Assembly: GCA_041657885.1 (NCBI GenBank)
Contig: JBBABB010000001.1
Coordinates: 129,094-193,093 of the forward strand
Reading direction: 5' to 3'
DNA from: Minisyncoccota bacterium
GTDB taxonomy: Bacteria; Patescibacteriota; Minisyncoccia; Phycocordibacterales; UBA9973
Length of the DNA stretch: 64,000 nucleotides
The translations under genes were made by a program, and so were the position numbers. The notes below the pieces were generated by a model. That model did not search any database. It worked only from the letters and a program-made list of their open reading frames with translations, and was not told the origin of the DNA. Position 1 is the first letter of the stretch; each line of letters opens with the position of its first letter. This document shows positions 1 to 64,000 of this stretch, one piece after another.

Positions 1-1
1 T

Positions 2-640
2 TTGGTTGACCGAAAAGTTATTCATTTGCCTGAGTTTAAAACAATCGTGCTTGATGAGGCAGATAGAATGCTCGATATGGGCTTCGTAAATGATATGCGA
101 TTTATTATGGCCAACATGGCGCCGAATCGTCAGACATTGTTATTTTCAGCAACCATCACAAGTGAGATTGATAAATTGATTAAAGAATTTTTGACTAACC
201 CTGAAAAGATTTCGGTTAAAACCGGAGACACCGCGCGAAATGTTGAGCAAGATATTGTGCGTGTAAGAAGTGGTCAAGATAAAATTGGTTCACTTGAATG
301 TTTGCTTTCTAAAAAAGAATTTTCAAAAGTTCTGATTTTTGGGCGTACCAAACACGGTGTTGAAAAACTTTGTCAGATATTAGTTAAAAGTGGTTTTAAA
401 GCAGAATCTATTCATGGTGATAAAAATCAAGGAAGACGTCAAAGCGCGCTGAAAGCTTTTCGTGAAAACCATAGTCAAATACTTGTTGCGACTGATGTCG
501 CAGCACGAGGTCTCGATATTCCAAATGTAACTCATGTTATCAATTTTGATATTCCGGCTACTTATGAGGATTATGTTCATCGAATCGGTCGAACCGGCCG
601 TGCCAATCAAGTTGGAGTAGCACTTACGTTTGTCAGTTAA
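2..640 (+). CDS. DEAD-box ATP-dependent RNA helicase, C-terminal part (5' end outside window)
   Basis: Translation shows motif II VLDEADRMLDMGF, SAT (LFSAT) and motif VI HRIGRTGR. Confidence 0.85.
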   Translation: MVDRKVIHLPEFKTIVLDEADRMLDMGFVNDMRFIMANMAPNRQTLLFSATITSEIDKLIKEFLTNPEKISVKTGDTARNVEQDIVRVRSGQDKIGSLECLLSKKEFSKVLIFGRTKHGVEKLCQILVKSGFKAESIHGDKNQGRRQSALKAFRENHSQILVATDVAARGLDIPNVTHVINFDIPATYEDYVHRIGRTGRANQVGVALTFVS

Positions 641-744
641 AACTAAATTTAAAAATGGCTCAAAAGCCCCTTCAATAAGACTATTCAGAGATACGCCATG
701 ATAAGACTATTTGGAATTTTTTTCCTGTGGTATAATAAAAAGAC

Positions 745-1311
745 ATGGAAAATTTTAAATTTATACTGTCTTCGATTTTAATTGTAGTTTTATTAGGGTT
801 TGCTGGTTATTGGGCGTTTTCTACTATTGAATCAGGGAGTACTCATGTTGATAGTCAGAAACAAAAAGAACTGGAACAAGAAAATAAAAACCTGACAAAA
901 GAAGTGACTGACCTCAAAAAAGAAATTGGTCTTTTACAAGCCGACAAAGAGCAAGCTCTGGCTGATCAAGTACAGGCAAACCTTGAAGCTGAAGCAATTA
1001 AAATACCAGTTGCTACCACTCTTACTCCAGCAAAACCTACGGTTTCAAAAAATCAAAGTTTAATAAATGAATTACAAAAACTTGTTGATGGTAAAATTTA
1101 CCTTAAATTGAAATCTCAAGGCCCTGCTGTTGGAACAGTTCAAAAGTTTTTAAATATTTATAACAAAACTTCCAACAAAATAGATAATGATTATGGGGCA
1201 AGTACAAAAACTACTGTCTTAAATTTTCAAAAAGCTCAGGGTTTAACAGCAGATGGAGAAACGGGACCTAGTACATATAGTAAAATGATCAGCTGGCTCA
1301 AGAGTCATTAA
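745..1311 (+). CDS. Membrane-anchored coiled-coil protein with C-terminal peptidoglycan-binding (PG_binding_1-like) domain
   Basis: N-terminal TM segment, KE-rich coiled coil, and C-terminal GPAVGTVQKFLN...GLTADGETGPSTY resembling the PG-binding domain. TGGTATAAT lies 8 nt upstream of the ATG. Confidence 0.5.
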   Translation: MENFKFILSSILIVVLLGFAGYWAFSTIESGSTHVDSQKQKELEQENKNLTKEVTDLKKEIGLLQADKEQALADQVQANLEAEAIKIPVATTLTPAKPTVSKNQSLINELQKLVDGKIYLKLKSQGPAVGTVQKFLNIYNKTSNKIDNDYGASTKTTVLNFQKAQGLTADGETGPSTYSKMISWLKSH

Positions 1312-1414
1312 AATTTGACTCAACTTGAATATAGAGATACAATTATAAGAAAGATTTTTTGTCTTTATAGCACTCTTGTTTGTTATAAATTATAAAAAAC
1401 AAGAGGAAAGACAA

Positions 1415-1441
1415 AAAAGGGGTGCGCCCGCACCTTTTAAT
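1415..1441 (+). terminator. Rho-independent terminator hairpin (ggggtgcgcccgcacc), A/T flanked
   Basis: GC-rich stem-loop with A-run before and T-run after, downstream of the 745..1311 gene. Confidence 0.5.
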
Positions 1442-1460
1442 TAGTACAGGGATGATTCTC

Positions 1461-1495
1461 ATAGAGCTTGGCTCCCAACCAAGCTCTATTTTTTG
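1461..1495 (+). terminator. Second tandem terminator hairpin (atagagcttgg-ctcccaa-ccaagctctat + T6)
   Basis: 11-bp perfect stem followed by tttttt. Confidence 0.55.
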
Positions 1496-1525
1496 GTTAT
1501 TTTTTATGATATTATATTTAGTGTA

Positions 1526-3031
1526 ATGAATATAGATAATTTACCCATTTTATTATCATTGTTTCCTTTTCTAGTTTTTCTTTTTTTGTTGTTTGTAAAG
1601 AAAGTACCACTGCTTTGGACTTCTATTATAACGCTCGCTATATACACAATCCTTGCTATTTTCTACTGGCAAATTTTTCCATCATTTTTATACACATCTT
1701 ATGGAAAAGGGTTTTTTGTGGCGCTTGATATATTTATAATTATTTTCGGTGCAGTTTTTTTTCTAGAAATATTAAAAGATTTAAAAATTATAAAACACAT
1801 ATCTTATTATTTGGGAGGACTCTCAAAAGATTACAGAATACAAATAATTATTATTGCGTGGTTTCTTGAATGTTTTATTGAGGGAACAGCAGGTTTTGGC
1901 ACTCCAGCTGCAATCGCTGTGCCTATTTTGATCGGGCTTGGGCTCACCCCGATAAAAGCTTTAGTTGTGGGTCTTTTAGGGAATAGTGTTCCCGGTGTTT
2001 TCGGAGCAGCAGGAACACCGATAAAAATGGGATTTGTTGGATTAAATACGGCGCTAGTTCCTCTATATTCAGCACTTCTCAATCTTGTTGGTTTTATTAT
2101 TCCTATTTTTATGCTTTGGATTATTACAGCTGGTAGGCCAAATAGAAAAAAGGAGTTTTTAAGCGCACTACCGTTTGCTATATTTTCTGGTTTAATCTTT
2201 GTGGTGCCATCACTTGTATTTGTTTCTTTGGGGCAAGAATTCCCATCAATTTTAGGTTCTTTATTTGGTTTGATTGTAATTGTAATTTCAGTAAAGTTTG
2301 GATTCTTAGTTCCAAAAGAACAATTATCTCTTGTGGAAAATAAAGAAGAAGAGAAATCTTTTATGTCACCATTTAAATCTTTCTTGCCTTACATTATTCT
2401 TATCATATTATTGATTTTGGGTAAAATTGTTTTAGGAAAATTGGGACTACCATTATCTTTGGGTTTCAATCATACTTTTAGTTTATTTAATCCCGGTTTT
2501 ATTTTTATAATTACTGGCTTGTTGGTTGTTCTAATTTGGAGAGAAAAGTGGAGATTTATTTATAGCTCAATAAAGAGAGCGTCTAAGGGGGCAGTTCGTC
2601 CGTTTTTTGTTGTTTTTTCAATGCTTGCAATGGTTCAAATAATGATAAATTCTGGAAATAATTATTCAGGATTACTTTCTGCAATTAGTCTCATGACCAA
2701 GAGTTTTGAGACGACACTACTTCCTTTCTTTGCTCCGTTCATTGGAGCTTTTGGTGCCTTTATGACTGGGAGTGTGACTGTTTCAAATATTATGTTTGGT
2801 CACTTATTTAGTATGGCTTCTACAAATCTTTCTATGAATACTAGTCTAATATTATCTCTTGGAGTAGTTGGAGCTGCTGCGGGTAATATGATAGCGTTAG
2901 CGGATATATTGACAGCTGAGGCAGTGACAGGAGTGAAAAACGGAGAAATACACGTGCTAAAGGGAGTTATCGTTCCTTGTATTACTTATCTTTTCCTTCT
3001 TGGGGTTATAGGATTTATAATTTTAGGATGA
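1526..3031 (+). CDS. L-lactate permease family (LctP-like) membrane transporter
   Basis: Polytopic membrane protein. GTAGFGTPAAIAVPILIGLG and GNSVPGVFGAAGTPIKMG motifs are typical of the LctP family. ATG at 1526 chosen over the upstream TTG. Confidence 0.55.
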   Translation: MNIDNLPILLSLFPFLVFLFLLFVKKVPLLWTSIITLAIYTILAIFYWQIFPSFLYTSYGKGFFVALDIFIIIFGAVFFLEILKDLKIIKHISYYLGGLSKDYRIQIIIIAWFLECFIEGTAGFGTPAAIAVPILIGLGLTPIKALVVGLLGNSVPGVFGAAGTPIKMGFVGLNTALVPLYSALLNLVGFIIPIFMLWIITAGRPNRKKEFLSALPFAIFSGLIFVVPSLVFVSLGQEFPSILGSLFGLIVIVISVKFGFLVPKEQLSLVENKEEEKSFMSPFKSFLPYIILIILLILGKIVLGKLGLPLSLGFNHTFSLFNPGFIFIITGLLVVLIWREKWRFIYSSIKRASKGAVRPFFVVFSMLAMVQIMINSGNNYSGLLSAISLMTKSFETTLLPFFAPFIGAFGAFMTGSVTVSNIMFGHLFSMASTNLSMNTSLILSLGVVGAAAGNMIALADILTAEAVTGVKNGEIHVLKGVIVPCITYLFLLGVIGFIILG

Positions 3032-3037
3032 TATAAT
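3029..3037 (+). promoter_or_regulatory. Extended -10 box TGATATAAT 8 nt upstream of ATG 3046 (leaderless-type promoter)
   Basis: Sequence motif; one of at least 15 such instances in the window. Confidence 0.45.
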
Positions 3038-3045
3038 AGAATTAT

Positions 3046-3432
3046 ATGAGAAAAATACTTAAGGCAATTCATAAAGTACTTGATGAGATAGAAGACAAAA
3101 CTAGAATTAAATTGGTTCATCATCCAATAATTTATGCTTTTATTGGTAGCGTTGGAATTGTTTCAATCTGGCGAGGAATTTGGCATATTTCAGATGATTG
3201 GGGAGTTTCTAGCTGGGGGTCTTTGATTTTTGGTTTAATAGTTACTGTTTTAACGGGACTTTTTGTCTCATTTTTTATTGGAGAAAATATTATTATTTCT
3301 GGACTTAATAAAGAAAAAAGACTTGATGAGAAAACAGAAGAAGAAATACATAAGGAAAGGACTACATTGACTGATATACAAAAAGATATAAAAGAAATTA
3401 AGGAAATTCTTTCAGAAAATAAAAAACAATAA
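3046..3432 (+). CDS. Hypothetical small membrane protein with C-terminal coiled coil
   Basis: ORF with two hydrophobic helices and a charged KE-rich tail. Confidence 0.35.
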   Translation: MRKILKAIHKVLDEIEDKTRIKLVHHPIIYAFIGSVGIVSIWRGIWHISDDWGVSSWGSLIFGLIVTVLTGLFVSFFIGENIIISGLNKEKRLDEKTEEEIHKERTTLTDIQKDIKEIKEILSENKKQ

Positions 3433-3436
3433 TATA

Positions 3437-4306
3437 TTATTTACGAAAGGGTAATTCAATAAAGAAGGTTGTGCCTTCATTTAAGCCATTTGATTTGGCA
3501 TATATTTTACCGTGATGTCTTTTTATGATTTGTTTAGATAGATATAATCTCAATCCCATTCCATCTGTATTCATAAGCTTGGCTTTTTTATTGCGATAGA
3601 ATTTGGAGAAAATCATCATTTTGTCTATTCTATCTAATCCTATTCCCGTGTCACTTATAAACAATATAAGTTTTTGGGGGTTGGAAATACAATCAATTAA
3701 GATTTTACCATCTTTTTTTGTATAGGAGATCGCATTTTCTATTATTGTATCAATTACAAAAGAAATTTTATTCAAATCTAAGGTTAAAAGAGGGATATCG
3801 GCAAATGTAGAAACTTGAAAAATAATATTTTTTTTATTTATTTTATCCCGATATTTTTTTATAGATTTTTCTATAATTTCTCTTATTGAAATTGCCTTAA
3901 AAAAATACCCTGAAGTATTTTTAATATTCTTTATACCAGTAAGGACTTCTACAATATTTAATATTCTGTTAGCCCCGTTATTTATATTTTGTAAGTACAA
4001 AAATTTTTCGTTTTGGGGAAGATTTTTTTCTAATTCTTTTGCATGCCACAGTATACTTGTAAGTGGAGTGCGGAATGTATGATTTATGATAGAAATAATT
4101 TCCTCCTCAAGTTTATCTTCTTTTATTATAAAAGTTATATATTTATAACAAATATAAAGAATACTTACAAAAAACACTGCTGGGATAATCCACTTAGGTA
4201 AGTTGTAAGATAGTATCATCTGCTCATTTTTCAACATTAAGAGAAAGATTACAATTATATATAGTACAGAAAATAAAATTTTAATTAATCTTTGTATTTT
4301 TTCCAT
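3437..4306 (-). CDS. Sensor histidine kinase (HisKA + HATPase_c), membrane anchored
   Basis: H-box HTFRTPLTSILWHAKEL, N/G boxes DTGIGLD and GMGLRLYLSKQII, N-terminal TM helices. TATAAT 6 nt upstream of the ATG on the minus strand. Confidence 0.8.
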   Translation of the reverse strand: MEKIQRLIKILFSVLYIIVIFLLMLKNEQMILSYNLPKWIIPAVFFVSILYICYKYITFIIKEDKLEEEIISIINHTFRTPLTSILWHAKELEKNLPQNEKFLYLQNINNGANRILNIVEVLTGIKNIKNTSGYFFKAISIREIIEKSIKKYRDKINKKNIIFQVSTFADIPLLTLDLNKISFVIDTIIENAISYTKKDGKILIDCISNPQKLILFISDTGIGLDRIDKMMIFSKFYRNKKAKLMNTDGMGLRLYLSKQIIKRHHGKIYAKSNGLNEGTTFFIELPFRK

Positions 4307-4329
4307 AGTTATATTATAACTCTTTTTCT

Positions 4330-4338
4330 TGCTATAAT
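4330..4338 (+). promoter_or_regulatory. Extended -10 box TGCTATAAT 6 nt upstream of ATG 4345; divergent partner -10 (4313..4318, minus strand) 6 nt upstream of the histidine kinase ATG
   Basis: Two back-to-back -10 boxes in a 38-bp divergent intergenic region. Confidence 0.45.
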
Positions 4339-4344
4339 CTAGGT

Positions 4345-4572
4345 ATGTATATTAAGGTAAAAGTACAAGCTAATGCAAAAAAAGAAAATATAGAGAAAAA
4401 AAGTTCAGATTCTTATTTTATTTCAGTTAAAGAGAAAGCCGAAAGAAATTTGGCCAATAAGAGAATTTGTCAGATTGTGGCATCTTTGTTTGGTGTATCG
4501 ATAAAAAGTGTTAGAATTGTAAATGGACACCAAAGTCCAAATAAAATATTATCAATTAATTTAGTCTTTTGA
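4345..4572 (+). CDS. DUF167/YggU-family small protein
   Basis: 75-aa protein with the YggU-like pattern (..VKV.A.AKKNEI.......I.V.A.A..G.AN..L...LA..L.V....V.I..G..S..K...I). Confidence 0.5.
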   Translation: MYIKVKVQANAKKENIEKKSSDSYFISVKEKAERNLANKRICQIVASLFGVSIKSVRIVNGHQSPNKILSINLVF

Positions 4573-4576
4573 GATT

Positions 4577-4963
4577 ATGAAAACAAATATTAAAGCAACG
4601 AATATGGAGTTGACGGGTGCTATTACTGATTATGTGAACAAGCGATTAGCGGGGATAGAGAAGTTTGTAAAAGGAGGAGAAGAAATGATTGCTTATATAG
4701 AAGTGGGGAAAACAACAAATCATCATAAGCGAGGAGATATTTTTAGAGCTGAATTTAATATAGAGATATCAGGGGCTAAATTTTACACTTTTTCTGAAAA
4801 GGAAGATTTATATACAGCGATAGATGATGCAAAGGAAGAAATAGTCCGCCAGATAAAAACCAATAAAGATCGTAGACAAACTCTTTTCAAAAGAGGAGCT
4901 TCAAGTATAAAAAAAATGCTAAAAGGAGTATCAGACCGTAATCCTTTTACTTCTAAATATTAA
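4577..4963 (+). CDS. hpf: Ribosome hibernation promoting factor / ribosome-associated inhibitor (HPF/RaiA family)
   Basis: MKTNIKATNMELTGAITDYVNKRL...IEKF is a typical sigma54-modulation/HPF N-terminus. Confidence 0.8.
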   Translation: MKTNIKATNMELTGAITDYVNKRLAGIEKFVKGGEEMIAYIEVGKTTNHHKRGDIFRAEFNIEISGAKFYTFSEKEDLYTAIDDAKEEIVRQIKTNKDRRQTLFKRGASSIKKMLKGVSDRNPFTSKY

Positions 4964-5829
4964 TTTTGTCTCAAAAAATCTTCGTAATTAATTTCTTTTT
5001 TACCTTCAGGAGTGACCCTTTTAATGATAAATAGATTATTCTCATATACAGCTTCCTTTATTTTTACTCGTATTTTTTTGTTGTGCTTTGTTACAAAGAA
5101 ATATGTTCCTGGCCAACCGTAAAATGCACGATATTTGTTGTAAATTTTTTTCGGATTACCATCTATATCTATTTCCCCATCTTCTTTATTTATCTTGGAA
5201 CAGTAGGTTGCCTCTTTTTCATCTTGCACTTTAGGAGTGATACTTTTATTTATAATTTTAGGCATAATCTCACAAAGTAAATTTCCCCCCAGATTTATTA
5301 ATTTATTTTTTAAATCTTCTTTTTTTTCATTTATATCTATGGATATTTCTTTCGTGGCTAGTATTGGGCCACTATCTAATTTATATGCCATTTGCTGAAT
5401 ACTTACTCCTGTTCTGCTATCTCCATTTAAAAGTGATGCCTCAAGAGGGGAAGCGCCTCTCCATTTAGGCAGTAAAGAATAGTGAATATTTATTGTTCCT
5501 AGTGTTGGTATATAGATGAGGGCTTCTGGTAAAATTTTTCCATATGCGACAACCACGTAAAGATCTACATTAGTGGATCCACGTGGCAGGTCATCACAGG
5601 ATAGATCAGCAATGAATTCAGGGGTAATTTTTTCTGGTTTAAGGCACTCAATGTTATGTTTTTTTGCCCAGAGAGAAACAGGGCTAGGAGTTAAGTGTAA
5701 ACCTCGCCCAGCTGGTTTATCAGGAGAAGTGATAATAAGCGACGGCATATAGCCATTATTTTTTAATATATCGAGAGTATTACTCGCTATATCCGGAGTT
5801 CCAAAAAATGTAAATTTTAATTTTTCCAT
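4960..5829 (-). CDS. fmt: Methionyl-tRNA formyltransferase
   Basis: MEKLKFTFFGTPDIA...ITSPDKPAGRG...HYSLLPKWRGASP. ATG at 5829 chosen over the upstream TTG. Confidence 0.85.
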   Translation of the reverse strand: MEKLKFTFFGTPDIASNTLDILKNNGYMPSLIITSPDKPAGRGLHLTPSPVSLWAKKHNIECLKPEKITPEFIADLSCDDLPRGSTNVDLYVVVAYGKILPEALIYIPTLGTINIHYSLLPKWRGASPLEASLLNGDSRTGVSIQQMAYKLDSGPILATKEISIDINEKKEDLKNKLINLGGNLLCEIMPKIINKSITPKVQDEKEATYCSKINKEDGEIDIDGNPKKIYNKYRAFYGWPGTYFFVTKHNKKIRVKIKEAVYENNLFIIKRVTPEGKKEINYEDFLRQN

Positions 5830-5836
5830 ATTTTTT

Positions 5837-6373
5837 TTATTCAGCAAGAATTTCTTGTAAATCTTTTGCTTTGTCTATAAAAAGTATTCCATCTAAATGG
5901 TCTATTTCATGTTGGAATATATGGGCAAGTAACCCAGAACCCTCTTTTGTGAATTTCTTGCCATATTCATTATATGCTTCAATAATTACACGTGTTGCTC
6001 GTCGAACTTTCCCATATAATGGTCTTACCGAAAGACATCCCTCAGTCATAAGTTTTTTATCTTTTGATATTTTCTTGATGATTGGATTTATAAATATTAA
6101 ATTTGGTCCTTGTTTTTTATTTAGGTTTTTTTGTTTACTTAGTTTTTCTCCTTTTATAAAATTCTCATCAAAAATTTTACTAGATATTATAAATAATCGT
6201 AAAGATACTCCTATCTGAGGTGCTGCAATAGCCACTCCGTCATATTGTCCATCAAGTGCTTCGTTCATATCGGCAATAATTTTCTGTATCTTTGTTTTTG
6301 TAATACTTTTAATAGGTATTTCTTTTGATATCTTGCGTAATATCTTATCCCCATTTTGAAGAATTATAGCCAT
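5837..6373 (-). CDS. def: Peptide deformylase
   Basis: GVAIAAPQIG, EGCLSV, HEIDHLDG motifs. Confidence 0.9.
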   Translation of the reverse strand: MAIILQNGDKILRKISKEIPIKSITKTKIQKIIADMNEALDGQYDGVAIAAPQIGVSLRLFIISSKIFDENFIKGEKLSKQKNLNKKQGPNLIFINPIIKKISKDKKLMTEGCLSVRPLYGKVRRATRVIIEAYNEYGKKFTKEGSGLLAHIFQHEIDHLDGILFIDKAKDLQEILAE

Positions 6374-6483
6374 CCCAGTACTAAAATTTTAATATTAATT
6401 TATTATTCATTCGACTTTTATTCCTTGTATTATCCCCCTATTTAATTTTTTATAATCAAAAATTTAGTACGGGACAAGTATTT

Positions 6484-7779
6484 TTATTTTAAATTTTTTA
6501 TATATTCTAGCAACTTAGGAAGTTTTATCGTTTCTTGGCATCTATTACTCATATCTCGGAATATAACAGAATCTTCCAGTGCTTCTTTCTGTCCAAATAT
6601 AATAGCGTATTCCATGCCGAGCTTTTCTGCTATGGCTAACTGTGCTCCTAGATTATCTTTTGAGATGGATTGAGCAATAGAAACCTTACCCTTTCTTAGT
6701 ATTTCAATAACATTTAAGGATTTTAATTTAGCGTCAAAACCAAGTTGAATGAAATAAATTTTAGGTTTTTTGATTATTCTTGGTGTTAGTTTTGCAAACC
6801 AAGGAGCTTCTACTATTCTATCTACTCCGATAGATATACCAACAGCAGAAATATCTTTTTTACTACCAAGTTGTTTTCCTAGATAATCATAACGTCCTCC
6901 ACCTGTGATAGTGACTTTCTTACCCGTCTCTTTGTCTTCTTGCATTATTTCAATAACTGTCCTTGTATAATAAGAAAGTCCTCTTACAAGACATTTGTTG
7001 ATAGTATAAGGTATATCCATTTGTTCCAAATATTCTAGAACTTCTTTGAAGTGTTTTTTGCAATTAGGGCAAAGATGCGAAATACTTTCAGGGGCACTTT
7101 GATTTAACTCAATTGTTTTTTCTTCTTTTGAATCAAGAATTCGAAGGGGATTTGTTTTTAACTTTTCTCGGTCTATTGCTGGAAGAATACTGATATTCTT
7201 TTTATAGAAAGAAACTAATTCCTTTATGTATCCGTTACGACACTCCTTATCCCCAATGGAATTAATGTCAATAGAAAGATCTATTGCTCCAGCTTCAGTA
7301 AGTATTGTCCAGGCTGTTTTAATTACAAGAGCATCTAAAATACTTTTTTCACTTCCAATTACATCCATATCAAATTGCCAAAATTGACGATATCGTCCTT
7401 TCTGGGGATTATCATGGCGGAAAACTGGTCCATAGCTGTAAAACATTACAGGCTGTGGAAGGGCTTGCATTCCATGTTCAATGTAACTACGCATTATGCC
7501 TGCTGTGTGTTCAGGACGGAGCGCTAAATGGTCTCCACCTTTTGTTTTTAGAGTGTACATTTCCTTATCTATAATGTCAGTTCCTATTCCAATAGAAGAA
7601 GTGAAGACATCCTCATATTCTACTATTGGTGTTTCTATTGGTTTAAATCCATAATATACAGCAATTTCTTGAGCCTTCTCAAAGAAGCCCTGGAATTGAT
7701 AATATTGAGTGTCAATTATATCTCTCATTCCTTTCACTGAAGATAATGGTCCTCTGTTTGTTTTTTTCTTTTCTGTCAT
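6484..7779 (-). CDS. hisS: Histidyl-tRNA synthetase
   Basis: GMRDI, LRPEHTAGIMR and GGGRYD class II motifs. Confidence 0.9.
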   Translation of the reverse strand: MTEKKKTNRGPLSSVKGMRDIIDTQYYQFQGFFEKAQEIAVYYGFKPIETPIVEYEDVFTSSIGIGTDIIDKEMYTLKTKGGDHLALRPEHTAGIMRSYIEHGMQALPQPVMFYSYGPVFRHDNPQKGRYRQFWQFDMDVIGSEKSILDALVIKTAWTILTEAGAIDLSIDINSIGDKECRNGYIKELVSFYKKNISILPAIDREKLKTNPLRILDSKEEKTIELNQSAPESISHLCPNCKKHFKEVLEYLEQMDIPYTINKCLVRGLSYYTRTVIEIMQEDKETGKKVTITGGGRYDYLGKQLGSKKDISAVGISIGVDRIVEAPWFAKLTPRIIKKPKIYFIQLGFDAKLKSLNVIEILRKGKVSIAQSISKDNLGAQLAIAEKLGMEYAIIFGQKEALEDSVIFRDMSNRCQETIKLPKLLEYIKNLK

Positions 7780-7780
7780 A

Positions 7781-8395
7781 TTATTTTAATTCTTTGTAAT
7801 ATCCTGGTAAGTAAGAAATTTCTTTGAGAGGAAGGAGTCGTAAGTATGCTCTGCCTGTCATTAATTTACGAGGTAATATTCCCCAGACACGAGAATCAGA
7901 GCTTTTATTCCTGTTATCTCCCATTACAAAGAATTCACCTTCTCCTGTTTTATAAGAAGTGGTTGTATTAAATTGCTCATCTATATATGGTTCTTTTAAT
8001 GTAAAGCCATTTGGATTTTCCTTGTTTATGATAATTACTGTGCCATTATTTATTGATATTTCTTCATTTGGCATGCCGATAATTCTTTTTATAAAGAATC
8101 TTTTTGGGTTATTTGGGTAACGGAAAACGATAACATCACCACGATGGGGATTACCAATTATATAAGATAGTTCATCAATTATTAAATATTCTCCATCATG
8201 GAAAGTAGGGAACATTGATTCTCCACTCACTACAAACGGCTGAGCGATAAACATTCTTATTGGAATAACTATAATAAGTGCAATGATTGCAAACTTAAAA
8301 AGATCCCAAGCACTCTCAAGTCCTTTTTTGAGTTTTGTTTTTACTGGAGTGTCAACGTTACTAATTTGGTTATTATCTTTTTCCATATAACTCAT
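7781..8395 (-). CDS. lepB: Signal peptidase I
   Basis: GESMFPTF and GDNRNKSSDSR motifs, N-terminal TM. Confidence 0.85.
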   Translation of the reverse strand: MSYMEKDNNQISNVDTPVKTKLKKGLESAWDLFKFAIIALIIVIPIRMFIAQPFVVSGESMFPTFHDGEYLIIDELSYIIGNPHRGDVIVFRYPNNPKRFFIKRIIGMPNEEISINNGTVIIINKENPNGFTLKEPYIDEQFNTTTSYKTGEGEFFVMGDNRNKSSDSRVWGILPRKLMTGRAYLRLLPLKEISYLPGYYKELK

Positions 8396-8469
8396 ATTTT
8401 ATCACATAAATAGTATTGACAGGATAGGAAAATATGTGTTGTGTTGAGGTGAATTAAATATATTGTATG

Positions 8470-8587
8470 AGCCAGAGTCTGGAATAGTCCTCTCAGAGGG
8501 TACGAAAATTTTTTGCTAAAAATTTTCTCGGTTCTCGCGCCGTCGCGCTCCAAAGCCCCTCTGATAGGACTATTCCAGACTCTGGCT
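8470..8587. repeat. MITE-like structured repeat (family A, copy 1) with about 30-bp terminal inverted repeats
   Basis: agccagagtctggaatagtcctctcagaggg ... cccctctgataggactattccagactctggct. Internal hairpins (aaaattttttgctaaaaatttt; gcgccgtcgcgc). Shares its core with 25990..26084, 27088..27184 and 61021..61115. Confidence 0.7.
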
Positions 8588-8595
8588 TTCTGTGG

Positions 8596-8601
8596 TATTA
8601 T
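8596..8601 (+). promoter_or_regulatory. -10 box (TGTGGTATTAT) 6 nt upstream of pth ATG
   Basis: Motif TGnGGTATTAT-gaaaat-ATG. Confidence 0.4.
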
Positions 8602-8607
8602 GAAAAT

Positions 8608-9195
8608 ATGATGTTAATTGTTGGATTAGGAAATCCAGGAGAAGAATATAAAATTTCGCGACATAATACGGGACAAATAATTGTTGAAAATATTGCAAGT
8701 AGTAATGATTTTTCTGAATGGAAAAATAATATGAAATTAAAATCTCTTTGTGCGAAAGGTGAGATTGGAAAAGAAAAATTTGATTTTATACTTCCTGAAA
8801 CTTTTATGAATAATTCAGGAAATGCAGTGGTTCAGCTTATTGATAATCCTAAAAAGCTCAGAAATTTGATTGTGATTTATGATGATATAGATTTACCCTT
8901 TGGTAATTTGAAGATTTCTTTTAATCGTAGTTCGGGTGGACACAATGGACTTGAATCAGTAATAAAGAAAATTAAGTCAAAGAAATTTATTAGAATTCGT
9001 ATTGGAATTTCGCCACTAACTCCCTCGGGAAAATTACGAAAGCCAAAAGGAGAGAAGGCAGTGTTGAAGTTCTTGCTCGGAAAGTATAAGGAAGATGAAT
9101 TAAAAGAATTAAAAAAGATTTCAAAAACGGTGGCAGAAATCATTATGGTGATTTCTGCCGAAGGAAAAGAAAAAGCGATGAGCGTCTATAATTAA
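8608..9195 (+). CDS. pth: Peptidyl-tRNA hydrolase
   Basis: MMLIVGLGNPGEEY...RHNTG N-terminus. Confidence 0.85.
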   Translation: MMLIVGLGNPGEEYKISRHNTGQIIVENIASSNDFSEWKNNMKLKSLCAKGEIGKEKFDFILPETFMNNSGNAVVQLIDNPKKLRNLIVIYDDIDLPFGNLKISFNRSSGGHNGLESVIKKIKSKKFIRIRIGISPLTPSGKLRKPKGEKAVLKFLLGKYKEDELKELKKISKTVAEIIMVISAEGKEKAMSVYN

Positions 9196-10325
9196 ATACT
9201 AGAACCTGCTTTTGCGTCTTCCAAATACACAAGAGTCATTCTTTGATCTTTAGCTTCGAATAATGTTATTTGGAAATTATATGTTTTACCTAATTCAAGT
9301 ATCTTTTTTAATTTTTCTTCTGAACCAAACCCTGAATTATGTACTAACCCTGCAACACCTTGCTTGATAGAAACAAGCGCGCCGTGTTTATTGAATTTAA
9401 TGACAACCCCGGAGACAATATCTCCTTTCTTGAGAGTGTTTTCAAATTCATTCCATGGATTTTCTTTTAGAGCTTTAATTGAAAGAGATATTTTGCCATC
9501 TTTTATTTCAATTATTTTTGCCTTAACTTTATCTCCAATCTTAAACATTGTTCGTGGGTCTTCTACTAACCCCCAATCAATTTCAGAAATATGGACTAGT
9601 CCCTCAAGGCCCTCTTCTAATTTTAAGAATATACCAAAGTCTACGATTCCCGCAACGACACATTCTAATTCATTACCGACGGTGTATTTACCAACAATTT
9701 CTTTTCTTTCTTCTGGATTATTGTCTTTCTCTGAGAAGATAAGTTTACCTTCTTTTGGTAGAGCTGAAATCATTACGACATTTATACGTTTACCGATAAG
9801 TAATTTTAGCGCTTTTAATATTTTATCTTTATCAGAATCTTCTACGCGTGGATAGTGGTCACTCTTTAGCTGACTTGCAGGAAGAAATCCGGCAATACCT
9901 TGCCATTCCAAAATAAGTCCACCCTTGTTTGCTTCTTTGATTGTAAGTTCAAGAGCTTCCTTTGATTTAATGATTTTCTCTGCTTCGTTCCAGATGAGAG
10001 CTTGTTTTGCTTCTTTGAGTGATAATTCAACATAACCTTCTTCATTGTCAGTTGAAACAACCTTTGCTTTAACAACATCACCAATATTTACTTTCTTGAT
10101 AATATCTTTCGCATTTATAAACTCTCGTCCGTAAATAATACCGGTACCGAATGGTGCTAGGTCAATATAAACAGATGATTTTTGAATTAAGATCACAGGA
10201 CCTTCGACGAGTGCATCTACTTGAGGTGGAAGCTCTGCTCTATCCAACATTTTACCGATACTAGAAAGCTCTTTTTTTGCATGTTCTGCAATGTTTTCTA
10301 TTATATCTTTGTCTTCTTTTTTCAT
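9192..10325 (-). CDS. rpsA: 30S ribosomal protein S1 (reduced, about 4 S1 domains)
   Basis: Repeated S1-domain motifs (G.V.G.V....FG.FV.L..G..GL.H.SE). Confidence 0.8.
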   Translation of the reverse strand: MKKEDKDIIENIAEHAKKELSSIGKMLDRAELPPQVDALVEGPVILIQKSSVYIDLAPFGTGIIYGREFINAKDIIKKVNIGDVVKAKVVSTDNEEGYVELSLKEAKQALIWNEAEKIIKSKEALELTIKEANKGGLILEWQGIAGFLPASQLKSDHYPRVEDSDKDKILKALKLLIGKRINVVMISALPKEGKLIFSEKDNNPEERKEIVGKYTVGNELECVVAGIVDFGIFLKLEEGLEGLVHISEIDWGLVEDPRTMFKIGDKVKAKIIEIKDGKISLSIKALKENPWNEFENTLKKGDIVSGVVIKFNKHGALVSIKQGVAGLVHNSGFGSEEKLKKILELGKTYNFQITLFEAKDQRMTLVYLEDAKAGSSI

Positions 10326-10490
10326 AATAATTTGTTGCTAGGTCTTGCCTAGCAAATAAAAAAACCGCATCTTGCGGCGCAGTTGAAGATCTTTTTGTTT
10401 CTATAAACTAAACACAAAAAGGGTTAACCTTCAAACCGAGCTTATAACAGGTTTAATATATCACAAAAGGGAATATCTTGCAAGCCAGTT

Positions 10491-10515
10491 CAGATAGGGG
10501 CTTAGCCCCTATCTG
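10491..10515. repeat. REP-like 25-bp perfect palindrome cagataggggcttagcccctatctg (copy 1, upstream of RAYT)
   Basis: Perfect inverted repeat. Copies at 10731..10755 and 11236..11260. Confidence 0.8.
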
Positions 10516-10544
10516 GGGAATTTAACTTGTAGTATAATAAAAAT

Positions 10545-11249
10545 ATGAGCATAAGAAAACAACCTTTAGTAACAGGGGAAATGTATCATATTTACAATCG
10601 CGGGGTAGACAAGCGAGATATTTTTTCAGATAAAAATGACATTTATCGTTTTATTGAAAGTATTAAAGAATTTAATAGAATAGAAAAAATAGACAGTCTT
10701 GCAAATCTAAGAAAAATAAAATCAAATTCTCAGATAGGGGCTAAGCCCCTATCTGAAGGACCGTTAGTAGAGATTATAGGATATTGCCTTAATCCTAACC
10801 ACTTTCATTTTATATTAAGACAGTCAAATGATAATGGAATCACTAAATTTATGCATAAACTTCTAGGGGGATATACATCTTATTTTAATATTAAAAATTC
10901 TAGATCAGGGTCTCTATTTCAAGGAACTTTTAAATCACAAACTATAACTAATGAAGATTATTTTAATAAGTTAATAGGTTATGTTAACAAAAACTATCAA
11001 ATTCACAGTATTCCAGAAAATAAAAATGATTTAGTTTTTTCGGGGGATTATGAATATGAAAATAATAAATTCAATATTATTTCTAAAAAAGAAGGGGAAA
11101 ATATTTTAGAGGTTTTTGGAGGTGTAAAAAAATTTAAAAAACATTGTGATGAAATAGTTTCTATTGTTAGAGAGGAAAGAGGTAAAAAATCTTTACTTGA
11201 AGATGAAGATTTGAATGTAATTATAGAAAGTCTCCCAGATAGGGGCTAA
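10545..11249 (+). CDS. REP-associated tyrosine transposase (RAYT; IS200-like HuH-Y1 transposase, COG1943 family)
   Basis: MYHIYNRGVDKRDIF...NPNHFHFIL (HuH) ...GGYTSYFN...SGSLFQGTFKS...YVNKNYQ matches the Y1_Tnp/RayT pattern. Flanked by REP palindromes. TATAAT 6 nt upstream of the ATG. Confidence 0.8.
   Translation: MSIRKQPLVTGEMYHIYNRGVDKRDIFSDKNDIYRFIESIKEFNRIEKIDSLANLRKIKSNSQIGAKPLSEGPLVEIIGYCLNPNHFHFILRQSNDNGITKFMHKLLGGYTSYFNIKNSRSGSLFQGTFKSQTITNEDYFNKLIGYVNKNYQIHSIPENKNDLVFSGDYEYENNKFNIISKKEGENILEVFGGVKKFKKHCDEIVSIVREERGKKSLLEDEDLNVIIESLPDRG
10731..10755. repeat. REP palindrome copy 2, in frame inside the RAYT ORF (encodes QIGAKPLSE)
   Basis: Same 25-mer (one central base differs), codon-aligned. 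Confidence 0.8.
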
Positions 11250-11260
11250 GCCCCTATCTG
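11236..11260. repeat. REP palindrome copy 3, overlapping the RAYT stop codon (TAA in the palindrome loop)
   Basis: Same 25-mer; the stop codon 11247..11249 lies in its centre. Confidence 0.8.
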
Positions 11261-11310
11261 AGAGATTGGGCGTTTTTGAGAGTTTTACGCTTTGATGTTT
11301 ATAAATTATT

Positions 11311-11319
11311 TGATATAAT
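11311..11319 (+). promoter_or_regulatory. Extended -10 TGATATAAT 6 nt upstream of ATG 11326
   Basis: Motif. Confidence 0.45.
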
Positions 11320-11325
11320 AGTAGT

Positions 11326-11952
11326 ATGATTATCACATATTTAGGCAAGCAATTCTTCAAAATCGGACAGGGAAGTTTGACGGTGGCTTTTAATCCTATA
11401 AGTAAGGATTCTAAATTCTCTTCTTTGGCTTCTCATTTTGGCTCTGATATTGCCCTTTCAACTGTAAATCACCCTGATTATAATGGCTTTGACAATGTGT
11501 CTCATGGAGATACTATTCCTTTTGAAATTAATGGCCCTGGGGATTATGAAATTAAAGATATTTTTATAAAAGGAGTCATGACTGAAACAACGCTCTCTGG
11601 CAAAAAATATATCAATACCATTTATTCTCTTTCAATTGAAAATATTTCTTTGTGTTTTCTGGGGGCGATAATGGATGAAAAATTAAGCTCAGCTGTTCTT
11701 GGCCAAATAGGAACTCCTGATATATTATTTATACCAATTGGTAATAATGAATTACTTAGCCCAATAGAAGCATACAAACTCGCTGTGACTCTTGAACCAA
11801 AGATTATTATTCCAATGGATTATGACGAAAAGACATTGAAAGCATTTCTTAAAGAAGCCGGACAAGAAAAAGTAGTACCAATTGAGAAGCTTACAATAAA
11901 AGCAAAAGAATTAGCAAGTCGTGAAGGTGAGATTGTCGTATTATCATCATAA
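11326..11952 (+). CDS. MBL-fold (UPF0173-like) metal-dependent hydrolase homolog with degenerate His motif
   Basis: MIITYLGKQFFKI... and ...IIPMDYDE resemble the UPF0173 family, but the HxHxDH motif is replaced (STVNHPDYNG). Confidence 0.35.
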   Translation: MIITYLGKQFFKIGQGSLTVAFNPISKDSKFSSLASHFGSDIALSTVNHPDYNGFDNVSHGDTIPFEINGPGDYEIKDIFIKGVMTETTLSGKKYINTIYSLSIENISLCFLGAIMDEKLSSAVLGQIGTPDILFIPIGNNELLSPIEAYKLAVTLEPKIIIPMDYDEKTLKAFLKEAGQEKVVPIEKLTIKAKELASREGEIVVLSS

Positions 11953-11970
11953 TTTTTTTTATTTTAATTT

Positions 11971-12303
11971 ATGCGTAAATATATAAAAAAATTACAATCT
12001 AAATCGGAAAATACTCGCAAGCAAATACTTGTCGGGTCTCTTATCATTTGTATGTCTTTTGTTTTTCTAATCTGGATAGGAAGTTTAGGATACAGGTTTA
12101 GCAATAAAGAAACTTCTGCACAAGCAAAAGAAGCCATAAAACCATTTGCACTTTTTGGGAAAACAATTTCTGATACATATAATAATGTAAGTGCAAGTGT
12201 TGGGAATATATCATTACAATTAAAAAAAGAAGAATCAAAAACAGAGATGAAGACAGAAACAAAACAGCAGATAGACCTTATTCCAGTAGAATATCAACAA
12301 TAA
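11971..12303 (+). CDS. Hypothetical small membrane-anchored protein
   Basis: ORF with N-terminal TM. Confidence 0.3.
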   Translation: MRKYIKKLQSKSENTRKQILVGSLIICMSFVFLIWIGSLGYRFSNKETSAQAKEAIKPFALFGKTISDTYNNVSASVGNISLQLKKEESKTEMKTETKQQIDLIPVEYQQ

Positions 12304-12306
12304 TTT

Positions 12307-14760
12307 ATGGCTAAAGAAAAAGAAGAAGAAATAAAAGATAAACATATTAACGTTGTTTCTGTGGACATAAGCACAGAGATGAAAGAATCGTTCATAGATT
12401 ATGCTATGTCAGTTATTACTGACCGTGCGCTTCCTGATGTTCGTGATGGATTAAAGCCAGTTCATAGACGTATTTTATATGCTATGTATGAAATGGGGTT
12501 AACACACCAAGGACGCTTTCGCAAAAGTGCGGCCGTAGTCGGAGATGTGCTCGGGAAATATCATCCACATGGAGATGTCGCAGTTTATGACTCTATGGTG
12601 AACATGGCCCAAGATTTTTCTTATCGTTATCCTTTAATTCATGGTCAAGGAAACTTTGGTTCTATAGATGGCGATGGAGCTGCTGCGATGCGTTATACAG
12701 AAGCTAAAATGTCCAAGGTTTCATCTCTATTACTTTTAAATCTAGAAAAGGAAACTGTAGATTTCCGACCAAATTACGACCAGACCCGCAAAGAGCCAAT
12801 CGTTTTGCCAACTGCCGTGCCAAGTTTGATTTTAAATGGCACTCTCGGTATTGCCGTTGGAATGGCAACTAATATACCACCACATAATTTATCTGAAGTT
12901 ATAGATGCGACTGTTCACTTGATAGACAACAAAGATGCTACAACTGAAGACCTGATGGAATTTATTAAAGGACCGGATTTTCCAGTCGGTGGTGTCGTTT
13001 ATGGTCAGGCAGATTTACTTCATGCTTATTCTACTGGACGCGGAGGAGTAGTTACTCGTGGTGAAGCGGAGATAGTTGAGCAAAAGAGTGAAACTTTTCA
13101 AATAATAATTACCTCAATCCCATATCGTGTAAACAAATCCGCGCTTATTGAATCAATCGCTCTTCTTATTCAAGAGAAAAAACTTGAAGGGATAAAAGGA
13201 CTTCGCGATGAATCAACCAAAGATATTCGCGTAGTTATTGACCTCAAGAGTGGAGTTTTCCCACAAAAAGTTTTAAATTATATTTACAAGCATACTCAAC
13301 TAGAGCAGTCATTTAATTTCAATATTGTGGCATTAGTTGATGGAGTTCCCCAGACCTTATCGCTCAAAAGTTTGCTTAGTGAATTTATTTCCCACCGCGA
13401 GATTGTGGTTCGTCGTCGAACTGAATATGATTTAAGAAAAGCCACAGAAAGAGAACATATACTTTTGGGACTCAAGAAAGCACTTGACCATATAGATAGG
13501 GTTATTTCTGTTATTCGAGCATCAAAAGATACAATAGTGGCTAAATTAAATTTGATGAAAGAGTTTAAGTTTTCTGAAATACAAGCAATTGCAATTCTTG
13601 AAATGAAACTTCAGAAGTTGGCAGGGCTTGAGCGTAAAAATGTAGAACTTGAATTAAAAGAAAAACAAGAATTAATCAAAGAATTAGAAGCTTTACTTGC
13701 AAGCCCCAAAAAAATGATGACTGTTATTTCAGATGAACTCAAAGATATAAAAGAAAAATACAGTGATGTTAGACGTACTCGTATTATAAAAGGAGGGGTA
13801 AAAGCAATTAACGAAGAAGATCTTATTCCAGAAAAAGAATCGGTTCTAGTATTTACCAAGGGTGGCTATGTCAAGCGAACAGACCCATCTGAATATCATA
13901 CACAGAAACGTGGTGGTGTAGGGGTCATAGACATAGAACCAAAAGAAGAAGATTTTGTCACAATGCTAATATCGGCAAATACTCATAGTGATTTATTATT
14001 CTTCACTAATTTGGGCAAAGCATATCAGATAAAGATGTATGATATTCCAGAAGGAAAACGTGCGACAAAAGGTAAGTCCATAATGAATTTCATTTCTTTA
14101 AGTGCTGATGAAAAAGTGACTTCTATCTTACCGATAGATAAAGAAACAAAAAAGATAATAGAAAATTTAATGATGGTCACTAAAATGGGCATAGCTAAAA
14201 AAGTCGGAGCGGAAAGCTTTAAAGATGTTCGTAGAAGCGGTTTAATTGCGATTAAACTTGATAAGGAAGATGAGTTACAAGCAGTTCTTGCCGTAGCAAA
14301 AGGGGATGATGTTGCGCTCGCGACAACTTTAGGGCAATCTATCAGATTTAAAGAAACAGACGTGAGAGAAATGGGACGTGGAGCAGGAGGTGTCAGAGCT
14401 ATTAAGTTAGGCAAAGGTGATTTTGTTATAGGAGTGGATAGGGTGCCTCGCGGAGAAATCAAACTTTCTATTCTTACTTTGAGCTCAAATGGTTTTGGTA
14501 AAAAAACTAATATAAAGGAATATAAGACCCAAAAACGGGGAGGTTCTGGTATCAAAACGGCGAAAGTCACCCCAAAAACAGGCAAGCTAATAGTGGCAAA
14601 AATAGTTGGGGAGGAAAATGAAATTATTGCAGTGTCTCAAAAAGGGCAAGTAATTCGAGTAAGTTTGAGTTCTATTCCTACTTCTGGCCGTCAGACTCAA
14701 GGAGTAACTGTGATGAAGTTAAGAGGTGGGGACAATATTGCATCAATTACGTGTTTGTAA
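12307..14760 (+). CDS. gyrA: DNA gyrase subunit A
   Basis: [30 protein letters not shown]; the GyrA C-terminal repeat motif (Q.RGG.G) occurs several times. Confidence 0.95.
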
Positions 14761-14776
14761 AAAAATAAAATATTTT

Positions 14777-15208
14777 ATGATAAAAATTCCATACTACGAA
14801 AACTCATATTTTGCTTTACATAATTTTTCTGCTCATTCCATTAAATACAATGGCGTTATTTATACAACAGTCGAACATGCATTTCACTCAGTAAAATTTG
14901 ATGATGAAAATATAAAGGAGGAAATTAGAAAGGCTAGAAGTCCATTTGAAGCTTATGAATTAGGGAAGAAATATAAATCATTTAGAAAAACAAATTGGGA
15001 TGAGATAAAAGTGAGTGTTTTGTATGAGATAATTACAGAAAAAGTTAAGCAACATGAAGAAGTTAAGAAAGTACTATTATCTACAAATAAAGAGGAAATA
15101 GTTGAAGATAATCCAAACGATGATTTTTGGGGTAATGGAAAAGATGGTAATGGTCAAAACCAAACTGGCAAAATTTTAATGAAAATTAGGTCAGAGTTAA
15201 AATCTTGA
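14777..15208 (+). CDS. NADAR/YbiA-family (DUF1768) protein
   Basis: YFALHNFSAHSIKYNGVIYTTVEHAFHSVKF...W......M matches the YbiA/NADAR pattern. ATG at 14777 avoids overlap with gyrA. Confidence 0.65.
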   Translation: MIKIPYYENSYFALHNFSAHSIKYNGVIYTTVEHAFHSVKFDDENIKEEIRKARSPFEAYELGKKYKSFRKTNWDEIKVSVLYEIITEKVKQHEEVKKVLLSTNKEEIVEDNPNDDFWGNGKDGNGQNQTGKILMKIRSELKS

Positions 15209-15241
15209 TCAACCATGGTTATTTAAAGTAAAACTAATTTG

Positions 15242-15269
15242 CAATAAATATACAGGGGTGGATTTATTG
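15242..15269. repeat. Palindrome caataaatatacaggggtggatttattg upstream of PaaX-like gene (imperfect copy of 15910..15943)
   Basis: Inverted repeat around a CAGGGG core. Confidence 0.6.
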
Positions 15270-15301
15270 CAAAATAAATTTGTTTATAATAGTATGTAGA
15301 T

Positions 15302-15880
15302 ATGTCTGAAATAGAGAAAGAATTAAGAAAAGAAAGAAAAAAGACAAATATACAAAAAATTATTTTAAGCTCTATTGCTACTGCTGGAATATTAAGTGTT
15401 GCACTTCTGGCACCCAATGCACTTCAAGTATTAAAATCTCTTGGTTTAGATAAAAAATTGAAAAATTTTAGAAATGATACAAATCGTTCACTTTCAAGAC
15501 TCCTATCCTCTGGTTTAGTCGTCTTTATTGAAGAGAATGGGAAAAAATATTTAAAACTTACCGAAAAAGGTAAATTAAAATTAATACGTCTTGAAAAATA
15601 TAATTTTAAATTTAAAAAACCAAGAAAATGGGATAAAAAATGGCGAATAGTGATTTTTGATATTCCTCAAAAAAGAAGATTACAAAGGGATAATTTAAGA
15701 TTCACTTTAAAACAAATTGGATTTATAAAATTACAACATAGTGTTTGGGTTTATCCATATGATTGTGAAGACCTAATTACTTTATTGAAATTAGATTTTA
15801 AAATAGGTAGGGAGATTCTATATATTATTGCTGATAAAATTGAAAATGATAAGATTTTGAAAGAGTGTTTTAAATTATAA
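15302..15880 (+). CDS. PaaX-like winged-helix regulator (paralog of 54462..55007)
   Basis: C-terminal WDKKWRIVIFDIPQKRRLQRDNLRFTLKQIGFIKLQHSVWVYP matches the PaaX_C pattern (WDG.W.LV.F.IPE..R..R..LR..L...GF..L..SVW..P); N-terminal winged-helix-like region. Confidence 0.5.
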   Translation: MSEIEKELRKERKKTNIQKIILSSIATAGILSVALLAPNALQVLKSLGLDKKLKNFRNDTNRSLSRLLSSGLVVFIEENGKKYLKLTEKGKLKLIRLEKYNFKFKKPRKWDKKWRIVIFDIPQKRRLQRDNLRFTLKQIGFIKLQHSVWVYPYDCEDLITLLKLDFKIGREILYIIADKIENDKILKECFKL

Positions 15881-15909
15881 GAATAGGGGATATTAGATTA
15901 TAAAATTTG

Positions 15910-15943
15910 TTACAATAAATCCACAGGGGTGGATTTATTGTAA
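15910..15943. repeat. Perfect 14-bp-arm palindrome ttacaataaatcca-cagggg-tggatttattgtaa downstream of PaaX-like gene
   Basis: Inverted repeat seen in the sequence. Confidence 0.7.
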
Positions 15944-16012
15944 CAGGGAAATAAAAAAAGGGAGGTTTGTTGATAAAAGTTTATACACATTGCTTCTTTT
16001 TTTAATTGCATA

Positions 16013-16021
16013 TGATATAAT
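16013..16021 (+). promoter_or_regulatory. Extended -10 TGATATAAT 6 nt upstream of ATG 16028
   Basis: Motif. Confidence 0.45.
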
Positions 16022-16027
16022 ATATAT

Positions 16028-16555
16028 ATGTTTACTAATCCAGAACAAAATATTTTACATTTAGGACTTACAGAAGGAATGCGTGTAGCAGACTTTGGCG
16101 CAGGGACGGGTTTTTATTCTAAGGCGGCAAGCGCAAAAGTAGGATATACAGGTAAAGTTTATGCCATAGAAGTACAAAAAGATTTAGTGAAAAGGCTTGA
16201 GAGTGAAATAAAAAGTTGGGGTATCTTAAATATAGATTGTATCTGGGGTGATATAGAAAAGAGAAATGGTACAAAAATTTCTGACCAAAGTGTGGATGTA
16301 GTTATTGTGTCCAATGTCTTATTTCAAGCTGAAGACAAGCTTGGGCTTATAGATGAAGCTAAACGTGTTTTAAAGAAAGGCGGTAAGGTTCTTTTGATAG
16401 ATTGGAGTGATTCGTTTGGAGGTATGGGGCCTACAACGGAGAGTGTTGTGACGGAAAGTATGGCAAAAGAATTATTTGAGAAAAGAGGATTTAAATTAGA
16501 AGAAAGTATTTCCACAAGTGCCCATCATTATGGTATAATTTTCAAGTATGAGTAA
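16028..16555 (+). CDS. Class I SAM-dependent methyltransferase
   Basis: VADFGAGTGFYS (motif I), DVVIVSNVL, GGKVLLIDW. Confidence 0.75.
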   Translation: MFTNPEQNILHLGLTEGMRVADFGAGTGFYSKAASAKVGYTGKVYAIEVQKDLVKRLESEIKSWGILNIDCIWGDIEKRNGTKISDQSVDVVIVSNVLFQAEDKLGLIDEAKRVLKKGGKVLLIDWSDSFGGMGPTTESVVTESMAKELFEKRGFKLEESISTSAHHYGIIFKYE

Positions 16556-17855
16556 TTTCCAGACAATTTTAATCGCAATCTTTTTGTCTTTTTTTGTTTT
16601 TGCTGTTTTGATATTCTCGGGAGTTATTAAAATGGGCAGGTCACCTAGTAACAATAGCCCTCAAGGCAAGATTGTTATCTGGGGGATTTTTCCGAATTCC
16701 GCATTAGCAGGTGTGCTTGAGTCTATAAATTCAAATAACGATGGTTTAAGTTCAAGTTATGTAAAAAAAGATGCATCTACTTACCAGCAAGATTTAATAG
16801 AAGCATTTGCAAATGGAAAAGCTCCAGATTTATTCATCATAACTCCGGATATGCTTCTAAATAATGATAATTTTATATATAAAATACCATATGCCAGTTA
16901 TCCCCAAAAGACATTTACTGATTCATTTATTGAAGGAGCAATTATTTATTTAGATGGACAAAATGTTTTAGGTTTTCCAATCGTTGTTGACCCTATGGTT
17001 TTATATTACAACAAAGATATTCTTACAAATGAGGGTATTGTTTATCCCCCAAAAAGTTGGGATGAATTATTTAATCTTAATCCTTCTTTAACAAAAAGAG
17101 ATAACAGTGGGAAAATTTTTCAAAGCATGATTGCTCTTGGTCAATATAGTAATTTGAACAATGCCAAAGATATACTCGCGACATTACTTATTCAAAATAA
17201 TAATAATATAATAGAAAGGGAAAGTGATTCTAGCTATATTTCTACTTTGAATAATAACCCATCAAAAACGTCTGTTTCCCCTATAGAAGCGGTTCTTAAA
17301 TTCTTTGTAGAATTTTCCAATCCATCAAATACAGCTTACTCTTGGAATCGGTCGCTCCCTAATTCTTTAGACATGTTTACAAGTGGTAAGCTTGCTTTTT
17401 ATCTAGGTAGAGCTAGCGAATTGTTTAATATCCAATCAATCAATCCAAATTTAAGTTTTGATGTAACTCAAATTCCACAAATAAAAAATTCTACAAACAA
17501 ACGTACATATGGTGAAATATATACAGTCGTTGTTAATAAAAATTCTAGTAATATAACATCAGCATTTGGGGTGGCAGGAATGCTAAGTCAAGGGGAGAAT
17601 GCCAAGAATTTAAGCATATCTCTATCACTCCCACCCACCTCTCGAGCTCTTCTTGCTGATAAACCAGTTGACAATCCATATTTGTTCACGTTTTTTGATT
17701 CTGCTCTTATCTCAAGGTCTTGGCTTGACCCAGATAAGGGTAAAAGTGATCTAATTTTTAAAGATTTAGTAGAAAACATATTATCAAACAATCTGTCGGT
17801 CAGCGAAGCTATTAGGAAAGCCCAAGGGCAACTTGAGCTTTTACTTAAGAAATAA
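16548..17855 (+). CDS. Extracellular solute-binding protein family 1-like (membrane anchored)
   Basis: N-terminal TM/signal. GKIVIWGIF...GKAPDLFIITPDML resembles SBP_bac_1. Confidence 0.45.
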   Translation: MSNFQTILIAIFLSFFVFAVLIFSGVIKMGRSPSNNSPQGKIVIWGIFPNSALAGVLESINSNNDGLSSSYVKKDASTYQQDLIEAFANGKAPDLFIITPDMLLNNDNFIYKIPYASYPQKTFTDSFIEGAIIYLDGQNVLGFPIVVDPMVLYYNKDILTNEGIVYPPKSWDELFNLNPSLTKRDNSGKIFQSMIALGQYSNLNNAKDILATLLIQNNNNIIERESDSSYISTLNNNPSKTSVSPIEAVLKFFVEFSNPSNTAYSWNRSLPNSLDMFTSGKLAFYLGRASELFNIQSINPNLSFDVTQIPQIKNSTNKRTYGEIYTVVVNKNSSNITSAFGVAGMLSQGENAKNLSISLSLPPTSRALLADKPVDNPYLFTFFDSALISRSWLDPDKGKSDLIFKDLVENILSNNLSVSEAIRKAQGQLELLLKK

Positions 17856-17857
17856 TT

Positions 17858-18307
17858 ATGTTTAAAAAAACACTACCATTTATTTTAGGATTTATAATAA
17901 TTTTTACCCCCCCTCTTTTAGTTTTAGGGGCAGGTTTAGTTCCTGATTGTAATATGGGGGAGATGATAACTGTACCTAGCCATACAGAAGTGATAGACGG
18001 TAAAACTGTAACTATTCCAGAAAATTATCAATACAAAAATCCATGTAATTTTAATGCACTAATGGAATTAGTTAATACAGTTATTAATTTTATACTTGTC
18101 AAACTCGCGACTCCATTATTTGCTCTTATCCTTGTCTATGTTGGCTGGCTATATCTTAGCGATATGGGCAGTGCAACAAATGTTACAAAATCCAAAACAA
18201 TTTTAAAAAATGCTTTCATTGGTTTTGTTATTGCTCTCGCAGCTTGGCTTATTGTAAAAACCATTCTTCTTAGTTTGGGTTTTACCGGCCCGATGTTTTT
18301 GAGCTAG
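17858..18307 (+). CDS. Small secreted two-TM protein, member 1 of pilin-like (VirB2/TrbC-like) paralog array
   Basis: Signal peptide; two C-terminal hydrophobic helices separated by a short polar loop; shared architecture with the five following ORFs. Confidence 0.4.
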   Translation: MFKKTLPFILGFIIIFTPPLLVLGAGLVPDCNMGEMITVPSHTEVIDGKTVTIPENYQYKNPCNFNALMELVNTVINFILVKLATPLFALILVYVGWLYLSDMGSATNVTKSKTILKNAFIGFVIALAAWLIVKTILLSLGFTGPMFLS

Positions 18308-18438
18308 TTATTATTAATTAATCCCGTACGAAGCGTTTATGGCTAATAACGGGAAGTAAAAAATAAAGTTATATTTATGTCGAGTTTATTAAGTTAATGT
18401 AAGTAACGGAAATGTAAACATTTCCTGCTTCGTACGGG

Positions 18439-18915
18439 ATGAAAATTTTCAAAACAAAAAAATATAGTATCCTCTCAAATATTTTAAAATATAGTTTTGT
18501 TGTTATGTTTATGTTTATGTTGATTATCCCCGTTCTATTTGTAAATGCAGAAGTGTGTGCTGATGGAAGTGTTAAAACTGTTTGTCCAGACGGAGGTGGT
18601 GCAAATACTCCTGATGGAGGGGGCACAAATATCACAACCAAAATAGATAACCCCCTAGGACCCAAAATAACAGATATTCCTTCTTTTATACAAGAAGTTA
18701 TAGTCATAGTTCTTACTGTTGGAATTCCAATTATTGCTCTTGCTATTATTTATACAGGATTTCTTTTTGTGGAAGCTCAAGGTAATCCTGAAAAGCTTAC
18801 TAAGGCCAAAAAAGCGCTTCTGTACACTCTGATAGGTGGAGCATTATTGCTTGGAGCGTTCGTTATAGCGAATGCTATTGGTAAAACGGTCGATGAGATT
18901 AAAAGTACAACATAA
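18439..18915 (+). CDS. Pilin-like two-TM paralog 2 (Cys/Gly-rich extracellular segment CADGSVKTVCPDGGGANTPDGGG)
   Basis: Same architecture as the other array members. Confidence 0.4.
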   Translation: MKIFKTKKYSILSNILKYSFVVMFMFMLIIPVLFVNAEVCADGSVKTVCPDGGGANTPDGGGTNITTKIDNPLGPKITDIPSFIQEVIVIVLTVGIPIIALAIIYTGFLFVEAQGNPEKLTKAKKALLYTLIGGALLLGAFVIANAIGKTVDEIKSTT

Positions 18916-18923
18916 TATATTAT

Positions 18924-19277
18924 ATGAATACAATGATTGCTTATGCAGTAGAAAATACAACTGTTGGAGGTGTCGCTTGTGATGTTGCAATAACAAATTT
19001 AACTACTCTTATTAATTTCTTTACTTGCACAATAATGAAAGCAATAGTTCCTTTGCTCGTTTCTTTGGCTATGGCTGGGTTTGTTTATGGGGTCATAAAA
19101 TTTTTTATGAATCCCGATAATGAAGAAAAACGCAAGAATGGGAAAAGTTTTATGCTTTGGGGGGTAGTTTCTTTATTTGTAATAGTAAGTATTTGGGGAT
19201 TGGTCGGGATACTCTCTAATACGTTTTTAAAGGGGGATATTCCAGTTATGCCTTCGCTTCCAGAACCAATAAGGTAG
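18924..19277 (+). CDS. Pilin-like two-TM paralog 3
   Basis: GFVYGVIKFFMNPDNEEKRKNGKSFMLWGVV motif shared with paralog 5. Confidence 0.4.
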   Translation: MNTMIAYAVENTTVGGVACDVAITNLTTLINFFTCTIMKAIVPLLVSLAMAGFVYGVIKFFMNPDNEEKRKNGKSFMLWGVVSLFVIVSIWGLVGILSNTFLKGDIPVMPSLPEPIR

Positions 19278-19408
19278 CGTATTGTATTTTTTATTGATAT
19301 AATGTAATAAGTACGTTTGTGTTTAGTTTTATTTCCTACGGTCGGTGGGATTTAAAAAAATTATTATTAGGTCGTTAATTTATAAAGTTTATATTTAATT
19401 TTTAATTT

Positions 19409-19753
19409 ATGAAAAAAATTATTTCGTTAGGTTTAGTTTTAGGTGCCTTTCCGTTTTTTGTTTTTGCGACAGGAGATGTTGGCAGTATTATATTTCAGAT
19501 AACTGGTTACATTAATTTGATTGTTCCAGTATTAATCACAGTAGCTATTGGTTATTTTATTTGGGGAGTGATTCAATTTATCTCTTCTTCTGAGGAGGAA
19601 GCAAAAAAGAATGGCCGTACAAAGATTATCAATGGACTTATTGGACTCTTTGTTATTGTTGCTTTCTGGGGAATAATTGCTGTTGTTAGAAATACTTTTG
19701 GAATAACTGATAGTAGTGGTACGGCAGGTTCTGACGTAATAATACTTCCATAA
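19409..19753 (+). CDS. Pilin-like two-TM paralog 4
   Basis: GYFIWGVIQFISSSEEEAKKNGRTKIINGLIG. Confidence 0.4.
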   Translation: MKKIISLGLVLGAFPFFVFATGDVGSIIFQITGYINLIVPVLITVAIGYFIWGVIQFISSSEEEAKKNGRTKIINGLIGLFVIVAFWGIIAVVRNTFGITDSSGTAGSDVIILP

Positions 19754-19785
19754 TAATACGTTAGAATTTCTCAATATTAAAATAT

Positions 19786-20109
19786 ATGATTTTCCAAATT
19801 ATACCAGTTGCAGAGGCAAGTATAACAACATTAATGAGAAGTATTGATAAAGTAATTATTAACCCTCTTATTGTTTTGTTGTTTGCTCTTGCTGTGGCGT
19901 TTTTCATTTATGGACTTGCAGAATATTTACTATCTCCAGATAATGAAGAAATACGTAAAACAAGCAAGTCCCGTATGCTTTGGGGAATAATAGGAATGTT
20001 CATAATGATTGCAGTTTTTGGAATTATGGGTTTGATTCTTAACACTTTGGGTGAGAAAAATATACAAGTTTATCCTAGTGGGGATTATGAAATTGGGAAT
20101 CTTAAGTAG
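19786..20109 (+). CDS. Pilin-like two-TM paralog 5
   Basis: FFIYGLAEYLLSPDNEEIRKTSKSRMLWGIIG. Confidence 0.4.
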   Translation: MIFQIIPVAEASITTLMRSIDKVIINPLIVLLFALAVAFFIYGLAEYLLSPDNEEIRKTSKSRMLWGIIGMFIMIAVFGIMGLILNTLGEKNIQVYPSGDYEIGNLK

Positions 20110-20130
20110 TATTAAGAATTTGGTAAAAAA

Positions 20131-20156
20131 AAGCGTCTCACTTCTGTGAGGCGCTT
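20131..20156. terminator. Bidirectional terminator hairpin (aagcgtctcac-ttct-gtgaggcgctt) between convergent genes
   Basis: 11-bp stem (one GU) flanked by A8 and T-rich tracts. Confidence 0.6.
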
Positions 20157-20169
20157 TCTATTTATGAAA

Positions 20170-20595
20170 TTACAATTTTTTGAATTCACATACGACGGTA
20201 ATTTCCTCGTCGTAGAAATAAAGATCAAAATAGGCAACATGTTTACCTGCATCATGGTATTGTCCGTCACCCCAAATTTCTTTTGGACCATTTTGGGCTT
20301 GATGATAGTATTTTTTGCCACCACCAGAACATGTGTAACTGTACCCAGAAGGAACATCAACTTGCTTCACCTCACCTTTTTTTAAAAAGTAATGTTTAGT
20401 GAATCTACTCGGGAGAGTATCTACACTTTTACTTTGTATTTGAGCTTTTGTAGATGATTCGGCTTCAATTTTTGCCTTTTCTTTTTTCTCAGCCCTTTTA
20501 TTTTTACAGGATTTAAATCCAGAAAGAACAAAGAAAAGGAGAACAATTGCTATAAAGCCGGTCCAAAGCCAGCTTTTCAATTTTTGGTCATTCAT
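20170..20595 (-). CDS. Membrane-anchored protein co-transcribed with SPFH protein (possible NfeD-like partner)
   Basis: N-terminal TM; 4-bp overlap with the upstream gene. Confidence 0.25.
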   Translation of the reverse strand: MNDQKLKSWLWTGFIAIVLLFFVLSGFKSCKNKRAEKKEKAKIEAESSTKAQIQSKSVDTLPSRFTKHYFLKKGEVKQVDVPSGYSYTCSGGGKKYYHQAQNGPKEIWGDGQYHDAGKHVAYFDLYFYDEEITVVCEFKKL

Positions 20596-21821
20596 GATTT
20601 ACCTCCTTTCATTATTGATGAAATCAAATCTCCTAATCCGGCAAAATTGCCGAGTGAGCCATCATAAATGAATCCTTTACCATCCTTAATCATTTTCCAC
20701 TTCATGATAAAGTTCAAACATTCTCCTATTGAGATATCAGGTTTGGATACTTCAAGAGCTTCCTTTAGTTTTATAGCCTTTTTAATATCTGTTTCTACCT
20801 CATAGGTTTCAGATTTCCGCTCATTTTCTTCTCTCTGGAAAGCAATGTCTGCTTTGTAAATTTCATTATTTGGGTCTGGGCTAACATCCCCAATCGTTAA
20901 TCTTTGGAGATAAGCTCCGGTTTTAATGATCTTGATTTTGACATTTCCTCGCTGGAGATTTTCAAGAAGAGAAATTCTTACCCTGATTTTTTCTTTCAGA
21001 ACATTGACATTGATATCTAACTCCTTAATTTTCTCTGAAAGTCTTTTCCACTTCGAGTCCATTTCTTTATCCCATTCTTTATCCCATTCTTCACCATCTC
21101 CCCATTGCTTTCTAACAATGGCATTAGGTGGATCTTTTTTCCGATACCAATCTAATAAAATAGGAGTAGGAATATCTTCGTTAATCAATTTTAGATAATC
21201 AAAACCCTCATCAATATTTTTACCTTCTGGATTATTAGGATCTTGACATAAGGCTTTGACTAGAAAATCAATTGTCTGCAACTTAGCTGTTATCATCTCT
21301 TGCCAAGTTGTCGGACCTTCCTCTTTGTGTCTTGAGTATTCACGCAATCTTCCTTCTAAAATGTTTGCGATATGTGCATCAACACCTTTATCTTCTCCGA
21401 TGTTGATATACTCTTCACATGTTTCATCATCAATATTCCAAGCCAGAGAAATGGGAATTTTTATGTCCACATTGTCAGGCGTTAAAATTTGTTGAGGATT
21501 AAGCTCTCTCTGTCTCCGTTCTTTGGAGATAAGAAGAATATCGTAGACTATTCCTTTTAGAAAGACCCAATTAAGTCCCTCTCCTAAAATTACTGCCTTC
21601 TTATCTGTTGTCCAGATTTTTTTACCCAATCTAGTCATAAGACCAATATGGGGAGGCTTGTTAGTGATAGTTACAATTCCCTGAATAATTAATCCACCTG
21701 ATAAACAGGTAGTTAATAAAAGCATAATACTTATATGCGGAATTCCCGCAAATAAGACTATAGTACTGAGAGCAAAGATAGCTATCGATACTATTAATGG
21801 AGTTTTGTCGTCTTTTTTCAT
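20592..21821 (-). CDS. SPFH/band-7 (flotillin/HflK-like) domain membrane protein with coiled-coil tail
   Basis: Two N-terminal TM helices; ILGEGLNWVF...QQILTPDNVDIKIPISLAWNI fits the SPFH core (..G...V...G......PG......P.......R.Q....TKDNV.V.V.AVV.Y.V); long charged coiled coil. Confidence 0.45.
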   Translation of the reverse strand: MKKDDKTPLIVSIAIFALSTIVLFAGIPHISIMLLLTTCLSGGLIIQGIVTITNKPPHIGLMTRLGKKIWTTDKKAVILGEGLNWVFLKGIVYDILLISKERRQRELNPQQILTPDNVDIKIPISLAWNIDDETCEEYINIGEDKGVDAHIANILEGRLREYSRHKEEGPTTWQEMITAKLQTIDFLVKALCQDPNNPEGKNIDEGFDYLKLINEDIPTPILLDWYRKKDPPNAIVRKQWGDGEEWDKEWDKEMDSKWKRLSEKIKELDINVNVLKEKIRVRISLLENLQRGNVKIKIIKTGAYLQRLTIGDVSPDPNNEIYKADIAFQREENERKSETYEVETDIKKAIKLKEALEVSKPDISIGECLNFIMKWKMIKDGKGFIYDGSLGNFAGLGDLISSIMKGGKS

Positions 21822-21942
21822 GATATTTAGTTTTTAATGAATATTTTATTTTGCTTAGATTATATCATTATTATATATAAAAGTCAAGGGGGCTAAAAAT
21901 TAGTTCAACAAGTAAGTGCAACACTTTCACTAAACAATAAAA

Positions 21943-21965
21943 ACGACCCTATAAGGGTCGTTTTT
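21943..21965. terminator. Bidirectional terminator hairpin acgaccct-ataa-gggtcgt flanked by A5/T5
   Basis: Lies immediately 3' of the minus-strand small ORF 21978..22052. Confidence 0.55.
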
Positions 21966-21977
21966 ATTGTTTTTTCT

Positions 21978-22052
21978 TTATTGAGTGGGAGTTTCAGGAG
22001 TTGGACAAGTACAAGGTTGATTGCCACAAACAGGGCATTTTTCTTCGTTCAT
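21978..22052 (-). CDS. Small Cys/Pro/Thr-rich peptide (24 aa: MNEEKCPVCGNQPCTCPTPETPTQ)
   Basis: ATG to TAA ORF (below the ORF-track size cutoff) followed by an intrinsic terminator; CPVC/CTC motifs. Confidence 0.3.
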   Translation of the reverse strand: MNEEKCPVCGNQPCTCPTPETPTQ

Positions 22053-22402
22053 ATTATTAATTAATTTAATAGTAATTAAATGGAGAGATAAAAAGACTAA
22101 TTAGTATCTACCATATCTTTTGAGTATAAACTAAATAAGTAAAAAAAGACAGCAAATAAATCTGAGGAAATATATTTTTGTGACCCTAGGGGGTTGGAAT
22201 TGAAATCAGATTGTGGAGAATATAAGGGGATTTAAGAAATTGAGTATAAATTCAGACTATTGACTTATATTATTAGTAGTTGTATAAATATGATATAAAA
22301 CTAGCTCTTTAACAATAGGTTTCCTTTTCGTCGCCAGACACAAGGTTTCAATACTTTGTGCCTGGCGATGATGAACATTTCTAGGTCTATACTAATGTTG
22401 GT

Positions 22403-23017
22403 ATGGATATTCGGCGGAGAACGTCGAAAAGGAGAAATATTATGGAAGCAATTAAAATTATTATTTTGATGATTTTTTTATTTTTATTTCTTTTTATCTT
22501 TTTTTTAATTCTAGTTTTTAATTGGATAAAAGTAACTAATTTTTTATTTCCTTCATTAAAAAGGTGGAGAGAGAAAAAGTGGAACAAAGAAATACAAGAG
22601 ATAAAAGATTACCAGAAAAAATCAGACGAGGAACATAAATTTATCCAGCTTAGAACTAGTTGTAAAGATACATTTGGTTTTGAATTGGAAACAGTCAACG
22701 AAAGTGGCAATCAAAATGAAGTTATTCGAATTGTTAATCTATTAGCTTATGAAACTTCTGAAGCATGTGTCAAGCAAAATATGGAAAACAGAGGAAAAAA
22801 AGTTAAGAAATATGTTCACCCTAAAGATCAAAATAATCTATTCCCCGATTTTATATCATGGGATACAGTAGTACAAAGAAGAAAAATTTCTTGGGCAGAA
22901 ACGAGAGAATTAGCTTTAAAAATTGTTCCAGAACTGAAAGACCAAATGCCTCACTTTAGTGAGTTTGATCCTTTAAAGAGTTATAGTGCAAAACATCTTC
23001 TCAAAAAGAAAATGTAA
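22403..23017 (+). CDS. Hypothetical membrane-anchored protein
   Basis: ORF with N-terminal TM; followed by a terminator. Confidence 0.35.
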   Translation: MDIRRRTSKRRNIMEAIKIIILMIFLFLFLFIFFLILVFNWIKVTNFLFPSLKRWREKKWNKEIQEIKDYQKKSDEEHKFIQLRTSCKDTFGFELETVNESGNQNEVIRIVNLLAYETSEACVKQNMENRGKKVKKYVHPKDQNNLFPDFISWDTVVQRRKISWAETRELALKIVPELKDQMPHFSEFDPLKSYSAKHLLKKKM

Positions 23018-23035
23018 AATTAAGTAATTAAATTA

Positions 23036-23068
23036 TTAGCATATACTTCGGTGTATGCTAATTTTTTT
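23036..23068 (+). terminator. Rho-independent terminator (ttagcatatac-ttcg-gtgtatgctaa + T7)
   Basis: 11-bp perfect stem, T-run. Confidence 0.65.
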
Positions 23069-23305
23069 ATTTCTACCGGGATTGTGAGTACACTTATTGA
23101 ACCTTATCTTAGGATCACTTAGATATGCTTCGCATTCTAGAATAGTGTAGTCACAAGTTACTAAATCTTTTACTTCTTAAAATCGTAAAAGATGTAAGTA
23201 CTCGCGACTCCAGCTCGGCAATTTTTCTACTGAAAAATTATGCTTGCGCTTTCACAAAAGCGAAAAAGACTGGAGCAGTCCAGTCTTTTTGAATTCACGC
23301 TTTTG

Positions 23306-23377
23306 TGACCCTACTGGGAATTGAACCCAGATTACCGGCTTGAAAAGCCGATGTCCTAACCGTTAGACGATAAGGCC
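23306..23377 (-). tRNA. tRNA-Glu (anticodon UUC)
   Basis: Cloverleaf: acceptor GGCCTTA/TAGGGTC (two G-U), D-arm TCGTC...GAC, anticodon stem TCGGC/GCCGG with loop TTTTCAA, T-arm CTGGG-TTCAATT-CCCAG. No encoded CCA. The overlapping 60-aa ORF is spurious. Confidence 0.8.
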
Positions 23378-23447
23378 CTAAAAAATTTAACAAAAGCATT
23401 GTAGCATTTTTTAATTCAAAAACAAAATTTATAACCATATTATTTTG

Positions 23448-23456
23448 TGATATAAT
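23448..23456 (+). promoter_or_regulatory. Extended -10 TGTGATATAAT 6 nt upstream of gpmI ATG
   Basis: Motif. Confidence 0.5.
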
Positions 23457-23462
23457 ATCTAA

Positions 23463-24974
23463 ATGATCAAAAAACAAATTGCTTTAATTGTGCTTGATGG
23501 CTGGGGATACAGAGAGGATAAAAAAGATAATGCCATAGCGCAGGCGCACAAGCCTATATTTGATAATATTTGGAATACATGCCCGCACACTACACTTAAA
23601 GCTTCTGGATTAGCCGTTGGACTACCTGATAGACAAATGGGTAATAGTGAAGTTGGACATATGACAATAGGTGCCGGTAGAATTTTGGACCAAGATTTAG
23701 TAAGAATAAATAAAGCTATCTTATCTGGTGAATTTAAAAATAGTCCTGCTCTTCACACTTTGTTTGAGCATGTTGTGAAAAATAATTCTACTCTTCATGT
23801 GGCAGGGCTCGTGTCTCCGGGTGGAGTACATAGCCACATGTCGCATCTATTTGCATTTTTGGAAAATGCGAAAGATTATGGGATTAAAAAAATTGCGATT
23901 CATATTTTTACCGATGGGCGTGACACACCATCTCAAGCAGGAGCCGGATATATTAAACAGCTTGAAGATGTTATTGAGAGACTAGGTGTAGGCGAGATTG
24001 CTTCCGTCTCTGGGCGATTATATGCGATGGATAGGGATAAACGTTGGGAGCGTCTTTCTAAAGCAGAACAAGTAATATTTGAAGGAAAAGGAAATATTTG
24101 TGATATAAAACCATCTGTTTATTTAGAAAATTTATATAACACGTCCATTAAGTCGGATGAATACCTAGAGCCGTTTGTTTGTCAAAATAAAGAAGGTGGC
24201 ACCTATACTTTAAATAAAAATGATGGATTCTTTTTATTTAATTTTCGAGCCGACCGTATGAGAATGCTTACAGAAAAAATAGTAAAAAAATCAAAAGAGG
24301 ATAATATTTGTTTAGTGACAATGACAAATTATGGTAAAGAATATAAAAGTTTAATTGTTTTTCCTCCGGTAAAAATAGAAATAACTCTTGGAAAAATAAT
24401 TAGTGAAAATGGTATGACTCAAGTTCATATTGCCGAGACAGAGAAATTTGCTCATGCGACTTATTTCCTAAATTGTGGAGAAGAAACTCCATATAAAGGG
24501 GAAGAACAAATTCTTATTCAAAGTCCAAAAGGGGTATTTACTTATGATTTAGCTCCAAAGATGTCAGCCGAATTAGTTGCGGATGAAGCAATAAAACAAA
24601 TAAAAAAAGGGACAGATTTTGTATTTATAAATTTTGCGAATGCAGATATGGTTGGACATACTGCCAATGTTCCTGCGATAATAACTGCAATAGAAGAAGT
24701 AGACAAACAACTTGGACGAGTACTTGAAGAGCTTCACTCTAATAATGGTATTGCCTGTGTTACGGCTGATCATGGAAATGCTGAAATTAATATTGACCCT
24801 ATTACAGGATTAAAACATACTTCTCATACTACTGATCCCGTACCATTTATAATGACAGATAGTAGTAAGGAGTTAAAAGAAAAAGGGGGTTTAATAGATG
24901 TAGCCCCTACCGTTTTAGACTTATTTGACATAAAAAAACCAGAAGAAATGACCGGAGAAAGTTTAATTATGTAA
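23463..24974 (+). CDS. gpmI: 2,3-bisphosphoglycerate-independent phosphoglycerate mutase
   Basis: LIVLDGWGYRE...GLPDRQMGNSEVGHMTIGAGRI... Confidence 0.95.
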   Translation: MIKKQIALIVLDGWGYREDKKDNAIAQAHKPIFDNIWNTCPHTTLKASGLAVGLPDRQMGNSEVGHMTIGAGRILDQDLVRINKAILSGEFKNSPALHTLFEHVVKNNSTLHVAGLVSPGGVHSHMSHLFAFLENAKDYGIKKIAIHIFTDGRDTPSQAGAGYIKQLEDVIERLGVGEIASVSGRLYAMDRDKRWERLSKAEQVIFEGKGNICDIKPSVYLENLYNTSIKSDEYLEPFVCQNKEGGTYTLNKNDGFFLFNFRADRMRMLTEKIVKKSKEDNICLVTMTNYGKEYKSLIVFPPVKIEITLGKIISENGMTQVHIAETEKFAHATYFLNCGEETPYKGEEQILIQSPKGVFTYDLAPKMSAELVADEAIKQIKKGTDFVFINFANADMVGHTANVPAIITAIEEVDKQLGRVLEELHSNNGIACVTADHGNAEINIDPITGLKHTSHTTDPVPFIMTDSSKELKEKGGLIDVAPTVLDLFDIKKPEEMTGESLIM

Positions 24975-25028
24975 TTTTAATTAGCTTGATAATCATAGTT
25001 TAATTCTGTATAATCAAAAAGTTTATTG

Positions 25029-25118
25029 GGAGGGTTGGCAGAGAGGTTGATTGCACCGCTTTCGAAAAGCGGAATTCTCGAAAGAGGATCACAAGTTCAA
25101 ATCTTGTACCCTCCGCCA
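25029..25118 (+). tRNA. tRNA-Ser (anticodon CGA), type II with long variable arm, CCA encoded
   Basis: GGAGGGT acceptor, anticodon stem CCGCT/AGCGG with loop TTCGAAA, long variable arm, T-arm ACAAG-TTCAAAT-CTTGT, ...ACCCTCC-G-CCA. Confidence 0.9.
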
Positions 25119-25130
25119 TCGTAGTAGCAT

Positions 25131-25203
25131 GCGCGGTTAGCTCAGTTGGTAGAGCGTTCCCTTGACGTGGGAAAGGTCATAGGTTCAAATCCTATACCGC
25201 GTA
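25131..25203 (+). tRNA. tRNA-Val (anticodon GAC)
   Basis: GCGCGGT acceptor, D-arm GCTCAGTTGGTAGAGC, anticodon loop TTGACGT, T-arm ATAGG-TTCAAAT-CCTAT. Confidence 0.9.
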
Positions 25204-25205
25204 CT

Positions 25206-25967
25206 ATGCAAAATACACAAATAATTATTTTAGCAGCGGGGAAAAGTAAAAGAATGGAATCAGATGAGCCCAAGGCACTTGCCATGCTTCGTGGTAAACC
25301 ATTTTTGCAACATATTTTAGACACGCTGTCGCATTTAAATTTACCCATTAAACCGGTTATAGTTGTTGGTCATAAAAAGGAACGTATTTTTGAGGTAATA
25401 GGGCGTGATTATAATTATGCTCACCAAGAAGAACAACTTGGAACAGGTCATGCAGTTATGTCTGCTAAAAGTTCTACTCACCCAGACCACAAAATAGTTG
25501 TTGTCCTTTCTAACGACCAGCCATTGATTTCAAAAGAAACAATTCTAAAAATAATTGAAACTCATAAAAATAATAATGCTGTTATTACATTGGGGACTGT
25601 AGTATTACCTGATTTTAAAGATTGGAGAGCAGGGGCATATTACTTAGGCAGAATTGTTAGAAATGAAAATAATAAGGTTGTTGGTATTATTGAGTATAAA
25701 GATGCAAGTGAAAAAGAAAGAGAAATAAAAGAAATAAACTGTGCTATGTATGCTTTTGATTCAGAGTGGCTTTGGGAAAATATAGATAAAATAAAAAATC
25801 AAAATGTAGCTAATGAATATTACTTAACGGATTTAGTTAAATTAGCAAGTGAGGAAGGGAAGATAATAGAAGCTGTTCAATTAAAAAATATAATGGAACT
25901 TTTCCAACCAAATTCAAAACAAGAATTAGAAATCCTTGAAGGAATACTAGCTAATCAAAATCTGTAA
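25206..25967 (+). CDS. Sugar-phosphate nucleotidyltransferase (GlmU N-terminal domain-like)
   Basis: [39 protein letters not shown] matches the GlmU/NTP_transferase N-terminus. Start moved to 25206 to clear tRNA-Val. Confidence 0.6.
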
Positions 25968-25989
25968 ATAATAAAATCAAAACGAAAAC

Positions 25990-26084
25990 AAATAGTCTTA
26001 TCAAAGGGGCTTTGGAGCGCGTCGGCGCGAGAACTGAGCAAATTTTTAGCAAAAAATTTGAGTACCCTTTGAGAAGAGCTATTT
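25990..26084. repeat. MITE-like repeat family A, copy 2 (inverted orientation)
   Basis: Reverse complement matches the core of 8470..8587; sits between convergent genes. Confidence 0.7.
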
Positions 26085-26102
26085 GTTGTAGTTTTGTGTA
26101 AT

Positions 26103-27029
26103 TTATTTATTTTTATGTATCCAAATGTAGACGTCTTCGAGGGCTTTGACTGCGTCGCCAGCGGCAATATTATTTTGGTGGTATCTACCATTCGTACAAT
26201 CACCCGCGGCCCATATACCAGGGACTGATGTCATTTGCGTCATTGGGTCTACTACAATTTTACCAATTTTATCCATCTCAACGACATTTTTTACAAAATC
26301 AACATTTGGTGTTTGCCCGATTTCTACGAAGATACCCGTTGTTGGAATTGTACTTTCAACTCCTGTAATTTTATCTTTATAAGTTAGAGAACTCACAAAC
26401 TTATCACCATCTACTCTTATTATTTCTGCATTTGTTATTGCTTTAAATTTAGGATTTTCAAAAATTTTCTTAATGGTTATTTCATCGGCTCTGAATTCCG
26501 CACTTCGGTGTATTAATGTTACGCTTTTACAATAGGCGAGGAGTTGAGCCGATGTTTCAAACGCAGCATTGCCCCCTCCTATAACAAGTACATCTTGGTC
26601 TGCAAATAAAGGGCCATCACATGACGCACAATAAGTAATGCCTTTATTTTCAAACTTGTCAGCATTTATAGCAACGAGCTTTCGTCTACCACTACCTGTC
26701 GCAATAAGAACAGCTCGTGAAGTAAATTCTTTCCCTGACTCAGATTTTATTGTAAATATTTTATTGCTTTGAATAATAGAAATAATTTTTTCACTTTCAA
26801 TAATATCTAAATATGATCCCTTATAATAAAGAACATGTTTTTTTAAATTTAAAGCAAGATCTATCCCCGAAATTTCAGGTGTCCCAATCCAGTTATATAT
26901 AAGCTCTGAGACTATAGACTGTCCCCCAAATTCATTGGTGATAATAGCAGTTTTTAGTTGTTTGCGAGCAGAATATACTGTAGCTGCAGTGCCTGCTGGC
27001 CCTCCACCTAATATAATTAAATCGTACAT
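26103..27029 (-). CDS. trxB: Thioredoxin reductase
   Basis: YDLIILGGGPAGTAA (FAD), CASCDG redox-active disulfide, GGGNAAFE (NADPH). Confidence 0.9.
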   Translation of the reverse strand: MYDLIILGGGPAGTAATVYSARKQLKTAIITNEFGGQSIVSELIYNWIGTPEISGIDLALNLKKHVLYYKGSYLDIIESEKIISIIQSNKIFTIKSESGKEFTSRAVLIATGSGRRKLVAINADKFENKGITYCASCDGPLFADQDVLVIGGGNAAFETSAQLLAYCKSVTLIHRSAEFRADEITIKKIFENPKFKAITNAEIIRVDGDKFVSSLTYKDKITGVESTIPTTGIFVEIGQTPNVDFVKNVVEMDKIGKIVVDPMTQMTSVPGIWAAGDCTNGRYHQNNIAAGDAVKALEDVYIWIHKNK

Positions 27030-27087
27030 AGTAGTTATTTTATACTAAAAAATCAAAAATTCATAATAAAAAAATAGGGTCGTCCAT

Positions 27088-27184
27088 AAAATAGCTCTTC
27101 TCAAAGGGTACGCAAATTTTTTACTAAAAATTTGCTCGGTTCTCGCTCCGTCGAGCTCCAAAGCCCCTTTGATAAGACTATTTT
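27088..27184. repeat. MITE-like repeat family A, copy 3
   Basis: aaaatagctcttctcaaagggtac...ctcgctccgtcgagctccaaagcccctttgataagactatttt. Confidence 0.7.
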
Positions 27185-27196
27185 ATTTCCTCCCTC

Positions 27197-28378
27197 TTAT
27201 TTCTTATTTCTCCTTAGAAATGCTGGAACGGTACTCCAGTCATCAGTATCATCGATAAATAAATCATCTTCTACTTTTTCTCCCTTTTTTATATAATCTG
27301 AAGATCCGTTTTTTGTTTCATCTTTTTTAACAGCCTGCAATATTTCCTCTTTTGTAGAGTTTACTATAGTTTGCTCCGTGCCTCTTGCTTGCCCCATTTG
27401 GAAGAGTGATCGCTTTGGCATATCTGTAGGAAAACCAGTGGCGATAACAGTAACTTTCATTTCTCCTTTTTTAAGTTTCTCATCTCGGATTGTTCCAAAA
27501 ATAACCTTAGCATCTTTATCAATGGATTCGGTAATAACTTTTGCGGCTTCTTGAATTTCGTGGATAGTTAGATCATCTCCACCTGAAATAGCAAACAATA
27601 CTCCTCTTGCTCCAGAAATAGATAGGTCAAGAAGAGGGGAATTAATTGCTATAAGTGCGGCTTTCTCGGCACGTCCTTCTCCTGCGGCAATTCCAACTCC
27701 CATCAATGCGCTTCCTGCATCAAACATAACCGCCTTGATATCAGCGAAGTCAACATTTATTATACCGGGAGTTGTTATTAATTCGGAGATACCTTCAACG
27801 GCCTGCTTGAGGACTTCGTCACACATAGCAAAAGCTTGTCTGAATCCGACATCTTTTCCTGAAATGACGATAAGTCTATCATTAGGAATAACTAAAATAG
27901 CATCAACTTCTTTTTCAAGTTCAGCAAGTCCAATATCTGCAATTTTCATTCTTTGATTTCCTTCAAAAGAAAATGGTTTAGTAACAACTGCGACTGTTAG
28001 AATTCCTTGTTCCTTTGCGGCTTGAGCAATAATAGGGGCAGCTCCGGTACCAGTCCCTCCTCCCATCCCGCAAGCGATGAATACCATGTCAGCTCCTTTT
28101 ATGACATCTTGTATCTCGGCTTTAGTCTCTTCTGCAGCACGACGACCCACTTCTGGGTTCATTCCTGCTCCCAATCCATGAGTGAGATTTTTCCCCAAGT
28201 GAACTTTTTTTTCTGCAAGTGCGTTATGTAAGTCTTGAGTATCTGTGTTCATTGCTATGAACTCAACTCCTTTAACTTTAGAATTAATCATATGATTCAA
28301 GGCATTTTTTCCTGAACCACCAAGTCCGATGACTTTAATTCTGGCGAATGATTCAATCTCTGGGTTTATTTTAGGCAT
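27197..28378 (-). CDS. ftsZ: Cell division protein FtsZ
   Basis: [15 protein letters not shown]..., [13 protein letters not shown] tubulin signature. Start at MPKINPE. Confidence 0.95.
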
Positions 28379-28494
28379 ATATTTATTTATAGACAAAAGT
28401 CTTCCATTAATAATAAGTTTATGTAAGTACATAATAGCAGAAATCAAGAAAAAGGGAACATATTGACATATATCTTTTTTATTGTCTTATATTG

Positions 28495-29670
28495 TTAAGG
28501 AAGAAGCTGAGAAAAGATAGATTTGAAAAAACTTTTTACTTCTTTTATATTTCCTCCAACAGAATTATTGGATTGGTCGTTTGAAAATTCATCACTTGAT
28601 GATAGTGCAAGTCCGAGTGCTGTGTACCAAGAGTTGTCACGAATTTTAAATTTATTATTCAGAGAATAATCTGCGGGACCAACTCTAGCTGGAAGTTTTA
28701 ATTGCATACGAGCAATTCCCTCTATGTTATTTATGGCGGAACCTCCACCAGTTATTATAATTCCAGCAGGGAGAAGTTCATTGCGTTTGAGACGTTTTAG
28801 ATTGTTGCCTACAAGTTCAAACATATCATTAAGTCGTGCTTCAACAATTTCATCTACTTTTTTCTTTGAATAATCTCCTCCTGTAACACTACCAAGTTTG
28901 ATACTCTCTGCTTCTTCAAGAGATATCCTAAGCCCTAAAGCAATATCTTTTGTAATATCCATACTGCCAATAGGGAATACCAGGACTGATATAGGCAAAT
29001 TATTTTCAAATACAGCGGTTGATACTGTCTCTGCTCCAATGTCCACAAGGACACACCCAGCTATCTTTTGTTTGTTGCTGAGAAGTATATTTCCAGTTAC
29101 TAGTGGAGATGCTATTATTTCTTCTATGTTTATTTTAGCGAGCGAAAATGCTGTAATGAGATCTTCTACGTTTTGTTTTAGGCAAGTTATAAATAGAGTT
29201 TTAACTTCTAATTTAATACCGCGCAAACCCTCGGGTCTGGCATAAATATCTTTCCCGTCTAGTTTGTATCCTATTGGAATAGTGTGAATTATTTTTTTAT
29301 TTAATATATCAAGATTCTCTTCGCTATTAGCTATGACTTTTGCTACATCAAGATTGGTTATTTCTTGGTCTGCCTTTGAGATTATGACTGAACCAGTTGA
29401 GACTGTTGAGCTGAGACTGATTCCACCTATGGAAACATAAGCTCTGCGAATTTTTATTCCTAAAATATTTTCAGCTTGTTTGACGGCCTTTTTAATACTC
29501 TCGGCAACAGCATCTACATTTGTAATATAATCAAAACGCATTCCTTTTGTTTCAGACGTTCCTGTGGTCAGTATGATAGGTTCATTTTTATTTTTATCAA
29601 AACCCATCACTACAACTTTTGTAGATTGTGTACCTATGTCTATGCCGACTGTAGTGTTATTTTTTATCAT
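28495..29670 (-). CDS. ftsA: Cell division protein FtsA
   Basis: VGIDIGTQSTKVVV actin-fold N-terminus, ...IITGGGS... Confidence 0.85.
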   Translation of the reverse strand: MIKNNTTVGIDIGTQSTKVVVMGFDKNKNEPIILTTGTSETKGMRFDYITNVDAVAESIKKAVKQAENILGIKIRRAYVSIGGISLSSTVSTGSVIISKADQEITNLDVAKVIANSEENLDILNKKIIHTIPIGYKLDGKDIYARPEGLRGIKLEVKTLFITCLKQNVEDLITAFSLAKINIEEIIASPLVTGNILLSNKQKIAGCVLVDIGAETVSTAVFENNLPISVLVFPIGSMDITKDIALGLRISLEEAESIKLGSVTGGDYSKKKVDEIVEARLNDMFELVGNNLKRLKRNELLPAGIIITGGGSAINNIEGIARMQLKLPARVGPADYSLNNKFKIRDNSWYTALGLALSSSDEFSNDQSNNSVGGNIKEVKSFFKSIFSQLLP

Positions 29671-29695
29671 GATGAAGAAAAAGAAAGACAATCTC

Positions 29696-30082
29696 TTATG
29701 AAAAAATTTTAAGATATTTTCTCTCCTGCCTCTCCATTATACTACTATGTTCGAAACCTTTCAAATGTAACATTCCGTGGATAACCAAGTATTTTAAAAA
29801 TTGAGGATAAGACATCTCAAAAAGTAAGGCGTCCTTTTTTACCTTGACGGGGTCAATGGTAATTTCCCCTGACATTTTTGAAAGTGGAAAAGAAAGAATG
29901 TTTGTTGTTTCATTTTTTCCTCTGTATTTTTGATTGATTTGTTTTTGTTTTAAAGAAGAGAGAAAACTTATTCCGAGCTCGTATTTTTCTCCTAGGATTT
30001 TATTTTTAATAGATACAAAAGGCAAGCTTGGAAGCTTGCCTTTTGTATAATTTTTAATTGTACAAAAACCAGTGTCTGACAT
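29696..30082 (-). CDS. ybeY: rRNA maturation RNase YbeY
   Basis: HGMLHLKGFEH zinc-binding motif. Confidence 0.85.
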   Translation of the reverse strand: MSDTGFCTIKNYTKGKLPSLPFVSIKNKILGEKYELGISFLSSLKQKQINQKYRGKNETTNILSFPLSKMSGEITIDPVKVKKDALLFEMSYPQFLKYLVIHGMLHLKGFEHSSIMERQERKYLKIFS

Positions 30083-30088
30083 AAATGT

Positions 30089-30340
30089 TTATTTGTGCCC
30101 TCTCTTTTTGAGAATCTTAGTTACTTTACCTAATTTTATAAGTTTTTCTTGATTTTTCTGACGAATTAATCTCTTCAAAGTAGCTCTCTTAATCTTAACT
30201 TTAGATTCAGTTCTTTCATTATATCGCTTACTTTTGACTTTTTGAATAATACCTGACTCTTGTACTTTGCGAGTAAACCGGCGGATAAGATTCATATTGC
30301 TTTCATTTGCATTTTTCTTTACTTCTATAACTGTAATCAT
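30089..30340 (-). CDS. rpsU: 30S ribosomal protein S21
   Basis: MITVIEVKKNANESNMNLIRRFTRKVQESGII... resembles S21 (MPVIKVRENEP..ALRRFKR). TGATAATAT 7 nt upstream of the ATG (minus strand). Confidence 0.65.
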   Translation of the reverse strand: MITVIEVKKNANESNMNLIRRFTRKVQESGIIQKVKSKRYNERTESKVKIKRATLKRLIRQKNQEKLIKLGKVTKILKKRGHK

Positions 30341-30428
30341 GGTTGTTATATTATCATATACTTATAAAAAAGACAAACAAAAAGCCCAGACATACGTCCG
30401 GGCTTGTTCGTTATTCGAAGAGCAATGC

Positions 30429-31556
30429 TTACTTTGGGCTCTCCGGTGTTGTTACCGAGGCTCCAGCTTTTTCCAGGTCGGCTATGTTAGCATTGTGGTA
30501 TTTCACCACGAGCTTAGCAGCCAATTCAGGATACATCTGGTCTTTCACCTTTTCGTCTGTGTAAACGACCGGGTGGTTTTCTCCGGCGAGCTCAAGACTG
30601 GTGAATTTACCGATTTTTTTCACTTTGCCGGGAGCGCTGACGAATGCATTTTGGCAGAAACTAGCGATCCAACCAAGCTCAACCCATTCCTGCGTATCAT
30701 TGTTCCAGTTGAAACCGACAAGGACAGTTGTTTTGTCGAGACCAGTTATGGCAAATCGATCGTAAGATAATGCCATTTTAACAGCACGGGGTTTTGTGGT
30801 TGCGATGGTTTTAATCACAAGGTCGGGCATCACACCTCTTTCTCCCATAGCTGGATGATCAGTTAGCTTTTCAATCAAATTGTCTTCGGTAATAGCCTCG
30901 CCGATTGGATTGTTATTCTCCAACCATTCATCTGTTACTTTTTCCGGAGCGATGATCGGGAGCTGGTTTTTGAGCTTCTCAATTTGAGCGTCTCTGATCG
31001 CTAATCTGTTATCCAATGAGGAAATTCTTTCGAGGTAATGATTAATCAAAGCCTGAATTCTTTTGTTACATGCTCCCTTATCTTCTTTGCGGAATTTTCG
31101 GGAACGGAGCCAGACAAACAAGAAAATTAAAGTAGATAATCCAAATCCAATACAGAAGAAAATCCAAGCCGGAGAAACTTTTTTCTCGGAGTTTGTCTTG
31201 GTAACTACCGGTGGCTGAGCTTCCTTGGGAACATTTGCTTTAGTCCTATTCACACTCGGCAAAGTAGGCCTAAATGCATAGTCGCGATCCCTTTCGTCAA
31301 GGAATTGACCAACTATGCTGGTTTCCGTTTCGCCCGGCAACACTTCGTGCTCAAATATATCTTCAGCATCAAGCTTGAATGCAAGCAGTTGATTGGGGAA
31401 GATTGAATCGGGGTTCGTTACGCCTCTTTCAGCGTTAATTCCTACCGATCTTGCGATAATATTCGCAATTTCAGTTTCGCGTTTAGATACATCCTGGCTG
31501 AATGCCAGAGTCATGCCCACAACGAGCACAAGCGGAAGATAAAAAAACTTTTTCAT
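30429..31556 (-). CDS. Hypothetical secreted/membrane protein encoded by a GC-rich (about 47%) island
   Basis: Signal peptide, central TM (WIFFCIGFGLSTLIFLFVWL), coiled coil. Composition clearly differs from the flanking genes at about 30% GC. Confidence 0.5.
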   Translation of the reverse strand: MKKFFYLPLVLVVGMTLAFSQDVSKRETEIANIIARSVGINAERGVTNPDSIFPNQLLAFKLDAEDIFEHEVLPGETETSIVGQFLDERDRDYAFRPTLPSVNRTKANVPKEAQPPVVTKTNSEKKVSPAWIFFCIGFGLSTLIFLFVWLRSRKFRKEDKGACNKRIQALINHYLERISSLDNRLAIRDAQIEKLKNQLPIIAPEKVTDEWLENNNPIGEAITEDNLIEKLTDHPAMGERGVMPDLVIKTIATTKPRAVKMALSYDRFAITGLDKTTVLVGFNWNNDTQEWVELGWIASFCQNAFVSAPGKVKKIGKFTSLELAGENHPVVYTDEKVKDQMYPELAAKLVVKYHNANIADLEKAGASVTTPESPK

Positions 31557-31697
31557 CGTTCTTAAGTATTAATTTAACAAAAAACACATATATTCAATTA
31601 TTCAGTAGAACTCTATCATATAATTGACAAAATGTCAAGGATGTGTAATCGTAAAATGAGCTAGGCAAGACCTAACTCATTTTGTAATTTAAGAGTT

Positions 31698-33671
31698 TTA
31701 GAGTAAATCCTCCGGGTCAACATTTATAGAAAAAGATAGAGGAAGGTGAGATAATGTCTCGTAGAGAACTTCATCTATTTTTTTCTCCCCATTTTCTATT
31801 AAAGGCCAAAAATCAGGATTAACTTTGATAACTGTGTTTGTAATATACTGACCTTTTATTTTACTGATGAATGCACTAAATATTTGCGGTTCATAATTAC
31901 TTAATAATTTTTCAATAAAATTTCTGGCCTTTTCTGTATCAGGGGCTGTTCCCTCAAAAGTAATTTTTATTAGTCGTTTAAAAGGAGGATAGCCAAAATC
32001 ACATCTCTCTTTCAAGTCCTCTCGACAAAGTGGAAGGACATTGCCACTGATTATATATTGTAGAATTTTATTTTCTGGCATGCGTGTCTGAATTACGAGA
32101 TTATTGGTAGTTACATAATGTAGCTTTTCTATAATGTGTAATATTTTTTGTGTAATGTTGAAACTGGGTATTGAAAAAAGACCATCAAGTGATATCACTG
32201 CGCTTGAGTGAATTTCATCTTGTAGATAAGAGAATACCATTTCAGTTCCGATTAATATACTTCCTGGAGTTTTGCTAAATTGTGTTATGGCGTTTTTTGC
32301 TTCTTTTGGAGTCGGTGTTGCTTCTTTGTCTATTTGGATAACTTTTACCTTGGGATATAAGCTTTTTATCTCCTCATAAACTTTGTCTGTTCCAATTCCA
32401 AGTGGAGTTAAATTCCAACTTGAACATTTTGGGCAACTAATTTCTGTTTTTTCTTTACGACCACATTTATTGCACATAAAAATTCTTGGGGTTGTAGATT
32501 TAGTTGCAGTTATTTGCTTCGTGCCATATAAGACAATGGGAGTAGAGCAAGAAGGGCATAAAAGAGTATTACCACAATCATTACAAACAGTTATAGGAGC
32601 TAATCCTTTACGAACAGAAAATAAAAAAACTGATTTATTTTTTTTAATCGCCACATCAATCATTTTTTTTGTTGTATTAGAAATTGTTGTAAAAACTTTT
32701 TTACCTTTTTCATTCACTTCTTCTTTCATATCCACAACAATTTGACGTTCTGTTTGAGGAAGACGATATAAGGGAGATAATATTTCTCCAAGTTCTCCTT
32801 GTTCGTGTCTATATAATGTCTCTGGACGAAGTAGTGTGTCTCCCAAAATTAGTTTTGTTTTTTGAATTGAAGATAAAACTTCAGCAAAACTTCTTATATC
32901 TATGTAAGGTCTTGCGATTTGTTTGTATGTGTCAGAGCTTTCATGTTCTAAAATAACTGTTTTTATATCAGAGCGAGGTATAGACATAAATATACCAGTA
33001 CCAATAATGAGAATGGGGTGAGTTTCACTTATCGCAGAATTATACATATTTACCAGTTTCTTTTTTGGCATATCAGAGTGAAAAGTAAAAACGTACTGTT
33101 CTATTCCCTTGGCAAGTTCTTTATTGAAATGGTCTATATCATAATGGTTTGGAACACACATAAAGACGGATTCTTTCTTGGCAAATGCTTCTCTGATAAG
33201 AGTGCGATAAAAAGCTAAACGATCAGGTTGAACTGCTTGGAAAATTAATTTTTCATGCTTCGCCTCGCCGGAGCCTTGTGCAGAGGCGGGTTTCGCCTCG
33301 CTTTCATTTTTACCTTCGTTTTTTTTGAGCTTACTTATATTCTCAATAAAAACTGATGGCAAGAGAGATTTAATAACAGAACCAGTATTACTAACTGTAT
33401 ATTTTTTAATTTTTTGACAAGCGATGAAAAAACTTTTATTGAAAGGTGAATCACCTTTTATTTTAATTATTTTTTTTAATTGATAGTCGGCATTTTTGAT
33501 GTCAGATTTTATATCTCTAGCTTCCTCCATATTAATAACAATTGCATCAAAAACTCTAGATCTAACCGGAATAGAAACAATACTTCCAATAGGGATATCA
33601 TTTGCGGAGAAATAAGATAAATATTCCTTTTGAGCTCCTTTTTGTATTGGTATAACAGTAGCGATATACAT
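31698..33671 (-). CDS. priA: Primosomal protein N' (PriA helicase)
   Basis: Cys4 zinc-binding region CNDCGNTLLCPSCS...CNKCGRKE..CPKCSS, helicase motifs. Confidence 0.85.
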   Translation of the reverse strand: MYIATVIPIQKGAQKEYLSYFSANDIPIGSIVSIPVRSRVFDAIVINMEEARDIKSDIKNADYQLKKIIKIKGDSPFNKSFFIACQKIKKYTVSNTGSVIKSLLPSVFIENISKLKKNEGKNESEAKPASAQGSGEAKHEKLIFQAVQPDRLAFYRTLIREAFAKKESVFMCVPNHYDIDHFNKELAKGIEQYVFTFHSDMPKKKLVNMYNSAISETHPILIIGTGIFMSIPRSDIKTVILEHESSDTYKQIARPYIDIRSFAEVLSSIQKTKLILGDTLLRPETLYRHEQGELGEILSPLYRLPQTERQIVVDMKEEVNEKGKKVFTTISNTTKKMIDVAIKKNKSVFLFSVRKGLAPITVCNDCGNTLLCPSCSTPIVLYGTKQITATKSTTPRIFMCNKCGRKEKTEISCPKCSSWNLTPLGIGTDKVYEEIKSLYPKVKVIQIDKEATPTPKEAKNAITQFSKTPGSILIGTEMVFSYLQDEIHSSAVISLDGLFSIPSFNITQKILHIIEKLHYVTTNNLVIQTRMPENKILQYIISGNVLPLCREDLKERCDFGYPPFKRLIKITFEGTAPDTEKARNFIEKLLSNYEPQIFSAFISKIKGQYITNTVIKVNPDFWPLIENGEKKIDEVLYETLSHLPLSFSINVDPEDLL

Positions 33672-33759
33672 ATTTATATCGTACCATATAGATATAAAAT
33701 AAACACAATTTCTGAATTGATAATTTTATGCTATAATCACTTTGTTTCTATACATAATT

Positions 33760-34773
33760 ATGTCTATATTTTTTAAAAAACTAGGGATAGATCTAGGCAC
33801 GGCGAATACGCTGGTATACCTTCCAAACAAAGGGATTGTTTTAAACGAGCCTTCTGTTGTTGCAGTATCAGAGCAAGATAACACTATTCTAGCAATCGGG
33901 ATTGAGGCGAAAGACATGATAGGTAAAACACCTGAGAATATTATTGTGTATCGTCCTATGAAAGATGGTGTTATCGCTGATTACAGAGTGACAGAAGCAA
34001 TGCTTCGATATTTTATTACTAAAACTCTCGGCAAATATAATTTATTTAAACCAGATGTGATGGTTTCTGTTCCAGCCGGAATTACTTCAACAGAACGTCG
34101 GGCAGTTGTTGAGGCAGCAATTAGAGCTGGAGCAAAAAATGCATACGTTGTGAAAGAGCCGATACTAGCAGCTATTGGTGCAGGTATTCCTATTCAAGAA
34201 TCAAAAGGTTATATGATTATGGATATAGGAGGAGGAACGACTGATATAGCGGTTATTGCTCTTGGAGGAATAGTGGCATCAACTTCTGTAAAATGTGCAG
34301 GGGACAAGATAGACCAAGCTATTACTGATTATATTAAGAAAACTTTTAATCTTGCGATTGGAGATAAAACTGCGGAAGCTATTAAAATAAAAATAGGGGC
34401 AGCAGTCCCACTTGAAGAAGAATTAACTATTACGATTAAGGGACGCGATTATATCCAAGGTCTTCCTCGTACAGCACAAATCTCTACCAATGAAATAGTC
34501 AGAGCTATAGATAAAGAGTTACGCACTATGATTGGGGCCGTTAAAGATGTTTTGGCCCTTACTCCACCGGAATTAGCAGCAGATATTATAGATGATGGAA
34601 TAATTATGACTGGTGGGTCAGCACTGCTTCGAAACATGGCTGATTTGGTTTATCGTCGCACGGGGGTAAAAGCTCGTGTTGCCGATGAACCTCTTTTATG
34701 TGTTGCAAAAGGAACAGGAGAAGCACTCAATCATTTAGATACTTACAAGAAAAGTATTTTAAGCAAAAAATAA
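33760..34773 (+). CDS. mreB: Rod shape-determining protein MreB
   Basis: FKKLGIDLGTANTLVY...NEPSVVA. ATG at 33760 chosen over the upstream TTG. Confidence 0.9.
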   Translation: MSIFFKKLGIDLGTANTLVYLPNKGIVLNEPSVVAVSEQDNTILAIGIEAKDMIGKTPENIIVYRPMKDGVIADYRVTEAMLRYFITKTLGKYNLFKPDVMVSVPAGITSTERRAVVEAAIRAGAKNAYVVKEPILAAIGAGIPIQESKGYMIMDIGGGTTDIAVIALGGIVASTSVKCAGDKIDQAITDYIKKTFNLAIGDKTAEAIKIKIGAAVPLEEELTITIKGRDYIQGLPRTAQISTNEIVRAIDKELRTMIGAVKDVLALTPPELAADIIDDGIIMTGGSALLRNMADLVYRRTGVKARVADEPLLCVAKGTGEALNHLDTYKKSILSKK

Positions 34774-34798
34774 CCTAGCCAAAAGCTATCGCATTTAG

Positions 34799-35506
34799 GT
34801 GGGTAAATCTTTCATGTTTGAAGAAAAATTCCCTAAAAATTTATATCATAGTTATGTAATAGAAGGAGAGCCGAACAGAACAGCGACGGAGTTGCTTAAA
34901 TTTTTGGAAGTTCGTGGTGAAGTAGAAAGTCAGAGTCCGGATGTATTATGTCAAGTTTATGAATCGTTTACAATGGACGATAGTGGAGAAATTAAAGATT
35001 GGCATAGCAGACTTGGTATAAGTAAAAGTAAAAAAATTTGTATCTTAGCTACCAAATTTATAAATCGTGAAGCAGAACAGGCACTTTTAAAAATAATAGA
35101 GGAGCCAGCAATTAATACACATTTTTTTATAATTGTTCCAGATGCTTCTCTTTTATTAGATACGATTATATCTAGAACTCATGTAATAAAAATAAAACAA
35201 CCAGCCGATATTGATTTACAAAAATCTGCACTTGCTTTCTTATCATCAACACCCAAGGATAGAATAAATAAAGTCGCCTTAATTATTAAAGAAAATAAGG
35301 ACGAAGAAAATAGTGGTAAATTAAGGTCTTACGCAACTATTTTTATAAATGAGCTGGAGAGTATTGTTTATCAAAAATTCAAAAAAGACAAAAATAATCA
35401 GAAAATTATTTTTGTCTTAAGCGAATTACAAAAAAGCCGAGAATATTTAAGTACCCCAGGAGCTTCAGTTAAAATGATTTTAGAACATTTAGCACTTGTG
35501 ATATAA
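34799..35506 (+). CDS. DNA polymerase III delta'-like subunit (HolB-like)
   Basis: QALLKIIEEPAINTHFFIIVPDASLLLDTIISRTHVIKI matches NALLKTLEEPP..T.FIL.....LLPTI.SRC. Confidence 0.5.
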   Translation: MGKSFMFEEKFPKNLYHSYVIEGEPNRTATELLKFLEVRGEVESQSPDVLCQVYESFTMDDSGEIKDWHSRLGISKSKKICILATKFINREAEQALLKIIEEPAINTHFFIIVPDASLLLDTIISRTHVIKIKQPADIDLQKSALAFLSSTPKDRINKVALIIKENKDEENSGKLRSYATIFINELESIVYQKFKKDKNNQKIIFVLSELQKSREYLSTPGASVKMILEHLALVI

Positions 35507-35547
35507 TAAAGTGGTTAATAATTTGTTCCGCTTTAAATTTAAAAAAT

Positions 35548-36081
35548 ATGGTATACAACACACAAAATTTTAAAATTGAATTAAAAAAGATTGAAGAATG
35601 GTTAGGCAAAGAATATTCACAAGTCCATACTGGGCGAGCAACTCCTATGGTATTAGATAGTATTCTAGTTGAAAGTTATGGAAGTCATATGCCGATAAAA
35701 AATGTCGCAGGGATTACAATAGAAGACCCGAAAACGCTTCGCATTGCTCCGTGGGATAAAAATCAAATTAAAGATATTGAAAATGCAATTAATGCTTCAA
35801 ACCTTGGTTTGTCTGTAGTTTCAGACAGTGATGGAGTTCGAGTAATTTTTCCAATGCTCACCACTGAGAATCGTACAAAGCTCGTAAAAGTTTTAAAAGA
35901 GAAATTGGAAGATGCTCGTATAAGTGTCCGAAAAGAACGCCAGAATGAAATAGATAAATTAGCTGACTTATCAGAAGACGAAAAGAAAAGAGGTAAAGAT
36001 GATATCCAGAAAGTGGTAGACGAGTCCAATAACAACCTAGAAGCGATATTTAATAAAAAAGAAAATGAAATAATGAATTAG
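35548..36081 (+). CDS. frr: Ribosome recycling factor
   Basis: HTGRATPMVLDSILVESYGSHMPIKNVAGI. Confidence 0.9.
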   Translation: MVYNTQNFKIELKKIEEWLGKEYSQVHTGRATPMVLDSILVESYGSHMPIKNVAGITIEDPKTLRIAPWDKNQIKDIENAINASNLGLSVVSDSDGVRVIFPMLTTENRTKLVKVLKEKLEDARISVRKERQNEIDKLADLSEDEKKRGKDDIQKVVDESNNNLEAIFNKKENEIMN

Positions 36082-36084
36082 GAG

Positions 36085-37230
36085 ATGAACATAATTATTT
36101 TCATCATTATTTTACTTGTGCTTGTCGTTTCCCACGAATTTGGGCATTTTATTGTTGCAAAGATGAATAAGATAAGAGTAGACGAATTCTCTTTTGGTTT
36201 CCCCCCAAAACTTTTTGGTAAAAAAATAGGGGAAACAACTTACAATTTTAATCTATTGCCTCTTGGCGGATATGTGAAAATTTTTGGAGAGAGTCTTGAT
36301 GAAGCTGATTTTTTAGAAGTTGGATTTTTAGACAAAGGAGAAACTCCAGAGAAAGTTGAAATGTCAAAAAGAAGTATGGCCTATAAGCCCAAATACATTC
36401 AAGCAATGGTTCTTTTTGCTGGGATTACGATGAACTTACTGGTAGCATGGTTGCTTCTTTCAATTGGCTTTATGTCTGGCCTTCCTACATCAGTGGGTAA
36501 TGCACCCAAAGGAGCAATTATTCAAAATCAAGCTCTTACCATTACAAGTGTACTCGCAGGTTCGCCCGCAGAAATTGGTGGAGTTAAGGTTGGAGATAAA
36601 ATTATATCACTTGATACTCCTACAGATTCAACTCTTCTTTTATCTTCAAATTTGGGAACTGAAAGCGTTCAAACTTTCGTAAAAACTCACGGTGGCGAAA
36701 AAGTAAACCTATCATTAATTCGTGGTAAAGAACCAATGAATGTGATTGTCGTACCAGAGAAAAGCAAAACTGGCGATAGTGTAATGATTGGTATTTCTAT
36801 GGATACGATTGGGACATTGAAATTGCCAATACACAAAGCGATCTGGGAAGGAGCCAAATTAACTTGGGATGTGACAGTTGGAACTGTCATTGGGTTTTAT
36901 AATTTGATAACAAGTGCTGTTGTTGGTAAAGCAGATATAAACTCTCTCACTGGTCCAATAGGGATTGTTGGAGTTGTTGGTGATGCGGCAAAATTTGGAT
37001 TTATTTATCTACTTTCATTCACTGCACTTATTTCAATCAATCTCGCTGTTATAAATCTCGTCCCATTTCCAGCACTTGATGGAGGACGATTGCTATTCTT
37101 ATTGATAGAAAAAATTAAAGGTTCACGCATCAAACCAAAAATCGCAAATACAGTAAATGCAATTGGTTTTGGTTTACTAATGCTTCTAATGGTCATCATA
37201 ACCTATCACGATATTGTGAAATTGCTCTAA
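36085..37230 (+). CDS. rseP: RIP metalloprotease RseP (site-2 protease)
   Basis: HEFGHFIVAK (HExxH), PDZ region, LDGG motif. AGGAG precedes the ATG. Confidence 0.85.
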   Translation: MNIIIFIIILLVLVVSHEFGHFIVAKMNKIRVDEFSFGFPPKLFGKKIGETTYNFNLLPLGGYVKIFGESLDEADFLEVGFLDKGETPEKVEMSKRSMAYKPKYIQAMVLFAGITMNLLVAWLLLSIGFMSGLPTSVGNAPKGAIIQNQALTITSVLAGSPAEIGGVKVGDKIISLDTPTDSTLLLSSNLGTESVQTFVKTHGGEKVNLSLIRGKEPMNVIVVPEKSKTGDSVMIGISMDTIGTLKLPIHKAIWEGAKLTWDVTVGTVIGFYNLITSAVVGKADINSLTGPIGIVGVVGDAAKFGFIYLLSFTALISINLAVINLVPFPALDGGRLLFLLIEKIKGSRIKPKIANTVNAIGFGLLMLLMVIITYHDIVKLL

Positions 37231-37347
37231 AATTACAACACAAATTAAAATTTTAGTAGTCGGACTACTAAAATTTATTATTTTACATTTTAAAAAATAT
37301 ATGATATACTACTAATACATTTGAACGCCTTTTGGCGATTTTATTTT

Positions 37348-39219
37348 ATGGAAATTAGAAATATAGCAATAATCGCCCACGTGGACCATGGAAAAACCAC
37401 TTTGACTGACCAGATGATGAAGCAATGCGGAATGGTGAAAGAAGGGGTTACCATGGATTCAAACGCTCTTGAACTTGAGCGTGGTATTACTATATATTCC
37501 AAAAACACTTCAGTAATTTATAAAGGAAAAAAAATAAATATTGTAGATACTCCAGGCCACGCGGACTTCGGTTCTGAAGTTGAGCGTGTTCTTCGCGCGA
37601 TTGATTCTGTGCTTCTACTTGTAGATGCGCAAGAAGGTCCAATGCCTCAAACTCGCTTTGTTTTGAAAAAGTCCCTTGAGTTAGGACTTAAACCGATTGT
37701 TGTAATAAATAAAATAGATAAGCCAGCCTCAAACCCAGCTCGCGTTCATGATGAGATACTTGAACTTTTCTTGGAGCTTGGAGCTACTCAAGAACAAATT
37801 GATTTCAAATATTTATACGCTATAAGTCGCCAAGGAATAGCAAAATTAAAACTTGAAGATGAATCCAAAGATTTAACTCCTTTATTTGATCTAATACTTT
37901 CTGAAGTTAAAGAAGCATCTGTCGATAAAAACGCTCCTTTTCGGGCGCAAGTTTTTAATCTTGGCTATGATAACTTTTTGGGGCGTTTGGCTATCGTTCG
38001 CGCTTATGCTGGGTCTATTAAAACTAGCTCTCAAATTATAGTAAAAGATACTGTTGGTAATTCTCGTAATGCTCGCATTTCTAAAATATTTACTTTCCAG
38101 GGGATAGATAGAAAAGAAGTAAGCGTATTAAATACTGGAGATATCGCTATTATCGCTGGAATTCCCGATGTCTATATTGGAGAAACAATTTGTGATGATA
38201 TAAATACGCAAGCTCTTCCCTCTATTGATATAGATGAACCAACAATTTCCTTAAATTTTTTAGTAAATGATTCTCCTTTTGCAGGTCGTGAAGGTAAGTA
38301 TGTGACGGGTAGACAAATAAGAGAGCGTCTCGAAAAAGAACTTGAAATGAACGTTGGTCTTCGAATCAACTTTGATGTTCCAGATGAAGAATTAGGAAAA
38401 GAAGCCCGCCCGAACGACGCAGTCGGGCAGGGATTTCTTGTCTACGGACGTGGTGAATTACATATTGCAGTACTACTAGAAAATATGCGTCGTGAAGGAT
38501 ATGAGCTCCAAGTTTCTCAGCCCCACGTAATTATAAAACCTGCCCGCCCTCACGAAAGTTCGGGAGCAGGCGGGGAAGAAAAAGTAACTATGTTGGAGCC
38601 GTATGAAGAAGCAACCATTGATGTCAGGAGTGAATTTTCTGGTTCAGTTATAGAAAAATTAACTGCGCGCCGAGGAATTATAACAAATATGCATGAGAAA
38701 GAAGGAATTGTTCGAATGTTGATAGAGATACCCACTCGAGGATTGCTCGGATATCGTGGACAATTTATTGTAGATACTAAAGGTGAAGGAATACTTGCTT
38801 CAAGATTTATTGGATTTAAAAATTATGCAGGAGAAATAAAAAAGCGAGATGTGGGGTCTATGACTTCAATGATTAATGGTAAAGTTGTTGCATTCTCACT
38901 TTGGACTCTACAAGAAAGAGGAACTCTGTATGTAGAGCATGGAGATGAAGTATATGAAGGAATGGTTATTGGAAATGTTATAAAAGGAGATGAATTGACG
39001 GTTAATCCAACAAAAGGGAAACAACTTTCCAATATGCGTTCTTCAGGCACTGATGAAGCAATCAATGTTAAGCCACCATATAAGTTGTCTATTGAGCGAG
39101 GACTTGAGGTTATGGCTGAAGATGAATATCTTGAAATTACACCCCAAAATACTCGCTTACGCAAGAAGCTTCTAACGGAACAAGACCGATCAAAATCAAA
39201 AACAGCTAAAAATAAGTGA
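37348..39219 (+). CDS. typA: Translational GTPase TypA/BipA, carrying a 12-aa in-frame insertion ([12 protein letters not shown])
   Basis: [35 protein letters not shown]. Insertion at 38539..38576 relative to E. coli/B. subtilis BipA. Confidence 0.9.
38539..38576. repeat. GC-rich palindromic element (family E) inserted in frame in typA
   Basis: cctgcccgccctcacgaaagttcgggagcaggcgggga; identical 38-mer at 43646..43683 in mnmA. Confidence 0.8.
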
Positions 39220-39322
39220 TACATTTATAAGGTGAATAATAAGGATTTAAATTAGTTGACTTTATTTGATAGTAATGATATTATGGCAAATAGATAATTA
39301 GTTAGGTTAAATTTTAATTCAA

Positions 39323-40354
39323 ATGGCTAATACAATCACATTTAAACCAAAACAAGTTACTAAAAGAATGCTTTCAGGTCTATCACCACGCGCTCATGAG
39401 GTGATTATTAATCGTTTCGGTATTACCGATAATGCAGAACGTAAAACACTAGAAGCAATAGGTCAGAAATATGGCATTACTCGTGAGCGTGTTCGTCAGA
39501 TAGAAAATACAGCTCTGGTTTTTATTCGTAAATCAGAATTTTTCAAGAACGAGAAAGAAGTTTTTGAAGAATTAAAGAAATTAGTGCATACCTTAGGAGC
39601 TATTATTTCGGAACAAGATTTACTCAATCATTTATCTAAAGATAAATTAACTCAGAATCATATAAATTTATTTCTAACTCTAGGGAATGATTTTACTAAA
39701 CACAAAGAAGATGAGAATTTTAAAACTCGTTGGAGTGTTGATGCTGACATAGCAGAACAGATTCACAAGTCATTGAAAAATATTTATGAAGGTCTTTCGG
39801 ATGATGAGTTAATTTCTGAAGGAGAACTTATCGCTCGATTTCTTGAAGAAGTCAAAGATTTATCTGAACAATATAAAAATGAAGAAATCGCTCGCCGCTG
39901 GCTTTCAATGTCCAAGAAGATTAGTAAGAATCCATTAGGAGAATGGGGAAAGTCCACATCTTCTAGTATCAAGACCCGTGGAGTAAAAGATTATGCATTT
40001 TTGATGATGCGTAAACATGGTAGCCCAATGCACTTCAGAGAAGTAGCAAAAGCCGTAGCTAGTACTTTTAATAAGAAATGTCACGTAGCGACTTGTCATA
40101 ATGAACTTATAAAAGACCCTAGGTTTGTCCTTGTAGGAAGAGGAATTTATGCTTTATCGGAATGGGGGTATAAGACAGGAGTAGTTCGCGACGTTATCAA
40201 AGAACTCATAAAGAAAAATGGTCCTATGTTAAAAAATGATATTATTGACCAGGTTATGAAAGAAAGATATTTAAAGAAAAATACCATTTTGGTTAATCTA
40301 CAGAATTCAAAATATTTCAAGAAAAATAAGACTGGACAATACACAATAGTTTAA
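39323..40354 (+). CDS. Sigma-70 region-4-like HTH domain protein with large C-terminal domain
   Basis: LSPRAHEVIINRFGITDNAERKTLEAIGQKYGITRERVRQIENTAL resembles sigma-70 region 4. Confidence 0.45.
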   Translation: MANTITFKPKQVTKRMLSGLSPRAHEVIINRFGITDNAERKTLEAIGQKYGITRERVRQIENTALVFIRKSEFFKNEKEVFEELKKLVHTLGAIISEQDLLNHLSKDKLTQNHINLFLTLGNDFTKHKEDENFKTRWSVDADIAEQIHKSLKNIYEGLSDDELISEGELIARFLEEVKDLSEQYKNEEIARRWLSMSKKISKNPLGEWGKSTSSSIKTRGVKDYAFLMMRKHGSPMHFREVAKAVASTFNKKCHVATCHNELIKDPRFVLVGRGIYALSEWGYKTGVVRDVIKELIKKNGPMLKNDIIDQVMKERYLKKNTILVNLQNSKYFKKNKTGQYTIV

Positions 40355-40361
40355 AAGAAGG

Positions 40362-40398
40362 AAAACCTCTCCGATTATGGTCGGAGAGGTTTTCTTTT
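40362..40398 (+). terminator. Rho-independent terminator (13-bp stem aaaacctctccga...tcggagaggtttt + T-run)
   Basis: Perfect 13-bp stem, 6-nt loop. Confidence 0.75.
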
Positions 40399-40517
40399 GT
40401 AGATATGGTATAATATGTCATATGCAGAGAGGTGTAATTGCAAATATTATTATAGTAATAATTGGTATTATTTTTATAGCCATATTAATCGGATTTTTTA
40501 ATAAACCATAATATTAT

Positions 40518-41816
40518 ATGATAGATAATTTTTTTGCTACACATAATTTTAATTTAATACAAATAATAATAGCTGGCATTGGTTATTTAATGCCACTTCC
40601 TTTGGCATTTATTGCATTCAAATTATGGCATCACTACAAGCAAGAGCGTTTTATAATGAATATAAAATGGGTTTTACTTGAAATACAAGTACCACGCGAT
40701 GTCATAAAAACCCCCGCAACCATGGAACTTATTTTTTCTAATGCTTTTTATCACAAAAGTATAAAGGGGTTTTGGGAAGAATATATGATAGGTGCTCCAT
40801 GGTTATGGTTCTCACTTGAAATTGTTTCTATAGACGGAAGAGTCCATTTTTTTGTTCGAACTCCAACTCGTATACGTGACTTAGTAGAAACACAAATATA
40901 TGCACAATATCCACAAGCCAAAGTGGTGGAGACAGAAGATTATGTTTGGAACATACCTCAATATACAAAAAATGGTGGTTGGAATATGTGGGGTTGTGAA
41001 TTTACCAAGAAGAAAGATGATATTATGCCAATAAGAACATATAAACAGATAGAAGAGATGAAAAGTGGAACCAAAGAAGAATTTAAAGTTGACCCTATTA
41101 CTCCGACAATAGAATATCTCGGCTCACTTCCAAAGGGGCAACAAGTTTGGATTCAGATAGTTATAAGGCAAAATATTAAAAAGTACCATAGTAAGATTAC
41201 AGGTAAACATATTAGTTTTGAAGAGCATGCTGAAGAGTATATGAAAAAGCTTCTTGAACCATATACAAAAATTGGTAAAGGGGGTGGAGTTGGAGGAATA
41301 GATTCTATGGAAATACGTCCACCAGGTTTTCTTGACCTTTCTATCAAACAAATGACTTCAAATTTAGGTCAAATTCATTTTGATTGTGGAATACGTCTAG
41401 TAACATTAGCAGATAAAAAATTATTTTCTGATGAACAATTTAATAGTTTGAGACGTTCCTCTCGTCTTGTCTTTCGTCAATTTGCTCAGCCGTACTCCAA
41501 TGAATTAGACCGTATCAGCTCCACCCAGTTTGATGCTCCTTGGTCTGACCCGACAGGACTTGCATTAACTAAACTCAAAAAACGCATGCTTGATTTTTAT
41601 CGTTTGAGAACATTTTTCCATCCGCCTATTCAATATGCTTTTAAATACCCAGCTGTATTTAGTGTGTTTTTTCCTTCAGGTAAACCTCAGATTTTTGTGC
41701 TTTCCAATGAGGAGTTAGCCTCTCTTTATCATTTCCCAGGTATGGTTTCAGAGACTCCAAGCTTCAAGAGAATAGAGTCAAAGATTGCAAAACCACCTTC
41801 AAACTTGCCTGTATAA
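40518..41816 (+). CDS. Hypothetical membrane protein
   Basis: ORF with N-terminal TM helices; no recognised motif. Confidence 0.3.
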   Translation: MIDNFFATHNFNLIQIIIAGIGYLMPLPLAFIAFKLWHHYKQERFIMNIKWVLLEIQVPRDVIKTPATMELIFSNAFYHKSIKGFWEEYMIGAPWLWFSLEIVSIDGRVHFFVRTPTRIRDLVETQIYAQYPQAKVVETEDYVWNIPQYTKNGGWNMWGCEFTKKKDDIMPIRTYKQIEEMKSGTKEEFKVDPITPTIEYLGSLPKGQQVWIQIVIRQNIKKYHSKITGKHISFEEHAEEYMKKLLEPYTKIGKGGGVGGIDSMEIRPPGFLDLSIKQMTSNLGQIHFDCGIRLVTLADKKLFSDEQFNSLRRSSRLVFRQFAQPYSNELDRISSTQFDAPWSDPTGLALTKLKKRMLDFYRLRTFFHPPIQYAFKYPAVFSVFFPSGKPQIFVLSNEELASLYHFPGMVSETPSFKRIESKIAKPPSNLPV

Positions 41817-41817
41817 T

Positions 41818-42684
41818 ATGCGTATATCAAATATATTCTTAATTTTTTGTTTTATTACCTTATTTTCATTTTTCTTTTTATCTACTCCTTCGGGAAATAA
41901 GGATATAATTTTTCATGTAGCATCTCGGCAATCAATAAATTCTATTACTCAAGAATTAGAAAATAAAAATGTTATTCGAAATGATTTTACTCTAAAAGTT
42001 TTTATTCAATTATTGAAGTCAGGAAAGGGTGTCATCGCGGGCGATTATTTGATTAAGAAAAATTCTCCAGTGTGGATTGTTGCTTGGCAGATAGGTAGAG
42101 GACATCATAAAATGAAACCGATTAGGATAACTATTAGAGAAGGTCTGACAAATGAAGAAATCGCTGTTTTACTTGCAGGCAAATTAACTGGTTTTCGACA
42201 AGATTTATTTTTATCTGGTGTAGAAAACAAACAGGGATATCTATTTCCAGATACATATTTCTTTTTTCCATTAGATACAGCTGACGAAATCATAGAACAA
42301 TTATCAAATAATTTTAAAAAAAGAATTGAAAATCTTTCTCCCTCTATAAATTCAAGTGGTAAAAATTTATCTGAGATTATAACTATGGCTTCAATACTTG
42401 AAGGTGAAGCCGGTGGAGAAGAAGATATTGCAATTATTTCTAGTATTTTATGGAAAAGAATTTCTATGGGAATGTCATTGCAAGTAGATACAGATAAATC
42501 TACTTATACCACAAATGGATTGCCCACTAAACCGCTGAATAATCCCGGATTATTATCTATAAATGCAGCGATAAATCCTATAAATTCTTCTTACTTGTAT
42601 TATCTTCATGATAAAAATGGTAAAGTACATTATGCTGTGACTTTTGAAGAACATAAGCGTAATATAGCTAATTATCTTAAATAA
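41818..42684 (+). CDS. mltG: Endolytic murein transglycosylase MltG (YceG-like)
   Basis: LFPDTYFF, ITMASILEGEAGGEEDIAIISSILWKR, GLPTKPLNNPG. Confidence 0.75.
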   Translation: MRISNIFLIFCFITLFSFFFLSTPSGNKDIIFHVASRQSINSITQELENKNVIRNDFTLKVFIQLLKSGKGVIAGDYLIKKNSPVWIVAWQIGRGHHKMKPIRITIREGLTNEEIAVLLAGKLTGFRQDLFLSGVENKQGYLFPDTYFFFPLDTADEIIEQLSNNFKKRIENLSPSINSSGKNLSEIITMASILEGEAGGEEDIAIISSILWKRISMGMSLQVDTDKSTYTTNGLPTKPLNNPGLLSINAAINPINSSYLYYLHDKNGKVHYAVTFEEHKRNIANYLK

Positions 42685-42742
42685 TCCGCCTTCGCATAAA
42701 ACTACGGCAAGACAAGTCCGCCAAAATTTTTACGAAAAAGAT

Positions 42743-44083
42743 ATGGTGATTAAAAATAATAAAACAGTATTTATTGGGGTTTCCCCGAATAGAAGAGTAC
42801 TTCCTACGGGGCAGGCAGGCGGAGTTAAGCCTACTGTTTTTGTTGGTGTTTCAGGAGGTGTTGACAGTTCGGTTTCCGCGGCCCTTTTAAAAGAGGCTAC
42901 ACCAAAAAATTTTAAAAAATTTTTTGGTCGCCCGACCCCGAAGGGGTTTAGAGGATACAATGTAGTTGGGGTTTTTATTCGTACTTGGACACCGGATTTT
43001 ATAGAATGTACTTGGAAAAATGAGCGTCGTGATGCTATGCGAGTATGTGCGCATCTTAATATTCCTTTTTTAGAATGTGATGCTGAAAAAGAATATAAAA
43101 AAAGTGTGGTAGATTATATGATTGAAGAATATAAAAAAGGTAATACTCCAAACCCCGATGTAATGTGTAATCGAGAAGTTAAATTTGGAGTGTTTTGGAA
43201 ATTTGCACAATCTCACGGGGCAGATTTTATTGCCACGGGGCACTATGCACGCAAATCTCCCCTCCTTGTGGAGGAGGGGGTAGGGGGTGGTGATCCAAAA
43301 GAATTACCACCTCGCCCTGCGGGCACTCCTCCTCGAAAAGGAGGAGAGGAAATGCATAAATTACTAAAAGGTATTGACTCATCCAAAGACCAAGTTTATT
43401 TTTTGTGGACTTTAACGCAGGAAGATTTGTCTCATATTTTATTTCCCATTGGACATTTAAAAAAGACAGAAGTTCGTAAACTTGCAAAGAAATATAATCT
43501 TCCAACTGCGACGAAAAAAGACAGTCAGGGTATTTGTTTTCTGGGGCTACTTGATATGAAGGATTTCTTGAGACACTATATTAAATCAGAAAAAGGGAAT
43601 GTTTTGCTTGCCCGTCACGATAGTGAATTAGGGAATGAAAAGGGACCTGCCCGCCCTCACGAAAGTTCGGGAGCAGGCGGGGAAATAATTGGAAATCATA
43701 ATGGCGCGGTATTTTTCACTCTTGGAGAAAGACATGGATTTACTCTTAATAAACATTCCGAAAATGATGAACCTTTATATGTAATATCAAAAGATATAAA
43801 AAATAACACCATTACTGTTTCCCCTAGGCCTTGCCTAGGGGAAGAAGACGAACCACATAGGACCGTCCTATGTAATAATGCAAACTGGATTTCAGGTATA
43901 CCAGAAAAAGATAAGGTGTATATAGCTCAAATTCGTTATCATGGAGAGTTTTTAGATTGTAAAGTGGTCGTCACAGGTCAGACCTGTGAAATAACTTTTG
44001 ATAAAAATGTAATTGTTGATAAAGGACAATCAATAGTTATTTATGATGGGGATATTTGCCTAGGGGGTGGTGTGGTAATTTAA
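42743..44083 (+). CDS. mnmA: tRNA-specific 2-thiouridylase MnmA with at least 5 in-frame GC-rich insertions
   Basis: VGVSGGVDSSVSA (PP-loop), NPDVMCN, TGHYAR, KDQVYFL, QGICFLG. 446 aa versus about 360 aa for orthologs. Confidence 0.8.
   Translation: MVIKNNKTVFIGVSPNRRVLPTGQAGGVKPTVFVGVSGGVDSSVSAALLKEATPKNFKKFFGRPTPKGFRGYNVVGVFIRTWTPDFIECTWKNERRDAMRVCAHLNIPFLECDAEKEYKKSVVDYMIEEYKKGNTPNPDVMCNREVKFGVFWKFAQSHGADFIATGHYARKSPLLVEEGVGGGDPKELPPRPAGTPPRKGGEEMHKLLKGIDSSKDQVYFLWTLTQEDLSHILFPIGHLKKTEVRKLAKKYNLPTATKKDSQGICFLGLLDMKDFLRHYIKSEKGNVLLARHDSELGNEKGPARPHESSGAGGEIIGNHNGAVFFTLGERHGFTLNKHSENDEPLYVISKDIKNNTITVSPRPCLGEEDEPHRTVLCNNANWISGIPEKDKVYIAQIRYHGEFLDCKVVVTGQTCEITFDKNVIVDKGQSIVIYDGDICLGGGVVI
43646..43683. 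repeat. Family E element, identical copy inserted in frame in mnmA
   Basis: The same 38-mer as in typA. Confidence 0.8.
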
Positions 44084-44104
44084 ATTTTTTGGTATAATAT
44101 ACAT

Positions 44105-44587
44105 ATGGAAAATTTTTTAAGCATAACAACAATAGATATTATAATTCGTCTTTTTGTCGCTTTGTTTTTGGGTATGATTATTGGGACTGAACGTGTCTGG
44201 GCACATAAGACAGCAGGAATGCGGACATATGCACTTGTCGCTATGGGCTCAGCTTTGTTTGTAATTATTTCAAACGAAATGGTCAAGTATTATACAGGAT
44301 TTAGTGGACTAAACCCCCTAATGATTGTTTCTCAAATAGTCGTTGGTGTGGGTTTTATTGGAGCCGGTCTTATTTTTTCCAAAGATTCAAAATTAATGGG
44401 TCTCACAACGGCTACTGGTTTGTGGGTTTCGGCAGGGATTGGTATGGCTGCTGGTTTTAGACTTTTTAATATTGCAATAATTGCAACAGTTCTTACTTTA
44501 TTTATCTTTATAATTTTGTGGTTTGTGGAAGAACAACTTAAAAAATCAAAATTTTTTAAAGAGAATAATGTACAGGATGTAAATTAA
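44105..44587 (+). CDS. MgtC/SapB family membrane protein
   Basis: DIIIRLFVALFLGMIIGTERVWAHKTAGMRTYALVAMGSALF. TGGTATAAT 6 nt upstream. Confidence 0.75.
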   Translation: MENFLSITTIDIIIRLFVALFLGMIIGTERVWAHKTAGMRTYALVAMGSALFVIISNEMVKYYTGFSGLNPLMIVSQIVVGVGFIGAGLIFSKDSKLMGLTTATGLWVSAGIGMAAGFRLFNIAIIATVLTLFIFIILWFVEEQLKKSKFFKENNVQDVN

Positions 44588-44593
44588 ATCTAG

Positions 44594-46414
44594 ATGAAAA
44601 TGCAATCAAGTGAGATTCGTAACAAGTTTTTAAAATTTTTTGAGAAAAGGGGACATGCCTTTGTTCCTTCGGCGTCGCTTGTAACCACCACTGAAGCAGG
44701 TGCTATGGATGCAACTCTCTTTAATACAGCTGGTATGCAACCATTTGTGCCTTATCTTTTGGGTGAACCTCATCCTATGGGTGTGCGTTTAGTCAATGTG
44801 CAAAAATGTTTAAGAACTATTGACTTAAGTGAAGTTGGTGATACTACTCACAATACATTTTTTGAAATGATGGGCAATTGGTCACTCGGAGATTATTTTA
44901 AGAAAGATGCGATAACATGGAGTTACGAATTCTTGACTTCAAAAGTTGAAGGTTTAGGTCTCGATGTAGGTCGCTTATATGTGACTGTTTTTGCTGGTAG
45001 TGAAAAAGTTGAGCGCGATAATGAATCAGTAGAAATTTGGAAGTCGCTTGGTATTCCCGAACATCGCATTTATTATAAAAGTTCAAAATCAAATTGGTGG
45101 AGCGCAGGGCTCAATTCTCCAGCTGGTCCTAGCACTGAAATGTTTTATGATATTACGGGGAAACTCGGAGACTTGACCCAAGAAGAATTTGAGAAAAATG
45201 AAGAAGAACAAAAAGTTATAGAAATATGGAATGATGTATTTATGTCATACCGACTTGTAAATGGTAAAATTGTGGGAGAGCTTCCACAGAAAAATATTGA
45301 TACTGGCGCTGGGCTTGAACGTATTACCACGATGGTGCAAGGCAAAAGAAGTGTTTATGAGACAGATTTATTTTTACCTATCATTAAAAAGATTGAAGAA
45401 TTATCGGGATTATCATACGGAGATAAATCTGATGATGAGTATATAAAAAGTGGAGAAAAATGTTTTGTTGATACAAGAAAGAAAATCAGAATTGTGGCTG
45501 ACCATGTCCGTACGGCAGTTTTCATAATCGCTGATGGTGTGTTGCCGTCAAATACTGGACGAGGTTATATTCTTCGCCGGATTATTCGCCGAGCAGTACG
45601 ATATTCTGATTTGATTTCACTTAAACATGGTTCACTTCTTGCACTTTCTGAAATAATAATTGAAGAATATAAAGATGCATACCCAGAGCTTTTAAAAAAT
45701 ATAGATACCATTAAAAAAGAAATTGAAAAAGAAGAAAATAAATTCCGCCTCACTCTCGAGCTTGGAATTCGTGAGTTTGGAAAAGGTGCCGACCCATTTA
45801 TTTTATTTACAACTTATGGTTTTCCCATTGAGCTTACCGAAGAACTAGCCAAAGAAAAAGGAATTAAAATTGATCTAGACGATTTTAAAAAGAAAATGGA
45901 AGAGCATCAAAAACTTTCTCAGACTTCATCTGCGGGGATATTTAAAGGAGGGCTCGCAAATCACAACGAAAAGACAATAAAACTTCATACCGCTCATCAC
46001 TTACTCCTAGCAGGATTACAGGCCATAGTTAGTCCAGATATAAGACAACGTGGCAGTAATATTACCGAAGAACGTCTACGGATGGATTTTGTGTGTGACC
46101 ATAAACTCACAGATGAAGAAAAACAAAAAGTTGAAAATTGGGTAAATGATAAAATACAGAAAAATTTAAACGTTATATGTCGAGAAATGCCACTAGCCGA
46201 AGCAGAAAAAATCGGAGCTCAGATGGAATTCGGAGCAAAGTATCCAGAAACTGTATCAATATATTTTATAGAAGATAAAGATGGCAACCCAATATCAAAA
46301 GAATTCTGTGGCGGGCCTCATGTATCAAATACTTCTGAATTAGGTCATTTCAAAATCCAAAAAGAAGAAGCTGTAGCTTCGGGTATCCGTCGCATTAAAG
46401 CCATACTTGTCTAA
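44594..46414 (+). CDS. alaS: Alanyl-tRNA synthetase (catalytic + editing domains; lacks C-terminal C-Ala domain)
   Basis: FNTAGMQPF, WSLGDYFK, editing HxxxH/CGGPHV motifs. 606 aa versus about 870 aa typical. Confidence 0.8.
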   Translation: MKMQSSEIRNKFLKFFEKRGHAFVPSASLVTTTEAGAMDATLFNTAGMQPFVPYLLGEPHPMGVRLVNVQKCLRTIDLSEVGDTTHNTFFEMMGNWSLGDYFKKDAITWSYEFLTSKVEGLGLDVGRLYVTVFAGSEKVERDNESVEIWKSLGIPEHRIYYKSSKSNWWSAGLNSPAGPSTEMFYDITGKLGDLTQEEFEKNEEEQKVIEIWNDVFMSYRLVNGKIVGELPQKNIDTGAGLERITTMVQGKRSVYETDLFLPIIKKIEELSGLSYGDKSDDEYIKSGEKCFVDTRKKIRIVADHVRTAVFIIADGVLPSNTGRGYILRRIIRRAVRYSDLISLKHGSLLALSEIIIEEYKDAYPELLKNIDTIKKEIEKEENKFRLTLELGIREFGKGADPFILFTTYGFPIELTEELAKEKGIKIDLDDFKKKMEEHQKLSQTSSAGIFKGGLANHNEKTIKLHTAHHLLLAGLQAIVSPDIRQRGSNITEERLRMDFVCDHKLTDEEKQKVENWVNDKIQKNLNVICREMPLAEAEKIGAQMEFGAKYPETVSIYFIEDKDGNPISKEFCGGPHVSNTSELGHFKIQKEEAVASGIRRIKAILV

Positions 46415-46510
46415 TTTTCCACAAATTATTGAGCTTTTTTATTAATCCTGTAGTATAACCCCGTAGCAGAATTTTGTAAAAATTTCACTACAGGGTATAA
46501 TATAAGTACT

Positions 46511-47698
46511 ATGGGATTTTTATTTGGAAAAGAAAAAAAGGAACACATTGTTGCAATTTTTGATATAGGGTCAGGAAGTGTTGGCGGGGCTATTGTACGT
46601 ATACCTACAGATGATAAGGGGGTGCCTGCGATATTAAAATCTGTCCGTAATGACATAAAATTTCATAAAGATAAAGATTTTAATTTTAATTTATTTATGA
46701 AAGATATGATTTTAGCACTTGGTGGAGCAGCTAATGCTTTATATCAAAAAAAAGCTGGCGCGCCAGATGAAATATTTTGTGTACTTGCATCGCCATGGTA
46801 TTTATCTGAAACTAGAATTATAAAAATGAAGAGAAAAAAACCTTTTATTTTTACAAAACATTTGGCAACTGAATTAATTCAAAAAGAAATATCTGGCCTT
46901 ACAGAATCTTATAAGGATAAATATGGTAGCTTAAATACTTCTCCTGAATTGATAGAGCAACACACTATGGCTGTGTCACTCAATGGATATGCAATTGAAG
47001 ACCCACTAGGCAAGAAATGTGATTTTCTTGAAATGAATATGGTGATGTCTTTGGTCCCTAAATTATGTTTAGATGAAATACGCGAAACCCTATCAAAAAC
47101 ATTTCACCACACAAGTGTCAGTTTCTCTTCTTTTACAGTGGCTACTTATTTGGCAGTGAGAGATAGATATGTAATTCCAGATTCATATCTATTGCTTGAT
47201 ATCAGTGGAGAGATAACAGATGTTGGTATTGTTACAAAAGGAGTTTTAAAATCAGTACTATCATTTCCTTTTGGAAAGAAAACTTTTTTCAATTATATGT
47301 GCACTAAACTAGAAATTGAGTTACGCGATGCGCAGGAAATTTTTAAACTTTATAGTGAAGGTAATCTTTCTTCTGAATTTAAGAAAAAAGTAATTCCTCT
47401 TTTTGAATCAATTGAAAATTCTTGGGGTGAAGCTTTCAGACAATGTATAATCACTCTTCCTCGAACACTTATTCTTCCTAGCACCATATTTTTAACTGCA
47501 GATAATGATATAAAAAATTGGTTTGCTGATGTTTTAAAAAACCAAGAATATATTCAATCTATGGTTTCTGGTAACAAGTGCACTGTGGTAACTCTAAATG
47601 GACCTGAGTTTTTAAATATGTGTAATATTGAGGAGGGCGCATGTGATCCATTTTTAATGATAGAAGCCATAGCGATAATGAGAAAAATGGGTAAATAA
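46511..47698 (+). CDS. Hypothetical actin-like ATPase-fold protein (PilM/FtsA-like N-terminus)
   Basis: IVAIFDIGSGSVGGAIVRI resembles ASKHA-fold phosphate-1 motif. GGGTATAAT 9 nt upstream. Confidence 0.3.
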   Translation: MGFLFGKEKKEHIVAIFDIGSGSVGGAIVRIPTDDKGVPAILKSVRNDIKFHKDKDFNFNLFMKDMILALGGAANALYQKKAGAPDEIFCVLASPWYLSETRIIKMKRKKPFIFTKHLATELIQKEISGLTESYKDKYGSLNTSPELIEQHTMAVSLNGYAIEDPLGKKCDFLEMNMVMSLVPKLCLDEIRETLSKTFHHTSVSFSSFTVATYLAVRDRYVIPDSYLLLDISGEITDVGIVTKGVLKSVLSFPFGKKTFFNYMCTKLEIELRDAQEIFKLYSEGNLSSEFKKKVIPLFESIENSWGEAFRQCIITLPRTLILPSTIFLTADNDIKNWFADVLKNQEYIQSMVSGNKCTVVTLNGPEFLNMCNIEEGACDPFLMIEAIAIMRKMGK

Positions 47699-47699
47699 T

Positions 47700-48980
47700 A
47701 TGGCAAGAATTATTTTAGAAGATATAAAACTAAAAAAGGAAAAAAAACAAATCATCATTAAAAAAGAGGTTCTATCTTCTAATAGACAAAGATTACAAAG
47801 AACACCCCAAGTAAAAACCAAATCCAGAGTATTAAATAAATATGTCCTTATAATTTTCATTCTAGTAATTATTATTGGGGGAATTTATTGGGCTGGAAAT
47901 TTCTTTCAAAAAGCGGATATAACTTTAACTTCCAAACATCAACTTATTACTTATAATAATAAGCAATTTACCGCTTCAAAAAATTCAAATGATAATGCAA
48001 TTGATTTTGAAATAATGATTACTTCCGATAAGAAAACAAAAAACATTATATTAACAGAGCCAAAAGATGTATCAATAAAGGCCACGGGGAGTATAACCTT
48101 ATATAATGAATTTAGCATTACCCCCCAAAAATTATTAGCAGGAACATTTCTTTCAGATAGTAGTGGTAAGGCATACAAGACAGATACCACAGTTATTATT
48201 CCGGGATATAAAACAGATAGTAGTAAAAAAATAATTCCTGGACAGATAGTTGTCAACATAAGTTCTTTTCTTGCAGGAGAAACTTACAATGGATCTACGG
48301 CAGATTTTTATATAAATTCTTTTAAAGGAACTACAAAATATAATAAAATTTATGGAAAATTAAAAAGCCCACTTGTAGGGGGTGTTTCAGGGTTGGTCTA
48401 TACATTAAATGATAAAGATAAAATCAATATTGATAAAATTGCGCAATCTTCTTTTAAAGGAGATTTATCTCGACAAGTTCTAGCACAAGTTCCACCTGGG
48501 TATATATTGTATCCAAATGCTATGACCTTTTCTTATAAGATAGGAGATAATAGTGTTTTTTCTAAAACTCCGGAAGCAGAAGTTCTGATTGAAGGAGTTT
48601 TGTCTGTTGTTTTATTGAAAGAGAAAAGTCTGCTAGATAATATAATTAAAGTTTCTCTGCCAGAAATTAAAGGAGAAGAATTGAAAGAAATTAAAATTCC
48701 AGATTTAAGTAAACTTTCTTTTAGTTTTACCAACAAAGACCAACTTATCACAAAAGATATGAATTCGCTCTCTTTCTTTTTTACAGGTGAATTAGATGCT
48801 ATATGGAATCCAAACAAAGAATTGCTCAAGACAAAATTAATAGGAATCTCTAAAAATGACGTTTTGCCAATCTTTCGCCTTGACCCCGGAATTTCATCCG
48901 CACTCGTCAAAATATTTCCACCATGGCAGAAATATATTCCAAATGACTTGTCAAAAATTAATATTATAGTTGACGAATAA
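47700..48980 (+). CDS. Hypothetical bitopic membrane protein
   Basis: Single TM after about 50 aa; overlaps/abuts the upstream gene. Confidence 0.3.
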   Translation: MARIILEDIKLKKEKKQIIIKKEVLSSNRQRLQRTPQVKTKSRVLNKYVLIIFILVIIIGGIYWAGNFFQKADITLTSKHQLITYNNKQFTASKNSNDNAIDFEIMITSDKKTKNIILTEPKDVSIKATGSITLYNEFSITPQKLLAGTFLSDSSGKAYKTDTTVIIPGYKTDSSKKIIPGQIVVNISSFLAGETYNGSTADFYINSFKGTTKYNKIYGKLKSPLVGGVSGLVYTLNDKDKINIDKIAQSSFKGDLSRQVLAQVPPGYILYPNAMTFSYKIGDNSVFSKTPEAEVLIEGVLSVVLLKEKSLLDNIIKVSLPEIKGEELKEIKIPDLSKLSFSFTNKDQLITKDMNSLSFFFTGELDAIWNPNKELLKTKLIGISKNDVLPIFRLDPGISSALVKIFPPWQKYIPNDLSKINIIVDE

Positions 48981-49010
48981 TTCTTTTTTTGTTATACTAA
49001 ACAAGCATTA

Positions 49011-49226
49011 ATGAATCAAAAAGACGACAAAAATATTGTTATAGGAACTGTTACTGAGGCTCTTCCTAATACTCTTTTTAGAGTTGATATAGGGAATGGG
49101 AAAATAATTATTTCTTATCTTGCTGGTAAAATGCGTATACATAGGATAAAAGTATTAGTTGGAGACAAGGTTGAAGTACTCCTTGATCCTTATGGTGGTA
49201 AAGGTAGGATCGTTAAAAGGAATTAG
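49011..49226 (+). CDS. infA: Translation initiation factor IF-1
   Basis: GTVTEALPNTLFRVDIGNGKII...GKMR...VGDKVEV. Confidence 0.9.
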   Translation: MNQKDDKNIVIGTVTEALPNTLFRVDIGNGKIIISYLAGKMRIHRIKVLVGDKVEVLLDPYGGKGRIVKRN

Positions 49227-49229
49227 GCT

Positions 49230-49302
49230 TGCCCCCACACCTATATTTTTATAGTTTTCAACGCAGGTTTTAACCTGCAATAAAAATATAGGTGTGGGGG
49301 CT
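49230..49302. repeat. Long hairpin element (22-bp arms gcccccacacctatatttttat / ataaaaatataggtgtgggggc with nested hairpin) flanked by cttgc direct repeats
   Basis: Perfect inverted repeat immediately 3' of infA. Confidence 0.6.
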
Positions 49303-49400
49303 TGCTTATTTTATTAAAGTAGTGTATTATGAAAGGATATATGCTTACGTAAAAATACAGGGTGATAGCCCTATATTTTTCTTTAGCATTTAGATAAAGC

Positions 49401-49511
49401 ATGAAAATTAGATCTGCAGTTAAGAAAATTTGTACGAAATGTAAATTGATTAAGCGAAGTGGTCATCTTCGTGTTATTTGTTCTAATCCTAAACACAAAC
49501 AAAAACAATAA
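49401..49511 (+). CDS. rpmJ: 50S ribosomal protein L36
   Basis: [36 protein letters not shown] (short, absent from the ORF track). Confidence 0.85.
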
Positions 49512-49517
49512 TTTTAT

Positions 49518-49898
49518 ATGAGAATTTTCGGTATAACTATTCCAAATAATAAACATTTAGATGTAGGTTTAACATGCCTCTATGGTATAGGTATCTCTCG
49601 CGCCAGGAAAATTTTAGCTCAAGCTGACATTGCTCGAAACATTAAAGGTGATGCTCTGACTGTAGAACAAGAAAACGCAATACGAAAAATAATAGAAACA
49701 ATGTCCATAGAAGGTGGACTTAAACGTGAAGTTGCTTCAAATATAAAAAGATTAAAAGATATTAAAGCATATAGAGGGGTAAGACATATGCGCCGATTAC
49801 CTGTTCGTGGACAAAGAACAAAGACCAATTCCCGCACAGTCAGAGGCAATGTTCGTAAGACTATGGGTAGTGGTAGAAGAAAAGCAGAAAAGACTTAA
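49518..49898 (+). CDS. rpsM: 30S ribosomal protein S13
   Basis: MRIFGITIPNNKHLDVGLTCLYGIGISRA. Confidence 0.95.
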   Translation: MRIFGITIPNNKHLDVGLTCLYGIGISRARKILAQADIARNIKGDALTVEQENAIRKIIETMSIEGGLKREVASNIKRLKDIKAYRGVRHMRRLPVRGQRTKTNSRTVRGNVRKTMGSGRRKAEKT

Positions 49899-49970
49899 AA
49901 CCAGGTTACAGGGAATAGGTTATAGGTTATAGAGATTAATTCACTATAACCCATAACCTACCAAAATTAT

Positions 49971-50420
49971 ATGGGAAAGATAAAAATTATAACAAAAAAA
50001 GAAGAAGAAACGGAAATCTCTGAAAAGGTGATAGAGAATACTCCGAAACCAGGCGTGAAAGTTCCAAAGAAAAAAATTGTTTCAGGTACTTTACATGTAG
50101 AGGCCACTTTTAATAATACAAAAGTTGTTTTATCTGACAAAGAAGGAAATACTTTATTCTGGACTTCTGCTGGGGCCTTGGGGTTTAAGGGAGCCAAAAA
50201 GGGCACACCTTTTGCCGCCTCGAAAGCTGGCGCTGTCATAGGAGAAAAAGCTAAAGCACTCGGGGTTAAAGAAGTTGATGTCAAAGTAAAGGGAGTAGGT
50301 AGTGGTCGTGAGCCTACAATTCGTGCTTTTATGGCTTATGACATAGATATTACAGGAGTTAATGATGTCACTCCAGTTCCTCACAACGGACCAAAACCTA
50401 AAAAACCAAGAAGAGTATAA
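49971..50420 (+). CDS. rpsK: 30S ribosomal protein S11
   Basis: HVEATFNNTKVVLSDKEGNTLFWTSAG...GFKGAKKGTPFAA. Confidence 0.9.
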   Translation: MGKIKIITKKEEETEISEKVIENTPKPGVKVPKKKIVSGTLHVEATFNNTKVVLSDKEGNTLFWTSAGALGFKGAKKGTPFAASKAGAVIGEKAKALGVKEVDVKVKGVGSGREPTIRAFMAYDIDITGVNDVTPVPHNGPKPKKPRRV

Positions 50421-50434
50421 ATACTTGAAAAATT

Positions 50435-51043
50435 ATGAAACCTGTTAAAAAATATAAAATTGGGAGAAGATTAGGTTCAGGTGTGTTTGAAAAATGTCAA
50501 ACAACTAAGTTTGCTATGTCAGAAGCGCGTCACGCTAAAAATGCAAAAAATAAACGTCCCAAACCCCTTTCTGGTTATGCTCAGCAATTTATAGAAAAAC
50601 AAAAGGTTCGTTTTATGTATGGCATAAGTGAACGTCAATTCTCAAATTATATTAAAGAAGCTGTTGCACATAAAGGTACAACGGCTACCGAATATCTTTT
50701 TGAATTATTAGAAAACCGATTAGACAATGTTGTTTATAGATTGGGTTTGACTCACTCTCGTCGTCTTTCTCGTCAAATGGTTTCTCATGGTCATATTACT
50801 GTTAATGGAAAGAAAACAACTGTAGCGTCTCAACGTGTGAAAGTTGGAGATATAATAGCAGTCCGAGAAGGAAGCAAAAAGAGCGTACTCTTTTCCGATA
50901 TGGTTAACAAAATGAAAGAATATACTTGTCCAAACTGGTTGACATTTAATGCAGAGAGTCTTTCAGGAAAAATACAAGGTAAGCCTAAAAATATTGAGGG
51001 ATATATAGACCTCAATACAGTGTTAGAGTTTTATAGTCGTTAA
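50435..51043 (+). CDS. rpsD: 30S ribosomal protein S4
   Basis: LENRLDNVVYRLG...SRRLSRQMVSHGHITVNGKK. Confidence 0.9.
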   Translation: MKPVKKYKIGRRLGSGVFEKCQTTKFAMSEARHAKNAKNKRPKPLSGYAQQFIEKQKVRFMYGISERQFSNYIKEAVAHKGTTATEYLFELLENRLDNVVYRLGLTHSRRLSRQMVSHGHITVNGKKTTVASQRVKVGDIIAVREGSKKSVLFSDMVNKMKEYTCPNWLTFNAESLSGKIQGKPKNIEGYIDLNTVLEFYSR

Positions 51044-51111
51044 GAGTAGCGTATGGTTAATTTTTAATAAATAATAATGAAGGCCTACAGTCTTCCAAAT
51101 ATCATATATCT

Positions 51112-52092
51112 ATGTCTGATTTAAATATTATATTACCATCAAAATTATCTATTGTCTCTGAAGCAGACAATAAAGGTGTCTATGAGATAGATGGTCTTTA
51201 TCCTGGGTATGGACACACCTTGGGTAATTCACTTCGCCGTATTATATTGTCATCTTTAACAGGTGCTGCCATTACATCTTTAAAAATAGATGGAGTAGAC
51301 CATGAATTTTCAGTTATTGATGGAGTAAAAGAGGATGTTATTACAATACTTCTTCATCTCAAACAAATTCGTTTTCGTTTAAATACTGATGAACCTCAAA
51401 CGGTTCGTCTTCACGTAAAAGGTCCTAAGCAAATCACAGCAAGTGATATAGAAGTAGGAGGTCAAGTAGAAGTTTTAAATGGTGATTTATACATTGCAGA
51501 AGTTACTGGTAAAAATGCTCTTTCTATAGAAATGACGGTGGAAAAAGGTTTAGGATTTCTTCCAAAGGAAATGCATCAAAAAACAAAAAACGAAGTAGGA
51601 ATTATATCTCTCGATGCAATATTCACTCCTATTCGTCGCGTAGCTTATGAAGTTGAGAATATGCGTGTTGGTGATAAAACAAACCACAATCGTCTACGTA
51701 TGACAATCGAAACTGATGGAACACTCTCTCCACGTGAAGCACTTGAAAAAGCTATCACAATTATGGTAGAACAATTACAATCCATTGTTGGTTTTACTAT
51801 TTCTCATAAAACTATTGAAAAAGAGACCGGGAAAGAAGAATCAAAAAAGGATGAAAAAGAAGAATCAAAAAAAGGAGAAAGTAATGAGTTTACAGATATA
51901 TTAAAAACCAGGATTGATACTCTTGATTTATCAACTCGCACACTTAACGCTTTAACTGATGCAAATATCAGAACAATAGGAGGAGTAGCAAGAAAGAAAA
52001 AAGAAGATTTATTAGAAATTGAGGGAATCGGTGATAAAGGTATCCAAGAGATCAAGAAAGTTCTCGGAGTGTACGGAATAACCCTAAAATAA
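51112..52092 (+). CDS. rpoA: DNA-directed RNA polymerase alpha subunit
   Basis: GYGHTLGNSLRRILLSSLTGAA; C-terminal alpha-CTD HhH region. Confidence 0.9.
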   Translation: MSDLNIILPSKLSIVSEADNKGVYEIDGLYPGYGHTLGNSLRRIILSSLTGAAITSLKIDGVDHEFSVIDGVKEDVITILLHLKQIRFRLNTDEPQTVRLHVKGPKQITASDIEVGGQVEVLNGDLYIAEVTGKNALSIEMTVEKGLGFLPKEMHQKTKNEVGIISLDAIFTPIRRVAYEVENMRVGDKTNHNRLRMTIETDGTLSPREALEKAITIMVEQLQSIVGFTISHKTIEKETGKEESKKDEKEESKKGESNEFTDILKTRIDTLDLSTRTLNALTDANIRTIGGVARKKKEDLLEIEGIGDKGIQEIKKVLGVYGITLK

Positions 52093-52115
52093 TTAAGAAT
52101 TAAGAATTAAGAAAT

Positions 52116-52469
52116 ATGCGACACCATAATAACATTAGAAAATTTGGAAGAACTAGAAGTCAACGCAATGCCTTATTGAAGGGTCTTATGCTTGCGCTTA
52201 TTGCTCATGGAAAAATAGAAACTACAGAAGCTAAGGCTAAAGAACTCCGTCCTGCAATAGAAAAAATGATTACAAAGGCAAATGTTGGAACTCTTGCCTC
52301 ACGTCGTTTAGTTATTTCACGTTTATACAATCTTACTGCCGAAGCAAATAAGTTAATCAATGAGATAGCCCCAAAATACAAAAATCGTACAGGTGGTTAT
52401 ACTCGCATTACCAAGCTCCCACGTCGAGGGGGAGATGCAAGTAAAATGGCAGTAATAGAGTTTGTTTAA
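52116..52469 (+). CDS. rplQ: 50S ribosomal protein L17
   Basis: MRHHNNIRKFGRTRSQRNALLKGL. Confidence 0.9.
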   Translation: MRHHNNIRKFGRTRSQRNALLKGLMLALIAHGKIETTEAKAKELRPAIEKMITKANVGTLASRRLVISRLYNLTAEANKLINEIAPKYKNRTGGYTRITKLPRRGGDASKMAVIEFV

Positions 52470-52491
52470 TTAGTAATAAGTAATTATTAAA

Positions 52492-52842
52492 ATGGCTACT
52501 ACATATACAATTGATGCGAGTGGGAAAGTATTTGGTCGTGTTGCAAGCGAGGTTGCGAAGAATCTTATGGGTAAAAATTTACCAGATTACACAGCAAATA
52601 AAGTCGCTGATGTAAAGGTCATAATCATAAATGCAAGTAAGACAAAAATGACAGAACGACGCATGAATGAAACTTTACACGAAAGATACTCTGGACAACC
52701 CGGAGGTTTTAAACAAGAAACAAATGCTAAGATTTTAGAGAAAAAGGGATGGATAGGTTTGTATGAATTAGCCGTCTATGGAATGTTACCATCAAACAAA
52801 TTAAGACCGCTTATGATGAAGCGTTTAATAATAAAAGATTAA
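52492..52842 (+). CDS. rplM: 50S ribosomal protein L13 (short form)
   Basis: ATTYTIDASGKVFGRVASEVAKNLMGK. Confidence 0.85.
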   Translation: MATTYTIDASGKVFGRVASEVAKNLMGKNLPDYTANKVADVKVIIINASKTKMTERRMNETLHERYSGQPGGFKQETNAKILEKKGWIGLYELAVYGMLPSNKLRPLMMKRLIIKD

Positions 52843-52852
52843 TAAATATATT

Positions 52853-53314
52853 ATGGAAAAAAAAGCAACAAAAACAACAAAACCTGCCCGCAGTGCTTCG
52901 AGCACAGCTCGTGCAGGCGGGGAAAAGAAATATGTTAGAGCTATTGGTCGTCGTAAGACAGCTGTAGCCGTTGTTCGTCTTTATAAAGCAACAAAAAATT
53001 CATATTCTATAAATGGAAAAGATTTAACCGAATATTTTAAAACAGCTGACTTGAAAAAGATTGTAACTTCTGCATTTGAAACAGCCGTACCAGTAGGGAA
53101 ATTTGAAGTTGTTGTCACAACCAAAGGTGGTGGAATTCATTCACAAGCTGAAGCGGTTCGCCATGGTATATCCCGCGCATTAGTATTACATGATGGAGAA
53201 CTTCGTCATGTTCTTAAGAAAGCCAAAATGCTTAAACGTGACCCTCGTCAAGTTGAACGTAAAAAATTCGGGCTCAAGAAAGCAAGAAAGTCACCGCAGT
53301 GGTCTAAACGATAA
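52853..53314 (+). CDS. rpsI: 30S ribosomal protein S9 with N-terminal extension containing a family-E-like element
   Basis: YVRAIGRRKTAVAVVRL...GGGIHSQAEAVRHGISRAL...ERKK.GLKKARK..QWSKR. Extension encodes KPARSASSTARAGGEKK. Confidence 0.9.
   Translation: MEKKATKTTKPARSASSTARAGGEKKYVRAIGRRKTAVAVVRLYKATKNSYSINGKDLTEYFKTADLKKIVTSAFETAVPVGKFEVVVTTKGGGIHSQAEAVRHGISRALVLHDGELRHVLKKAKMLKRDPRQVERKKFGLKKARKSPQWSKR
52883..52923. repeat. Family E variant element (shared termini cctgcccgc ... caggcgggga, different palindromic core) in frame in rpsI 5' end
   Basis: Termini identical to the typA/mnmA element; core gtgcttcgagcac is a palindrome. Confidence 0.65.
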
Positions 53315-53319
53315 TAAGA

Positions 53320-53347
53320 AAAACTCCCCGTTCCGGGGAGTTTTTTG
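53320..53347 (+). terminator. Rho-independent terminator (ctcccc-gttcc-ggggag + T6) ending the ribosomal operon
   Basis: Stem-loop + tttttt after rpsI. Confidence 0.75.
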
Positions 53348-53373
53348 TTAGGTGTTGCTTTAATTACAAAAAG

Positions 53374-53652
53374 TTGTACAATTTTAAGAAACTAAAAATG
53401 GAGGGTATTATGAGTCATGAAATTGGAGTTGATATGAGGTCTGATTCTGAAAAACAAACCTCATTTTACAAGGGGATAAAAACAGTGCAAAAAATAAAGT
53501 GTGGCACAAGCGGATGTGAATATGAAAGTTCTTATCGATTCCGCATTTGTCCCCATTGCAAAAAAATCGATAACTTGTATGAAAAACCTACCGCAAAAGA
53601 AGGAGTGTCTGACCCCGAACTTGAGGGATATAATGGGTTCATACACAAATAA
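53374..53652 (+). CDS. Hypothetical zinc-ribbon protein (CxxxxC...CPHC) upstream of grpE
   Basis: KCGTSGCEYE...RICPHCKK four-Cys arrangement. Confidence 0.3.
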   Translation: MYNFKKLKMEGIMSHEIGVDMRSDSEKQTSFYKGIKTVQKIKCGTSGCEYESSYRFRICPHCKKIDNLYEKPTAKEGVSDPELEGYNGFIHK

Positions 53653-53735
53653 CATTTACAGGAGACAATTTCGATGAAAGTGTCTCCTGTTTTTAATTTT
53701 GCAAAATTGCATATTTTTTGTATACTAGTATCAAT

Positions 53736-54368
53736 ATGGATGAAGAAGAAATATCCGCCTCCGCTAAAAGCTACGGCGAGACAAAGGAAAATAAAATTGC
53801 AAATGAAGAAGATGAAACTGGTGAGAATTTTATTGACCTTGATGTTGTTGAGAGTACTGAAGATGGGGAAGAATTACCAGTGAAGGATGTCACAAAAAAA
53901 CTTCGCCAAGAAATAAAGAAACTCCAAAAAGAAAAAGAGGAATATTTGACTGGTTGGCAGAGAGCAAAAGCTGACTATATCAACCTCCAGAAAGAGCTCG
54001 ACCTCGTTCGGGTTAATGTTTCAATTTTAACGAGAGAAAAAATGACAGAAAAATTATTGCCTACCCTTGATAGTTTTGAGATGGCTTTCGCCAATAAAGA
54101 ACACTGGGAGAAAATAGATAAAGATTGGCAAGATGGAATTACTTCTATTTATCAGCAATTTATATCAGGGCTAGCCAATTCTGGAATTGAAAAAATAGAA
54201 GAGGCAGAAATTCCATTTGACCCAAATATTCACCAGTCAATAAGCGTGACTGAGACTAATGATGAATCAAAAAATCACACCGTAGAAAAAATACTCCAAG
54301 TTGGGTACAAAATAGGCGAGCGTGTTATCCGCCCAGCGAAAGTAACAATTTACGATTATAAGAAATAA
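53736..54368 (+). CDS. grpE: Nucleotide exchange factor GrpE
   Basis: C-terminal ...IEEAEIPFDPNIHQSISV...GYKIGERVIRPAKV matches GrpE. ATG at 53736 (TGTATACT 9 nt upstream); the ORF track starts at a TTG. Confidence 0.8.
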   Translation: MDEEEISASAKSYGETKENKIANEEDETGENFIDLDVVESTEDGEELPVKDVTKKLRQEIKKLQKEKEEYLTGWQRAKADYINLQKELDLVRVNVSILTREKMTEKLLPTLDSFEMAFANKEHWEKIDKDWQDGITSIYQQFISGLANSGIEKIEEAEIPFDPNIHQSISVTETNDESKNHTVEKILQVGYKIGERVIRPAKVTIYDYKK

Positions 54369-54370
54369 TA

Positions 54371-54455
54371 GTCGTTCCGCAGGATTATTAAAATTATTCG
54401 CGTTTTACCCAGAGTACTGGGTCCTACGCGACTCATAATTTAAACAATCCTGCTT
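54371..54455. repeat. About 90-bp multi-stem structured repeat (family D, copy 1) 3' of grpE
   Basis: gtcgttccgcaggattattaaaattattcgcgttttacccagagtactgggtcctacgcgactc...aatcctgc; near-identical copy at 57162..57248. Confidence 0.7.
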
Positions 54456-54461
54456 CACTAA

Positions 54462-55007
54462 TTATTTACACGATGAGAGAAATTCTTTTTTGGTGGCTTC
54501 GTCAATTTTATCCGTTACAATAATCATCATTTCTGATGTGAGGTTTAAATCTTTTTTAATATTTATAAAAAGATGCTCATATGGATATATTGAAACCCAA
54601 ACAGAATTTTTTATACAAATAAATCCAGCTTTTTTAAGAAGATATCGAAGAGCTTCGCGTTCGCTTTTTCTTTCTTCAGGAAGGTCAAGAATGATTATTC
54701 TCCAATAGCCGTCCCAATTATTAGAAACAAGAGCTGTATCATCATCTAAAGCATTATTATTAAGACGCTTTTTACCCTCTTCTGATAGTCGGAAATATGG
54801 TTGGTAGTCCGACTGGAAACACTCTACAAGCCCGTCTGACGCTAGATTCTTTATAGAACGGGATATTGCATATTCTGGCCTATTTTTGCTTGTATAGACG
54901 CCTTTTATTGTATTTTCAACCTCTTTTTTAAGAGAATCGAAAGAAACTGCCTTTTTTCTGGCTAGGGTTTTGAAAATTGCCTTCTGGATTGATGATTTTT
55001 TCTCCAT
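54462..55007 (-). CDS. PaaX-like winged-helix regulator paralog, antisense between grpE and dnaK
   Basis: WDGYWRIIILDLPEERKSEREALRYLLKKAGFICIKNSVWVSIYP (PaaX_C pattern). Start at MEKKS (55007), with TGATATAAT 7 nt upstream on the minus strand. Confidence 0.5.
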   Translation of the reverse strand: MEKKSSIQKAIFKTLARKKAVSFDSLKKEVENTIKGVYTSKNRPEYAISRSIKNLASDGLVECFQSDYQPYFRLSEEGKKRLNNNALDDDTALVSNNWDGYWRIIILDLPEERKSEREALRYLLKKAGFICIKNSVWVSIYPYEHLFINIKKDLNLTSEMMIIVTDKIDEATKKEFLSSCK

Positions 55008-55219
55008 GTTGACAATTATATCACTATAATATATATTACACAATAATTTCGTGGTCACGAAATACTTGTCAAAAATAAAAGATGAGTATATAATTGGTTT
55101 AGATTCTCCTCTTGAGGAGTACCCGTAGGGGGAGGTGGAGTATTCAAATGCATCCACCCCGGCTTTCAGCCACCCCTCAAGAGGGGAATTAATACAAAAT
55201 TATTAATAATTAAAAATAG

Positions 55220-55251
55220 CCGCCTACGCTTGAAGCTATGGCGAGCCAAAG
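55220..55251 (+). promoter_or_regulatory. Conserved 32-nt GC-rich motif ccgcctacgcttgaagctatggcgagccaaag 8 nt upstream of dnaK (copies at 53753..53784 in grpE 5' end and 42686..42716 upstream of mnmA)
   Basis: Three-way alignment conserved at nucleotide level in different reading frames or none. Confidence 0.5.
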
Positions 55252-55259
55252 AAAAATAT

Positions 55260-57161
55260 ATGGCAAAAATCATAGGTATAGATTTGGGTACAACAAATAG
55301 TGCGGTCGCAATAATTGAAGGTGGACAACCAAAAATTATAGAAAATATAGAAGGTGGTCGTACAACACCATCAGTAGTTGCTATTACCAAGAATGGTGAT
55401 CGAATGGTAGGACTTTTAGCAAAACGCCAAGCAGTCACAAATCCAGAAAATACTGTTTATGGGATTAAAAGATTTGTTGGTCATTTATATGATGACCCAG
55501 AAATAAAAAAAGATGAAAAAACTATTCCGTATAAAATTCAAAAAGGTTCAACTGGAGGTGTGGAAGTAAAAATGGGTGATCAATGGTTTCGTCCAGAAGA
55601 AATTTCAGCAAAAATTTTAGGAAAAATAAAAGCCGATGTTGAAGCAAAGCTCGGAGAGAAAATTACAGAAGCAGTTATCACTGTTCCTGCTTATTTTAAT
55701 GATGCTCAAAGAAAAGCAACCAAAGATGCTGGAATTATTGCCGGGCTGAGTGTTATGCGTATTATCAATGAACCTACTGCTGCCGCTCTTGCTTACGGGT
55801 TTAATAATAAAAAAAATGAAAAAATAGCTGTGTACGACTTTGGAGGTGGAACTTTTGATATTTCTGTTCTTGAAGTTGGAGATGATGTTATTGAAGTGAA
55901 ATCTACTGATGGCGACTCGCACATGGGTGGTGAAGATATTGACCAGAAAGTTGTAAAATGGATTGCTGATGAATATAAAAAAGAATCAGGTATTGATGTT
56001 ACAAAAGATATGCTTGCTCTACAGAGATTGAAAGAGGCGGCAGAAAAGACAAAGCATGAACTTTCCACAACCATGGAATCAGAAATAAATATTCCATTTA
56101 TTACTTCAGACGCCTCAGGTCCTAAGCATTTACTTTTGAAAATGACTAGAGCAACTCTTGAATCATTAGCCGAAGAATATATCACTCGCTCAATCGAAAT
56201 AACTAAAAGGGCATTTGAAGCTTCGCCATTTAAGATGAATGAAATTAATGAACTAATTCTTGTTGGCGGACAAACCAGAATGCCAGCTATATACGAAGCT
56301 GTTAAGAAATTGTTTGGACGTGAACCAAATCGTTCAATCAATCCAGATGAAGTTGTCGCACTCGGTGCTGCAGTTCAAGCAGGGGTTCTTCAAGGAGATG
56401 TTCGTGACGTTCTACTTCTTGATGTTATTCCATTATCTCTTGGAATTGAAACGTTAGGTGGAGTTGCTACTAAATTAGTTGACCGCAATACCACTATTCC
56501 AAGCTCAAAATCGCAAACATTTTCTACTGCGGCCGATAATCAAACATCTGTAGAAATTCATATTACTCAAGGTGAACGCCCAATGGCCTCTGATAACAAA
56601 TCTCTTGGAAGATTTATATTAGATGGAATTCCTCCAGCACCACGTGGCATGCCTCAAATTGAAGTTACTTTTGATGTAGATGCCAATGGAATACTTAATG
56701 TTAAGGCGAAAGATAAGGCCTCTGGCAAAGAACAATCTATTCGTATTGAAGCAAGTTCAGGGCTTACTGAAGCAGATATAAAGAAAATGCGTGATGAAGC
56801 GGAAGCACATGCTGGAGAGGACTTAAAGAAAAAAGAATTGGCAGATGAGAAAAATACAGCTGAGATGATAATCTTTACAGCCGAGAAATCATTAAAAGAA
56901 TATGGTGATAAAGTTCCAGCAGAAACAAAAACATTAATTGAAGAAAAGTTAGGAGCTGTTAGAACTGCAAAAGAAGGGTCTGATATAGGAGCAATCAAAA
57001 CTGCTATTGAAAACTTAACGACAGAACTTTCTAAAATTGGTGAAATAATGAATAAAGCAAATCAAGAAGCAAGTGCAAATGCAAATCAAAATCCAACCCC
57101 AGAAGAAAAAGGGGAAGAAATAAAAGATGCGGAAGTAAAAGAAGGGGAACAAAATAAATAG
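55260..57161 (+). CDS. dnaK: Chaperone DnaK (Hsp70)
   Basis: [40 protein letters not shown]-like C-terminus. Confidence 0.95.
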
Positions 57162-57248
57162 AGTCGTTTCGCAGGATTATTAAAATTATTCGCGCTTTAC
57201 CCAGAGTACTGGGGCCTACGCGACTCATAATTTCAACAAATCCTGCTC
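57162..57248. repeat. Family D structured repeat copy 2, between dnaK and dnaJ
   Basis: About 90% identical to 54371..54455. Confidence 0.7.
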
Positions 57249-57277
57249 CACTCTTTTAAATTATATTAATATATTCC

Positions 57278-58366
57278 ATGCCTAAAAATTATTACGAAAC
57301 ACTTGGAGTAAATAAAAATGCTTCGAAAGATGAGATAAAAAAAGCATTTCATAAACAAGCTCATAAATATCATCCTGATAAAAATAAGGGTGATGATAAA
57401 AAGTTCAAGGAAGTAAATGAAGCTTACCAAGTTCTTTCTGATGACCAAAAACGCTCTAGATATGATCAATTCGGCTCTGCTGATGGGCCCTCCTTCGCCG
57501 GAGGCTACGGCGGGGCGCAGCAAGGATTTGGAGGTTTTGACTTCTCAGGGTTCCAAAATGGCCAAAGTTACGATATGGGAGACCTTGGTGATATCTTTGG
57601 AGATTTTTTCGGAGGTGGTATGGGGCGTGGAACTAAAAATTCTCGTCGCGGGAGAGATATTCAAACAGAGATTGATTTAACTTTTGAAGAATCTATTTTT
57701 GGAGTAAATCGCAGAGTTTCAATTACAAAACAAGCAACTTGTGATATTTGTAAAGGAACTGGTGGAAAAGTTGGAACAAAAATGAATACTTGTAGGACTT
57801 GTAATGGACAAGGACAGATTCGTGAGATTCGCCGTTCTATTTTAGGGTCATTTTCTACGACGAAAATTTGTGACATATGTCTTGGAACTGGAAAAATTCC
57901 ATCGGAAAAATGTTCAAATTGTCATGGAGCTGGTGTATATAGGAAACAAAAAGAAATAGAATTAAATATTCCAGCTGGTATTAATAATGGAGAAATGCTT
58001 AAAATGTCTGGTGCTGGGGAGGATATCCAAGGAGGGCAATCTGGCGATTTATATATAAAAGTAAAAGTCAAACCACACCCATTATACAAACGCGACGGAC
58101 TCAATTTAACTATGGATTTACAGATTAAACTCACTGATGCCCTCCTTGGTATGACTTATAATTTAAGAATATTAGAAGGGAATACAATAGAAATTAAAAT
58201 TCCAGAAGGAATAAATCACAATGAATTACTTCGTGTGCGTGGCAAAGGTGTGCCATCTAGTCGTGGACGAGGAGATATAATTCTAAGAATAAAAGTGAAG
58301 ATGCCATTAAAACTTTCTCGTAAATCAAAAGAAATAATTGAAGAACTCAAGAAGGAGGGTGTATAA
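57278..58366 (+). CDS. dnaJ: Chaperone DnaJ
   Basis: J-domain YYETLGV...HPD, G/F-rich region, four CxxCxGxG repeats. Confidence 0.9.
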   Translation: MPKNYYETLGVNKNASKDEIKKAFHKQAHKYHPDKNKGDDKKFKEVNEAYQVLSDDQKRSRYDQFGSADGPSFAGGYGGAQQGFGGFDFSGFQNGQSYDMGDLGDIFGDFFGGGMGRGTKNSRRGRDIQTEIDLTFEESIFGVNRRVSITKQATCDICKGTGGKVGTKMNTCRTCNGQGQIREIRRSILGSFSTTKICDICLGTGKIPSEKCSNCHGAGVYRKQKEIELNIPAGINNGEMLKMSGAGEDIQGGQSGDLYIKVKVKPHPLYKRDGLNLTMDLQIKLTDALLGMTYNLRILEGNTIEIKIPEGINHNELLRVRGKGVPSSRGRGDIILRIKVKMPLKLSRKSKEIIEELKKEGV

Positions 58367-58369
58367 AAT

Positions 58370-58413
58370 CAGACAGTGCCTAAAGCGCTATGTAGCGCTT
58401 TAGGCACTGTCTG
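58370..58413 (+). terminator. Long perfect hairpin (about 19-bp stem cagacagtgcctaaagcgc...gcgctttaggcactgtctg) after dnaJ
   Basis: Perfect inverted repeat; a weak T-tract follows. Confidence 0.55.
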
Positions 58414-58500
58414 GAATTCCTTTACATATTTCACATTTTTGCTATCATTGGTAATATTATTATTTATTGCGGGCAAAACAATTTTGCTTGATATAAAGAG

Positions 58501-59889
58501 ATGAATAAAAGTTCTAAGGCTGCGAAGAAGCTCTGGAAGATTGGTTCTAAAGATTTCAACACTCAATATTTTGATTACAATAAAGAGGGCGATCTAATTA
58601 TTAAAGAAGGACATAATATTTATAACGTTCGTTATTTAGCAGAGAAATTCAGCACATCACTCGAAATTCTTATGCCTTTTGTTATTGAAGAGAGGTTAGA
58701 AGATTTCTTGGATTTAGTAACCGCCTTGTCAAAAAAAGTAGGATATAAGGGAAAATTCTTTTATCATTATCCGATGAAAGTAAACCAAAGTAAGGAAATA
58801 GTAATGGCTGTTGCTGGCGAAGGTGCTCATCTTGAAACATCTTCATACAATGAATTATGGATGGTTAAGAAAATGCTTGAACAAGAAAAATTTAATCCAA
58901 ACATTCGTATTCTTTGCTCTGGACCAAAAACTAATAATTATATAAATTTAATAGATGACCTTCAGCATAAAGGTGTTAAGATTTTCCCACTCATTGAAGG
59001 TCCAAATGAATTAAAATTTTTACAATATTCAAAATATGATGTGGGCATTCGTATAGATATACCGGTAAAAGCAAGTTCTCGTTGGAACAAAGCAGTAGAT
59101 AGGTTTGGTTTTTCCGCTAAAGAAATTTTAAGTATGGGCTCATTTAAAAATTTAAAGATTCTTCACTATCATATTGGTTCACAAATTGAGAAACTTTCAG
59201 ATGTTCTTATCCCTATTAAATACGCCCTCAATGTTTATTTCAAACTCAAAGAGAAAAATCCTTCACTTGATACACTTGACATTGGGGGTGGAATGCCGAT
59301 TCCTTACACCAGAGAAAAAATTTATCGTATAGAGAACTTAATGGAGAAAATTTTTAAACTTGTGAAGTCAGAATCAGAAAAAAAGGGAATGTCACATCCA
59401 AATTTAATATGCGAATGGGGAAGGTATATGGTAGCCCCCGCGCAAATAACAATTTATAAAGTTATTGATACAAAAAGAATAAAAAGTAAAAAAAGTCCTG
59501 CCAAGAAATGGTACGTTATAGATGGAAGTTTTATGAATGACCTTCCGGACACTTGGGCGATTGACCAAAAATGGGCTATTTCCCCAGTAAACGATAAAAG
59601 AGATGGGAATTTGAATGAAGTTTGGCTTGCAGGGTCTTCTTGTGACTCAGATGATATATATAAAGGGCTGAATGGAACAGTAACTCTCCCTGACTTTGAT
59701 ACAAATGGAGATAATGATGGAGGGTCAATGTATATTGCGGTATATGATACAGGAGCGTATCAGACATCACTCGCAGCTCAACACTGCATGCTTTCTTCCC
59801 CTATGAAAATCGTAGTAGAAAATGGTCATATTGTAGTGGCTCGTAAACACGAATCAGCTGATGAAGTTGGAAAAAATTTTGGCTGGTAG
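58501..59889 (+). CDS. PLP-dependent decarboxylase, Orn/DAP/Arg decarboxylase (fold III) family; probable arginine decarboxylase
   Basis: LDIGGGMPIPY and GSSCDSDD motifs (cf. SpeA ..CDSDG); adjacent agmatinase supports the ADC role. Confidence 0.55.
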   Translation: MNKSSKAAKKLWKIGSKDFNTQYFDYNKEGDLIIKEGHNIYNVRYLAEKFSTSLEILMPFVIEERLEDFLDLVTALSKKVGYKGKFFYHYPMKVNQSKEIVMAVAGEGAHLETSSYNELWMVKKMLEQEKFNPNIRILCSGPKTNNYINLIDDLQHKGVKIFPLIEGPNELKFLQYSKYDVGIRIDIPVKASSRWNKAVDRFGFSAKEILSMGSFKNLKILHYHIGSQIEKLSDVLIPIKYALNVYFKLKEKNPSLDTLDIGGGMPIPYTREKIYRIENLMEKIFKLVKSESEKKGMSHPNLICEWGRYMVAPAQITIYKVIDTKRIKSKKSPAKKWYVIDGSFMNDLPDTWAIDQKWAISPVNDKRDGNLNEVWLAGSSCDSDDIYKGLNGTVTLPDFDTNGDNDGGSMYIAVYDTGAYQTSLAAQHCMLSSPMKIVVENGHIVVARKHESADEVGKNFGW

Positions 59890-59895
59890 TAGAAT

Positions 59896-59972
59896 ATAAT
59901 TAATAATTAATAATTAATAATTAATAATTAATAATTAATAATTAATAATTAATAATTAATAATTAATAATTA
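59896..59972. repeat. Heptanucleotide microsatellite (ataatta)x11 in the intergenic region
   Basis: Perfect tandem 7-mer repeats. Confidence 0.9.
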
Positions 59973-59998
59973 AGAATTAAAGCGAAACAAATTATTTT

Positions 59999-61015
59999 AT
60001 GAATACAAATTTAAACACATTAGAATTTATTCTAAAAAATTATAAGAACTTCAATGCTCGCGCAACGAAAGACGCGATGATTTCATATTGGCGTCATATT
60101 GAAAAAGGAGGCAAAATGTTTTGGGCTATGGGAGGAGCCATGTCTTCAGCTCAGCTTGGGATTACTCTTGCTCCAGCAATCAGGAATGGATTAATTTCAG
60201 GAATGTCTGTGACTGGGGCTAACCTTGAGGAGTCATTGTTCCGTCTCGTTGCCCACAAGAGCTACAAAGACTTTCCTGATTATAGATATTTTACAAAAGA
60301 AGATGATACAAAGATTTTAGAAGACCGTATGCGACGTGTGACAGATACAAGTATTCCTGAAGACGAAGCATTTCGTGTTGTTGAAAAACAAATTGTTCCT
60401 ACATGGAAAAAAGCTACAGTAGATGGGACAAGAAAATTTTGGCATGAATACTTTTATGAACTTATCCAATCAATTGATAAGAGTAAACACGAAGGAAGAG
60501 CAGATGAATGTTGGTTGCTTGCTGCAGCAGAGAAAAATATTCCAATAGTGGTACCTGGTTATGAGGACTCAACATTTGGAAATATTTTTGCTTCTTATGT
60601 AAAGACCGGTGAATGTAGTGCAAATATTGCTAAATCGGGTGTTGAATACATGGTGGCATGGTACGATCAGTATCAAGATTTGTCTAAGGATAAAGGAGTT
60701 GGACTTTTTCAAATTGGTGGAGGAATTGCGGGTGATTTTCCAATTTGTGTTGTTCCTTCTATAAAATATGATTTAAAAAAAGAAGTAAAACCATGGGCTT
60801 ATTTCTGCCAGATTTCAGATTCTACAACTTCTTATGGTTCATATTCCGGAGCAACCCCAAATGAAAAAATTACTTGGGATAAGCTTACGAAAGACACTCC
60901 GATGTTCGTCATTGAATCAGATGCTACTATTGTTGCCCCACTTATACTTACGGCACTTCTTGAGTGTAAAGCAAATCCAGGTGGAGCTAATAAATTAATA
61001 GAACAAATGGGTTAG
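59999..61015 (+). CDS. Deoxyhypusine synthase-like protein (possible homospermidine synthase)
   Basis: FWAMGGAMSSAQLG...GMSVTGANLEESLF resembles the DHS family. Confidence 0.55.
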   Translation: MNTNLNTLEFILKNYKNFNARATKDAMISYWRHIEKGGKMFWAMGGAMSSAQLGITLAPAIRNGLISGMSVTGANLEESLFRLVAHKSYKDFPDYRYFTKEDDTKILEDRMRRVTDTSIPEDEAFRVVEKQIVPTWKKATVDGTRKFWHEYFYELIQSIDKSKHEGRADECWLLAAAEKNIPIVVPGYEDSTFGNIFASYVKTGECSANIAKSGVEYMVAWYDQYQDLSKDKGVGLFQIGGGIAGDFPICVVPSIKYDLKKEVKPWAYFCQISDSTTSYGSYSGATPNEKITWDKLTKDTPMFVIESDATIVAPLILTALLECKANPGGANKLIEQMG

Positions 61016-61020
61016 GTTTG

Positions 61021-61115
61021 AAATAGCTTTTCTCAGAGGGTACACCAATTTCTTGGTAGAAATTCGTTCAGTGTTCGCTCCGTCGAGCTCACAAGCCCCT
61101 CTGATAAAACTATTT
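61021..61115. repeat. MITE-like repeat family A, copy 4
   Basis: aaatagcttttctcagagggtac...gctccgtcgagctcacaagcccctctgataaaactattt. Confidence 0.7.
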
Positions 61116-61135
61116 CAGACCTAACCCTCAATACT

Positions 61136-62200
61136 ATGAAAGGTAATAAAGAAAAAAAGAAAATATTAGAAGAAAAAATTTCAAAGTTTAATCCCAGTGA
61201 TAGTGGAGCTCTTCATCATGGAATTTTTGGATTACCATTTAACCCTGAAGAATCAAGGGTTATTTTGGTTCCGGTGCCATGGGAATCCACAGCAACTTAT
61301 GGCGTTGGAACCGCCTTGGGACCAAAAGCAATTTTAGATGCATCGCAGCAAATTGATCTATATGACCCGATAAATCCCGATGGTTGGAAAGAGGGAATTG
61401 CTATGCAAGATATTCCTTCTAGTATTTTCTATAAAAATCAACAAGTTAGAGAAAAAATTTTAAAATATTTTGAAAAATATATTGAAAAAGATATAGATAA
61501 AGGATTACAAGATGAAATAAATGTAAGTTGTCTTGAGCTTAATGATTATGTTAAAGAAACCACCAGAAAATTTTTGGAAGATGATAAAATTGTCGGATTA
61601 GTTGGAGGGGACCACAGTGTAATTCTTGGATATCTGAAGGCGTTATCTAAAAAGTATAAAGATTTTGGAGTACTTCATATTGATGCCCATTGTGACTTAA
61701 GAAATGCTTATCTTGGACTTGAATATTCTCATGCCTCAATATTTTTTAATGCTTTAAAGATAAAAAATATTTCTAAATTAGTCCAAGTGGGAATTCGAGA
61801 TTTTAGTCATGCAGAAAATGATTTTATAAAGAAAGAAAAAAATAGAATATCTCTGTTCACAGATTATGAAATCAAAAAAGCAGTATTTTCAGGAGTAACT
61901 TTGAAAAAAAAGTTTGATGAAATTATTAAAAAACTTCCTAAGAATGTCTATATTTCTTTTGATGTTGATGGGTTAATGCCATATCTAAGCCCAAACACTG
62001 GCACGCCTGTCGTTGGTGGATTTACAATAGAAGAAATGGTTTTCCTATTTGAGGAAATGATAGCTTCAGGTAGAAAAATTATCGGTTTTGATTTGTGTGA
62101 AGTTGCTCCAGGAAAAGATGGCCAGTGGGACGGTAACGTCGGGGCAAGAATCTTGTATAAATTGTGTTTATTGACACTCAAAAGCCAAAAAATAAAATAA
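61136..62200 (+). CDS. speB: Agmatinase (ureohydrolase/arginase family)
   Basis: GGDHSVILGYL, LHIDAHCDL, SFDVDGLMP manganese-binding motifs. Confidence 0.75.
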   Translation: MKGNKEKKKILEEKISKFNPSDSGALHHGIFGLPFNPEESRVILVPVPWESTATYGVGTALGPKAILDASQQIDLYDPINPDGWKEGIAMQDIPSSIFYKNQQVREKILKYFEKYIEKDIDKGLQDEINVSCLELNDYVKETTRKFLEDDKIVGLVGGDHSVILGYLKALSKKYKDFGVLHIDAHCDLRNAYLGLEYSHASIFFNALKIKNISKLVQVGIRDFSHAENDFIKKEKNRISLFTDYEIKKAVFSGVTLKKKFDEIIKKLPKNVYISFDVDGLMPYLSPNTGTPVVGGFTIEEMVFLFEEMIASGRKIIGFDLCEVAPGKDGQWDGNVGARILYKLCLLTLKSQKIK

Positions 62201-62213
62201 AAAATTAATTTTG

Positions 62214-62222
62214 TGATATAAT
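62214..62222 (+). promoter_or_regulatory. Extended -10 TGTGATATAAT 6 nt upstream of ATG 62229
   Basis: Motif. Confidence 0.45.
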
Positions 62223-62228
62223 TATCAT

Positions 62229-62414
62229 ATGTCATGGTTTTTTATTGCACTCGGGGCTCCATTTTTATGGGCAATTGTAAATATTGCTGACCAGTATCTT
62301 GTTAAAAAATATGCTATTGGGCACAAAGGTTCAGGTGGGCTTGTGCTTTTTTCTAGTTTGATTGGGATTGTGAAGAAAATGGTTTGGATTTATCAAAAAC
62401 AAGAACATGTATAA
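62229..62414 (+). pseudogene. Truncated N-terminal fragment of an EamA/DMT-like transporter (61 aa)
   Basis: MSWFFIALGAPFLWAIVNIADQYLVKK resembles the first TM of DMT transporters, then terminates. Confidence 0.3.
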
Positions 62415-62556
62415 AACCAAGCAGGACACACTGTGGAACTTGTCCTTGTTGTTGGGATAGAAGAAGATGTTATTTATTAGCAGGAATTAATGATAAAACT
62501 AAGTATTTGAAACCATACCCCAAAAAGTCTAGTGGATATTATTAAGATACAATAAA

Positions 62557-63087
62557 ATGAATAAAGAAATAGAAATTAAAATTGAAATCGATAAGAAACT
62601 ATTTATATATTTTACAAAAGGTAAGTCTTTTCAGTATGAAAAAACTTATGGTTATTTTACTGACAACTATGAAAATATGGGGAGGGGAGTTTTTCCTAGA
62701 ATTAAAACTATGGGTAATACCTCTTTAGTTTCAGTGAAGGTTAAGATAAAAGAAACTAAAATGTTTGAAAGAGATGAATATGAATTTGAAATAGAAACGC
62801 ACAAAATAGAATCTGTAAGGAGTATGTTTAGAGTTTTAGGATATTCAATAGAGCACATTTTTGAGAAAAAACGTTATAAATTAAAATCCATAAATGAGTG
62901 TGAATTTGTTGTGGATGAATTACCTTTTGGTTATTTTATAGAGCTAGAAGGAGAAGAAAAAAATATCGAAAAATCAATTGAAGAATTAAAACTACAAGAT
63001 AATGAAAAAATAAATGGTGCATATCTTAAATTATGGGAAAAATATAAAAAAGATAATAATTTATCAGGTGAGTGTCTTTTTTCTTAA
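62557..63087 (+). CDS. CYTH domain protein (class IV adenylyl cyclase/triphosphatase-like)
   Basis: N-terminal EIEIKIEI (ExExK signature of CYTH), acidic motifs downstream. Confidence 0.55.
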   Translation: MNKEIEIKIEIDKKLFIYFTKGKSFQYEKTYGYFTDNYENMGRGVFPRIKTMGNTSLVSVKVKIKETKMFERDEYEFEIETHKIESVRSMFRVLGYSIEHIFEKKRYKLKSINECEFVVDELPFGYFIELEGEEKNIEKSIEELKLQDNEKINGAYLKLWEKYKKDNNLSGECLFS

Positions 63088-63094
63088 ATAATTT

Positions 63095-63250
63095 ATGTTA
63101 ATTTATGTAGCAGGAATACCGGGTGTTGGAAAGACTACTATAATCAAAAAACTAGTGGAGAAACTTAATTTAAATAAACAGAAATCCGAGTCTGTAAGTG
63201 GCTTACCAATATTATGTAAGCTTGCTGGAGATAATTCAATCCGTATTTAA
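63095..63250 (+). pseudogene. Truncated P-loop NMP-kinase-like fragment (51 aa, Walker A AGIPGVGKTT)
   Basis: Walker A motif, then a stop after about 50 codons. Confidence 0.35.
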
Positions 63251-63251
63251 A

Positions 63252-63353
63252 GAGCATAAAATAGTTGAAATAGATTGTTCTAAAATAATTTATGGTGGCG
63301 GGGGACTTCATTGTATTACAATGCAACAACCAGATATTAATCTTAATCTTTAG
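63252..63353 (+). pseudogene. C-terminal remnant of agmatine deiminase/PAD-type amidinotransferase (...IYGGGGLHCITMQQP)
   Basis: GGG.HCIT.QQP is the characteristic C-terminus of agmatine deiminase (PF04371); no upstream body. Confidence 0.4.
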
Positions 63354-63446
63354 GTGTTAATAATATTTTCGATTGACATTGCAATAAATGATATTGTGTT
63401 GTATAATTGAAACAAATAACAAAGTTTTAAATAAAAATCTTGTACC

Positions 63447-64000
63447 ATGAAAACTACAAATTCAAATCAGATTGTCCTTACAGGCATTCGTCCAACAAGC
63501 AATCTTACGATTGCAAACTATATTGGAGCTATAATGCCAATCCTTGCTTTCCAAGAAGAAGGACTAAGACCCTATGTTTTTGTCGCTGATATTCACGCAC
63601 TTACGGACAATGAACCGGAAGTGTTAAAATATGGTGATGAAATATTAATTGACCTATTAGCCGCTGGTGTTGATCCGGTAAAGACAATTGTATATAAACA
63701 ATCGTCTATTGCTAATGAAATCGGTGTGTTGACACTACTGCTTGCACGTCATGTTTCTGTTACAGAGTTATTGAGATTACCTACGTTAAAAGAAAAGGTA
63801 AAATCAGATAATGTTGAAAATGCAAATGCGTTACTTTTGATGTATCCCGTGATGATGGCAGCCGATATTCTTGTGCAAAGGGCAACCACTATTCCAGTCG
63901 GAAAAGACCAGACTGCTCATATTGAAATAGCCAGAAAAATTGCAAGGCGTTTCAATAAAGAAGTGGGGGATATTTTCCCTGAACCTGTAACTCACGTTAT
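63447..64000 (+). CDS. trpS: Tryptophanyl-tRNA synthetase (3' end outside window)
   Basis: TGIRPTSNLTIANYIGA (HIGH-region equivalent), class I fold; ORF open to the window end. Confidence 0.85.
   Translation, partial: MKTTNSNQIVLTGIRPTSNLTIANYIGAIMPILAFQEEGLRPYVFVADIHALTDNEPEVLKYGDEILIDLLAAGVDPVKTIVYKQSSIANEIGVLTLLLARHVSVTELLRLPTLKEKVKSDNVENANALLLMYPVMMAADILVQRATTIPVGKDQTAHIEIARKIARRFNKEVGDIFPEPVTHV

Follow-up and report, generated by a model that had tools for sequence, protein, structure and literature searches.

Bacterial genes expressed from leaderless mRNAs carry an accepted sequence signature, a -10 box located 6-8 nt from the start codon (PMC6028130, PMC3160421), and this -10-adjacent arrangement has been confirmed by experiment in Deinococcus (PMC12340547). 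Transcripts whose leader does not exceed 5-8 nt are counted as leaderless-like (PMC10568206). Among the closest described systems are the genomes of GeneMarkS-2 group C (Actinobacteria, Deinococcus-Thermus; Zheng et al. 2011; PMC6028130, PMC3160421, PMC12340547), in which a -10 box stands 6-8 nt before the ATG of the operon-first gene in about 25-50% of the transcription units. Mycoplasma pneumoniae and other genome-reduced Mollicutes (PMC10568206, PMC5573727) have AT-rich genomes and extended Pribnow (TGN) promoters that lack a clear -35 element; in M. pneumoniae only 8% of the genes have a Shine-Dalgarno (SD) sequence, and 16% of the transcripts are leaderless-like and are translated equally to leadered ones. 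Bacteroidetes-type genomes (GeneMarkS-2 group B) are SD-less and place a single non-SD, non-promoter motif before all genes. In Parcubacteria, Tsurumaki et al. 2022 (PMC9297842) found the CCTCCT 16S tail in only 48% of genomes and suggested that no SD helices are formed; that study addresses the rRNA side only and mentions neither leaderless mRNAs nor promoter placement.

Here we describe a window (the whole stretch of DNA that was analysed, 64 kb) from the same superphylum subgroup, in which extended -10 boxes stand at a short, fixed distance from many start codons. Its operon-first genes share with group C the positional signature, the use of ATG, the fraction of transcription units concerned and the proposed mechanism. 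However, the group C phyla are GC-rich and use a degenerate TAnnnT box, whereas the full TGnTATAAT with little -35 is found here, and their non-leaderless genes use SD sequences, which occur here at chance level. At its putatively leaderless genes the organism behaves as a group C member would, but its genome does not conform to the group C textbook case. It resembles M. pneumoniae in its AT-rich, reduced genome and promoter type, but that species belongs to an unrelated phylum and lacks bS1, while the window encodes a 377-aa bS1 homologue; the leaderless fraction estimated here is about twice as large, the Mycoplasma value being experimental and ours deduced from sequence. As in group B, the upstream regions of non-leaderless genes are SD-less, A-rich and G-depleted, although here a promoter box at a fixed distance marks a subset of genes. 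In contrast to the picture drawn for Parcubacteria, a few well-spaced AGGAGG sites occur. Leaderless expression is a known mode, encountered here in a tiny-genome CPR lineage; we found no literature report of it for the Nomurabacteria/Paceibacteria lineage, and the only CPR transcription start site set found was from Nanosynbacter lyticus, a member of a different class.

Extended -10 boxes precede start codons in the window

The first-pass annotation had listed 15 start codons, each said to be preceded by TGnTATAAT. All 15 sites are present at those codons with the spacers given (Table 1), whereas the full motif holds for only part of them: ten were counted as exact, namely 745, 3046, 4345, 11326, 16028, 23463, 44105, 62229 and 55007(-) together with 8608, which deviates slightly, while in two others TGn precedes an imperfect hexamer and in three or four it is missing. 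Four sites were added to the list. The TGn extension is present at 12 window sites, and -35 matches at the TGn sites are mostly 1-4 of 6; they are better, 4-5 of 6, at sites without TGn and at leadered promoters. TG at -15/-14 with a weak or dispensable -35 is the pattern of an extended -10 promoter.

Table 1. Boxes adjacent to start codons and comparator sites in the 64 kb window.
Positions	Strand	Motif	Spacer	Start	Gene or product	Remark
728..747	+	TGGTATAAT	N8	ATG 745	PG_binding_1 protein, 188 aa	
1507..1528	+	TGATATTAT	N10	ATG 1526	lactate permease	added
3029..3048	+	TGATATAAT	N8	ATG 3046	128 aa	
4304..4321	-	AGTTATAAT	N6	ATG 4306	histidine kinase	no TGn; divergent from 4345
4330..4347	+	TGCTATAAT	N6	ATG 4345	DUF167/YggU, 75 aa	
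8593..8610	+	TGGTATTAT	N6	ATG 8608	peptidyl-tRNA hydrolase (pth)	
10530..10547	+	TAGTATAAT	N6	ATG 10545	Y1/IS200-like transposase	no TGn
11311..11328	+	TGATATAAT	N6	ATG 11326	MBL-fold protein	
16013..16030	+	TGATATAAT	N6	ATG 16028	methyltransferase	
16531..16550	+	TGGTATAAT	N8	ATG 16548	solute-binding protein	added
23448..23465	+	TGATATAAT	N6	ATG 23463	gpmI	
30338..30356	-	TGATAATAT	N7	ATG 30340	bS21 (rpsU)	
33669..33686	-	TGGTACGAT	N6	ATG 33671	PriA-like, 657 aa	added
40406..40424	+	TGGTATAAT	N7	ATG 40422	29-aa hydrophobic small ORF	added
44090..44107	+	TGGTATAAT	N6	ATG 44105	MgtC	
46493..46513	+	GGGTATAAT	N9	ATG 46511	395 aa	no TGn; -35-like TTGTAA
53718..53738	+	TTGTATACT	N9	ATG 53736	grpE	no proper TGn; -35-like TTTGCA
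55005..55023	-	TGATATAAT	N7	ATG 55007	PaaX_M-domain protein	
62214..62231	+	TGATATAAT	N6	ATG 62229	61-aa membrane-like ORF	
21859..21887	-	TGATATAAT, -35 TTGACT at 17 bp	38 nt	ATG 21821		comparator
33729..33762	+	TGCTATAAT		ATG 33760	mreB	comparator; leader ~16 nt
20602..20607	-	AGGAGG	6 nt	ATG 20595		sole convincing SD in window

The window has a GC content of 34%, and TGNTATAAT occurs in it 19 times, as compared to 5.7 +/- 2.4 in dinucleotide shuffles. TGNTATAAT-N6-ATG is found 6 times against 0.10 expected, and TGNTATAAT-N6-9-ATG 11 times, whereas 300 shuffles gave 0.41 +/- 0.59 and never more than 3. An ATG follows 11 of the 19 boxes at N6-8, where about 0.4-0.9 would be expected (binomial p = 1e-10, with 0.0155 as the per-position frequency of ATG). 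Taken alone, loose TAnnnT matches give a noisy signal in such DNA: roughly 1 in 8 genes would have one at N6-9 by chance. The weakest members (53736, 46511, 22403 and 27029) allow no individual call; 53736, 22403 and 27029 are individually unreliable because they are non-TGn and imperfect and because loose TAnnnT arises by chance at this GC content, and grpE is the weakest case among the listed sites.

The divergent boxes of 4306 and 4345 lie within 38 bp, as had been described earlier, the box of ATG 40422 directly follows a terminator hairpin (40364-40397), and the MBL-fold gene is the first of a gyrA-containing operon. The promoter of ATG 3046 sits within the final bases of the preceding gene, and that of ATG 16548 is internal, within the 3' end of the methyltransferase gene.

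Box and spacing are conserved in related genomes

GyrA assigns the window to Candidatus Nomurabacteria/Paceibacterota (Parcubacteria, CPR), and the comparison set comprised 1.46 Mb from 80 related species. The leaderless proposal of the first-pass annotation was to fall if boxes were not enriched at N6-N9 over other offsets, and this enrichment was found: an ATG lies at N6-N8 after 177 of 370 TGNTATAAT boxes with a sharp N6 peak, the counts at N6/N7/N8 being 112/32/33 as compared to about 5 elsewhere. The 80 loci are orthologous neighbourhoods, so that these raw counts are phylogenetically non-independent, with 78 of 402 families contributing; being anchored on the motif, they are independent of gene calls. 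Before ORFs of at least 90 aa, 141 boxes lie at N5-9 and another 121 precede longer, unpeaked leaders. In an unbiased positional 6-mer scan upstream of operon-first ORFs, TATAAT at N6 ranks first (76 observed against 2.6 expected, z = 38.7), followed by TG[A/C/T]TAT k-mers, and SD k-mers are absent. A logo of 179 N6 sites has T at -15 (0.91) and G at -14 (0.88) before TATAAT, and the region near -35 shows no more than a weak run of T.

Among orthologous promoters the box and N6 spacing are kept while the spacer letters drift. The MBL-fold family retains TGnTATAAT at N6-8 in 58/74 members with free spacer sequence, and the methyltransferase (51/74), Pth (30/46) and two other families (12/14, 10/15) are likewise mostly leaderless-like, whereas others almost never are (0/67, 1/44, 0/38). 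The arrangement also occurs in 10/14 homologues of the Y1/IS200-like transposase, whose N-termini align, and in 19/71 orthologues of the solute-binding protein, mostly at N8; the lactate permease orthologues have N6 spacing in 3/5. It is found at 229 of 742 operon-first genes (~31%) as compared to 70 of 625 internal genes (~11%; p = 4e-19). Leaderless translation strongly favours a 5'-terminal AUG, and the codon at N6 that opens ORFs of at least 80 aa is ATG in 102 cases, GTG in 1 and TTG in 0, a near-exclusivity of uncertain weight that depends on the GTG/TTG baseline of the clade. The frequent T at -1 was dropped as a Y-1/R+1 start-site signal because non-leaderless genes have it just as often (62%).

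Proposed transcription start and alternative explanations

We consider it highly probable that these elements are promoters of the extended -10 type (TGnTATAAT) that mostly lack a usable -35 and from which transcription would start at the A of the ATG or 1-3 nt from it, yielding leaderless mRNAs. The canonical +1 lies 7 nt after the -10 hexamer. With a sigma-70-type hexamer at -12..-7, a 6-nt spacer would make the A of the ATG +1, and RNA polymerase would produce an mRNA that begins 5'-AUG. Such an mRNA would leave no space for a ribosome-binding site, so that its recognition would have to rely on the 5'-terminal AUG and follow a 70S or an IF2/fMet-tRNA-dependent leaderless pathway; the transcription start and this ribosomal pathway are what we infer. 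Leaderless placement would be the standard expression mode of roughly one third of the transcription units in the clade, and the internal cistrons 3046, 16548 and 44105 would each be served by a separate leaderless promoter lying within the end of the upstream gene. This proposal, already made in the first-pass annotation, is supported by every computational test that was able to refute it.

Two alternatives accept the boxes as promoters and dispute where transcription starts relative to the coding sequence. If the start were fixed 6-7 nt after the hexamer, only the N6 class would begin exactly at AUG, and N7-N10 spacers would give 5' UTRs of 1-4 nt. N7 and N8 are indeed common beside N6 in the related genomes, and the window has N8 at 745, 3046 and 16548, N9 at 46511 and 53736, and N10 at 1526. 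However, the start site can be chosen within a range of about 6-9 nt, and leaders of up to 5-8 nt count as leaderless-like (PMC10568206) and are too short for any ribosome-binding site. Strictly short-leadered transcripts are unlikely as a general account, and this reading is a refinement of the main explanation rather than a competitor: N8-N10 transcripts may carry a 1-4 nt leader, expected to be about 3-4 nt for lactate permease and predicted to be 0-3 nt at ATG 46511. Alternatively, the start codons could be mis-assigned, so that ordinary promoters precede ordinary leaders of genes that start downstream. Assignment was mechanical and several proteins lack a Pfam match (3046, 46511 and 62229), but Pfam profiles align from residues 2-6 of the MBL-fold protein, DUF167/YggU (residues 2-71 against profile 3-75), Pth (3-195 against 1-183), GpmI (4-492 against 1-252) and others, and independent gene calls agree with the starts (ATG 745 was called identically on JGI/ENA/Logan contigs). 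N-termini fall within 2 aa of each other in 65/74, 67/74 and 40/46 orthologues, the ATG is the exact point from which variation follows a codon-like third-position pattern, and the motif-anchored analysis needs no gene calls, all of which makes mis-assignment very improbable. At the mreB comparator, Pfam favours ATG 33760 over TTG 33742.

The remaining alternatives deny that the box acts as an adjacent promoter. It could be a translation signal within the mRNA (an AU-rich enhancer, a bS1 site or a Bacteroidetes-like non-SD ribosome-binding site) in longer 5' UTRs transcribed from upstream promoters, as befits a genome without SD sequences that has generally A-rich upstream regions, a bS1 homologue and the box at 11% of internal cistrons. 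Yet a conserved TG at -15/-14 together with an exact sigma-70 hexamer characterises promoters and not ribosome-binding sites, operon-first genes have the box three times as often as internal ones, and several sites, such as the 38-bp divergent pair, leave no room for an upstream promoter. Non-leaderless genes have a different, box-free A-rich context, and at other genes the same box lies at variable long distances; the leadered gene at 21867(-) has it with a TTGACT -35, which identifies the box as a promoter element rather than a ribosome-binding site. We regard a translation signal as improbable, only marginally less so than mis-assigned starts. A chance by-product of AT-rich intergenic DNA, with matches picked by eye, might be suspected at 34% GC, where the loose TAnnnT histogram is noisy, but it is already refuted by the window shuffles, the sharp N6 peak in the 80 other genomes and the agreeing k-mer scan, and we give it almost no credence.

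Shine-Dalgarno sequences are at chance level

The first-pass annotation was right that most genes lack a recognisable SD sequence. SD 5-mers occupy the -18..-5 region at 2.8% as compared to 3.1% in control windows, so that there is no SD enrichment upstream of starts, and a well-placed SD is found at 1 of 70 window genes; homologues of that gene, 20595(-), also have SD-like sequences (loci L029, L039 and L003). The aggagATG of rseP, cited as an exception, cannot be used as an SD because its spacing to the ATG is 0. The remaining genes do not carry SD-type ribosome-binding sites as those of group C do; their upstream regions are A-rich and G-poor, without a -10 box, and often lie a few nucleotides past the preceding stop codon. 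All genes outside the proposed leaderless set would be expressed with neither element, and the 21859..21887(-) comparator shows that leadered mRNAs without SD exist too. A 16S gene was not found in the window or in loci L001-L084.

With confidence slightly short of even, we extend these observations to the whole Nomurabacteria/Paceibacteria clade: initiation may proceed entirely without SD pairing, about half of the recognisable consensus promoters may give 5'-AUG mRNAs, extra leaderless promoters may lie inside operons, tRNA 3' processing may yield near-leaderless 5' ends (in the window, a tRNA-Val gene is followed after 1 nt by ATG 25206), and other cistrons may rely on A-rich, unstructured, stop-proximal contexts. 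If true, this would, together with the reported anti-SD tail loss and reduced ribosomes of Parcubacteria, place the clade first in SD independence among the bacterial lineages described, and make it a natural test case for whether leaderless initiation is ancestral or re-selected in genome reduction.

The window also carries the genes fmt, def, infA and bS21.

Position of the extended -10 box in the window

The window has a GC content of 34% and encodes about 72 proteins and 3 tRNAs. A first-pass annotation had listed 15 starts preceded at a short distance by a TGnTATAAT box, the extended -10 motif, and had read them as leaderless genes. When the window sequence was re-checked, all 15 box-to-ATG sites were present with the spacers it had assigned (N6, N7 and so on denote the nucleotides between the end of the -10 hexamer and the start codon), and the observation is confirmed. 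The full motif is exact in about 10 of them, but the rest have an imperfect hexamer or lack TGn; the table gives several of these, together with sites absent from that list.

Box-to-ATG sites that depart from the full motif or were absent from the first-pass annotation
Start position	Strand	Box	Spacer	Remark
8608 (ATG)	+	TGGTATTAT		TGn kept, hexamer imperfect
30340 (ATG)	-	TGATAATAT		TGn kept, hexamer imperfect
10545	+	-10 hexamer		no TGn extension
4306	-	-10 hexamer		no TGn extension
46511	+	-10 hexamer		no TGn extension
53736	+	-10 hexamer		no TGn extension
16548 (ATG)	+	16531	N8	absent from list
40422 (ATG)	+	40406	N7	absent from list; 29-aa hydrophobic ORF
33671 (ATG)	-	33686	N6	absent from list
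1526 (ATG)	+	1507	N10	absent from list

The exact box string TGNTATAAT occurs 19 times in the window, as compared to 5.7 +/- 2.4 times in dinucleotide-preserving shuffles. It is followed by ATG at N6 in 6 cases (0.10 expected) and at N6-9 in 11 cases (0.41 +/- 0.59 in 300 shuffles, with a maximum of 3), and ATG lies exactly 6-8 nt 3' of 11 of the 19 boxes, where about 0.9 would be expected from ATG frequency (p = 1e-10). A histogram of the loose TAnnnT pattern around mechanically called starts was rejected as too noisy in AT-rich DNA and was replaced by motif-anchored and k-mer scans, with the spacer-range test run on shuffles; because of this noise, the weakest sites are not individually judgeable. 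Contigs from JGI 3300028032, ENA ERZ27249422 and SRR8449812 (JGI, ENA and Logan metagenomes) encode identical proteins, and independent gene calls on them match the starts at 745, 1526, 3046, 4306 and 4345. The divergent genes at 4306 and 4345, singled out in the first-pass annotation, do have start codons just 38 bp apart, which leaves no room for a leader or for promoters further upstream.

Two of the short ORFs merit description. The region 40364-40511 opens with a terminator hairpin (40364-40397). Downstream of it come TGGTATAAT-N7-ATG and a very hydrophobic 29-aa ORF, MQRGVIANIIIVIIGIIFIAILIGFFNKP, that stops 5 nt short of the following gene at 40518. This ORF, which ORF-length filters overlooked, is a candidate gene for a small membrane protein with a leaderless start. 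At 62229-63087, a putatively leaderless 61-aa ORF that resembles a transporter's membrane segment at its N-terminal end is separated by a 140-nt gap from a 176-aa ORF without a Pfam match, and the two may represent a disrupted gene.

Conservation in related species

GyrA (12307-14760) matches 73-94% identical proteins in metagenome-assembled genomes named Candidatus Nomurabacteria, Paceibacterota and Parcubacteria, the near-complete RAAC4_OD1_1 (AWSN01000001) being among them. The window is therefore from a CPR/Patescibacteria bacterium, and its gene content supports this: it has two PaaX_M proteins, a bS1 that is short and has four domains, and T4SS-pilin paralogues in an array. The comparison covered 80 related species, represented by 1.46 Mb around gyrA. 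The first-pass annotation had named as one refutation a motif no more enriched at N6-N9 than elsewhere; the 80 species instead gave a peak at N6-N8, with 112, 32 and 33 of 370 TGNTATAAT boxes followed by ATG at N6, N7 and N8, respectively (p = 1e-129), and about 5 at each other offset up to 40. At N5-9 before ORFs of at least 90 aa there are 141 boxes, and 57 lie within ORFs. Another 121 are in intergenic DNA, where the leaders are longer and cover 4-160 nt evenly, with no second peak. When all 6-mers upstream of operon-first ORFs were scanned by position, TATAAT at N6 led (76 versus 2.6 expected, z = 38.7), followed by the overlapping words TG[A/C/T]TAT, and Shine-Dalgarno (SD) words were absent from the result.

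The trait is uniform over the 80 species, where it involves 22% of the ORFs overall and 31% of those that come first in an operon, and gene families are bimodal for the leaderless-like arrangement. It is found in 58/74 species for the MBL-fold gene heading the gyrA operon, 51/74 for a methyltransferase family, 30/46 for pth, 10/14 for the Y1 transposase, and 12/14 and 10/15 for two more families, as against 0/67, 1/44 and 0/38 in low families. In orthologous promoters neither TGnTATAAT nor its distance of 6 nt changes, whereas the six-base spacer and the sequence upstream drift freely; third-position variation of the coding type begins exactly at the ATG. For 65/74, 67/74 and 40/46 orthologues the aligned N-termini lie no more than 2 residues apart, and Pfam profile alignments begin at residues 2-6.

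A promoter or a signal resembling a ribosome binding site

The box could be read as a promoter or as a ribosome-binding-site-like signal. A logo built from 179 N6 sites displays T-15 (0.91), G-14 (0.88) and TATAAT with only a weak T-run near -35, and it corresponds to the extended -10 element recognized by sigma-70-type factors. In the window, sites with TGn match the -35 consensus at 1-4 of 6 positions, and better -35 boxes occur at leadered promoters and at sites without TGn. The same box is also found at a distance from starts: one copy of the TGnTATAAT type, preceded by TTGACT at 17 bp, has ATG 21821 (-) 38 nt downstream of it, and others precede mreB, frr, bipA and the gene at 19409 by 16-105 nt. 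A TTG at 33742 (N4) was ruled out as a leaderless mreB start, as Pfam favors ATG 33760 and hence a leader of about 16 nt. Across ORFs, the box precedes 229/742 operon-first but 70/625 internal ORFs (p = 4e-19), being three times commoner at the former. A 343-aa protein encoded at 39323-40354 joins an N-terminal Sigma70_r4 domain to a HARE-HTH domain, an unusual transcription-factor architecture in a genome with promoters that seem able to dispense with a -35 box.

At N6, ORFs of at least 80 aa open with ATG in 102 cases, GTG in 1 and TTG in 0, as expected if a 5'-terminal AUG is the recognition element. Most genes indeed lack a recognizable SD, as had been claimed: SD 5-mers occur in 2.8% of -18..-5 intervals versus 3.1% of control intervals. 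The exception proposed earlier, 'aggagATG' at rseP, did not survive, since the motif abuts the ATG with 0 nt spacing and is unable to act as an SD. The one convincing SD in the window is AGGAGG-N6-ATG at 20595 (-). This sole textbook SD belongs to a two-gene SPFH/Band-7 cassette (20592-21887, -), whose homologues in three other species (loci L003, L029 and L039) bear GGAGG-type SDs, a hint either that some members, at least, may retain the anti-SD or that horizontal transfer brought in the cassette. No 16S 3' end, sought as the place to look for the anti-SD, was found in the window or in 84 loci, and the identical-protein contigs are short and without rRNA.

Non-leaderless genes of the window and loci L001-L080 have an upstream context that is A-rich (50-60% A at -2..-8) and G-poor (about 5%), with T at -1 in 62%. 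A T at -1 was considered as a Y-1/R+1 start-site signal and rejected; being equally common in all gene classes, it was not counted as start-site evidence. At internal genes, the top positional 6-mers are AAATAA and AATAAT immediately 5' of the ATG, which reflect stop-codon-proximal restarts.

Proposed initiation and comparison with known systems

The leaderless interpretation is supported by these sequence data. With the hexamer at -12..-7, an N6 spacer would place the A of ATG at +1, and N7-N10 spacers would either lead to the same start, given some flexibility in where transcription begins, or leave a leader of 1-4 nt. An mRNA beginning with AUG would then be translated by the leaderless pathway; the window encodes fmt, def, infA, bS21, bS1 and also a hibernation factor. 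Some internal cistrons (3046, 16548, 44105) may carry their own embedded leaderless promoter, and others may rely on A-rich, stop-proximal contexts.

Leaderless initiation here is no new mechanism. GeneMarkS-2 group C genomes and the 'TA-led' genes described by Zheng et al. are defined by a -10 box that precedes the start by 6-8 nt, and most are known from Actinobacteria and Deinococcus-Thermus (PMC6028130, PMC3160421). Experiments in D. radiodurans have validated this signature (PMC12340547). In contrast to textbook group C, the remaining genes here lack SDs (chance level, with one convincing exception in the window) and the full extended -10 consensus is present. Taken as a whole, the system most resembles that of Mycoplasma pneumoniae. 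There the Pribnow boxes carry the TGN extension and lack a -35, 8% of genes have an SD, and 16% of transcripts are leaderless-like and undergo normal translation (PMC10568206, PMC5573727); those data are experimental, whereas our case is drawn from sequence. Tsurumaki et al. reported the anti-SD motif in only 48% of Parcubacteria and left mRNAs aside (PMC9297842); the present results would form the mRNA-side counterpart to this anti-SD loss and to the ribosome reduction reported in Parcubacteria. Full-text literature searches found no paper making this point about leaderless genes in CPR, Patescibacteria, Parcubacteria, Saccharibacteria or Nomurabacteria, the matches for leaderless and CPR terms concerning YchF, secretion prediction and archaeal Alba.

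The evolutionary debate on leaderless initiation, so far resting on GC-rich phyla, would gain an AT-rich lineage with ultra-small genomes. Start codons in CPR metagenome-assembled genomes are called mostly with SD-trained models. A promoter-at-N6 rule, combined with the A-rich, T(-1) context, would improve these calls and expose small ORFs like that of the 29-aa peptide at 40422, and for heterologous expression a 5'-terminal AUG would be required and engineering of the ribosome binding site unneeded.

Other features of the window

In the interval 25131-25208, the tRNA-Val gene ends at 25203/25204, beside the ATG of an NTP-transferase gene at 25206, so that tRNA 3' processing would leave a near-leaderless mRNA, reminiscent of mitochondrial tRNA punctuation. 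The pair recurs with a 7-nt gap in related locus L018. Tried as a general second leaderless route, tRNA-adjacent ORFs gave just 2 cases among 141 tRNAs and remain anecdotal.

The palindrome TAGGGGCT(T/A)AGCCCCTA has three copies (10495, 10735 and 11240, within 10495-11256; 6 strand-matches versus 0.11 expected) that flank and fall inside the Y1/IS200-like transposase gene at 10545-11249, a REP/RAYT-like or IS200/IS605-like arrangement. Immediately downstream of a solute-binding protein gene, 17858-20109 encodes five tandem paralogues of 107-158 aa, each matching Pfam T4SS_pilin, which may be part of a CPR type IV secretion or pilus system. Lastly, PLP-dependent arginine/ornithine decarboxylase, deoxyhypusine-synthase-family and agmatinase/arginase-family proteins are encoded at 58501-62200, a polyamine pathway, possibly of the homospermidine type, amid an otherwise sparse metabolism.

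Follow-up and report, generated by a model that had tools for sequence, protein, structure and literature searches.

Genomes of CPR/Patescibacteria are tiny and gene-dense, so little repetitive DNA is expected in them. In a 64,000-nt stretch of one such genome (the whole stretch is referred to here as the window), the initial annotation described a family of MITE-like intergenic repeats and offered two readings for it, a non-autonomous mobile element or a structured module acting as a small RNA or a terminator. The questions addressed here are what this element is, how its copies arise and why they are kept.

Copies of the element in the window

The window was scanned with a covariance model trained on 83 relatives of the element. 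As shown in Table 1, the four annotated copies were re-found with this model as well as by alignment, at scores of 121-131 bits (E values of ~1e-30 to 1e-33). In the rest of the 64 kb only scores of up to 21 bits were obtained, corresponding to generic hairpins, and since no other score exceeded this value the number of intact copies is exactly four. The alignment of these four copies shows a mean column identity of 76% over around 120 nt. Copy 1 had been delimited correctly, including its 31-nt terminal inverted repeats, the two arms of which are 97% complementary. By contrast, copies 2 to 4 do exist at the annotated sites but with other ends, each of them being really around 10 nt longer per side; this additional sequence is locus-specific yet complementary between the two arms, and prolongs the stem. 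The two short pieces that had been taken for degenerate right ends are true remnants, with 82-89% identity to the right end of the element.

All the copies are intergenic, as had been proposed, and the names given to the neighbouring genes agree with Pfam (Peptidase_S26, Pept_tRNA_hydro, NTP_transferase, Pyr_redox_2, FtsZ, deoxyhypusine synthase and the arginase family). The left arm of copy 4 shares 6 nt with the end of the deoxyhypusine-synthase gene, including its stop codon (TAG), and the element has no ORF of its own, in agreement with the lack of coding capacity already noticed. Copies 2 and 3 constitute a 101-nt inverted repeat, 92% complementary, around trxB. The element of copy 1 recurs with 100% identity in L034 and L115, both from the same population.

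Table 1. Coordinates of the elements, of the parts of copy 1 and of two intact elements in the relative L040.
Feature	Position	Strand	Description	Flanking genes
Copy 1, full element	8470..8587	+	128.2 bits (covariance model); divergent spacer	signal-peptidase gene 7781-8395 (-); pth 8608-9195 (+)
Copy 1, outer and inner stem	8470-8500 paired with 8557-8587			
Copy 1, junction	8501-8503		TAC	
Copy 1, hairpin H1	8504-8527		10 bp, loop TGCT	
Copy 1, hairpin H2	8537-8548		GCGC/GCGC, loop CGTC	
Copy 2, full element, inverted	25979..26095	-	127.4 bits; convergent spacer	nucleotidyltransferase gene 25146-25967 (+); trxB 26103-27029 (-)
Copy 3, full element	27078..27194	+	121.2 bits	ftsZ (stop 27197) and trxB (start 27029), both on the - strand
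Copy 4, full element	61010..61126	+	131.3 bits	deoxyhypusine-synthase-like gene 59999-61015; agmatinase/arginase-family gene 61136-62200
Decayed remnant	658..712	+	two right-end fragments, 658-690 and 700-712	spacer between DEAD-box helicase and PG_binding_1 genes
L040, family B element	497-613	+	intact	helicase spacer
L040, family A element	629-746	-	intact	helicase spacer

Fold and covariation

The anatomy of the element was read from the alignment of 83 non-redundant copies. Each copy is one long stem capped by a three-way junction from which two hairpins (H1 and H2) branch off, and these two internal hairpins, already pointed out in the initial annotation, are seen in the fold of each window copy. 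The full unit measures around 117-125 nt, and contains a conserved core of around 95 nt that extends from AAATAG to CTATTT and has imperfect 20-nt inverted ends, with the same imperfections in all copies. The outer arms, 11-17 nt long, are fully different in sequence between copies and keep their complementarity, and often carry a 3x3 internal loop in which TCC faces TTC. Conservation sets in abruptly and symmetrically on the two sides (alignment columns 11/12 and 109/110): each arm is variable in its outermost 11 nt, and only the subterminal part is conserved. From this point inwards follow the conserved foot of 6 bp (AAATAG/CTATTT), a bulged C, 4 bp, a C-T mismatch, 8 bp (TCARAGGG/CCCTYTGA) and the junction. 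The 4 bp and the 8 bp make up an imperfect inner stem of 12 bp, and its two oddities, the bulge and the mismatch, are both conserved. The junction TAC is invariant and the single-stranded linkers of the junction are conserved. H1 is AU-rich, has 10 bp and a T-N-N-T loop, and is followed by a linker of around 9 nt, and H2 is GC-rich, has 4 bp and a CGNC loop, and is followed by a linker of around 8 nt that ends in AAGC.

All four window copies folded with much greater stability than shuffled controls. Copy 1 reached -69.7 kcal/mol, with a z-score of -12.3, and the z-scores of copies 2, 3 and 4 were -6.0, -7.8 and -9.3, respectively. The covariation across copies was also strong, with compensatory changes detected by RNAalifold in 24 of 36 pairs, and in our own structure model 28 of the 43 pairs were altered on both sides in a compensatory manner. 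Paired cells amounted to 91.4%, versus 76.5% in shuffles, none of 500 shuffles being as high, and in a control in which the partners were slid by 1-3 columns the pairing was just 40-56%. The small stem of H2 appears as GCGC/GCGC, GCTC/GAGC, GGCT/AGCC, GTGT/ACAC or GCTT/AAGC, in free combination with several variants of H1.

A sister family (B) was also found, which has ends in common with the family of the window (A) and differs in the inner stem (GAAATAC/GTATTTC). The hairpin sequences of family B differ from those of A as well, one H1 being fully substituted by GC pairs, with no change in the architecture. The compensatory changes, together with the same architecture in family B, support that the conserved property is intrastrand pairing. 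Neighbouring A and B elements, separated by 3-34 nt, are mutually inverted in 10 out of 10 pairs (8 tail-to-tail and 2 head-to-head), and each of two adjoining elements has separate arms.

Host range and novelty

Around 100 more copies were found in Nomurabacteria/Paceibacterota MAGs and metagenomes. With a two-anchor pattern, 18 stretches were detected in 11 GTDB representative genomes, labelled Candidatus Nomurabacteria, Candidatus Paceibacterota, uncultured Candidatus Saccharibacteria and uncultured bacterium, and with a looser pattern the element was detected in around 80 metagenome contigs. The window itself comes from a Candidatus Paceibacterota MAG. Several loci of 8-13 kb hold two or three copies, so the family is dense for genomes so small. 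The element was not found in viral or phage contigs, which leads us to reject a phage origin.

At the gathering threshold, the 4227 models of Rfam recognised three tRNAs in the window and left the element unmatched, and a permissive scan of copy 1 yielded noise only (E values of at least 0.19). The junction strands were compared by eye with the hammerhead and purine-riboswitch architectures, and no fit was found. The literature gave no account of such repeats in Patescibacteria. Family A is a real, previously undescribed palindromic intergenic family confined to a Paceibacteria/Nomurabacteria (CPR) clade, and its novelty, claimed from the start, is upheld by both searches. Its structure model, supported by covariation, can be used to annotate these MAGs.

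Conservation of orthologous copies

The identity at four-fold sites of ftsZ and trxB between the window and the relatives L004, L005, L010 and L085 was 0.32-0.49, near the 0.35 expected at random from composition, so the silent sites are saturated. The core of copy 3 is 81-96% identical to the orthologous copies of L005, L010, L004, L085 and L063, and in L005 and L010 even the arms are 86-95% identical, whereas the identity between paralogous copies of the window is lower (72-94%). Orthologues that resemble each other in this way at saturated silent sites argue for vertical inheritance. This comparison of sequences means that individual copies are under purifying selection, which acts on core sequence and fold, and that neither recent spread nor homogenisation within a genome would be sufficient on its own to explain their conservation. 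Part of the conservation at orthologous sites could come from repeated re-insertion or gene conversion, because at some sites, for example the spacer common to L008, L029, L077 and L092, one and the same position is occupied by different core subtypes.

Strand asymmetry, orientation and possible roles

The pairs of the element are nearly all Watson-Crick, with few wobbles. Among the non-Watson-Crick pairs, counted after de-duplication, there are 62 A-C versus 25 G-T (p = 9e-5, an optimistic value because the copies counted are partly related). The A-C excess is equal in co-directional and antisense gene contexts, for which reason a dependence of this asymmetry on the direction of transcription was rejected. 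The fold of the complement strand is better by 4.85 kcal/mol, in 81 of 83 copies. These data show that the strand asymmetry is a property of the element itself, whichever way the genes around it run.

The element shows no preferred orientation with respect to genes (28 tandem-same, 25 tandem-opposite, 9 convergent and 5 divergent), and tandem, convergent and divergent spacers are occupied in background proportions; for divergent spacers, 8 of 81 copies were counted versus 77 of 531 in the background (p = 0.30). Copy 1 is located upstream of extended -10 motifs, read by eye, for both of its divergent genes. The -10-like hexamers showed no positional peak upstream of either sense of the element, and after the stem a mean of 3.0 out of 8 bases were T, most copies having no T-run. 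Taken together, the unbiased orientation, the lack of a promoter peak and the lack of a T-run argue against a terminator, against a small RNA transcribed from a gene of its own and against an mRNA element that acts in cis with a fixed sense. The module suggested in the initial annotation is not supported in either of its forms, the terminator because spacer types follow the background, with no enrichment at the 3' ends of genes, and the free-standing small RNA because the orientation is close to 50:50 and copy 1 precedes the promoter-like motifs.

Most simply, the asymmetry may be read as selection of the fold on one particular strand, whatever the transcription, which would point to a single-stranded DNA form. 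The reading that we favour, and to which we give an even chance of being right, is that of a REP/BIME-like palindromic element of the CPR clade that acts as folded single-stranded DNA. The active form would be a single folded DNA strand, complementary to copy 1 as written here, and its copying would be carried out by a structure-specific enzyme of the HUH/Y1 type that makes no target duplication. Its retention might be due to a factor, either of the host or linked to the element, that reads the conserved junction.

A related proposal, which we put forward only tentatively as being on the unlikely side, is that families A and B form a new class of structured nucleic-acid module maintained by the host, the sequence of which would be conserved for a cellular function and not just for selfish spread. 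The junction hairpin would then be read by a specific protein on one strand, and the module could serve as substrate for a domesticated HUH enzyme or represent a new class of non-coding RNA excised from transcripts. In the first case, it would represent a long-term partnership of the REPIN-RAYT type in genomes below 1 Mb, and, if the cellular role is true, the module would be a regulatory or architectural device peculiar to this lineage, the members of which are not yet culturable alone.

We consider it rather unlikely that the element works as a structured RNA, in the form of a cis-acting mRNA hairpin involved in processing, stability or 3'-end formation, or of a small RNA cut from read-through transcripts, with its junction bound by a protein. 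The strong covariation in all helices and the conserved junction nucleotides would be expected from such an RNA, and the hairpins fold equally as RNA, most copies being in transcribed spacers and many of them at 0-15 nt from a stop codon. The better-folding strand has more G than C and tolerates G-U pairs, as an RNA would, but in around half of the copies it runs antisense to the genes on either side, and its pairs are nearly pure Watson-Crick. The replacement of the element by simple long hairpins at an orthologous site, and the many long perfect hairpins present in the spacers of the genome, are also compatible with an RNA hairpin; however, the loops are neither GNRA nor UNCG, Rfam gave no match, and neither side showed a promoter signal at constant spacing. 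The share of copies in divergent spacers (around 10%), which equals the background, and the position of copy 1 upstream of both promoter-like motifs speak against an RNA too.

Turnover of copies and the duplicating unit

Orthologous spacers show that copies are gained, lost, replaced and nested. The spacer between the nucleotidyltransferase gene and trxB is empty in L004/L037, with 4-6 nt and no hairpin, contains family A in L005 and L085 in the orientation opposite to that of the window, and is occupied by other, unrelated palindromic families in L010 and L063. At the site orthologous to that of copy 4, L058 has kept the left half, the rest being another palindromic family, and a different family is found in the lepB/pth spacer of L118. 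In L101, another family is nested inside a truncated copy. The spacer between the helicase and the PG-binding-protein genes, which in the window has debris only, contains in L040 two intact elements (Table 1). Finally, at the site of an L095 element, L064 and L087 have instead simple hairpins that differ from each other. With sites that are filled, empty or replaced, with nesting and with decaying copies, the duplicative behaviour of the element is confirmed, and in this clade several structured palindromic families fill a noticeable share of the short spacers.

The arm subtypes GGTCGTCCAYR, GTTGTCCGTTG, AAAACTYCAAC, GGTTGAGCACG and GGTCAGGTTTG appear each in several non-homologous gene contexts, and none of these five subtypes was found without the core. 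With arms that recur in unrelated contexts and are never coreless, and with an empty site devoid of any hairpin, the unit that duplicates is the hairpin as a whole. The arms evolve fast after duplication, under the constraint of pairing. An origin of the arms as inverted local flanks was rejected, as the arms of L095 are unrelated to the conserved flanks of L064/L087.

The abundance of long perfect hairpins in the genome had first led us to the idea that the core inserts into hairpins that exist beforehand. This idea survives in the reading of the element as an ordinary selfish MITE that does nothing for the host, a DDE-type unit of 95 nt (AAATAG...CTATTT) that would insert into palindromic hairpins such as terminator loops, and that we regard as improbable. 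Such insertions would account for arms that are variable and complementary, for the sharp and symmetric edge between variable and conserved columns, for the imperfect inverted ends with shared imperfections and, given the abundance of intergenic hairpins, for the simple hairpins of L064/L087 at the L095 site. However, the five arm subtypes were never seen as empty hairpins and travel with the core into unrelated contexts, the empty site of L004/L037 has no hairpin, and neighbouring A and B elements have each their own arms, so that insertion of the core into pre-existing hairpins was rejected. The conservation of orthologous copies far past the neutral expectation also goes against a purely selfish element.

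A search for target-site duplications in 90 copies (k = 2-8, offsets -12 to +15) gave none at or outside the boundary, the k-mers enriched in this test being self-complementary ones inside the arms only. As for the autonomous transposase with matching ends suggested as a partner, no two matching ends were separated by more than 70 nt in around 0.86 Mb of related DNA. No exact filled/empty pair in near-identical strains was found either, as a look-up with the pth protein retrieved the same population only. The MITE-like label is therefore right in spirit, for a small, non-coding, multi-copy inverted repeat, and does not apply in the strict sense, as there is no duplication of 2-8 bp, the outermost ends are variable and no partner appears in the DNA searched.

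Comparison with known palindromic elements

Family A resembles DDE-dependent MITEs in its small size, its lack of coding capacity, its inverted ends of 20-31 nt and its abundance (four copies per 64 kb), as well as in its presence/absence polymorphism, nesting and decay. It differs from them in having no duplication, no conserved outermost ends and no parent insertion sequence found, and also in its internal hairpins, which covary, and in the purifying selection on its orthologous copies.

The PATEs of the IS200/IS605 group depend on subterminal hairpins, recognised by TnpA, for an activity that is strand-specific and makes no duplication, and with this fit the asymmetry of family A and its lack of duplication. 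The enzymology of Y1 HUH proteins would likewise suit a strand asymmetry that is intrinsic to the element. In PATEs, however, the left and right hairpins are unrelated and long inverted ends are lacking, whereas the two ends of family A form a common stem of at least 30 bp, and its two internal hairpins are dissimilar.

The ERIC sequences of enterobacteria and the Correia elements (NEMIS) of Neisseria are imperfect intergenic palindromes of 100-155 bp, present in both orientations, that can give long hairpins in transcripts and are conserved across related species. Correia elements have conserved terminal repeats of 26 bp and a TA duplication. No sequence similarity between these elements and family A is to be expected. 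Family A differs from Correia elements in its variable termini and the absence of a detectable duplication, and it has, unlike both ERIC and Correia, a three-way-junction core that covaries.

The likeness to REPs, REPINs and BIMEs is closer, since all of them, family A included, are short, non-coding, extragenic palindromes in multiple copies. Family A has in common with REPs a conserved foot next to a stem, the absence of target-site duplications, the presence of higher-order inverted doublets, and an extragenic abundance that persists vertically past the saturation of synonymous divergence. The initial annotation had considered that the repeat could turn out to be a known terminator or a REP of related genomes; the element is in fact conserved in those genomes, which brings it nearer to a conserved REP-like element. 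REPs are defined by a 5' GT(A/G)G tetranucleotide followed by a palindrome (PMC3686654). In family A the tetranucleotide of the foot is ATAG and not GTAG, and it is paired instead of single-stranded, with a stem beyond it that is conserved and not variable. A REPIN consists of two inverted REPs of 20-25 nt that form one hairpin, versus a single hairpin of around 117 nt with a three-way junction in family A, the ends of which are not themselves palindromes as those of a REPIN doublet are. Family A is a test case for the question of whether REP-like persistence comes from a benefit to the host or from self-propagation. It is unusual in that its three-way-junction core covaries, its arms evolve fast, no duplication accompanies it and the purifying selection on it is deep.

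The mosaic structure of BIMEs is also found here, as two types of unit alternate in orientation in all ten A-B pairs. In E. coli, BIMEs have been proposed as a binding platform for nucleoid proteins or gyrase. A similar role of family A as a site or architectural element in double-stranded DNA, independent of orientation and with an incidental duplication, seems very improbable to us. The lack of bias in orientation and spacer type, the location of copy 1 in a spacer judged untranscribed, the A-tract/T-tract palindrome of H1 and the BIME-like inverted doublets would all suit a duplex site, but the compensatory swaps of both halves of the small H2 stem point to intrastrand pairing and not to a fixed duplex sequence being recognised, and the strand asymmetry of the wobbles would be unexpected for a duplex. 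A DNA-uptake sequence was discarded by reasoning, the element being far too long for it and its stems covarying.

A candidate Y1/HUH enzyme

Two kilobases from copy 1, the window contains a Y1/HUH gene (10545-11249) that encodes a protein of 234 aa. This gene reaches 29.5 bits on Pfam Y1_Tnp (cutoff 23) and 27.7 bits on the NCBIfam model REP_Tyr_transpos (RAYT), below its cutoff of 80, and no significant match to the protein was obtained in sequence and profile searches against PDB. A total of 2642 homologues were detected, the best 120 of which have 68-100% identity. The gene order S1 protein, Y1, Lactamase_B_3 and gyrA is kept in L116 and L118, and a single-copy gene with such synteny behaves like a domesticated RAYT (PMC5581495).

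In REPIN-RAYT systems, the dispersed repeat flanks a single-copy RAYT gene, and both persist vertically over long times (PMC5581495). The syntenic single-copy Y1 gene in the same genome is a further likeness of family A to REPs. The differences are that the Y1 protein is far from the characterised RAYTs, that its gene is flanked by a palindrome other than A, and that the host belongs to the CPR. No family A element flanks the Y1 gene in the window or in L116, L118, L119 and L120, the covariance model giving no hit in these four relatives, so the defining feature of REPIN-RAYT systems is missing. Family A was rejected as the cognate REPIN of this gene, which has its own co-evolving palindrome.

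On the basis of sequence, the RAYT-like gene may be put forward as a candidate for the enzyme that copies family A, an assignment that we consider doubtful. Conversely, family A is a candidate substrate for this conserved, uncharacterised Y1/HUH protein of these organisms. In every genome examined, the Y1 gene has three copies of its own palindrome, one upstream, one in frame within the ORF and one across the stop codon; in the window, this palindrome is present at 10491-10515. This palindrome has the form CCAGATAG-stem-CTATCTGG, distinct from family A, and an invariant foot, AGATAG/CTATCT, that resembles the AAATAG/CTATTT foot of family A. Its apical stem co-varies between genomes and is near-identical among the three copies of each genome.

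Structured Repeat Families in Intergenic Spacers

A second conserved family of hairpin repeats, named family D, was found in the window, with a core similar to CGCGTTTTACCCAGAGTACTGGGTCCTACGCG and AT-rich arms. It is also present in related genomes (loci L019, L051, L094, L101 and L118); it fills the spacer between the divergent lepB and pth genes in L118 (about 600-690) and lies nested inside a truncated copy of family A, the palindromic hairpin element of about 117 nt, in L101. The same spacers hold further palindromic families in other genomes (L010, L063, L058, L029 and L053), one of them with ends AAAATACTCTTTTTAAAAGCCC and another with the core GTCCTCGGACGAGGGAGGACGAGGAGCCAGAC. Several families of structured repeats appear to share the intergenic spacers of this clade as landing sites.

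Palindromic and hairpin features in the window and in loci of related genomes (L-numbers)
Feature	Location	Strand	Remarks
Family D	54370-54447; 57162-57239		Either side of PaaX-like/DnaK region
Further palindromic families	L010 1885-2015; L063 about 725-870; L058 11782-11874; L029 and L053 flanks
RAYT-like Y1/HUH gene with palindromes	10491-11260 (gene 10545-11249)	+	Conserved, syntenic
Y1-gene palindrome, upstream	10491-10515
Y1-gene palindrome, within ORF	10731-10755		In-frame, coding for ..SQIGAKPLSE..
Y1-gene palindrome, 3' end	11236-11260		Across stop codon
40-nt GC-rich palindrome ACCTGCCCGCCCTCACGAAAGTTCGGGAGCAGGCGGGGAA	38538-38577; 43645-43684		Two identical copies
Weaker match to ACCTGCCCGCCCTCACGAAAGTTCGGGAGCAGGCGGGGAA	12507-12546
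Arms of inverted repeat bracketing trxB	25984-26084; 27089-27189
Perfect intergenic hairpins	58371-58412; 21930-21974; 30013-30048; 15908-15945; 40347-40407; 53319-53345; 22329-22370; 49227-49305

Family A copies 2 and 3 form an inverted repeat of 101 nt, 92% complementary, that brackets trxB, and recombination between them could invert this gene. In L005 and L085, both copies flanking trxB are in direct orientation.

Palindromes Associated with Coding Sequences

The Y1/HUH gene carries three copies of a palindrome of its own, CCAGATAG-stem-CTATCTGG. When the window was compared with L116, L117, L118, L119 and L120, the foot of this palindrome showed no variation from genome to genome, and the apical stem was found to co-vary (GGGC, TGGC, CGC), the stems of all three copies being near-identical within one genome.

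The 40-nt palindrome lies in-frame within the housekeeping genes for BipA/TypA and MnmA, which are unrelated to each other and both gain the same 13-residue peptide from it. The arrangement is reminiscent of the in-frame Rickettsia palindromic elements.

Unique Hairpins and Promoter-Like Motifs

The window also contains many unique intergenic hairpins, perfect and 12-21 bp long, with Watson-Crick pairs almost exclusively. Several of them have no T-run after the stem; the perfect hairpins may be bidirectional 3'-end structures of this organism.

Extended -10-like motifs (cctgTGgTATAAT and ctgTGgTATTAT) were detected at 725-745 and 8590-8610, and because only 6-9 nt separate them from the downstream ATG, the sequence suggests leaderless or very short-leader mRNAs for these genes. 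A highly conserved non-coding stretch, ...TAGTATAACTCCACATCTCGTTTGTCCCGACCCTGAAGTCG..., was found in the downstream flank of family A elements in three genomes (L092, L029 and L077), preceded in all three by a promoter-like motif; an RNA gene and a leader sequence are both possible identities for this stretch. Separately, the window has tandem repeats of AATTAATAATTAAT, with a period of 14 nt, at 59898-59970, just 5' of the deoxyhypusine-synthase-like gene.

Follow-up and report, generated by a model that had tools for sequence, protein, structure and literature searches.

The gene and its three hairpins

The window (the whole 64-kb stretch of DNA that was analyzed) contains, in single copy, a gene predicted to encode a RAYT-like Y1/HUH tyrosine nuclease-transposase, accompanied by three copies of a 25-mer that forms a perfect hairpin, its stem 11 bp long and its loop 3 nt. 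A pattern search confirmed the three positions given in the initial annotation and found the copies to be 100% identical. The features of the locus, with the hairpins designated hp1 to hp3, are as follows.

10491..10515, unstranded: hp1, the upstream cognate hairpin; 11-bp stem, + strand loop TTA, inverted relative to hp2 and hp3; covers the position expected of a −35 element; 29 nt separate its end from the ATG
10533..10538, + strand: TATAAT −10 box, from the sequence, 6 nt before the ATG; putative promoter element
10545..11249, + strand: predicted RAYT-like Y1/HUH tyrosine nuclease-transposase gene; 234 aa, with a family-specific C-terminal tail of ~80 aa
10731..10755, unstranded: hp2, the internal in-frame hairpin; 12-bp stem at 10730-10756; its codons for QIGAKPLS fall in the linker that joins helix 1 to the strand preceding the HUH strand, a linker disordered in the structural model
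10800..10808, + strand: codons of the HUH motif, H86-F87-H88, from the sequence; H86 and H88 invariant in 76/76 family members
10980..10997, + strand: catalytic tyrosine motif Y146-V-N-K-N150-Y151, from the sequence; Y146 and N150 invariant in 76/76 family members
11236..11260, unstranded: hp3, the 3' hairpin; the stem extends, imperfectly paired, over 11231-11265, and the gene's stop codon, TAA, forms the loop

On the + strand the loop reads TTA in the first copy and TAA in the second and third, so the first is the reverse complement of the other two, and the segments 10490-10517 and 11234-11261 constitute a perfect 28-bp inverted repeat. The palindrome brackets the gene in inverted orientation, and the data support a REPtron-like layout. 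As had been reported from the sequence, the internal copy is codon-aligned (it covers residues 63-70, upstream of the HuH motif) and the TAA stop at 11247-11249 lies within the loop of the third copy. When folded as single-stranded DNA, the individual copies gave energies of −11.8 to −15.8 kcal/mol (z = −4 to −6.6). The foot of the hairpin in the window reads ATAG, which departs from the pattern GT[AG]G.

The same arrangement of TATAAT, six nucleotides and ATG precedes about 15 of the 50 long ORFs of the window, in agreement with the earlier remark that the gene is preceded in the manner of native genes, and Shine-Dalgarno motifs were found before none of these 50 ORFs. A TATAAT box at 6 nt from the ATG implies a leaderless mRNA, and hp1 would then fall outside the transcript. 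The gene is flanked by an S1-domain (rpsA-like) gene on the minus strand, as annotated, and by a Lactamase_B_3 (MBL-fold) gene. A role for hp3 as the intrinsic terminator of the gene was considered and set aside, as no T-run adjoins it on the + strand; the terminator scan called only minus-strand terminator-like sites at hp2 and hp3. Elsewhere in the window, unrelated terminator-like hairpins are common, and mnmA likewise holds in-frame palindromes.

The Pfam model Y1_Tnp (PF01797) matched the ORF with 29.5 bits, above its gathering threshold of 23, with only residues 75-149 aligned, bearing out the assignment of the ORF to the Y1/HUH-type genes. Five residues (H86, H88, Q126, Y146 and N150) show no variation among the 76 family members compared, and the family combines the HUH motif with a polar residue four positions after a single catalytic tyrosine, the combination that defines the Y1/HUH superfamily. 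An AF2 model built from a shallow alignment (A1) was poor (mean pLDDT 53.7); its top Foldseek matches were the TnpA proteins of IS608, ISDra2 and IS200, with E about 1e-3 and TM 0.5. Profile searches of the PDB sequences with alignments A1 and A3 returned no Y1 structures, so that only the fold comparison gave the link to TnpA. Together, the Pfam score, the invariant motif residues and the fold matches support the identification of the window ORF as a Y1/HUH tyrosine enzyme. In the AF2 model, residues 49-70 form a low-confidence coil between a helix at 30-43 and a strand at 75-82, with a linker pLDDT of 33-35.

Within the superfamily, the sequence models place the family nearer to RAYT than to IS200: the NCBIfam REP_Tyr_transpos model was matched by all 31 of the diverse family members searched, all below its equivalog threshold, and the NCBIfam IS200 models matched none of the same 31, results that support, at the level of profile scores, the RAYT affiliation. 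The window protein itself scored 27.7 bits against the REP_Tyr_transpos equivalog NF047646, below the cut-off of 80. According to the classification in PMC6006769, the tyrosine motif of class 2 TnpA(REP) proteins is Y---NP and a W(Q/E) motif is likewise conserved in them, and subclass 1.1 carries Y---Q. A motif comparison of the 76 members showed F125-Q126 where class-2 RAYT proteins have W-Q/E, and a tyrosine motif of the form Y146-x-x-x-N150 followed by Y, N, D or H, with P absent from the four commonest residues at that position. By these sequence measures the gene is RAYT-like and not a textbook RAYT. The description of the locus as a textbook RAYT-REP unit thus stands for its inverted flanking palindromes and for the solo copies found elsewhere (see below), and falls for the word textbook, given the score of 27.7 against 80 bits and the missing W and Y---NP motifs.

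The three-hairpin layout across CPR loci

At least 2,646 homologues were detected in CPR genomes, the best 120 of which are 68-100% identical to the window protein and 219-246 aa long. Eighty genomic loci, at 43-82% identity, were fetched from CPR MAGs, and 75 of them could be assessed for hairpin positions. Against a background of 0.035 perfect hairpins per 110 nt, a perfect hairpin was present upstream of the gene in 56/75 loci, internally in 40/75 and at the 3' end (over the stop or closely following it) in 56/75; all three copies were present and matching in 34 loci. The internal in-frame site is occupied in homologues down to 43% identity, QIGxKPLS-type peptides occur in all 20 of the close homologues aligned, and most loci that lack an intact internal hairpin show decayed remnants at the same site, which point to an ancestral origin. 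This comparison of sequences demonstrates that the three-hairpin layout is ancestral in the detected family and, being inherited across it, is an old trait rather than a recent accident. The lower occupancy of the internal site (40/75, versus 56/75 for each flanking site) would be expected of a tolerated passenger more than of an essential site. Two loci, L077 and L079, carry a second insertion site just after the Y motif.

Some details of the window vary across the family. The loop orientation of the three copies differs among loci, and a fixed left-end/right-end polarity was therefore rejected. Similarly, the register of the 3' hairpin relative to the stop codon ranges from −23 to +33 across loci; the stop-in-loop arrangement is therefore incidental to the subfamily of the window, and we do not regard it as a designed feature. 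The consensus of the foot across the family is [A/T][T/C][A/G]G, in which G alone is invariant, and GTAG occurs in a few loci.

The stem sequence varies between lineages and between paralogues, yet agrees within each locus, with an arm identity of 0.89 within loci versus 0.49 between loci. The inner four stem pairs, for instance, are GGGC in the window and CGGC, TGGC or AGGT in L003, L004 and L005. The alignments thereby establish concerted evolution at the level of sequence: the hairpins diverge between lineages and paralogues, and the three copies at any one locus continue to match. For the internal hairpin, 93.9% of cells in the alignment are paired, 10 of the 11 stem pairs display double-sided changes (143 cells), and one-sided changes number only two; its covariation score was equalled by 0/500 shuffles. 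Essentially no G·U pairs occur, which indicates that the constraint on the internal hairpin acts at the DNA level. Structure at the RNA level is disfavored by this scarcity of G·U pairs together with the position of hp1 beyond the predicted leaderless transcript. The peptides encoded by the internal copy are unrelated across the family (QIGAKPLS, SSGVGHPTR, SLGSKASKL and others), and the center of the palindrome falls in two different codon registers among loci. As the encoded peptide is not conserved, what is kept is the DNA palindrome, and the sequence comparison demonstrates that the peptide is its passenger; a functional peptide derived from the internal hairpin was rejected on the same grounds.

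Inheritance of the gene and dispersal of solo hairpins

The gene order rpsA(−), Y1, MBL, orf110, gyrA is preserved in all orthologues at 74-86% identity, and four other assemblies contain the identical cassette in these same surroundings. This retention of the rpsA, Y1, MBL-fold and gyrA context among close orthologues indicates vertical inheritance. Paralogues within one MAG are 47-64% identical to the query, each with distinct hairpins. A search of viral contigs found no relatives, and carriage by phage was dropped as an explanation. In one locus, L068, the rpsA and MBL genes are adjacent and the cassette is absent; this apparent empty site was rejected as an insertion scar, as the rpsA-MBL intergenic region holds neither a solo hairpin nor a remnant and the sequences are too diverged for cassette borders to be placed.

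Further copies of the 25-mer, as anticipated by the initial annotation, are absent from the window and present outside it. A search of the 64 kb allowing ≤3 mismatches gave none beyond the three sites (expected 0 from 100 shuffles). The exact hairpin of the window was matched 23 times in 241 million metagenome records, and 18 of these 23 matches are solo, intergenic copies on other contigs, one 23-kb contig holding two of them. About 10 solo copies start ≤30 nt from a stop codon, and many form part of longer palindromes containing A/T runs. A further 29 hairpin copies were found close to 12 of 69 loci; in L082 a solo copy follows mnmA, a place where the window has none. Judging from their sequence contexts, these matches support the view that the palindrome, like REPs, occurs on its own between genes as well, near gene ends. 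The absence of copies from the other 63 kb of the window and the mere 23 exact matches in the metagenome records indicate that dispersal is low relative to classical REPs.

Known systems, proposed mechanism and alternatives

The closest described system is subclass 2.4 (Bertels group 4), for which Quentin, Siguier, Chandler and Fichant (2018, PMC6006769) reported 'double-foot' REPs in frame within the tnpA(REP) gene to which they belong. As characterized there, that subclass shares with the present family a Y1/HUH gene flanked by cognate palindromes and containing the palindrome with its frame intact, a HuH motif of the type NH[IFV]H, a symmetric REP with the foot motif on both sides, a low copy number, and divergent co-resident paralogues, each with its own REP; the same paper reports of RAYT-REP pairs that paralogues differ in their palindromes, as they do within one MAG here. 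The in-frame copy accordingly has a precedent, and current views are not overturned, because in-frame REPs in tnpA(REP) genes had already been reported in 2018. In comparison with the published account of subclass 2.4, what differs here is the site, before the HUH strand, and the phylum. The main insert lies at aa ~60-70 here and between HuH and Y there; the HuH-Y spacing is 60 aa in the window family versus ~88; the motifs are F-Q and Y---N[Y/N/D/H] here and W-Q and YIxNNP there; the proteins here have the conserved C-terminal tail of ~80 aa (234 aa, versus a median of 194); and the hosts are CPR here and other phyla there. The internal REP of the present family is family-wide and concerted with the flanks, a feature that is not described in the main text of PMC6006769.

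The REPtron of E. coli, a TnpA(REP)/RAYT gene with flanking REP/BIME (Nunvar 2010, PMC2817692; Messing 2012, PMC3479197; summarized in PMC6006769), resembles the locus in having, by these accounts, a single-copy, vertically inherited Y1 gene with inverted cognate hairpins on its flanks, hairpins that also occur extragenically near gene 3' ends, and HUH plus tyrosine chemistry on single-stranded DNA hairpins, which for the present enzyme would hold by analogy. The E. coli REPs described there are imperfect, have a 5' GTAG foot and number hundreds per genome, whereas the present palindromes are perfect over 25 nt, few, and have a degenerate foot; no internal in-frame REP figures in those accounts of E. 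coli, and the window protein falls short of the NCBIfam RAYT equivalog cut-off, as noted above. A further parallel, cited by Di Nocera et al. (2013, PMC3733652), is offered by the Rickettsia palindromic elements (RPE) and by intragenic REPs, short palindromic repeats that lie in frame in functional genes and are tolerated in loops; REP ends are also able to supply stop codons to neighboring ORFs (PMC3733652). Unlike in RPE, the host gene here is the presumed mobilizing enzyme itself, and the insert stays matched to the gene-flanking copies over long evolutionary time. A literature search combining CPR with REP or RAYT found nothing relevant.

The probable interpretation of these observations is that the locus holds a RAYT-like (TnpA-REP-like) gene for a catalytically intact Y1/HUH nuclease, which a CPR bacterium (Paceibacteria/Nomurabacteria-type) has inherited vertically and which is organized as a compact 'REPtron' with three cognate hairpins. 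The cognate 25-nt perfect hairpin, a symmetric palindrome resembling a 'double-foot' REP, would occupy the −35 region of a leaderless promoter, a permissive surface linker in frame before the HUH strand, and the stop codon, and all three copies would be substrates of one sequence-specific process. Most likely, the encoded enzyme would recognize the extruded single-stranded hairpin, by analogy with E. coli TnpA(REP) and IS608 TnpA; in the predicted chemistry, H86, H88 and N150 would hold the metal and Y146 would nick and rejoin the strand. Homogenization between copies could proceed through gene conversion, hairpin-templated repair or enzyme-mediated copy replacement, and the same activity would seed solo copies beside gene 3' ends, where they resemble terminators. 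In cis, hp1 is placed such that it may occlude the promoter, and hp3 such that it may end or stabilize the transcript. The internal copy is most likely an old in-frame REP, tolerated and continually re-homogenized, which may additionally serve autoregulation. More tentatively, and in our estimate doubtfully, the in-frame hairpin could be a built-in self-target, such that with the promoter copy, binding or nicking by the enzyme would throttle or inactivate its own expression as a form of copy control of a domesticated nuclease; the copies in the cassette could also be master templates for solo terminator hairpins.

Among the alternatives, the hairpins could be generic host regulatory or terminator structures, of RNA or DNA, unrelated to the specificity of the enzyme and matched only by local gene conversion. 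Solo copies directly after stop codons and within longer palindromes with T-runs do look like intrinsic terminators, the ORF ends in hp3 and hp1 abuts the promoter, and terminator-like hairpins of unrelated sequence are frequent in the window. We nevertheless consider this unlikely: the hairpin type follows the protein phylogeny, with an own type for each paralogue, the triple layout is bound to the gene family across the sampled 42-88% identity, the near absence of G·U pairs argues against a purely RNA-level constraint, hp1 lies outside the predicted leaderless transcript, and hp3 adjoins no T-run on the + strand.

A second alternative is an autonomous IS200-type insertion sequence, that is, an element of ~770 bp moving as single-stranded DNA, with hp1 and hp3 as subterminal left- and right-end hairpins and the internal copy incidental. 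A compact unit of ~0.7 kb that has a single gene and hairpins at its bounds, one of them just 5' of the gene, recalls the IS200/IS605 family (subclass 1.1), as does the fold match to IS608 and IS200 TnpA (from a poor model), and the L068 junction between rpsA and MBL has the appearance of an empty site. Against it stand the fixed chromosomal site, with synteny kept in all orthologues at 74-86% identity and in the four assemblies whose protein is identical, and the single copy in 64 kb in place of multiple identical copies, same-MAG paralogues being only 47-64% identical to the query and having different hairpins. Further, the motif is Y---N and not the Y---Q given for subclass 1.1 (PMC6006769), NCBIfam IS200 models gave zero matches, solo hairpins are dispersed without the gene, and the viral contigs were devoid of relatives; such an element is thus quite improbable. 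Finally, a REP could have inserted recently and by accident into the transposase gene of this one organism, the self-insertion initially proposed. This would account for the three identical copies in the window and for a linker exceeding the spacing of the Pfam model, but it is very improbable given that the same in-frame site is filled in 40/75 loci to 43% identity with remnants in most others, and that QIGxKPLS-type peptides recur in all 20 aligned close homologues.

RAYT-REP systems rank among the leading examples of co-evolution between a domesticated transposase and a population of short repeats, and how their specificity co-evolves is poorly understood. The interpretation of the locus as a RAYT-like REPtron adds a large, previously uncharacterized RAYT-like subclass in CPR/Patescibacteria, bacteria with tiny genomes that are considered poor in mobile DNA. 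It also offers a clear example of coding sequence that a DNA palindrome, and not the protein, dictates, and the homogenization within each locus calls for a mechanism. As each gene carries up to three of its own presumed recognition hairpins at fixed positions, every locus would report a matched enzyme-site pair, making the covariation of specificity analyzable and testable. If the self-target or master-template reading is true, the family would offer thousands of natural enzyme-hairpin pairs, from which a code of HUH hairpin recognition could be read.

The Y1/HUH gene and its three hairpins

Direct reading of the sequence confirms the initial annotation's description of a 25-bp palindrome that occurs three times around the Y1/HUH gene, once upstream (hp1), once in frame (hp2) and once at the 3' end with the TAA stop codon as its loop (hp3). 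The features of this cassette are:

10491-10515: hp1, 25-mer CAGATAGGGGC-TTA-GCCCCTATCTG, loop TTA on the + strand
10533-10538, + strand: TATAAT box, 6 nt before the ATG
10545..11249, + strand: Y1/HUH ORF, 234 aa
10731-10755: hp2, reverse complement of the hp1 25-mer, loop TAA on the + strand, in frame in the ORF and encoding QIGAKPLS
11236-11260: hp3, reverse complement of the hp1 25-mer, loop TAA on the + strand forming the ORF stop codon

At up to three mismatches, the whole 64-kb window holds no site for the 25-mer besides these three, and 100 shuffled windows gave zero sites in the same search. Folded as single-stranded DNA, each copy adopts a stem of 11-16 bp closed by a loop of 3 nt (−11.8 to −15.8 kcal/mol, z = −4 to −6.6). 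Together, hp1 and hp3 make up a perfect inverted repeat of 28 bp (10490-10517 and 11234-11261). In two of the four other assemblies that encode the identical protein (L104 and L107), G replaces A at 11261, directly after hp3, so that a C·A mismatch becomes a C·G pair and the hp3 stem reaches 16 perfect pairs.

The promoter arrangement is, as had been proposed, that of native genes: a TAnnAT box lies 4-9 nt ahead of the ATG in about 15 of the 50 long ORFs of the window. As a Shine-Dalgarno motif is missing from all 50, these closely placed boxes suggest that many mRNAs of this CPR genome are leaderless, apparently as the rule. The boxes resemble TGnTATAAT (for example at 8608, 11326, 16028, 23463 and 44105). 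Directly upstream of the rpsA start, on the minus strand, a small GC hairpin is followed by a T-run (10364-10378); this could be a leader or attenuator of rpsA that lies outside the cassette, and a relative without the cassette (L068, about 9985-10003) has a hairpin and T-run of other sequence in a similar place.

The expected Pfam Y1_Tnp match was obtained (29.5 bits against a threshold of 23), covering residues 75-149 only. Of the reading as a textbook RAYT (TnpA(REP)) with its REP palindromes, the bracketing by cognate hairpins is supported, but the protein is not textbook: it scores 27.7 bits against the cut-off of 80 of the NCBIfam RAYT equivalog model. All 31 diverse family members examined match this model below threshold, and none matches the NCBIfam IS200 models. 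Set against the motifs tabulated by Quentin et al. 2018 (PMC6006769), the family has class-2-like NHFH and Y---N motifs, but the 'Y---NP' motif is without its P and F-Q stands in place of the conserved W; it also carries a conserved, family-specific C-terminal tail of ~80 aa. The best structural matches of a low-confidence AlphaFold model (pLDDT 53.7) are the IS608, ISDra2 and IS200 TnpA proteins. Residues H86 and H88 (HUH), Q126, Y146 and N150 are invariant across 76 family members, indicating purifying selection on the catalytic apparatus. The protein is best placed in a separate, RAYT-like subclass.

Concerted stem change and the internal copy

For this protein, 2,646 homologues could be detected. 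The top 120 measure 219-246 aa at 68-100% identity, and the named ones come from Paceibacterota or Nomurabacteria MAGs. In the alignment of these close homologues, QIGxKPLS and a C-terminal LPDRG are shared, alongside compensatory-looking variants such as QIAPKALS. Perfect, GC-containing hairpins of ≥8 bp were scored in 80 genomic loci of CPR MAGs (42-82% protein identity), 75 of them assessable, against a background of 0.035 per 110 nt:

Upstream hairpin, ≤130 nt before the ATG: 56/75 loci
Internal hairpin, ORF nucleotides +150 to +260: 40/75 loci
3' hairpin, on the stop codon or just past it: 56/75 loci

The end of the upstream hairpin always lies 3-30 nt from the ATG. Stems are diverse between loci (CAGATAGGGGC, CAGAAAGGGCC, CACCCAGCGCC, AACTCAGACGT, TCGGGTGT, TTCGGACGT, ACTTGGAAGC, CTACAGTAGC, ATGGACAC and others) and agree inside each locus, with all three copies matching at 34 loci and 11-nt arm identity of 0.89 within loci versus 0.49 between them. 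Counting from the loop, the fourth stem pair varies through all four bases even between close orthologues in the same gene order (window G, L003 C, L004 T, L005 and L006 A), each orthologue's own copies carrying the same base; the hairpins thus evolve in concert and not by independent point mutation. In MAGs with two or three paralogues each has its own, different hairpin, the rule described for RAYT-REP pairs (PMC6006769). The 3' hairpin of L028, CCAGATAGTGC-CTGAA, is unlike the two other copies of that locus, upstream and internal (AGATAGGAC-CTAAA), but is of the type found at L024, which belongs to another MAG. L001 and L025 show a similar mosaic, and single hairpins may thus be swapped.

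For the internal copy, 31 nt centred on the palindrome were aligned for the 40 loci with an intact hairpin. Paired cells amount to 93.9%, a percentage that is partly circular given that the loci were chosen for having the hairpin, which does not apply to the stem diversity. Two-sided changes occur at 10 of 11 pairs (143 cells) and one-sided changes number only 2; the covariation score was unmatched by any of 500 shuffles, and in slid controls the paired fraction falls to 30-38%. That G·U pairs are almost absent speaks for a palindrome constrained at the DNA level, not as RNA structure. The single invariant pair is G10-C22 and the foot reads [A/T][T/C][A/G]G. Peptides encoded at the site are unrelated across the family (QIGAKPLS, EIAPKALS, HPAPKALG, SSGVGHPTR, DSDVGRPNP, SLGSKASKL, KNGHPVSIE) and the palindrome centre falls in two codon registers, indicating that the peptide is a passenger of the palindrome and that the site has had turnover.

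The initial annotation's unusual self-insertion gives way to an internal site that appears ancestral and decaying in some lineages, because most loci scored as hairpin-negative keep a decayed remnant there, still resembling their own flanking hairpins. Two distant members (L077:2881-3585 and L079:1311-1982) have a second in-frame copy of their cognate hairpin, placed immediately past the catalytic Y---N motif, where it encodes HQLGSSTPKLG and VHQLGGSASKLVR, respectively. In-frame REP occupancy has thus arisen at two or more sites among family members. In the model, the window's insert falls within a coil of low confidence (pLDDT 33-35 over residues 49-70), flanked by helix 30-43 and strand 75-82, and this predicted location fits a permissive linker.

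Solo hairpins, inheritance and other palindromes

Further copies of the 25-mer, lacking in the rest of the window, were found in metagenomes. An exact-stem scan of 241 million records returned only 23 stretches, 5 being orthologous cassettes and 18 solo copies, all intergenic and on low-GC contigs. About 10 of the 18 start ≤30 nt from a stop codon, many lie inside longer palindromes with A- and T-runs, like bidirectional terminators, and two share one 23-kb contig. In a related organism the window's exact hairpin stands alone 18 nt past the mnmA stop (L082:1636-1660) and is absent from the orthologous 21-nt spacer of the window (44084-44104), apparently a presence/absence polymorphism of a solo REP. 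Within 668 kb of flanks from 69 loci, 29 further copies were found at 12 loci, mostly ≤1.5 kb from the gene and at times as inverted doublets. The hairpin thus looks REP-like in position and insertion polymorphism; its copy number appears low, and low REP copy number is reported for Bertels RAYT groups 1 and 4 (PMC5581495).

All orthologues at 74-86% identity share the order rpsA(-) / Y1(+) / MBL-fold (Lactamase_B_3) / orf110 / gyrA, the neighbours rpsA and gyrA being 82-94% identical. The identical protein occurs in the same gene context in four other assemblies, where the cassette differs by 0-2 bases, and in one MAG (L068) rpsA directly adjoins the MBL gene without a cassette. Viral contigs contained no relatives. 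The pattern is that of a domesticated, vertically inherited gene and not that of an active insertion sequence.

Palindromes of other kinds were also seen. One with a 20-bp stem, CAGACAGTGCCTAAAGCGCT-ATGT-AGCGCTTTAGGCACTGTCTG (58370-58413), starts 4 nt past a gene's stop codon. It has the look of a pair of truncated REP halves, one inverted relative to the other, and is similar to the hairpin type seen at the paralogue L023 (AGACAGTGC-CTAAA); the window contains no cognate Y1 gene for it. The mnmA-like housekeeping gene (42743-44083) has several lineage-specific in-frame inserts relative to its L082 orthologue. Two of these inserts fall on short, perfect palindromes rich in GC (the first two entries below), and a further palindrome lies elsewhere in the gene:

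43259-43279 with 43326-43346: palindrome insert encoding PLLVEEG / TPPRKGGE
43819-43843: palindrome insert TTCCCCTAGGC-CTT-GCCTAGGGGAA, encoding SPRPCLGE
43971-43989: fourth palindrome, in a substituted stretch with a length difference of only 1 aa

In-frame palindromic inserts, similar to the RPE of Rickettsia, may be general in this genome.

Proposed mechanism and relation to known systems

The HUH/Tyr core is intact and three cognate hairpins at conserved positions change in concert; constraint acts at the DNA level, inheritance is vertical and solo copies lie close to gene ends. The following steps are inferred from what is established for TnpA of IS608 and for E. coli TnpA(REP) (PMC3479197; PMC6006769). 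The enzyme would recognize the hairpin extruded in single-stranded DNA and nick and rejoin it through Y146. Either this activity or an exchange between copies, through gene conversion and hairpin-templated repair, would keep the cassette copies identical, and the same process would seed solo copies. Lying over the -35/spacer of a leaderless promoter, 3-30 nt before the ATG, hp1 would be well placed for promoter occlusion; hp3 could end or stabilize the transcript, although no T-run follows it on the + strand. Most simply, hp2 would be an old REP, in frame within a permissive loop and continually re-homogenized. It is possibly an autoregulatory self-target; its lower retention (40/75 versus 56/75) speaks for a weaker constraint than on the two flanking hairpins.

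The closest precedent is TnpA(REP) subclass 2.4 of Quentin et al. 2018 (PMC6006769), for which REPs inserted in frame in their own gene, between HuH and Y, are reported. The CPR family shares this principle and differs in insertion site, motifs, C-terminal tail, host phylum and HuH-Y spacing (60 aa versus ~88 aa); its internal copy is also present family-wide, covarying with those on either side of the gene. Di Nocera et al. 2013 (PMC3733652) described intragenic REPs as well as REPs that overlap the ends of RAYT genes or provide stop codons, and a full-text literature search returned nothing on RAYT/REP systems in CPR bacteria. The original observation is thus confirmed and its interpretation partly supported, with the sequences indicating a CPR-specific RAYT-like subclass and an ancestral triple-hairpin cassette. 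Although the principle is already known, the family is a useful system for its scale, its clean concerted evolution and its matched enzyme-site pairs.
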